Below are positions 1 through 25,000 of a stretch of 25,000 bases of DNA, in pieces. Source of the DNA: a virus (Duplodnaviria > Caudoviricetes); IMG/VR virus record IMGVR_UViG_3300025610_000134, positions 1 to 25,000 of that record; one strand, given 5' to 3'. Below the pieces are notes generated by a model. The model made no database searches, had not been told where the DNA came from, and worked only from the letters and a program-made list of their open reading frames with translations. Positions within the stretch are counted from its first letter, which is position 1, and each line of letters opens with the position of its first letter. The position numbers were made by a program, and so were the translations under genes.

Positions 1-44
1 AGATGATTGGAGATACTATTAACAAAGCTAAACGATTGAAATGA
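1..44 (+). CDS. 3' end of an upstream gene (…MIGDTINKAKRLK*), truncated by the window edge
   Basis: Open frame from position 3 ends at TGA 42-44, which overlaps the ATG at 41 (ATGA coupling). Confidence 0.55.
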   Translation, partial: MIGDTINKAKRLK

Positions 45-694
45 AGATATTAAATTTATACGCTTGTCTAGGTGGTAACCGATACAAGTGGGGAGATGAA
101 CACGAGATAACAGCAGTAGAATGGGATGAGGAATTAGCTAGGTTATATCAAGAGAGGTTTCCTAATGATACAGTAATAGTAGGAGATGCACATCAATATC
201 TGCTAGACCACTATCAAGAGTTTGATTTCATTTGGAGTAGTCCACCTTGCCCAACACATTCAACAACAAATTGATTTTTAAACGCACAAGGTGTTATACG
301 CTATCCTAATATGGAACTATATCAAGAAATAATACTTTTAGATTCTTTTTTTAAAGGCAAGTATGTTATTGAAAATGTTATACCATATTATGAACCATTA
401 ATACCTGCTAAAAAAAGAGGTAGGCATTTATATTGGACTAACTTTCCTTTACCCAATGTTTTAAGCCATAGGCAACCACCAAAAATGAATTGTAATAAAA
501 ACATAACTAAAAAAGTTGCTTTAGCTTTTGCTGAATATCATTTTATAGACAAGCTTTTAAAAAAATACAAAGGTAAACAGTCTAAAGACAAGATAGCTAG
601 AAACTTAGTTGATTATGAAGCAGGTAAAACTATATTAGATACTGCTATGGGAATAATACATAAACAAGATATAAAACAAACAGAACTATTTTAA
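41..694 (+). pseudogene. C5-cytosine DNA methyltransferase (short phage type, about 217 codons) interrupted by a single in-frame TGA at 272-274
   Basis: ORFs 41..274 and 311..694 share a frame, and the gap reads *FLNAQGVIRYPN with no other stop. Motifs are in canonical order: I (LNLYACLGG), IV catalytic (SSPPC), VI (IENV), VIII-like (GRHLYW), X-like (ARNLV). Could be a pseudogene, a read-through gene or a sequencing error. Confidence 0.8.
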
Positions 695-696
695 CT

Positions 697-1143
697 ATGA
701 CAACGATAATAATAACCCTCTTGCTTATTTCTATTTTATATCTTATATTCGCAATCAAAGATTTAAAAGATGATGTTAGTGATATTGAGTTTCGAATGGA
801 TATTCTTAAAGAGATATGTGCTGACTACGAGAAAAGAATCAAAGAACTAGAGAATGTCAGACAAACCGAAGTTAAGCGAAGAAAGGGTGCAGATAGCTAT
901 CGTAGAATATGTAAAGATGCAATATCCAAATACTCTGCTTACTGCTACAATGGGTGGTCAATTTCAAAGGCACTACTCACAAAGGCTCAAGGCAAAGCGT
1001 ACAGGCTATTTGAGGGGAGTATCAGACCTGCTTATATTCGAGCCAAACGAAACGTACAATGGCTTGTTTATAGAGCTAAAAAAGGACAAGAAGTGTTATC
1101 CCTCAAAGGAGCAAAAGTTATTCATTCAGAACGCTTTAGATAG
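697..1143 (+). CDS. Hypothetical protein with N-terminal transmembrane helix and coiled coil; C-terminal half overlaps the next gene
   Basis: Hydrophobic IIITLLLISILYLIFAI followed by heptad-like charged helix. Starts 2 nt after the MTase stop. Overlaps 854..1222 by 290 nt. Confidence 0.6.
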   Translation: MTTIIITLLLISILYLIFAIKDLKDDVSDIEFRMDILKEICADYEKRIKELENVRQTEVKRRKGADSYRRICKDAISKYSAYCYNGWSISKALLTKAQGKAYRLFEGSIRPAYIRAKRNVQWLVYRAKKGQEVLSLKGAKVIHSERFR

Positions 1144-1222
1144 AGGTTACTACGCTATCTGTTGCAAAGGCTTTGACCACACAAAAGATACGATAGATAA
1201 ATACTTTAACAACGAATTATGA
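854..1222 (+). CDS. VRR-NUC family PD-(D/E)xK nuclease (putative Holliday junction resolvase)
   Basis: Motifs SEERVQ, GVSDLL, LFIELK, SKEQKLF, GY; typical 122-aa size. Confidence 0.85.
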   Translation: MSDKPKLSEERVQIAIVEYVKMQYPNTLLTATMGGQFQRHYSQRLKAKRTGYLRGVSDLLIFEPNETYNGLFIELKKDKKCYPSKEQKLFIQNALDRGYYAICCKGFDHTKDTIDKYFNNEL

Positions 1223-1551
1223 AGTCAAAATATTATTACGAATACACAAGGAATATGGATACCACGAACAAAAGTGAATTAGAGAGAATAAACAATAAGC
1301 TGTTCAATGAAACTGCTAAGGAAAGAAACATACCAAGCTATTACATTGGCTCTGTGTATGGATATGAAGCTCGTAAGGTGGTAGAGGATTGGAATCTATC
1401 CTACAACATAGGTACTGCTGTTACATATCTTCTTCGTGCAGGTAAGAAGGTAGAGCAGGGTATGGATAACAAGGCAAAACATATTGAGGATATTAAAAAG
1501 ACTATTAACCATCTCAAGTTTGAGATAGAAAGATTAGAAAATGAGCATTAA
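1219..1551 (+). CDS. DUF3310 / SaV-like protein (T7 gp1.7 nucleotide kinase-like)
   Basis: Pattern PSYY…EARKVVEDWNLSYNIGTAVTYLLRAGKK…EDIKKTINHL. Confidence 0.75.
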   Translation: MKSKYYYEYTRNMDTTNKSELERINNKLFNETAKERNIPSYYIGSVYGYEARKVVEDWNLSYNIGTAVTYLLRAGKKVEQGMDNKAKHIEDIKKTINHLKFEIERLENEH

Positions 1552-1738
1552 TATATACGACAGGAAAGACCGTAGAGGTGGGGGCTATGCCAAGCGCAAG
1601 TTTACCCTTGAAGAAGCAGAATGGATAAGAGAAGAATACAAAGCAGGGGGTATAAGTCAGACCAAACTCGCTAAGAAGTATGGTGTATCTCAACCCATCA
1701 TCAATATGATTTTACGAGGGAAAACCTATAATAAGTAA
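1541..1738 (+). CDS. Small helix-turn-helix DNA-binding protein
   Basis: KFTLEEAEWIRE…ISQTKLAKKYGVSQPIINMILRGKTY is an HTH of the type often found C-terminal to phage HNH domains. Confidence 0.8.
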   Translation: MSINIYDRKDRRGGGYAKRKFTLEEAEWIREEYKAGGISQTKLAKKYGVSQPIINMILRGKTYNK

Positions 1739-1757
1739 AATAAATTAAATTATTTTG

Positions 1758-1787
1758 TTGTTTATTAAAAAAATTAGTTTATCTTTG
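1758..1787 (+). promoter_or_regulatory. Bacteroidota sigma-A type promoter (leadered)
   Basis: TTG 1758-1760, 19-nt spacer, TATCTTTG 1780-1787; ATG follows at 1812. Confidence 0.75.
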
Positions 1788-1811
1788 TAAGGAATTTAAA
1801 ACTAAAACATT

Positions 1812-2021
1812 ATGAAAGACAACGTAAATATAAAAGATTCTTACTACATAGAGCAAGACAATTACACGCTAGAGGTGTTCTACCACTACTATTCAGAGAG
1901 AGATACCAACTACGAAGAATTAGAAATAGAAAAGGTTATACTCAATGGAGGTATTGATATAACAGATTTGTATTGGGATTACATTGATTTAGAAGATGTT
2001 ATTATAGAATCATTAAAATAA
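1812..2021 (+). CDS. Hypothetical acidic phage protein
   Basis: 69-aa ORF behind a promoter and an A-rich leader. Confidence 0.7.
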   Translation: MKDNVNIKDSYYIEQDNYTLEVFYHYYSERDTNYEELEIEKVILNGGIDITDLYWDYIDLEDVIIESLK

Positions 2022-2105
2022 ATGGGGGATATAGGGGGTATAGGGGGGTACTTCGATACTCCAATGATAAACAAACTAAACGATAACGAATTTAATTACA
2101 TTATT

Positions 2106-2384
2106 ATGATTACTAAAAAAGAAGCAAAGCATTTACTAAACAAGATGAGAAACGATAACAGAATGTTCTCACTTGAATTTATTAAAAAAGATGGAACTAA
2201 AAGAGTTATGTTGGCTAGGTTCAATGTAACAAAGGGTCTTACAGGAAAGGGTCAACGATACAATCCTGCTGACTACGATTTAATCAATGTGTACGATATG
2301 AATAAGAGTGCATACAGAAGTGTGCCACTAAATACATTACTTTGGATTAGAACCAAAGGTAAAAGATATTATGTTAGTGCATAG
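2106..2384 (+). CDS. SH3-fold / WYL-like phage protein (DUF2693-like)
   Basis: Pattern FSLEFIKKDGTKRVM…VYDMNKSAYRSV. Start moved from 2022 to the in-frame ATG at 2106, which has an A/T-rich upstream region; the 2022-2050 G-tracts look non-coding. Confidence 0.7.
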   Translation: MITKKEAKHLLNKMRNDNRMFSLEFIKKDGTKRVMLARFNVTKGLTGKGQRYNPADYDLINVYDMNKSAYRSVPLNTLLWIRTKGKRYYVSA

Positions 2385-2411
2385 TACTTGTTTTTTTGAA
2401 TTTTGTTTTGG

Positions 2412-2449
2412 AATGGGAGGTAGTATTGAAACTGCTTCCCATTTTTTTT
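2412..2449 (+). terminator. Intrinsic terminator
   Basis: AATGGGAGGTAGT-attgaa-ACTGCTTCCCATT hairpin (two G-U pairs) running into a T tract. Confidence 0.75.
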
Positions 2450-2510
2450 ACCTGTTGAAACTGCCATTGACCTCAGCGAAACTGCTCTGAAACTGCCCTG
2501 AAACTGCCAT
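2428..2510 (+). repeat. Five direct GAAACTGC repeats
   Basis: Copies start at 2428, 2457, 2478, 2489 and 2500; the last three have an 11-bp period. Confidence 0.9.
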
Positions 2511-2550
2511 TAGTCTGCCGAATTTTTTATAATGACCACCTCCTCTCCTC

Positions 2551-2640
2551 TTAGTGTCGTTTGTACACTTACTTAGTGTATTTTCTACACTAACCTCTTG
2601 GTGTACTTTTTACACTAACTTTGTGTCGTTTGTACACTAA
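2551..2640. repeat. Tandem array of four 21-bp imperfect palindromes, TTAGTGTA-N5-TACACTAA
   Basis: 2551 ttagtgtcgtttgtacactta; 2573 ttagtgtattttctacactaa; 2598 ttggtgtactttttacactaa; 2620 tttgtgtcgtttgtacactaa. Confidence 0.92.
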
Positions 2641-2734
2641 GGTAACAAATTAATATTTTTGTTCTTTTTATTTGTTTATTAAATATTTTTGTTGTATGGG
2701 TTGAAAGTTTTTTATTTTTGTATTAAAAAATTTG

Positions 2735-2742
2735 TATATTTG
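2735..2742 (+). promoter_or_regulatory. -7 element of a Bacteroidota-type promoter for the AT-rich island
   Basis: TATATTTG followed by a 23-nt A-rich leader to ATG 2766. No TTG at canonical -33 spacing. Confidence 0.55.
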
Positions 2743-2765
2743 CTGAAACAAAACTCAATAAAACG

Positions 2766-2867
2766 ATGAAACAAAAAAAACATTTTACACTTGATAATTT
2801 AGTTTTTCACTTATGGAAAGTTATTATTGTTACAGTACTATTAATTAACATTTTAAATTTATACTAA
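2766..2867 (+). CDS. 33-aa predicted membrane peptide (MKQKKHFTLDNLVFHLWKVIIVTVLLINILNLY), not in the ORF track
   Basis: Manual translation. Basic N-terminus plus hydrophobic helix; stop lies 1 nt before the next ATG. Confidence 0.6.
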   Translation: MKQKKHFTLDNLVFHLWKVIIVTVLLINILNLY

Positions 2868-2868
2868 T

Positions 2869-3504
2869 ATGAAAACTAGAATAAAACTATATAACGGGCT
2901 AAAAATTAGTCAAATTTTAACACAAAATAGTAAACTAAAAAAGACTAGCAAAGAAAATAATAAAAGAGTTTTTAACTTTGGTATATCGGCTTATAAAACT
3001 AGTACGGGAAAAATTGTTTGTCCCTTTGCTAAAGACTGTATAAAGTTTTGTTATGCTCAGAAAGGGGCTTATAATTTTGGCAATGTTAAGCCATTATTTG
3101 AGCAAAGATATAATTTGACTAAAAGTAATATTTTTATTGAAGCAATAAACGACAGTATAAAAGCTAAAAAAGTAGATGTTTTACGTATTCACGATAGTGG
3201 AGATTTTTACAGTAATGAATACATAAACAAATGGTTAACAATAGCAAAACAAAATAAAGATGTTATTTTTTATGCATACACTAAAAGTATACCATTATTT
3301 GAAAAAATAAATTTACCTGAAAATTTTATTGTTATTTATTCATACGGATCAAAAGTAGATAATTTAATTGATCCGAATAAACATAGACATTCAAAAATAT
3401 TTGACGATGAAAAACAATTGATAAACGAAGGATATATAAACGCTAGTAAAAATGATTTAAACGCTATTAAAAGCAATAAAAAAGTCGGCTTAATATTCCA
3501 CTAA
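2869..3504 (+). CDS. GP88-like protein (Cys-cluster, radical-SAM-like phage family)
   Basis: CPFAKDCIKFCYA cysteine triad, RIHDSGDFYS and FYAYTKS motifs. Confidence 0.75.
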   Translation: MKTRIKLYNGLKISQILTQNSKLKKTSKENNKRVFNFGISAYKTSTGKIVCPFAKDCIKFCYAQKGAYNFGNVKPLFEQRYNLTKSNIFIEAINDSIKAKKVDVLRIHDSGDFYSNEYINKWLTIAKQNKDVIFYAYTKSIPLFEKINLPENFIVIYSYGSKVDNLIDPNKHRHSKIFDDEKQLINEGYINASKNDLNAIKSNKKVGLIFH

Positions 3505-3530
3505 AAAAAACAATTAAAAACTATAAACAA

Positions 3531-3686
3531 ATGATACTATATAAATTCACATTAAATTACAGTAATGGACAAATAAAAATATATAACAAGTTTTGTGTAC
3601 ACTACAAAAAAACTAGTATTTATAAACAATGTATAAAACTTTTAGAAAATGATACTTTAACAAGTTTTTCAGTAAGTAATAATTAA
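3531..3686 (+). CDS. 51-aa hypothetical protein (MILYKFTLNYSNGQIKIYNKFCVHYKKTSIYKQCIKLLENDTLTSFSVSNN), not in the ORF track
   Basis: Manual translation. A-rich start context (ctataaacaaATG); fills the gap between neighbours. Confidence 0.6.
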   Translation: MILYKFTLNYSNGQIKIYNKFCVHYKKTSIYKQCIKLLENDTLTSFSVSNN

Positions 3687-3698
3687 AATAATAAAACT

Positions 3699-3887
3699 AT
3701 GAACGATATAAACAATATAAATAGATATAAAATAAATACTAAAATTTCTTTTGGTTCTAGGTTCTACTTTGCATCTTGGTGTTATGCTAAGAGCTTTAGA
3801 GGGGCAAGACAAACGAAGGTATTTAAACACTATAAGAACGAGTTAGAAAATTCTAGGATAGTCGGTTTACAAATAGAAAAATTTTAA
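3699..3887 (+). CDS. Hypothetical protein
   Basis: 62-aa ORF with A-rich start context. Confidence 0.6.
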   Translation: MNDINNINRYKINTKISFGSRFYFASWCYAKSFRGARQTKVFKHYKNELENSRIVGLQIEKF

Positions 3888-3891
3888 GGAT

Positions 3892-3981
3892 ATGAGTAAT
3901 AAAAAACGACTAGAAGACACGAATTTATCTACTTTTTGGCTAATTATTGTATTTATTTGCGCTTTATTCGGTGGGTGTTAG
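3892..3981 (+). CDS. 29-aa membrane peptide ending in a lipobox-like Cys (MSNKKRLEDTNLSTFWLIIVFICALFGGC)
   Basis: Manual translation. Starts 4 nt after the previous stop and is followed by a terminator. Confidence 0.55.
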   Translation: MSNKKRLEDTNLSTFWLIIVFICALFGGC

Positions 3982-4003
3982 CCGATTAAATTACTAGATT
4001 AAG

Positions 4004-4038
4004 AAAGTACAACTATTAAATTATTTGTACTTTTTTTT
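4004..4038 (+). terminator. Intrinsic terminator
   Basis: AAAGTACAA…TTGTACTTT hairpin plus T tract. Confidence 0.6.
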
Positions 4039-4046
4039 ATTTTTTG

Positions 4047-4077
4047 TTGTGTATATAAAAAATATGTTTTATATTTG
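4047..4077 (+). promoter_or_regulatory. Bacteroidota sigma-A type promoter (leadered)
   Basis: TTG 4047-4049, 20-nt spacer, TATATTTG 4070-4077; ATG at 4105. Confidence 0.75.
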
Positions 4078-4104
4078 TATCATATTAATTAAACAACTAA
4101 AACA

Positions 4105-4347
4105 ATGACAAAATTAGTTTACATATTAAGAAGCAACCATGACGGTATCTTAGGAGTGTTTACAAATAAAAAGTTAGCATATAATGATGCTCTTGATTAT
4201 CTTAAAGACACAAGTAGCACAATAGAAAAAAGCTATTCACAAATTTGCGCCGAGTTTAAAAATACTTATAGAAAGGATATTGAAGTAGTTTACAATAATA
4301 GTTTAATATTAGAAATTGAACAAATCCCACTAAACAATAAGTATTAA
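4105..4347 (+). CDS. Hypothetical protein, monocistronic
   Basis: 80-aa ORF (VYIL…GILGVFTNKKLA pattern common in small phage proteins) with its own promoter and terminator. Confidence 0.7.
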   Translation: MTKLVYILRSNHDGILGVFTNKKLAYNDALDYLKDTSSTIEKSYSQICAEFKNTYRKDIEVVYNNSLILEIEQIPLNNKY

Positions 4348-4369
4348 ACACCAACAAATAACACTAATT

Positions 4370-4397
4370 AAAGACTCTTCATTGAGTCTTTTTTTTT
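4370..4397 (+). terminator. Intrinsic terminator
   Basis: AAAGACTC-ttcatt-GAGTCTTT followed by a T tract. Confidence 0.8.
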
Positions 4398-4550
4398 GCT
4401 TAAAATTACAGTAATTTTTTTTTATTAATGTTAGCAAAATCTTTGCAAAGATAAGCATTTTTTTTTAATAACCTAATCCCACATTCAATAAGTTATAAAC
4501 ATTTGTTAAAATACTTTGTTAATAACTTGTGCAAATTAGTATTAAATTAT

Positions 4551-4581
4551 TTGTATATGTAATAAATTTGTTGTATCTTTA
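4551..4581 (+). promoter_or_regulatory. Promoter-like element with no adjacent ORF
   Basis: TTG 4551-4553, 20-nt spacer, TATCTTTA 4574-4581 (one mismatch to TAnnTTTG). Confidence 0.45.
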
Positions 4582-4745
4582 TAATACCGTCAAATTTTGG
4601 CGCCGCCCTACTTCTGCATTAGTACATAACCACAACAAAATGAAGTTCAATTTTATAAGTAGATAATATTTAGGAGTTATTATTGAAGTACGTTTATTCA
4701 GCGTTGCAAGAAACCTTCGCAAGTTAGTAAAAATAAAAGATAATC

Positions 4746-4766
4746 TTTCGCAAAAGTAGTGCGAAA
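4746..4766. promoter_or_regulatory. Perfect dyad TTTCGCA-N7-TGCGAAA, candidate regulator site
   Basis: Read directly from the sequence. The half-site matches the TGCGA box at 6823 and 18577; a further TTCGCA lies at 4716. Confidence 0.55.
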
Positions 4767-4843
4767 TGGTAAAAAATATATAGAAAAGTGTTTTTAGAGG
4801 GCAAAAAAATTATAAAAAAATTTTAAAGTCCTATTTTATAGAT

Positions 4844-4923
4844 TAAAGGGTTAATGAAGGGTACGTGAAGGGTATAACATACCCTACATAATAAAGCTAA
4901 AGATAAAGCTAAGGTTAAAGCTA
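4844..4923 (+). repeat. Iteron-like phased repeats upstream of terS
   Basis: TRAAGGGT at 4844, 4855, 4866 (11-bp period); inverted TACCCT at 4880; TAAAGCTA at 4892, 4904, 4916 (12-bp period). Confidence 0.8.
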
Positions 4924-4924
4924 T

Positions 4925-4955
4925 TTGTATATTACTATTATTTTGTTTAGCTTTG
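4925..4955 (+). promoter_or_regulatory. Promoter of terS (predicted leaderless)
   Basis: TTG 4925-4927, 20-nt spacer, TAGCTTTG 4948-4955; only 4 nt to ATG 4960. Confidence 0.7.
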
Positions 4956-4959
4956 TATT

Positions 4960-5370
4960 ATGAGTGACGAAAAAGAAAAGTTACCTGACACGGAAAACTA
5001 TGCGCCAAAAAGAACCTTTGGTCATCACAATGGCACGGGTAGAAAGAAGGGTAGTATAACCAAAACCACAAAGATAACAAGGGAGATACTTGCCAATGCT
5101 CTTAGTGGGCAGGAGGTAAATATTATGGATGCCCTTGAAAAGCTGTCGGCTAAGAACCCTGAAGCATATATCAATGCCATAGCTAAATTGCTAAACTACG
5201 CAATGCCAAAGCTACAATCAACAGAGATTAAAGCAGAGAACAGCAGAAAGATTGAGATTAAGCTAGATGACAATGTTAGCTTAGATGAACTAAAAGCTAA
5301 GATGGAGAATCTCGAAAGAGATGACGATGACGATGATGACTTGGCAGACTATATCGAGATAGATGGATAA
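4960..5370 (+). CDS. terS: Terminase small subunit (putative)
   Basis: Directly upstream of and overlapping terL; N-terminal GRKKGS motif, helical core, acidic tail. Confidence 0.7.
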   Translation: MSDEKEKLPDTENYAPKRTFGHHNGTGRKKGSITKTTKITREILANALSGQEVNIMDALEKLSAKNPEAYINAIAKLLNYAMPKLQSTEIKAENSRKIEIKLDDNVSLDELKAKMENLERDDDDDDDLADYIEIDG

Positions 5371-6790
5371 ACAACAGAAAAAGCAGTTGCTTCAGGCAAT
5401 GGAGAAAGCCATATGCGAGAAATCGTTTTATGAGTTCTTCATCAGAGCCTTTGAGATTGCTGAACCCTCTGTTCCCATATCAGTAAACTTTCACCATAAA
5501 TATCTTTGCGATTTACTACAAGCCGAAGCCGAAAGGATAAAAGAGAATCGACCAAAGGATAAGGATATAATTATTAATATTCCATTCCGTAGTAGTAAGT
5601 CACTACTCGTTACGGTATTGTTTCCCGCTTGGTGTTGGGCAGTATATCCTAAGATGAGGTTCATCACAGCATCATACTCAGCAGAGATTAGTATAGAACA
5701 CGCAACCAAGTCAAGGGATATAATCAATAGCGAATGGTATCAGAAACATTGGGGTGAAACCTATCAGATTAAGAAAGACCAAAACCTAAAGGCAAGATAC
5801 GAGAATACTTTTCTAGGAGTTAGAAGGGCAACATCTGTTGGAGGTTCGGTAACAGGGCAAGGTGGCGATATAATTCTAGTCGATGACCCTACCTCTCCGA
5901 AAAATGCAGCTTCGCAGATAGAAAGAGAAAATGCTAACGAATGGTATAAGTCAACATTGTATTCACGACTTAACAATCCAACAACGGGAGTTAGGATAAT
6001 TATTATGCAAAGAGTACACGAAGATGACCTAAGTGGCTATCTTCTATTCAACTCACCCGACAAACATAAGCATATATGTATTCCCGCAGAACTTTCTAGC
6101 GACTTAAAGCCTTCACACCTAGCTGACCAATATCAAGATGGTCTGTTTTGGAAAGAAAGGTTTTCACAAGAGGTTTTAGATGATTACAAGTCGGCACTTG
6201 GCTCTTATGGCTATGCAGGACAACTACAACAGCGACCAACACCTGCAAATAGCGGGATGATTAAGAAATCGTGGTTCAAGGTAGAAGAAAAACAAAAAGA
6301 AGGGGTAGTCAATTTTATAATCGACCCTGCATACACCGCAAGTGAGAAAAATGACCCTTCAGCACTACTAGCCTATGTATTTGCTGACAATACTTGGCAA
6401 ATAACATCAGTACAGAATGTAAGGTTGGAATTTCCCGACCTAGTAAAGCATATAGTCAAGTTCGTAGAGAAGAATGGCTATACTACGCAGTCTAAAATAT
6501 TTGTAGAGCCTAAAGCAAGTGGTAAATCCATTGTGCAGACACTTATGAGAGAAACAGGACTGAACGTAAGAGAAGATAAACCGCCTACCAAAGATAAGGT
6601 GGCTAGAGTGCAGGACATAAGTCCAACATTGGAAACAGGTAGAGTTACTCTACTAAAGGGTGCTTGGAACGAGGAGTTCCTAATGCAATGCCAACAATTT
6701 CCTGCTGCAAGGCACGATGATATGGTGGATTGCCTAGTAATGACCGTAAATCAGCACTTTAAAGGTAAAAAAGTAGTATTTTTTGGATAA
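5363..6790 (+). CDS. terL: Terminase large subunit (Terminase_6 / psiM2 ORF9-like)
   Basis: Walker A-like INIPFRSSKS, Walker B IILVDD, IMQRVHEDD, QLQQRP, nuclease motifs IIDPA and HDDMVD. Confidence 0.95.
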   Translation: MDKQQKKQLLQAMEKAICEKSFYEFFIRAFEIAEPSVPISVNFHHKYLCDLLQAEAERIKENRPKDKDIIINIPFRSSKSLLVTVLFPAWCWAVYPKMRFITASYSAEISIEHATKSRDIINSEWYQKHWGETYQIKKDQNLKARYENTFLGVRRATSVGGSVTGQGGDIILVDDPTSPKNAASQIERENANEWYKSTLYSRLNNPTTGVRIIIMQRVHEDDLSGYLLFNSPDKHKHICIPAELSSDLKPSHLADQYQDGLFWKERFSQEVLDDYKSALGSYGYAGQLQQRPTPANSGMIKKSWFKVEEKQKEGVVNFIIDPAYTASEKNDPSALLAYVFADNTWQITSVQNVRLEFPDLVKHIVKFVEKNGYTTQSKIFVEPKASGKSIVQTLMRETGLNVREDKPPTKDKVARVQDISPTLETGRVTLLKGAWNEEFLMQCQQFPAARHDDMVDCLVMTVNQHFKGKKVVFFG

Positions 6791-6808
6791 ATACCTTATA
6801 AAATTGAA

Positions 6809-6856
6809 ATTTGCACAAAAACTGCGACAGATAACAGATACTAATAATTAATTTTG
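6809..6856 (+). promoter_or_regulatory. Late tail-module promoter with TGCGA box (predicted leaderless)
   Basis: TAATTTTG 6849-6856, 5 nt to ATG 6862; CTGCGACAGATA at 6822 in place of a -33 TTG; close similarity to 18576-18619. Confidence 0.7.
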
Positions 6857-6861
6857 CACAA

Positions 6862-7254
6862 ATGAATACATTTAAGCATATAAACAGCAAACACAACACT
6901 TTGGTAAGCAAATACCTTACTTACATACAAAAGCAGGTATATAACGCTACCGAAACTGCTAATGATGGTAAATACGATGATTTTCAGGACTTACTTGAAG
7001 ATATTGTAATGTATCACAATGATTTTGCTGATACAGGCTTAAACAAGGATAATTTAGAGGAATGGGCATTTGCTATCCCTAATTTAACAATGTTTACAGC
7101 ATTAGGCTTCTTTGCAGGATTAAGAAATGAAGAAAACGATGATGTTATTGAGGATTGCGTGAGAAACGTATATAGTTCTACAATGGATGTCGTAGGAAAT
7201 TTATCTGACCTAATGAAAGACGAAGAAGAAATAAAAGAAATGGAACAATGTTAA
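6862..7254 (+). CDS. Hypothetical acidic helical protein, first gene of the tail module
   Basis: 130-aa ORF coupled to the next gene; no family recognised. Confidence 0.75.
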   Translation: MNTFKHINSKHNTLVSKYLTYIQKQVYNATETANDGKYDDFQDLLEDIVMYHNDFADTGLNKDNLEEWAFAIPNLTMFTALGFFAGLRNEENDDVIEDCVRNVYSSTMDVVGNLSDLMKDEEEIKEMEQC

Positions 7255-7892
7255 ATATAGAAATAAATAGCAAAGAGTACAATATTCCTAACAAGTGGGA
7301 AGAAATGACTGTTGATTACTATTGCGGAGTGTATGAGATAATAAAAAAGTATCAAATCACAGAAGAAGAAGCAAATAGTGACAATGATTTGACAAAATAC
7401 CACATAATGCAGGAAAATAAGATGTATAAGGAATTATTCATCTATATGACAGGCATTAGTGACAAAGTAATGGCAAATGTGCCAATGGAAGATGTTATGG
7501 CAGTAATTGAGTGCCTTAACGAGATTATGGAAGAATACAAGCCAAAAGGAATGGACTATTTTGAATTTGAGGGCGATATATACTATTTCCCTATGGATTT
7601 CCTTAGAACAGGCACTTTTGGTGATTACATAGAGAGTCAGCAGCTTGAAATGAATACACAATACCTAAAAAACGGTAGATTTGATATTTTACCCGAACAA
7701 ATGGCAATATTGTGTAAACAAGTTGATGAGGAGGTTGACCTCGACAATATTGATGAAAAGGCGAAAGCATTTCGTAGATTGACAATGGACATCGTATGGG
7801 AGTTCAGTTTTTTTTTGAACAAACGAACTTTGGCATCAATCAACGTTATAAAAACCTTTTCAGAGATGGCGGAACAAAAAGTATCGCAGTAG
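7248..7892 (+). CDS. Tail assembly chaperone (gpG-like)
   Basis: Acidic protein with IPNKWEEMT and TFGDYIE motifs; FSFFL encoded over a T9 slippery run at 7808-7816. Confidence 0.65.
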   Translation: MLNIEINSKEYNIPNKWEEMTVDYYCGVYEIIKKYQITEEEANSDNDLTKYHIMQENKMYKELFIYMTGISDKVMANVPMEDVMAVIECLNEIMEEYKPKGMDYFEFEGDIYYFPMDFLRTGTFGDYIESQQLEMNTQYLKNGRFDILPEQMAILCKQVDEEVDLDNIDEKAKAFRRLTMDIVWEFSFFLNKRTLASINVIKTFSEMAEQKVSQ

Positions 7893-8104
7893 CGAAGGCA
7901 AGTAAGATAATGAAGCCATTTGGTTGGCTGAACACCTTATACGACCTAGCACTTGATGGAGTATTTACAAGAGATGGTAAAGATGCTATGCAAAGTGTAA
8001 AAGATGAAAAGTTGTATAAAGTTTTAACATACCTGTCTTGGAAAACTGCAAAAGGAGATTATGAACTAGCTGTTAATGAAGAACAGAGGAAACAAATAAA
8101 ATAA
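7808..8104 (+). CDS. Frameshift extension of the tail chaperone (gpT-like); fused product about 285 aa from 7248
   Basis: ORF 7796..8104 is in the -1 frame and opens at the T9 run; contains GWLNTLYDLA…VLTYL. Confidence 0.65.
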   Translation, partial: FFFEQTNFGINQRYKNLFRDGGTKSIAVAKASKIMKPFGWLNTLYDLALDGVFTRDGKDAMQSVKDEKLYKVLTYLSWKTAKGDYELAVNEEQRKQIK

Positions 8105-9279
8105 TGGGTTTTACTAAACTTAGAGAATTAAGAGATAGGTTTGAGCAACAATGGATAAATGGTGGCTTCATCTTTGGTTACGAGAATGAAATCAATGAGA
8201 ATCACAACAATGACTATCCATTACTTGTTGTTTTACCACCAACATCTGAACTTCCTGCTACGGAAGGCGATGTGCAAGAGGAATACACTTTCGAGTGCCT
8301 AGTCGTTAAGCCATACTATCAAAACCAAGCAGGTTCGCTTGATGTGGTGTTTAGCTTATTGGAACAAGAAGCATTGACTTGGCTACAAAGGGTGTTGGAT
8401 AGCTACGCAAACAAAGAGGTAATTTTAAGTCCTGACAGTATATCTGTTGAACGAGAAAAAGAACTATATAACGACAAGTTGATACAGGTCAGGCTTACTT
8501 TTACTTTAAATGCGTTCTCTCACGACTTTACAAGGCTTGATGAAGCATTTGTTAAGGGATTGACACCTTTGCTTTGGTTAAAGGCTGATATGGGTGTTAA
8601 AACGGAGTTCTTTGGCGGTAATGAGGTTGTAAACAAATGGATTGACCAAAGTGGTAATGCAAATCACTTTGAACAAACAACATCAGCTAAGAAGCCTCTG
8701 TATAAGTACGAGATGTCATCCAACAGCTATCCTTATGTATTCTTTGATGGAACAAATGACTTCTTGGATTGTGTTAACGACTCCCTTGATGGAACTGCTG
8801 ATGGTTTGAATAATGGACTATCTGTATTCTATGTAGCTAAGGGATATGATGGTTATAGTGGATATATGTTAGGTAAAAATTTAGACAACGCAGCAAAAGC
8901 AAACTTCGCTGTTAGAATATCAACACAGGGCGGTAATCTTAATTGGAGAACTCAAGTGCAAGATAGCGATGACGATTTGTTGGACTACATATATACATCA
9001 AACTCAGCAAATCAGGTTTCCGCTAATGCATTTACAAAACACAACACCAATCACAGCGTAAAGTCTTTTGAGAATGGCTCTTTGGTTGATGTTGAAACAA
9101 ATCCCGACTTTGATGCAGAAGCATTACAAGACCTATACCCACTAAGACTAGGTGCAGCTAGAGATACTATTGGACACCTAAAAGTTGACATACAAGAGAT
9201 TCTTATATTTGAAAAAGAACTTACTGTCGAAGAAGTTACAAAATTATCAGATTACTTAAAACATAAATACAACATATAA
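8104..9279 (+). CDS. Virion protein: tail completion/terminator-like N-terminus fused to a LamG/ConA-like domain
   Basis: Residues 1-140 contain YPLLVV…YTFECLV…VRLTFTL. The C-terminal part has LWLKAD, WIDQSGNANH, FDGTNDFL and IQEILIF…YLKHKY. Confidence 0.65.
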   Translation: MGFTKLRELRDRFEQQWINGGFIFGYENEINENHNNDYPLLVVLPPTSELPATEGDVQEEYTFECLVVKPYYQNQAGSLDVVFSLLEQEALTWLQRVLDSYANKEVILSPDSISVEREKELYNDKLIQVRLTFTLNAFSHDFTRLDEAFVKGLTPLLWLKADMGVKTEFFGGNEVVNKWIDQSGNANHFEQTTSAKKPLYKYEMSSNSYPYVFFDGTNDFLDCVNDSLDGTADGLNNGLSVFYVAKGYDGYSGYMLGKNLDNAAKANFAVRISTQGGNLNWRTQVQDSDDDLLDYIYTSNSANQVSANAFTKHNTNHSVKSFENGSLVDVETNPDFDAEALQDLYPLRLGAARDTIGHLKVDIQEILIFEKELTVEEVTKLSDYLKHKYNI

Positions 9280-11462
9280 TGCCAACATATCAAATAGTAG
9301 ACGAGCCATTAGGTCACTTTCAAAGTGTGTATAGTCCAATAAAATATTCAGCTAGAGCTACTACAACAAATAGAGATGCTTATGTAAGTTCAAAAGTTAC
9401 TATAACTCCTTACGATAATATTACGGATGCTGCTTTGACAGACCAAAAAGTTTCTATTAGAGTTCAGCCTAGTATAGACATACCTAATTTTAACTCATCA
9501 GGAAACATTCCTAACAATAGTAGATTATATTATACAATAGATGTATCGTCTATTTGTCGTGACTTCTTGTCTTATAGCCTAAGACCTTGTACTCACGACA
9601 CAGGAAGTTTAGTAAAAAGAGATATAACACTAGCTGAAATATCAAACAATGTATATCAAAAGTTTGAGGTTAAGTTTGAGTTAGAAGTTATATCAAGCGG
9701 TGCTTTAGTTCTTTCAGGAGAAAGTGAAACATCAACTTTTTACGCAACAAATACAGCTTTACTACACGAAGAAGAACACTATCTTAATATAGCAGAACAC
9801 CTTTATGATGGCTCAACAGGAAACATAGATTATGGCGGTGAATTAGTTTATCAATACGTTCATACAGGATATACTAATTATCTAAAAAATAGACAAAAGT
9901 ATCTTACTACAAAGCCAACTAATTATAGACTTATAGGTCACGATGAGTGTGAATACCTGTCATTCTTACATAAAGACGATGGAACTAATGATGTTAGGGT
10001 TTTAGCTAGGTTTTATGATAAAAACGGAAGCGAAATAGCAAATGGAACAGGAAATAATTATGTTTTAGTTATAAACAAAACCGTAGATGGTAACGGTAAT
10101 ACAGGAAGTAATCTTAATTCTTGGGCAGATAGCGGTAGCACAGCAGAAGATTATTCTGTTTGTCAAGTAGGTATAGGAACAAGAAATATAAAAGAAAGTC
10201 CTGATAGTACATTTAACGGAAGTTGTGCTGTTACTGATTTTTCAAATGTAGGTTATTACGAAGTTTATACTGAATATAGCGGTAGTGATAAGATAGGTGA
10301 AACTGTTAGGTATTACATTGACCACACAAGAGAAAGAGTTAATGGTGTTAGATTTCATTGGCAAAACAGATTAGGTGGTATTGACAGCTACACTTTTGAT
10401 GGTGCTTTTACGGAAGGAATAAACATATCGTCTAAATCATACGAGCAAAGCATATACCCTGACTTTAGAAGTCAGTTAGGAGCTTCGGCAGGTGGCAGAA
10501 ATGTGATTCAAGGAGATAATCCATTGTATGCAGAGGATTACGGAGCTTTAGTACCTAGAGTTGCAGGTCTTACTGATGACAAATATCCATCGGTTAGAAA
10601 GTCAAAGGTAAAGGCTGTTAAAGAAGGAACTGCTATATCAAGACCTTACGGAATTGCAGAGAAAGATATGTTTGAGGATTTATTAGCTTCACCAAATGTA
10701 TGGATAGAAAAGGGTTGGATAGGTAAAGAAGTATTTAGAGAGGATTGGAGTGGTTATTCTGCTGTATCTAACATTACTGATAATTGGAATCAAGTAGAAG
10801 GGTCTTTTACAACTGATGTTGCTTTCTCAACTTCTGATGGTCATATTACGGGAACAAGAACTTACAAAAAGGGTGATAACTCAGGTAATGACACAATTTG
10901 GGCATCAAGCAAAAAATTCATTAAGTACAATCCAAAAAGCATATATGAAATAGAGGTAAGAATAAAAAGTAGTGGTAATGGTAGTGGAAATGACCTTGTT
11001 GGGTTTACAGGTTATGCTGCCGACAAAACAACTAAGATAAGCACAGGTGGTTCTGATACTTTTTCTTCAGCACACTACATTACTCTGAAGCTTTACAACC
11101 AAACTGCTAATGATAAGTGGGAAACATTTAGAGGTTATGTAACGGGTCATTCTACAACTGCTGCTGTTCAATCTAATAATATAAACGACCCATCAACAGC
11201 TTATAATGGCATTGAATATATATCTCCAATGTTTTTGCTTCATCACGATGATGTAGAGGGAATAACACAAATAGACTACATTGTTGTAAGAGAGTATCAA
11301 ACAGACATACCTAACTCTAAGGGTTGGTATTCTACGCTCAATAGAAACTATTATGTTCCTGTTGTTATTAAAGATGCTAGTGTTACTACATTTGACAATG
11401 AGAACTTACAGAGATGTACTTTAAATTATATAGAAAGCAAAGCTAAAAGAACAATAGAATAA
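9279..11462 (+). CDS. Tail-tip structural protein (distal-tail-like) with an inserted jelly-roll/CBM-like domain
   Basis: WQNRLGGIDSYTF, EDLLASPNVWI and YVPVVI motifs of Bacteroidota-phage tail proteins; position in the tail module. Confidence 0.6.
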   Translation: MPTYQIVDEPLGHFQSVYSPIKYSARATTTNRDAYVSSKVTITPYDNITDAALTDQKVSIRVQPSIDIPNFNSSGNIPNNSRLYYTIDVSSICRDFLSYSLRPCTHDTGSLVKRDITLAEISNNVYQKFEVKFELEVISSGALVLSGESETSTFYATNTALLHEEEHYLNIAEHLYDGSTGNIDYGGELVYQYVHTGYTNYLKNRQKYLTTKPTNYRLIGHDECEYLSFLHKDDGTNDVRVLARFYDKNGSEIANGTGNNYVLVINKTVDGNGNTGSNLNSWADSGSTAEDYSVCQVGIGTRNIKESPDSTFNGSCAVTDFSNVGYYEVYTEYSGSDKIGETVRYYIDHTRERVNGVRFHWQNRLGGIDSYTFDGAFTEGINISSKSYEQSIYPDFRSQLGASAGGRNVIQGDNPLYAEDYGALVPRVAGLTDDKYPSVRKSKVKAVKEGTAISRPYGIAEKDMFEDLLASPNVWIEKGWIGKEVFREDWSGYSAVSNITDNWNQVEGSFTTDVAFSTSDGHITGTRTYKKGDNSGNDTIWASSKKFIKYNPKSIYEIEVRIKSSGNGSGNDLVGFTGYAADKTTKISTGGSDTFSSAHYITLKLYNQTANDKWETFRGYVTGHSTTAAVQSNNINDPSTAYNGIEYISPMFLLHHDDVEGITQIDYIVVREYQTDIPNSKGWYSTLNRNYYVPVVIKDASVTTFDNENLQRCTLNYIESKAKRTIE

Positions 11463-14092
11463 TGGCAGAAATAAGAGTTGAGCTAAGAGATTTTACTGAC
11501 AGCATATTAGGCAACCTTGATATTACATCGAGTGATGACTTTCCTTTGTCACTTAACTTTCAAAACTTTGACGTAAGAGATTTTAATTCTCGTAATGGTA
11601 GTTTTAGTAAGACTTTCAAAGTTCCTGCTACAAGGAACAACAACAAGTTGTTTAATCATATGTATCAAGATGGTAACATTGACATCAAAAACGTAAGAAA
11701 AGATTTGCCTTCTACAATATATTCAGATAACTTACCAATCATAAATGGTGTTTTGAGATTCTATAAGATTACAAAAGACACTAAGGTATTAGAATATGAG
11801 TGTACTTTTCTTGGAGATAATATGGATTGGGCATCTAAGATTAAAAACCTTGACCTCAACGAGTTAAGATTTAGCAAGACTGCCTACACCTCTTACCCGC
11901 CTGTTTCTGAAGGAAATTATACATTTGATAACATTATACCTTTAGCGGGAAACCCAAGAGATTTTGCAACATATTCATCTCAAACAGATAAATTTCACTA
12001 TCCATTAATGTCTTTTGGTGAGGGGTTAAGTTCAAGACCACAGGTTACCGAAGCAGATTTTGCACCTGCGTTTTATTTGAAAGATATTTGGGATAAAATA
12101 TTTATAGCTCAAGGATATACTGTTGAAAGTGAATTTTGCAATAGCGACTATTTTAAATCCTTAATTGTTCCTTGTGATTTTGAAATAAAGGGTGAGCAAT
12201 CAAACTTTAAATACGGAAAAATAGAAAAGTCTGATGGATATACTCAGTTAGCTTCTCTTTTTGCAAGTGGAACATCTGCAACGCTAAACCCTTATTCAAT
12301 AGGAAATATTGATATTATAAGACGAACAGGTAAAATAGGTTCAGGTACTTACACAGGTCAACTAGCTAAGTTTGCATTTTCAGGAAACTCTGTATTGGAT
12401 GATGCAGAAACCAACACACCTGCCGCTTCTGATGGTAATGTTCAGCAAGGAACAAGTGGACTAAACACATTGCTTGTAAAGAACTTAGGAGGTAATCATA
12501 CAATAAGATGGGATATAACAGCTAGGTTTTTTGCAGATAGTGGTGATGATGGTGGTGAGTTTGATGTATGGGGTCAGGTTTGGAGATGTCAAGATGATGA
12601 TAGTGAAGATATTTACGCTGCTGAAGCTGCATCAGGTGATAGTTTAAACAATTATTACTCTAAAATATGGGAGCAAAAATATTCTAGGGATTTCTCAAAC
12701 AACTACGATGTTGATATAAATTGGAACGACACATACGTTGATGCTACTAGCGGAACATCTAAGTATTTGTTTTGTATTGAAGTACAAAGAAAAGGTAATC
12801 TTAGTTCGGGTAGAACAGTAACTTTTGGATATAAAAGTGGAACTTTTGAAATAGCAGGTTCAACAGAAATATCTGTTGGTGATGACCTAAATGACGTACA
12901 CTACTTTGTTCCTGATGGAAAGCAGTCTGATTTTGTTTCGGGTGTTGCTCAAATGTTTAACCTACAATTCCAAACAGATGCAGGTAGTAAGATTATTAAG
13001 ATAGAGCCATTTGACTACTTTTACAAAGGAACTTCAGATGCGGTAAATTGGACTGATAAAATAGATTACTCAAAACAAATACAAGATGAGTTCATATATG
13101 ATATAAAATCAGAGTTGATATTCAAATACAAAGATGCTTCAAACGATGCTATGTTAGAAAGATATAACAAAAAAAGCAATACAGATTGGGGTGCATATAG
13201 AGAGGTTGATGATGGCAATATATTTACAGATGGAAGCTATGTGGTTGAGAATAAATATTTTGCAGCTACATTTAACTACCAAGAACCTGACTATATAGAT
13301 AGGGATGCGGGTTCTGCTCATAACATAAATAGAAGTCCTGTTATACCTATGTATTTTTCAGAATTTTCAAACCTTGAGTTCCCTAGATTTGTAGATAGAG
13401 GTAAGAAAGATTTTGGCATTGGAGCAAGAGTTCTAATAACAATTCCTATTGATAGTGGTAACACTCAATATATGTCAACAGGTCTTACTAATAATTTAAC
13501 ATCAGGATATTCTTACCATACAAACGGTGAAATTGAAACTTCAAACGCCTTCAACGATAAGTTTTGTAGAGCTTGTTTCATACATTACAATTTCTGCACC
13601 ATACCTAAATCATCTGTGCCTGACGATACGGATTGGTCATCTTTATCTTCATCAGACATAGACACCATATACAATAGTAGAGTTAAGCTAAGTGCAGGAA
13701 CATATAATGGAACTGAAGTTTTTTTAGACCCTAATTTATCTTTTAATGATGTTTATTTAAGTCAGGCAAACATAGATGATGGTCACGATAGTAAGATTGA
13801 TTTTAGAGGGTTATATCATTCTTTCTACAACAAGATGGTTAATCAGTTAAAACAGAAGCCTAGAATAAGACATATATATCTAAATTTAAGTCAAAAAGAT
13901 GTTGCCACTTTAGATTACAGAAATCTAGTTTTTTTAGATGGAGTATATTATAGGTTAAACAAAATTGTTGATTACAAACCTCATCTAAAGCAATCTACAA
14001 AGGTGGAATTGGTAGAGTATTTTGACTTAGGAAAAGAAAGTGTATTATCAGGAGATAAATTTAATTGGGAAACAGTAAACGATAAGTTCTAA
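11462..14092 (+). CDS. Large tail-tip/hub protein
   Basis: N-terminal DVRDFNSRNGSFSKTFKVPATRNNNKLF, QMFNL, NWTDKID, C-terminal YYRLNKIVDY…TKVELV. Confidence 0.7.
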   Translation: MAEIRVELRDFTDSILGNLDITSSDDFPLSLNFQNFDVRDFNSRNGSFSKTFKVPATRNNNKLFNHMYQDGNIDIKNVRKDLPSTIYSDNLPIINGVLRFYKITKDTKVLEYECTFLGDNMDWASKIKNLDLNELRFSKTAYTSYPPVSEGNYTFDNIIPLAGNPRDFATYSSQTDKFHYPLMSFGEGLSSRPQVTEADFAPAFYLKDIWDKIFIAQGYTVESEFCNSDYFKSLIVPCDFEIKGEQSNFKYGKIEKSDGYTQLASLFASGTSATLNPYSIGNIDIIRRTGKIGSGTYTGQLAKFAFSGNSVLDDAETNTPAASDGNVQQGTSGLNTLLVKNLGGNHTIRWDITARFFADSGDDGGEFDVWGQVWRCQDDDSEDIYAAEAASGDSLNNYYSKIWEQKYSRDFSNNYDVDINWNDTYVDATSGTSKYLFCIEVQRKGNLSSGRTVTFGYKSGTFEIAGSTEISVGDDLNDVHYFVPDGKQSDFVSGVAQMFNLQFQTDAGSKIIKIEPFDYFYKGTSDAVNWTDKIDYSKQIQDEFIYDIKSELIFKYKDASNDAMLERYNKKSNTDWGAYREVDDGNIFTDGSYVVENKYFAATFNYQEPDYIDRDAGSAHNINRSPVIPMYFSEFSNLEFPRFVDRGKKDFGIGARVLITIPIDSGNTQYMSTGLTNNLTSGYSYHTNGEIETSNAFNDKFCRACFIHYNFCTIPKSSVPDDTDWSSLSSSDIDTIYNSRVKLSAGTYNGTEVFLDPNLSFNDVYLSQANIDDGHDSKIDFRGLYHSFYNKMVNQLKQKPRIRHIYLNLSQKDVATLDYRNLVFLDGVYYRLNKIVDYKPHLKQSTKVELVEYFDLGKESVLSGDKFNWETVNDKF

Positions 14093-15003
14093 TGATAGGA
14101 AAAAAGTTTAATATAGATAAGGATAAGGAGCTATACAATAGGGTTTATTGCACAATAGATGGTGTATTAACACCTGTTATTTACAAAGCATCAGAAAGGG
14201 ATTATATAACATATACAGACCTTTATGTAACTAACGAAAAAAGACTTTCACAGCAAACTGCCTTAACAAAAAGCATATCTTTATCAAGACGATTTAAAGA
14301 AGTAGAAAACTCAACAGAGGTTAGTGTTAGTCCTTTGTGTGTATTTGATTTTCATAGCAATATTAAGTCAGACAACTCTAATGTTGTTGCTTGGGGAAGC
14401 TCTTATAGCTCTGTGCAGCTATCTCAATCAACCATAGCTAATCAACCAATATTGGGTGAGTTTGGAAAAGGTGTAAACGGATTTTCTCCAATACACTTTA
14501 GCATATACAACAGCAGCTTTATGTCGTTAAACTCAGCATTAACACTATCGGGTGACTTCACAATATTCTTTTATGTAAAAATAATAGGTCATCCTGTAAA
14601 TAAGTATATGAGGTTTTTAGGAAAAAGTGATGATAATAATATGTTTTTCTCAGCAGGAGATGCAAGTAACAAGAGCTATATAATGAAGTTTGACTCATCT
14701 AACACCGTTCAATTTGATTCATCTACATATTACTACAAGCCTACCACTAATCCTGTTTTAATAACAGTTAGAAGGAACTCTGATAATTTAGAGATAAGAG
14801 AAAATGGTGTTAGAATAGGCTCAGCAACTTGCCCAACAACAGACTTTACGTTTGACCAATTTGGAAGAACGGGTAATGTTGATTTGTCTTTTAATGGTGG
14901 ATTGTATCATTTCTCTGCATATGATGGATATTTAGACAGCAATCTTGAAACTGTTGAAAGCGCTATACTTAAATCAGTAAAACAAGCTAAAGCATTAATA
15001 TGA
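14092..15003 (+). CDS. Virion protein with LamG/ConA-like domain
   Basis: Beta-rich C-terminus with GDFTIFF, LITVRR, IRENG and FNGGLY. Confidence 0.6.
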   Translation: MIGKKFNIDKDKELYNRVYCTIDGVLTPVIYKASERDYITYTDLYVTNEKRLSQQTALTKSISLSRRFKEVENSTEVSVSPLCVFDFHSNIKSDNSNVVAWGSSYSSVQLSQSTIANQPILGEFGKGVNGFSPIHFSIYNSSFMSLNSALTLSGDFTIFFYVKIIGHPVNKYMRFLGKSDDNNMFFSAGDASNKSYIMKFDSSNTVQFDSSTYYYKPTTNPVLITVRRNSDNLEIRENGVRIGSATCPTTDFTFDQFGRTGNVDLSFNGGLYHFSAYDGYLDSNLETVESAILKSVKQAKALI

Positions 15004-15503
15004 AGAATATACTAAAGACATTTGATAGAACAATCAATGAGATTGGAAAGAAGTTTGTTACTAGGTTTAGAGAAGAACTTAAACAACAAGACCATATTGC
15101 AACAGGTAATCTTTCTGATACAATGCACTACGACTTAGTAGAGAGTAAAGATTCTATTGATTTAGTTGTTCAGACAAGAGCTAAATATGTAGACGCTGTT
15201 AATGAAGGTCAAAAGGCAGGTACTTATCCAAATCTTGATGCTATTATGAATTGGATGGATGCTAAGAAAATACCTTATGGCAGTCAAGGCGAAAAGGTTT
15301 CCATAGCAAGTAGAATAGCAAAAAGAATACAAATGGAAGGTACTCCAACAAAAGGAAGTAAGCAATTTTCATTTAACGGATTTAGAACAGGATTTATTAA
15401 TAGAGTAGTAGGGAGTAATGAAAGACACTTTCTTAACGACATTGATAAATCAATATCAACAGATATAAATAACATATTTAAGCAATTACCAAAACAAGTA
15501 TAA
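15000..15503 (+). CDS. Neck/tail completion protein (HK97 gp10-like)
   Basis: ATGNLSDTM…YVDAVNEG…IAKRIQMEG…GFI pattern; adjacent to the tape measure gene. Confidence 0.55.
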   Translation: MKNILKTFDRTINEIGKKFVTRFREELKQQDHIATGNLSDTMHYDLVESKDSIDLVVQTRAKYVDAVNEGQKAGTYPNLDAIMNWMDAKKIPYGSQGEKVSIASRIAKRIQMEGTPTKGSKQFSFNGFRTGFINRVVGSNERHFLNDIDKSISTDINNIFKQLPKQV

Positions 15504-18235
15504 TGGCGAAGAAGCAACAAACAGTACATCAGATTAAAATACTAGGTCTTAATGATATTAAGGCTTTAAATGTTGAGATAAGCAAGTTAGCGGGTAACTA
15601 TGATAAGCTAGGTAAGGAGGGTAAAGAAACTTCCGAATCAACCAAAAAAGTTGGTAAAGCATCTAAAGATTCTTCAGGAGGCATTTCAAAGATGGCTAAA
15701 GGTGCTGCTGCTGCTGCTGCTGCTTTAGTGGCTTTTAATAAAGTATCAAAACTTATGACACAACAGATGAAACAAGCTGTTGAAGTTTTCAAGGGTTTTG
15801 AATTTGAAATGACTAAGGTAAAGGCAATCTCAGGAGCTAACGATGCTGAGTTTAAAAAACTAAACAAATCAGCACAAGAGTTAGGTCGTTCTACATTCTT
15901 TACAGCACAACAGGTTGCAGCTTTACAGCTTAACTTTTCTAAACTTGGATTTACAGCATCAGAGGTTTTGGAAGTGCAAGAAGCAGCTTTACTTGGTGCA
16001 ACAGCAACAGGTGAGGACTTAGCAAGAACAGCAACAGTAATTGGTTCTACTGTTAGAGGTTTTGGTTTAGATGCTACTGAGGGTGCTAGAGTAGCTGATG
16101 TTATGGCAGCTTCATTTACAAGTTCAGCATTAACTCTTGAAAAGTTCCAAACATCAATGACAAAGGTTTCTCCTGTTGCGAAACTGCTAGGTATGGACTT
16201 GGAGGAAACTACTGCTGTTATGGGTGTGCTTACAGATGCGGGTATTGAAGCATCTATTGCAGGTACATCACTTCGTAATATATTCCTAAAACTTGGTGAC
16301 CCATCATCTGACTTAGCTAAGTCTATTGGATTTACTGTAAACTCAGGAGAAGATATGGTTCGTGAGTTTAGAAGAATGAGGGATGAAGGTATTAATGTAG
16401 AAAAGATGCTTGAGGTTGTAGATGTAAGACAGGTAGCTGCAATATCTACAATGATAGAACATATTGATAAGATTGAAAAACAAACCGAAGCATTTAGAAA
16501 CTCTGAGGGTGCTGCGGGGGATATGGCAGGTGTTATTGGCGACTCTTTGCAAGGTGCTACCCTTCGTTTTCAATCAGCACTCGATGGTTTAAGAATCGTT
16601 ATTGTAGAAAAGTTTGCTCCTGCACTTACAGGTATGTTGGATAGACTTGCTAGACTATTTAATCTATATGCAGAATCTATATCTCCAATGCAAACCAATA
16701 TTGAGCTGATGCAAGAGCAACAAAGACTTTTTGATTCTCAAATTAAGCTGCTTACAGATGCAAACTTATCTGAAGATGCTAGAAGAATTATTATTAAAGA
16801 GATAAATAAAGAGTTTAAAGATTACCTACCAAACCTTATATCAGAAAAAGATGGTCTTGATGAAATAACAAAGGCAAGTGATTTAGCTGTTACAGCTATG
16901 ACCAAAAGAGTTGTTGCTATGAAGTTTGAGCAAGAACAAAAAGAGATATTGGATAAAAGGAGAGCTGCTTCTGAGCATTTAGCAAATATGCAGATAGCAG
17001 AATCAAGAGGTGAATTATCATCTCAACAAGAAGGGTTATCAGCAGAAGCAGAAGCAACATTGAAAGGTTTTGAGGACTTAGCCATAGGACTTTCTAAATC
17101 TACCTTAGAATCTACTGAAGGCTCTATTGAGGAGCTTACTAAGAAATATAGATTGATGGCACAGGAATTAGGATTTGCTTTTGAAGATTTATTTCCTGAT
17201 GCTCCAAAAACCGATGAAAATAACGATAATGGGAATGGAGGTGATGGAGAAGGTATAACTCAACTTGAAATACAAGAGGAAATATTACAACGAGCATTAC
17301 TTGACATTAAAAAAGATTACTTAGTTCAAGAAGAACAAGATAAAAATGACTTAAACGCAAGACTTTTAGCATCTGAAATAATACATTTAGAGCAAACCAT
17401 TGGATTACTAGAAGATGGTTCTGATGCTAAATTCCAAATAGAAAAAAGATTAACAGACGCTAAAATAAAACTTAAAGAGCAAGAAGCTAATGCTCATATA
17501 AAATCGGAAGAAGATAAGAGGAAGGCGACAGAAAAGAATATTGCCACAATGAAAGAAACAGGTAAACTGTTAATGCAAATTGGTGAGCAAGAAGGTGAAA
17601 ATAGTAAGATAAGAGCAATAGGTATTAAGATAACTCAAGCTGCTGCGGTAGCAGAGGGTATTCACGGACTAACGAAAAGTTTTAGCGCAATATCAGAGCA
17701 AGGTTTAGGCGGTGACCCATTTACCGCAATATTAAGAGTAGCTGCTATGGCAGCGCAACTAGCATCTGTTATATCTAATTTAAAAGCGTTAACAGGCAGT
17801 AGTGGTGGCGGAGGTGGCTCATCTGATGGTGAAGCTACATTCTTACAAGATAGTCAGGGTAATCAGTTTGCTAATGGTGGACTAACAAGAGGTGGTATGT
17901 TTCAAGGTAACTCACACGCTAATGGTGGTGTTAAATTTAGAGTTGGTGGTAGAATACACGAAGCTGAAGGTGGTGAAGCAATTATCAACAAAAAATCAAC
18001 AAGTATGTTTAGACCTGTACTATCAGCTATCAATAGCTACAATGGTAATGGTGTAAAGTTTGCTGATGGTGGTTTACTCAATAGCGGAGAGAAGTTTGCT
18101 ATGGGCGGTGAGCTAAGGTCAGCACAACAATTAATAAGTGGAGGAATGGGAAGTTCTAAGGTTGTAATCGTTGAAAGTGATATGACAGAAGTGCAGAATA
18201 GAATATCTGCTATTGAAAGTCAGGCTACTTTTTAG
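15503..18235 (+). CDS. Tape measure protein (TP901 family core)
   Basis: FEFEMTKVKAISGA, LSKLGF-like FSKLGF, RVADVMA and AGTSLRNI motifs; long helical body; C-terminal FANGG…SHANGG…EAEGGEAIIN. Confidence 0.92.
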   Translation: MAKKQQTVHQIKILGLNDIKALNVEISKLAGNYDKLGKEGKETSESTKKVGKASKDSSGGISKMAKGAAAAAAALVAFNKVSKLMTQQMKQAVEVFKGFEFEMTKVKAISGANDAEFKKLNKSAQELGRSTFFTAQQVAALQLNFSKLGFTASEVLEVQEAALLGATATGEDLARTATVIGSTVRGFGLDATEGARVADVMAASFTSSALTLEKFQTSMTKVSPVAKLLGMDLEETTAVMGVLTDAGIEASIAGTSLRNIFLKLGDPSSDLAKSIGFTVNSGEDMVREFRRMRDEGINVEKMLEVVDVRQVAAISTMIEHIDKIEKQTEAFRNSEGAAGDMAGVIGDSLQGATLRFQSALDGLRIVIVEKFAPALTGMLDRLARLFNLYAESISPMQTNIELMQEQQRLFDSQIKLLTDANLSEDARRIIIKEINKEFKDYLPNLISEKDGLDEITKASDLAVTAMTKRVVAMKFEQEQKEILDKRRAASEHLANMQIAESRGELSSQQEGLSAEAEATLKGFEDLAIGLSKSTLESTEGSIEELTKKYRLMAQELGFAFEDLFPDAPKTDENNDNGNGGDGEGITQLEIQEEILQRALLDIKKDYLVQEEQDKNDLNARLLASEIIHLEQTIGLLEDGSDAKFQIEKRLTDAKIKLKEQEANAHIKSEEDKRKATEKNIATMKETGKLLMQIGEQEGENSKIRAIGIKITQAAAVAEGIHGLTKSFSAISEQGLGGDPFTAILRVAAMAAQLASVISNLKALTGSSGGGGGSSDGEATFLQDSQGNQFANGGLTRGGMFQGNSHANGGVKFRVGGRIHEAEGGEAIINKKSTSMFRPVLSAINSYNGNGVKFADGGLLNSGEKFAMGGELRSAQQLISGGMGSSKVVIVESDMTEVQNRISAIESQATF

Positions 18236-18243
18236 TATATTTG
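18213..18243 (+). promoter_or_regulatory. Promoter of the Mor-like gene (predicted leaderless)
   Basis: TTG 18213-18215, 20-nt spacer, TATATTTG 18236-18243; 3 nt to ATG 18247. Confidence 0.7.
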
Positions 18244-18246
18244 CGT

Positions 18247-18564
18247 ATGATAAGACAGAATAGTGCCGATATTGTTAATGAGTTCATAGAGCTTATATAC
18301 AATGAAGTCAAGGTGCGATACTCTGAGGAAGCAGGAATAAAGAATGTCCTAAACCATCTATCAGAGAAAGGTCTTATCGAGCCAAGAAAGCTAAGAGATT
18401 ATATGATAATAAGAGATTTTGACAAGGTCTTGGAATCTAATGATGGTAACTACACATTTACATATATGGACATATCCATAAAGTACGATGTGTCAGAAAG
18501 AACCATTCAGAATATTATGTATAAGCACAAGCGTAAATTCAACAAAGACTACAATATTAGATGA
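18247..18564 (+). CDS. Mor/C-like transcription regulator (C-terminal HTH)
   Basis: RDYMIIRDF…MDISIKYDVSERTIQNIM resembles the Mor-family HTH. Start moved from TTG 18241, which is part of the -7 box, to the in-frame ATG 18247. Confidence 0.65.
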   Translation: MIRQNSADIVNEFIELIYNEVKVRYSEEAGIKNVLNHLSEKGLIEPRKLRDYMIIRDFDKVLESNDGNYTFTYMDISIKYDVSERTIQNIMYKHKRKFNKDYNIR

Positions 18565-18575
18565 TTACCCCATTT

Positions 18576-18610
18576 CTGCGAAAGATATAATACATTAATT
18601 ATTAAATTTG
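18576..18610 (+). promoter_or_regulatory. Late head-module promoter with TGCGA box (predicted leaderless)
   Basis: CTGCGAAAGATA at 18576, TAAATTTG 18603-18610, 4 nt to ATG 18615. Confidence 0.7.
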
Positions 18611-18614
18611 CAAA

Positions 18615-19619
18615 ATGAACAAATGGTATTCAATAGAAAACAAAGCAGATAATAGCGTAGAAATATCTATCTATGATGAGATAGGTGACTACGGAACATC
18701 TGCTAAGAACTTTATAGAGGAAGTAAAAGCTGTTGGAACTGCTGACATCACATTGCGTATCAACTCTGTTGGTGGTAGTGTGTTTGATGGTTTAGCTATT
18801 TACAATACTTTACGTTCTCACAATGGATATGTAAACATTAAGATTGAAGGTTTAGCTGCATCTATATCAACTGTTATTGCGATGGCGGGAGATAATATTG
18901 AGATGTCAGAAAACGGATTCTTTATGATTCACAATCCTTTCGGACAATCGGCAGGTGAAGCAGGTGATATGCGTAAGACTGCTGATTTACTTGACAAGAT
19001 AAAAGAGGAGATTATGGAAATCTATTCTAAGAAAACAAACCTTTCGTTTGAAACTCTTTCGGATATGATGGATAAAGAAACTTGGTTGTCTAGTCAAGAA
19101 GCAATGGAATATGGCTTTATAGATACTATTACAGAGCCTATGAAAGTTGCTGCATCTTTTGACCTTTCTAAATTTACTAACGTGAACGAGAAAGAGGTCA
19201 ATGATAAATTGAAATTAAATAATAATAATAAATCAATTAAAATGACTGAAGAATTAAAAACTTGGTTCAACGGTGTTAAAGAGGAAATCTTAAACGCTGT
19301 AAAAGGAGAGAATGTTTCTACTCCTGCTGAAGAAGTTTCTGTTTCTATTTCTGACAATGAGGTTATCGTTAATAAGCTAGAAGAACTAGAAGAAAACGCT
19401 AACTCTTTGCGTGAAGAAAAAGAAGAATTAGCAGGTCTTGTTGGTGAGAAAGAAGGCACTATTGCTGACTTAACTAACAAAGTTGCTGATATGGAAGCTA
19501 AATTAGCTAAATTAGAAGCTACTGAAACTAATGTAGAAGTAGAAAGCGACCCTGCAATCAACGAAAGTGATGTTGTAGTTAACGCTTGGGATGCTTTTGC
19601 TAAATCAATTTTAAAATAA
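18615..19619 (+). CDS. ClpP-like (S14) prohead protease with C-terminal coiled-coil scaffold
   Basis: INSVGGSVFDG, GLAASIS (catalytic Ser), FMIHNP (His), ETWLS, YGFID; acidic heptads at the C-terminus. Confidence 0.92.
   Translation: MNKWYSIENKADNSVEISIYDEIGDYGTSAKNFIEEVKAVGTADITLRINSVGGSVFDGLAIYNTLRSHNGYVNIKIEGLAASISTVIAMAGDNIEMSENGFFMIHNPFGQSAGEAGDMRKTADLLDKIKEEIMEIYSKKTNLSFETLSDMMDKETWLSSQEAMEYGFIDTITEPMKVAASFDLSKFTNVNEKEVNDKLKLNNNNKSIKMTEELKTWFNGVKEEILNAVKGENVSTPAEEVSVSISDNEVIVNKLEELEENANSLREEKEELAGLVGEKEGTIADLTNKVADMEAKLAKLEATETNVEVESDPAINESDVVVNAWDAFAKSILK
19242..19619 (+). CDS. Nested in-frame scaffolding protein (125 aa, MTEELK…)
   Basis: In-frame ATG preceded by aataataataaatcaattaaa, which resembles the start contexts of the capsid and tail-tube genes. 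Confidence 0.55.
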   Translation: MTEELKTWFNGVKEEILNAVKGENVSTPAEEVSVSISDNEVIVNKLEELEENANSLREEKEELAGLVGEKEGTIADLTNKVADMEAKLAKLEATETNVEVESDPAINESDVVVNAWDAFAKSILK

Positions 19620-19636
19620 TTAATAAATAATATAAT

Positions 19637-20656
19637 ATGGCTTTACAATTAACAAGTTTACCAACTGTTGAGCAGTATGATGTAAACAGAGCAATCATCC
19701 AACCTATCTTTATGGGTCAGGATTATATGCAATATATGGAAGTATTACCTAACATTAAAGGTACTACTGTGATTGACAAGTTCAATCAATTAGGAAAGAT
19801 TACAAAGGCTTTCACAAACGATGCTTTCTCTGCTGAATCTGATGTAGATAAAGGTGCTACAATTACAATCACTCCTTCTCGTGTAGAAGCTGAGATTGAG
19901 TTTAGAGCAAACGAGCTTTTCAATAAGATGAAAGGTCAATTGATGCGTGACGGACACGAGTTTGATAATGTTGAAGGCTCTGTTGTTAAGAATATTCTTC
20001 TTGACTTAATTGGACAAGGCGTAAAAGCTGACTTTAATCGTCAACTATGGTTGTCAGATGTTGCTGAAGCTGATGCTGACTACGGTATCTATGATGGTAT
20101 CTTCCAAGTAGCTAAAGAAGCAGGTGCAACTGCATTAACAAGAGAATATAGTGGTTTAACTACACAGGCTGACGATGCTGCTTTAGTAGCGGGTAATGGT
20201 CTTAAAATTATGCAAGGTCTTTATGATTCTGCTGCTCCTGAATTATTAGAAGCAGGAAATCACGTATTCTTTGTATCAGGTGATATCGCTGATGACTATA
20301 TGGCTTCAACTTTAGAATCTTCTAGCTTTGCTGCTGCGGGTTACGGTGCTATGGTTAACGGTGTTCCTAACTTAACTTACAGAGGTATTCCTATCATTGT
20401 ACGTAGAGATTGGGATGTAGCAATCGCTGCTGATGTTGCAGAAATCAACGGTTGTACTGCTGCTGCTGAAACTCACAGAGCTTTACTAACTACAAAAGAT
20501 GCTTTTGTTGTAGGTACTGACTTCGATGAGAACTCTGTTGAGCAATGGTATTCTATGGATCACAAAGCGTATCGTTTTAGAGTTGCTTATATGGTTGGTG
20601 TAGCGTTGAAAGACCCTAAACTAGCTGTATATTATACTCCTAATGCAATATCGTAA
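19637..20656 (+). CDS. Major capsid protein
   Basis: Follows the protease/scaffold; 339 aa; YDGIF motif; strongly biased GCT/GGT codons; terminator downstream. Confidence 0.85.
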   Translation: MALQLTSLPTVEQYDVNRAIIQPIFMGQDYMQYMEVLPNIKGTTVIDKFNQLGKITKAFTNDAFSAESDVDKGATITITPSRVEAEIEFRANELFNKMKGQLMRDGHEFDNVEGSVVKNILLDLIGQGVKADFNRQLWLSDVAEADADYGIYDGIFQVAKEAGATALTREYSGLTTQADDAALVAGNGLKIMQGLYDSAAPELLEAGNHVFFVSGDIADDYMASTLESSSFAAAGYGAMVNGVPNLTYRGIPIIVRRDWDVAIAADVAEINGCTAAAETHRALLTTKDAFVVGTDFDENSVEQWYSMDHKAYRFRVAYMVGVALKDPKLAVYYTPNAIS

Positions 20657-20663
20657 TTAATTT

Positions 20664-20699
20664 AATTAATGGGGGATGAAATACTCCCCCTTAATTTTT
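20664..20699 (+). terminator. Intrinsic terminator after the capsid gene
   Basis: GGGGGA-tgaaatac-TCCCCC hairpin extended by AATTAA/TTAATT, with a T-rich tail. Confidence 0.7.
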
Positions 20700-20720
20700 A
20701 ACTATTAAAAAAATAATAAA

Positions 20721-21287
20721 ATGGCAATAGAAAATTTAGTTGTAGTCAACTCTGATATTGAAAAAAGAGGTGGTCTAAGACACATTGCACTTTGTGAGTT
20801 GGATAAGTTAACTCCTACATTTAGTAATACTACTGATGTTCACGGTGTTGCTTTAGCACAATCTGAGGATTTAGCTAACTTTGACCTTAAACAAGGTACA
20901 GGTTCTTTATCTACAAGTGGCTCTAAAGAAAATGGTGTTGTTATGTTTGAGCATACTATATCTTTTTATGTTCCTAACTGCTCAACTGAGCATTTTAGCA
21001 ACCTACAAGATTTGCTAGGTAAAAGACTTGCAGCAGTAGTAGTTGACCATAATGACAACAAATACTGTGTAGGTATTAGTGAGGCTTACGGACACGAAAC
21101 AGGAGATAATGCTTTTGCTTCACAAATGTATGCTACATTGACTTCTATCGAAGGTGGAACAGGTGCAGCACTTGGTGAAGAAAACGGTGTTACTGTAACA
21201 ATTTCTTGTAGTTCAGGTGAGCTTCCAAGAATTGTAACAAGTACAGTTACTGTTAATCAATCATCAGGAACAGTTACCTTATCATAA
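20721..21287 (+). CDS. Major tail (tube) protein, putative
   Basis: GGLRHI…FEHTISF…VVVDHND…GTGAALGEENGVTVTI pattern; 188 aa, beta-rich. Confidence 0.65.
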   Translation: MAIENLVVVNSDIEKRGGLRHIALCELDKLTPTFSNTTDVHGVALAQSEDLANFDLKQGTGSLSTSGSKENGVVMFEHTISFYVPNCSTEHFSNLQDLLGKRLAAVVVDHNDNKYCVGISEAYGHETGDNAFASQMYATLTSIEGGTGAALGEENGVTVTISCSSGELPRIVTSTVTVNQSSGTVTLS

Positions 21288-21306
21288 TAATTAACTAAAA
21301 AGTAAT

Positions 21307-21339
21307 GGATTGGGCAATTTGCCCTTTCCTTCTTTTTTT
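21307..21339 (+). terminator. Intrinsic terminator overlapping the next promoter
   Basis: GGA-tt-GGGC-aattt-GCCC-tt-TCC followed by a T tract. Confidence 0.6.
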
Positions 21340-21349
21340 ATTATACTTG
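21319..21349 (+). promoter_or_regulatory. Promoter of the portal module (predicted leaderless)
   Basis: TTG 21319-21321, 20-nt spacer, TATACTTG 21342-21349 (one mismatch); 4 nt to ATG 21354. Confidence 0.55.
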
Positions 21350-21353
21350 CAAT

Positions 21354-21554
21354 ATGTATAAATCAACATTAAAAGAAGGTCTTACCGTTTTTAACGGATT
21401 TAAAGTTATGTGGGCAAATGCAACTCAAGATGAACTAAAGAAGGTTTATGACTTGGGATTTACTAACCTTGTAAGCAAAGAAGATGCAAAACCGAAGAAA
21501 ACCAAATCAAAAGCAAAAGAAGAATCAAGTAAAGACAACTCCGACAAAGAGTAG
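21354..21554 (+). CDS. Small hypothetical protein with Lys-rich tail
   Basis: ATQDELKKVYDLG core; overlaps the portal start by 71 nt. Confidence 0.65.
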   Translation: MYKSTLKEGLTVFNGFKVMWANATQDELKKVYDLGFTNLVSKEDAKPKKTKSKAKEESSKDNSDKE

Positions 21555-22776
21555 TTTTAATACTAAGTATGCTTTTGTAAATCTATCTACTCCTACGGTA
21601 GATACTGAGGTTAAGGATTTAGACAGACTAAGAGAGGACTTTATTCCTTTTGGTAAGGATAACTTATTTCCTCAATACTTAGCTGAACTAAAAAGACAAT
21701 CTTCTACACACAGGTCTGTATTAGCACAGAAAACTACATTCACTACGGGTGGTGGTTTTATTACTGACAATGAAGCTCTAAGTGGTTTTATTGAAGATGT
21801 AAACGCTAATGGAGAAAGTTTAAAGGACTGCTTTAAAAAACTAGCTGACGACTATTATACTTATGGTAATGCTTTCTTAGAAGGTGTTGTATATGATGGC
21901 GGTGTAAACTTCTATCATAAAGATGCTTCAACAGCTAGGGTTTCTAAAAATAAGAAGTACGTTTACTTCAACTCTGATTGGTCTAATTACAGAAAGAACA
22001 AAGAGAAAACTCAAAGAATACCTGTTTACCCACAGATTTCTAACAGCAGTTTTATTATACATTACAAGGATTACGAAAGTACATTTAACTTTTATGGTTT
22101 ACCTGACTATGTAGCTGCATTGGAACACATAGCAATAGACTATGAGATTGGTAAATTTAACCATACATCATTTAAGAATGGATTTAGTCCTTCCGCTATT
22201 GTTACCGTTAATGGCGATTTTGGCGAATCAGAAGCCGAAAAGTTTGTTGAAACTGCTAAAGAAACGCTAACAGGTAGTGGTAACAACTCAAAGATATTAT
22301 TCCTTGTAAAGAATGGAGAGGATAGTCGAGGAACTGATGTTCAGATTATATCCAACAAGGAAGATGGTGACTTCTTAGACTTACAGAAGTTAACCGACCA
22401 AAACATAATTACCGCTCACAGATGGCAACCTGCCTTGAGTGGTATCGTATCATCGGGTAAGATGAACAATACGGGTAGTGAGATTAGAATAGCTTATGAC
22501 TTAGCTATGTCAACTGTTATTAGAGATACTACTAACATCTTGCTAGAGCCGATTAAAAGGGTTATCAATGCAGAGATGGGTATTGACACAAGTGACCTTA
22601 CGGTAGCTTACGAACCGCCTATCTCATTCCTTGCAGATATTGACCCTAAACAAGTATTGACTATCAATGAGCAAAGAGCAATGCTTAATAAAGACTTGCC
22701 TAACATTCCTGATGGTGAATTACTTATATCAGATAGACAAACAATAACCGTACAAAGACAACAAGAGAATGGCTAA
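21484..22776 (+). CDS. Portal protein
   Basis: IPFGKDNLFPQYL…SSTH, YGNAFLE, YGLPDY, NGFSPS, IITAHR and LTINEQRA motifs; 430 aa. Confidence 0.85.
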   Translation: MQNRRKPNQKQKKNQVKTTPTKSSFNTKYAFVNLSTPTVDTEVKDLDRLREDFIPFGKDNLFPQYLAELKRQSSTHRSVLAQKTTFTTGGGFITDNEALSGFIEDVNANGESLKDCFKKLADDYYTYGNAFLEGVVYDGGVNFYHKDASTARVSKNKKYVYFNSDWSNYRKNKEKTQRIPVYPQISNSSFIIHYKDYESTFNFYGLPDYVAALEHIAIDYEIGKFNHTSFKNGFSPSAIVTVNGDFGESEAEKFVETAKETLTGSGNNSKILFLVKNGEDSRGTDVQIISNKEDGDFLDLQKLTDQNIITAHRWQPALSGIVSSGKMNNTGSEIRIAYDLAMSTVIRDTTNILLEPIKRVINAEMGIDTSDLTVAYEPPISFLADIDPKQVLTINEQRAMLNKDLPNIPDGELLISDRQTITVQRQQENG

Positions 22777-23299
22777 TGTAAGACAATATGATAAGTTTGT
22801 AACACCTTCAGAGGTTATATCTACTGCGTTTACTAATCAAGCAACAGATACAGCTTTGATTAGCGATGCTATCCTTGAAATTGCTGAACTTGCACACATT
22901 AAGCCTGAGCTTGGTTTGGATATGTATGAGGAGCTAAAGATACAGAACGATAGCACAGGAACTCTTACAGCAGCCAACTCAATGCTTTTACAATACTACC
23001 TTAGACCTGCATTATGTTGGTTTGTTAGATTTGAGGTTATGAATGAGATTCAGTACAACACAACATCGGCAGGATTAGTTGTTAACGTTTCCGATTTTAG
23101 CACTCCTGCAAATGTAGAGCAATTTAATCAAATGAAAAGTGATACATTTAGAAAGGCACAAGTTTTACTTGACGATATGATTGCTTACATTACACATCAA
23201 GACCAAGTAAATAACTATCCTTTGTATGGTAAAGATGGAGATAGCTCTATGCCTGATACGGATATAGCTAGTAAGATGAACGGAATAATATTCTACTAA
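22769..23299 (+). CDS. Head-tail adaptor/connector protein, putative
   Basis: Follows the portal; helical; HIKPELGLDMYEEL…YLRPAL…YPLY pattern. Confidence 0.6.
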   Translation: MANVRQYDKFVTPSEVISTAFTNQATDTALISDAILEIAELAHIKPELGLDMYEELKIQNDSTGTLTAANSMLLQYYLRPALCWFVRFEVMNEIQYNTTSAGLVVNVSDFSTPANVEQFNQMKSDTFRKAQVLLDDMIAYITHQDQVNNYPLYGKDGDSSMPDTDIASKMNGIIFY

Positions 23300-23826
23300 T
23301 GAAGGAAGAAGAAAACGTATTTAGAGAGAACAAGGAATGTCCTGATGGATATGAACACCAAATGCCTGATGGCTCTTGGATGTGCGGTAAAGAACACGAT
23401 GGTGGTGCTTACGATGAGTTTGACGAAAACCAACTTGACCTTATGGATTTAATCAACGAGATGATGAGTGATTTGATTTCTGAAGTTAAGTCTGCTAAAA
23501 ATGCTTTCTCTCAAGAGGAGATTGATGAAACATATACAGAGTACAAGAAGTCTGTGAATATGAGTTACTCAGAACTAAAGAGATGGTCTGAGAATAAATG
23601 TAGTAAAAAGGCTAGTTTAGGTAGAGATGCTATAAACAGAAACCTAAAACTACTTTCTAAGAAAAAAGCTGATTGGACATCTAACGATGCTACTGAAGCT
23701 AGAAAAGCTATTGCTTATATTGCAAGAGCAATAAAACAACCACAAGGCAAAGATGTGAGTAAAGAATGCCCTTACTCCAAAAACTATATTGCTTTAAAAA
23801 ATTGGGCATACGATAGAAACAAATAA
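23299..23826 (+). CDS. Protein with N-terminal Cys/His motif and C-terminal DUF3140-like domain
   Basis: CPDGYEHQMPDGSWMCGKEH; VNMSYSELKRW…LLSKKKADWT…RKAIAYIAR…LKNWAYD. Confidence 0.6.
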   Translation: MKEEENVFRENKECPDGYEHQMPDGSWMCGKEHDGGAYDEFDENQLDLMDLINEMMSDLISEVKSAKNAFSQEEIDETYTEYKKSVNMSYSELKRWSENKCSKKASLGRDAINRNLKLLSKKKADWTSNDATEARKAIAYIARAIKQPQGKDVSKECPYSKNYIALKNWAYDRNK

Positions 23827-23837
23827 AATAAGATAAA

Positions 23838-24113
23838 ATGGCAACAGGATTTTTAGATGATAATGAATCGTTGATGAGAATGGTAGGACACACCGTTGGT
23901 GATGTTGAGGTATTTACTACTGCTGCTCAAACAAGCAAAAGTTTTTACTGCATACATTTCCCTGTGGAAAGTGTAGTATCAAGCATTGCTGTTGATGGTT
24001 GTACGGGTGAAACTGCTCTACAAACTACTTTACCTGCGGGAACTACATTGTTCTTGGGTAAAGTAACAGCGATTACATTAACAAGCGGTATTTGCATAGG
24101 ATATACAAGATAA
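23838..24113 (+). CDS. Small beta-rich hypothetical virion protein
   Basis: 91 aa, LPAGTTL…ITLTSG…IGY; lies in the structural operon. Confidence 0.65.
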   Translation: MATGFLDDNESLMRMVGHTVGDVEVFTTAAQTSKSFYCIHFPVESVVSSIAVDGCTGETALQTTLPAGTTLFLGKVTAITLTSGICIGYTR

Positions 24114-24114
24114 T

Positions 24115-24723
24115 ATGGCTAGTAACGAACATAGTAGTTTAGATAACTCACAGCTTCACGTTCCAAAGGACTTTAGCACAGCATCGGCTAATACTGTTCT
24201 TACTAAGAATGGTAGCAATGCTTTGACTTGGGCAGATGATAACCTTAGACGAACTCACTTCGTTAGGGTTAATGGTTTCTTTAGTCAAAGCACAACTGAC
24301 GAGTATGCACCTACATATTCAGGTAACTCTACTCACGTTTGGGATACAATAGTAACTGATGCTACTGCTGATGCACAAGATGCTGTTGCACAAGCACAAC
24401 TATATTGCCTTAGAGATGGATACATCAATGCTTTTGGCGGTGTTGTGGCAGCTACAAGCGGTAAAACTGTAAACTTTAAGATTTACAAAGGAACTCCTGT
24501 TGATGAAAGTGCAGCAGCTATTGACCTTACTCAATTAGGTAGTACAGCTAGTGAAGTTGGTGGTGGTAATACTACAACAGATGTATTCTCGGCAGGTGGA
24601 TTGGGTAGCACTCAAACATTCTCAGCAGGAGATATTATTATAGTTACTATATCAGCAGGTGCAGCAGAAGCAACAACAGCAAGGTTTAACGCTACTATGG
24701 AAGTAGTATATACAGAAGATTAA
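24115..24723 (+). CDS. Ala/Thr/Ser-rich hypothetical virion (fibre/decoration-like) protein
   Basis: 202 aa; VLTKNGSNALTW fibre-like segment; beta-sandwich-like C-terminus. Confidence 0.65.
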   Translation: MASNEHSSLDNSQLHVPKDFSTASANTVLTKNGSNALTWADDNLRRTHFVRVNGFFSQSTTDEYAPTYSGNSTHVWDTIVTDATADAQDAVAQAQLYCLRDGYINAFGGVVAATSGKTVNFKIYKGTPVDESAAAIDLTQLGSTASEVGGGNTTTDVFSAGGLGSTQTFSAGDIIIVTISAGAAEATTARFNATMEVVYTED

Positions 24724-24724
24724 T

Positions 24725-25000
24725 ATGTTAGGATTAAGAATAGCTTTAAGTGTAGCAAAAGGAGTTATTGACGAAATAGGTGGCTTATTATCAAAATTAG
24801 CAAGAAGGTCAACGTATAGTGAGAATCTTGCTGATTCAAGAGCTATTGTTTCTGATATAGATAGTTATGATTTATTAGACAAAGCTACTATACTACTTAC
24901 TCCTACTGCAACAAGTGATGCAAGGGTACACTCTGTAAAGACTTATACAGGTGATGAACTTTTGGACGTATCAAGTTTAAGTGGTACTAATTGGACTGCT
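24725..25000 (+). CDS. 5' part of a putative fibre/receptor-binding protein, truncated by the window edge
   Basis: Open from ATG 24725 to the end: MLGLRIALSV…LLDKATILLTPTA…HSVK…; not in the ORF track. Confidence 0.7.
   Translation, partial: MLGLRIALSVAKGVIDEIGGLLSKLARRSTYSENLADSRAIVSDIDSYDLLDKATILLTPTATSDARVHSVKTYTGDELLDVSSLSGTNWTA

Follow-up and report, generated by a model that had tools for sequence, protein, structure and literature searches.

The loss of sites as a means of evading restriction is itself well known. CCNGG and CCWGG are the specificities of ScrFI- and EcoRII-type enzymes, and the first-step-transfer regions of T5-type phages are free of restriction sites. Near-complete elimination of sites has been described, in the accessible parts of the work of Rusinov et al. 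(2018; PMC6286503), chiefly for orthodox Type II systems. The REBASE-derived 2018 list in supplement 4 of that paper includes CCAGA/TCTGG (BspNCI and Neisseria Type II enzymes), ACTGG/CCAGT (BsrI; eight rows, one from Bacteroidota), CCAGC/GCTGG (Nme579IP, Type III) and CCNGG (61 rows) together with CCWGG, and it also holds GAGAC, CACTG, CTRYAG and GGNCC. For Flavobacterium or Cellulophaga it gives CATG, CGCG, GATC, GGCC, CCGG and GGNCC, and plain CCAG is missing from it. In the halovirus Hardycor1, CCAG has been reported at an under-representation of 0.11 (PMC7911831).

The window analysed here, a stretch of 25,000 nt taken as a whole, is part of an uncultured siphovirus-like phage whose host is probably a member of the marine Flavobacteriales; the host group proposed by the first-pass annotation is thus graded likely. 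The best cultured matches of its terminase are 44% identical and include Croceibacter phage P2559Y. The contig L140, in which a fragment of the capsid gene abuts host genes mid-gene at the contig end, was discarded as proof of the host, being a possible assembly chimera; its phage part matches L115/L258 at all 188 bases compared (100%), and it lends weak support to a Flavobacteriales host. The clade of the window was delimited on a quick tree of the capsid protein. The features are as follows.

1..25000, no strand: region free of CCAG/CTGG, with all four five-letter classes absent from both strands
1..25000, no strand: other purged restriction-type words (CCGG, GGCC, CGCG, GATC, CATG, GAGAC, CACTG, GGWCC, CTRYAG)
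41..694, plus strand: C5 cytosine methyltransferase (Pfam PF00145, E 7.5e-8; PHROG 363), with an in-frame stop at 272-274 in the assembly
5363..6790, plus strand: terminase large subunit, with CCC-GAC at 6056 and 6434 and CCC-GCA at 6083 replacing the avoided CCA-G
15503..18235, plus strand: tail tape measure protein, with a GCG-GGG Ala-Gly pair at 16514
18615..19619, plus strand: Clp-type head maturation protease, with the motif NSVGG at 18762-18776
19637..20656, plus strand: major capsid protein, the basis for defining the clade
21484..22776, plus strand: portal protein

On both strands of the window, CCAG and CTGG are absent against 92 copies expected under an order-2 Markov model (z -9.6), the strongest depletion of any 4-mer, and CCGG and GGCC are absent against 11 expected each. 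The depletion of CCAG exceeds what codon and amino-acid constraints impose: in 1000 synonymous-codon shuffles of the 30 window genes, CCAG averaged 28.8 copies (minimum 17) and CTGG 60.3 (minimum 40), about 89 together, and CCGG and GGCC averaged 8.6 and 9.4. Computed counts therefore confirm the four zeros reported by the first-pass annotation. Its expectation of tens of copies of each word holds for CCAG/CTGG but not for CCGG and GGCC (about 10 each), and among the contrast words that it called common, CCTG/CAGG are so (143 against 105 expected) but CCCG/CGGG reach merely 7 and 24 copies. The gap is even, since each 5-kb fifth of the window holds no CCAG/CTGG against 9.5-22 expected; none occurs, either, throughout a 33,585-base contig (covered whole by three overlapping loci) whose terminase and capsid proteins are identical to those of the window. 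On the coding strand, under the codon-shuffle null, every five-letter class is empty: CCAGA 0 against 11 and TCTGG 0 against 16, CCAGC 0 against 7 and GCTGG 0 against 18, CCAGT 0 against 6 and ACTGG 0 against 22, CCAGG 0 against 3 and CCTGG 0 against 1. Several further purged words had been overlooked: GATC (3 copies, at 3347, 3370 and 20558, against 71 expected), CATG (a sole copy at 4138 against 68), CGCG (0 against 6), GAGAC (0 against 17), CACTG (0 against 16), GGACC/GGTCC, that is GGWCC (0 against 10), and CTACAG (0 against 13). The four 5-mers and most of the other missing words are listed restriction sites; plain CCAG is not.

Codon choice bends around the gap as had been proposed, and the examples quoted lie where they were placed. 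In the window genes, GCG supplies 9 of 34 Ala codons before GG against 17 of 469 elsewhere, and ACG 9 of 39 Thr codons before GG against 21 of 452. CCA is used for none of the 50 Pro codons before G (61 of 136 elsewhere) and CTG for none of the 183 Leu codons preceding G, and a codon ending in C stands before CAG in 0 of 65 cases and before TGG in 0 of 66, as against 18 of 199 before CAA. The effect reaches the proteins, in which Pro-Gly occurs 4 times and Gly-Pro 3 times against 332 expected each, because neither pair can be encoded without CCNGG or GGNCC, both of which are purged. A defence acting on DNA can thus strip whole dipeptides from the proteins of a phage clade. ClpP proteins usually carry SPGG, and loss of Pro-Gly was considered as the origin of the SVGG in the Clp protease; xVGG is also found in the sister-clade phages L484 and L492, which keep Pro-Gly, and a related prophage in the genome G073 reads SYGG, so that the cause is not established.

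The CCAG gap is common to 37 of the 43 testable lineages of the window's clade (lineages with fewer than 15 expected CCAG sites were left out of gap counts and pooling), against 32 for GATC, 26 for GAGAC, 23 for CACTG and 20 for CATG. Twelve pooled lineages hold no CCAG where 637 copies are expected, all 16 NCCAGN contexts being empty, and L277 and L196 have regained GATC and CATG with CCAG still absent. This stability, like the under-representation in Hardycor1 (PMC7911831), would suit a single undescribed restriction-type system reading asymmetric CCAG/CTGG, with 5-bp readers on top. The joint return of CCAGA, CCAGC and CCAGT in L261, L117 and L275 points the same way (correlation 0.88-0.98; stratified permutation P 3e-4, lineages with fewer than 30 expected sites dropped); CACTG also returns in these lineages, and L261 and L117 form a sister pair in the Clp tree, so the joint return may represent two events. 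Against a single reader, which sites are left over varies with the fifth base. In the partly relaxed L271, CCAGG makes up 10 of 13 coding sites (P 4e-11), a remnant that a single reader would leave if overlapping Dcm-like CCWGG methylation blocked it there, and in the likewise relaxed L239 CCAGC makes up 10 of 13 sites (P 0.008). The 21 distinct leftover sites of the strict lineages (L273 left out as CCAG-dense) are skewed to A (12), with 4 G, 3 T and 2 C. The list in supplement 4 of PMC6286503, moreover, holds no CCAG site, and 8 relaxed loci and 89 rows yielded no well-populated case in which one strand was devoid of sites and the other had a normal count (L087, with strand counts of 0 and 7, has too few sites to judge polarity).

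The main evidence is the splitting of the classes in the sister clade, from which 80 loci were fetched and 27, each at least 9 kb long, were retained after dereplication. Eight of them have purged none of CCAGA, CCAGC and CCAGT, seven CCAGC only, three CCAGT only and one CCAGA only; CCAGA and CCAGC are purged together in three, CCAGC and CCAGT in one, and all three words in four. In the seven loci with CCAGC purged alone, which form one clade and thus amount to few independent cases, the pooled counts are 2 against 108 expected for CCAGC, 97 against 104 for CCAGA and 117 against 117 for CCAGT, and ACAGC, GCAGC and TCAGC stand at normal level, so that the gap is of an exact 5-mer. The cultured Cellulophaga phage phi17:1 (24.8 of 38.8 kb) likewise has one CCAGC against 27 expected and keeps the other three classes. 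In L530 it is CCAGA that is missing (1 against 20; CCAGC 14 against 20, CCAGT 23 against 19), and in L484, L488 and L492 together CCAGT (6 against 61; CCAGC 84 against 84); L468 is without CCAGA (0 against 12) and L587 nearly without CCAGT (1 against 15). On the Clp tree, states with A, A and C, C and T, or all three purged interleave within one group of nine rows (support 96). Thus the classes are not lost or regained together in the sister clade, L271 and L239, and are so in L261, L117 and L275. A strand polarity of the Type III kind, as for T7 and EcoP15I, was not found in the window or in the single-class lineages, where both strands are empty (CCAGC 1 against 41, GCTGG 1 against 66).

Since related phages purge CCAGA, CCAGC and CCAGT separately, no 4-bp reader is needed, and an empty 4-mer need not imply one. 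The gap is best explained, with a probability of about 0.6, as ordinary restriction-site avoidance stacked over CCAGA, CCAGC, CCAGT and CCNGG; a single reader of CCAG is possible but on present evidence doubtful. The lineage would have been selected to lose four separate sites, the fourth being CCAGG by way of CCNGG/CCWGG. The readers would be restriction endonucleases, most likely of Type II/IIS and acting whatever the orientation of the site, and they would be distributed among the strains of a host population, not all present in a single cell. The hosts would probably be marine Flavobacteriales, with the four 5-mers as predicted targets of their different enzymes. Of the earlier proposal of a host system reading CCAG, selection by host defence thus stands and the single 4-mer reader is weakened; its view that Dcm-type CCWGG alone cannot account for the gap is upheld.

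Several observations run against stacked purges. In most lineages of the window's clade the three words CCAGA, CCAGC and CCAGT are purged together, and their joint return in L261, L117 and L275 suits one 4-bp reader. In the sister clade the purge of all three is in excess (4 loci against 1.3 expected under independence, P 0.04), and the loci with CCAGC purged alone come from one clade. Among marine phage loci bearing a methyltransferase, 4 of 27 are wholly without CCAG, and single-class gaps are no commoner. Bacillus and Neisseria are the sources of the listed enzymes for CCAGA and CCAGC, the one for CCAGC being Type III, and Flavobacteriales contribute none; restriction genes are scarce in the genomes of the candidate host family, which are incomplete MAGs.

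Other phage sets were compared as well. An HK97-like marine phage group shows no class gap in 22 of 27 loci, and CCAG is present in all of eight flavobacterial phages from culture, read over 22-25 kb each. Croceibacter phage P2559S was not counted as a clean CCAGA case, CCTGA being also missing from it (0 against 36); its rule may be CCWGA.

The three CCAG-N words are among the six most-purged 5-mers of the sister clade (13, 7 and 5 of about 22 loci), a closer clustering than unrelated specificities would give. It suggests, tentatively, that an undescribed family of DNA-cutting enzymes with a CCAG core, in which the fifth base is switched or dropped, is widespread in marine Flavobacteriales; if so, phage word gaps would map its alleles across uncultured hosts.

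A host defence that is sequence-specific, not a bias of mutation or repair, is supported as the driver of the gap, because the gap is absent from chromosomes of the host order and spans all frames and both strands. The same depletion in the host chromosome, which according to the first-pass annotation would point to a mutational or repair bias, is not seen in the sampled Flavobacteriales, a result conditional on the host order. The chromosome G001 holds 1285 CCAG against 1295 expected, 33 informative samples lie at 0.60-1.24 of expectation (L334, with 486 coding bases, dropped), and the related prophage in G073 has no gap (68 against 78). A mutational origin, by deamination at the sites of the phage's own C5 methyltransferase or by host repair bias, would draw on the presence of that gene in the window and on the Flavobacteriales chromosomes with CCAG at 0.6-0.8 of expectation. 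The chromosomal deficits in G073 and G070 are, however, confined to particular codon frames. The methyltransferase gene was found in one searched clade locus besides the window (L407 being the same contig), its variable slot holds other genes in the gap-sharing relatives L003, L015, L020 and L027, and CCAG persists (observed/expected above 0.2) in 47 of the 52 phage loci that carry a homologue. In the pooled lineages the products of deamination are not enriched (TCAG 1.03, CTAG 0.86, CCAA 1.13), and CCTG (1.34) and CCCG (2.04) are instead. The gene is not the cause of the gap, and a mutational explanation, already largely refuted, is highly improbable. Recoding of TGA in the methyltransferase was rejected, stop usage being standard and the frame open in L407.

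The idea that CCAG and CCGG fall under one rule, CCRG, is rejected, and has next to no probability left. Both words are absent from the window and from the 12 pooled lineages; they nevertheless separate both ways. L557 has no CCAG/CTGG against 88 expected but CCGG 3 against 4 (three CCSGG sites kept), and L080 no CCAG against 39 but CCGG 4 against 2; conversely, CCAG has returned in L261 and L117 and CCGG has not (0, with only 1-2 expected), and CCGG is absent from many CCAG-rich phages, e.g., P2559S (0 against 57).

Phosphorothioation is another candidate: hosts with an Ssp or BREX type 4 system would mark C*CAG in their own DNA, and unmarked CCAG in the phage would be selected against. CpsCAG/CCpsAG sites are mentioned in a PT-seq study of a human faecal sample (10.1101/2024.06.03.597111), asymmetric 4-mers, CCTC among them, are modified by BREX-4 systems in Bacteroidota (PMC12914056), and sspB-sspC occur in G055, of the candidate host family. 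This is, however, one of 68 genomes searched, and the described Ssp motif is CCA (CpsCA), yet CCAA (1.13), CCAC (1.06) and CCAT (1.02) are normal. The SspE model reads the mark on host DNA, a motif-specific cut of phage DNA not being found in the accessible text of PMC9646914, and single 5-mer gaps would be left unexplained. We regard this explanation as very unlikely.

In the candidate host family, a C5 methyltransferase scored above cut-off in 12 of 68 genomes and N6/N4 enzymes in 7 of 68, the MAGs being incomplete; genes of Type II, Type III and Ssp systems are present in the family and order, although specificity is not readable from genes. No homologue could be tied to CCAG-N sites in the Flavobacteriales searched here. 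G073, G070 and G087 were set aside as carriers of a CCAG enzyme, the deficits being frame-bound in the first two and not frame-resolved in G087; G070 has one weak C5 match, and its N6/N4 and D12 searches were empty. No paper that names an enzyme for CCAG, CCAGA or CCAGC in Flavobacteriales emerged from the literature search; CCAG is absent from the text and supplement of PMC8919816, and supplement 4 of PMC9516812 has columns headed CC_A_GA/GC/GG/GT, whose values could affect the present reading. The gap is now testable through methylation of CCAGA, CCAGC and CCAGT in marine Flavobacteriales, and lists of purged words give sites to omit from DNA intended for hard-to-transform members of this group.

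Compared with known systems, the window resembles T5-type first-step-transfer DNA in that many restriction words are purged, but unlike that early block the purge spans the whole 33.6-kb contig, structural genes included. The sites of BsrI, BspNCI, Nme579IP and the ScrFI/EcoRII-type enzymes are exactly the four words missing here, although a Type III enzyme acting on head-to-head sites would not require CCAGC to be purged from both strands. As in the restriction-site avoidance of non-temperate dsDNA phages described in the accessible parts of PMC6286503, short words are fully lost, on both strands and synonymously; most of them are listed Type II sites, and a related prophage is without the CCAG gap. 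Unlike the cases given there, some 25-30 words are purged at once, the loss reaches dipeptides, and an apparent asymmetric 4-mer splits into four 5-mers. Finally, as in the published account of Hardycor1, where CCAG and other asymmetric tetramers are under-represented and read as avoidance of defence (PMC7911831), the avoided word is asymmetric; in that virus the host is archaeal and the loss partial, with no 5-mer split given in the accessible passages, whereas here the loss is total.

The absence of CCAG/CTGG from the window, reported in the first-pass annotation, has been confirmed by counting: there are 0 copies against 92 expected (order-2 Markov), a depletion unmatched by any other 4-mer in the window, and 1000 synonymous-codon shuffles of 30 genes gave minima of 17 CCAG and 40 CTGG. 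CCGG and GGCC also have zero copies, although about 10 of each, and not the tens that had been predicted, were expected. The proposed bending of codon choice is equally clear, since CCA accounts for 0/50 Pro codons before G versus 61/136 elsewhere, CTG for 0/183 Leu codons followed by G, and the use of GCG and ACG rises ahead of Gly. Further depleted words had been overlooked (observed/expected: GATC 3/71, CATG 1/68, GAGAC 0/17, CACTG 0/16, GGWCC 0/10; CTRYAG also 0). In 12 pooled lineages of relatives, 6 four-mers, 6 five-mers, and 20 six-mers, partly overlapping, fall below 0.1 of expectation. CTAG is purged in some lineages (L257/L014, L116, L115), with 0/29–31 in L014 and L110 and 66/89 in the window.

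The window covers most of an uncultured tailed phage (genome about 34–36 kb) and encodes its terminase, tape measure, Clp protease, capsid, and portal. CCAG/CTGG is likewise missing from all 33,585 bases of a contig whose terminase and capsid proteins match those of the window exactly; therefore, the gap is not an early-region purge. From 191 capsid-bearing sequences, the 176 with a full capsid gene were grouped into 47 lineages, and CCAG stands at 7% of expectation or less in 37 of the 43 lineages with at least 15 expected sites. Other gaps are less widely kept (GATC in 32, GAGAC in 26, CACTG in 23, and CATG in 20 of the lineages). The CCAG gap is thus a clade trait, a real, extreme, and clade-wide case of restriction-site avoidance. 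Two long overlapping frames were also observed: a frame at 697–1143 of the window overlaps the VRR-NUC gene and recurs in relatives, and a frame at 7796–8104 overlaps the end of a 214-aa gene, in the manner of tail-chaperone frameshift pairs.

The purge extends to the proteins. Pro-Gly is always encoded by CCNGG, Gly-Pro by GGNCC, and Trp-Pro by TGGCC. Window proteins contain no Pro-Gly and no Gly-Pro (11 expected each), and the 47 lineage representatives, which are related and not independent, contain 4 and 3 versus 332 each; in 29 distant terminase loci, the counts are 260 and 169 versus 267. This loss is a side effect of the word purge. Pro-Gly is still lacking in lineages that have regained CCAG, so the dipeptide loss belongs to a CCNGG rule and not to the CCAG rule; L557, a locus without CCAG, nevertheless retains three Pro-Gly-compatible CCSGG sites.

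The host is probably a member of the Flavobacteriales. Among cultured phages, the terminase and a phosphoesterase match best to those infecting Croceibacter, Cellulophaga, Nonlabens, and Flavobacterium (43–49%), and among 401 genomes searched, 4 gave terminase matches. One of this order, G073, carries a syntenic prophage that matches the phage in nine genes:
G073:C9, about 84,000–104,500: G073 prophage (L303, L304); terminase 52%, capsid 35%, portal 31%.
In this prophage, Pro-Gly is present and the CCAG gap is absent (68/78). In a Flavobacteriales MAG contig (L140, 10000–10040), an aldehyde dehydrogenase gene joins the middle of a capsid gene of the window's clade, a junction that may be a chimera or a rare recombinant.

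A bias of the host chromosome, which the same depletion there would have indicated, has been rejected for the sampled Flavobacteriales: CCAG is 1285/1295 across 332 kb of genome G001, and 0.60–1.24 of expectation in 33 informative stretches (40 fetched, 34 long enough). Low CCAG in the G073 and G070 chromosomes is confined to particular codon frames. The phage's own C5 methyltransferase was also rejected as the cause, because the gene is variable and most homologues lie in phages retaining CCAG:
Window 41–694: C5 methyltransferase gene, in-frame stop at 272–274.
The frame is open in a near-identical contig (L407), so the stop reflects either a nonsense mutation or an error in sequencing. Members of this family abound in marine phages (at least 593 confirmed stretches). 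In L003, L015, L020, and L027, the slot upstream of the VRR-NUC gene, which the methyltransferase occupies in the window, holds what we take, from motifs, to be a peptidase-like or PAPS-reductase-like gene, or nothing; L027 has a presumed small NPPY-type methyltransferase two genes beyond it.

The decisive evidence comes from resolving CCAG according to the base that follows it. A sister clade was identified by its Clp protease (48% identity), and 27 dereplicated loci from it lack none of CCAGA, CCAGC, and CCAGT (8 loci), CCAGC only (7), CCAGT only (3), CCAGA only (1), the A and C words (3), the C and T words (1), or all three (4). In the C-only loci, CCAGC is 2/108, while CCAGA (97/104), CCAGT (117/117), and other NCAGC words are normal; CCAGA is 1/20 in L530, the A-only locus, and CCAGT 6/61 across three loci. 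All seven C-only loci cluster together on the Clp tree and count as one event; A, A+C, C+T, and A+C+T states are interleaved in a nine-row group (support 96). The same pattern occurs in unrelated phages (phi17:1, CCAGC 1/27; L468, CCAGA 0/12; L587, CCAGT 1/15). Each CCAG-N word can therefore be purged singly, and on both strands. Within the window's clade, L239 retains mostly CCAGC, leftover sites in strict lineages are skewed toward CCAGA and CCAGG, and L271 (21 kb) and L130 keep CCAG nearly only as CCAGG (13/17 sites, 0/13 preceded by A), either because they have ceased to encounter a CCWGG enzyme or because overlapping methylation protects these sites. In Croceibacter phage P2559S (L403, first 25 kb), CCAGA is 0/37 and CCTGA 0/36, with CCCGA enriched, which suggests a CCWGA-type rule; P2559Y, from the same host, has no CCAGA gap.

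The earlier proposal of a single CCRG rule fails, since some relatives lack CCAG but keep CCGG and others show the reverse. A true 4-bp CCAG reader acting on top of 5-bp ones retains about a quarter of the odds, given that the three classes were regained jointly in L261, L117, and L275 of the window's clade (permutation P = 3e-4, assuming independence, although L261 and L117 are sisters on the Clp tree and apart on the capsid tree) and that all-three states in the sister clade somewhat exceed independence (4 vs. 1.3, P = 0.04). However, CACTG was regained in the same lineages, as expected from a move to less-defended hosts, and single words are purged separately elsewhere. Gut PT-seq data include a mention of CpsCAG/CCpsAG sites, so a phosphorothioate origin is possible in principle, with little support here. 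The sspB–sspC phosphorothioate genes were seen in 1/68 candidate host-family genomes (L333, G055:C14).

Under the likelier reading, separate selection against the 5-bp words, restriction enzymes for CCAG-N words would be spread over different host strains, and a phage encountering these over time would lose all copies through point mutations, most of them synonymous; CCTG (1.34) and CCCG (2.04) would be the escape products. The REBASE-derived table in supplement 4 of PMC6286503 includes restriction enzymes for CCAGA, CCAGT, CCAGC, CCNGG, and CCWGG but gives plain CCAG as the site of no enzyme; CCWGG and CCGG are methylated in a sea-ice Polaribacter MAG (PMC12570018). Elimination of sites has been described in a survey as typical of orthodox Type II systems (PMC6286503; PMC4687349), which, with the loss on both strands, favors Type II/IIS systems over Type III. 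The candidate host family does carry Type II, Type III, and Ssp genes, but they are sparse in its MAGs and specificity is not readable from them, so no specific enzyme is named. In L191 (G068:C1, 1,070,000–1,090,000), Type III restriction genes adjoin a tightly packed set of small genes that look viral but do not resemble tailed-phage modules.

Restriction-site avoidance is itself a known strategy, and CCAG under-representation has already been published for Hardycor1 (PMC7911831). The resolution of the gap into separately selected 5-mers, not found in the literature searched, is new, as is a possible clustering of specificities with a CCAG core in this group of hosts.
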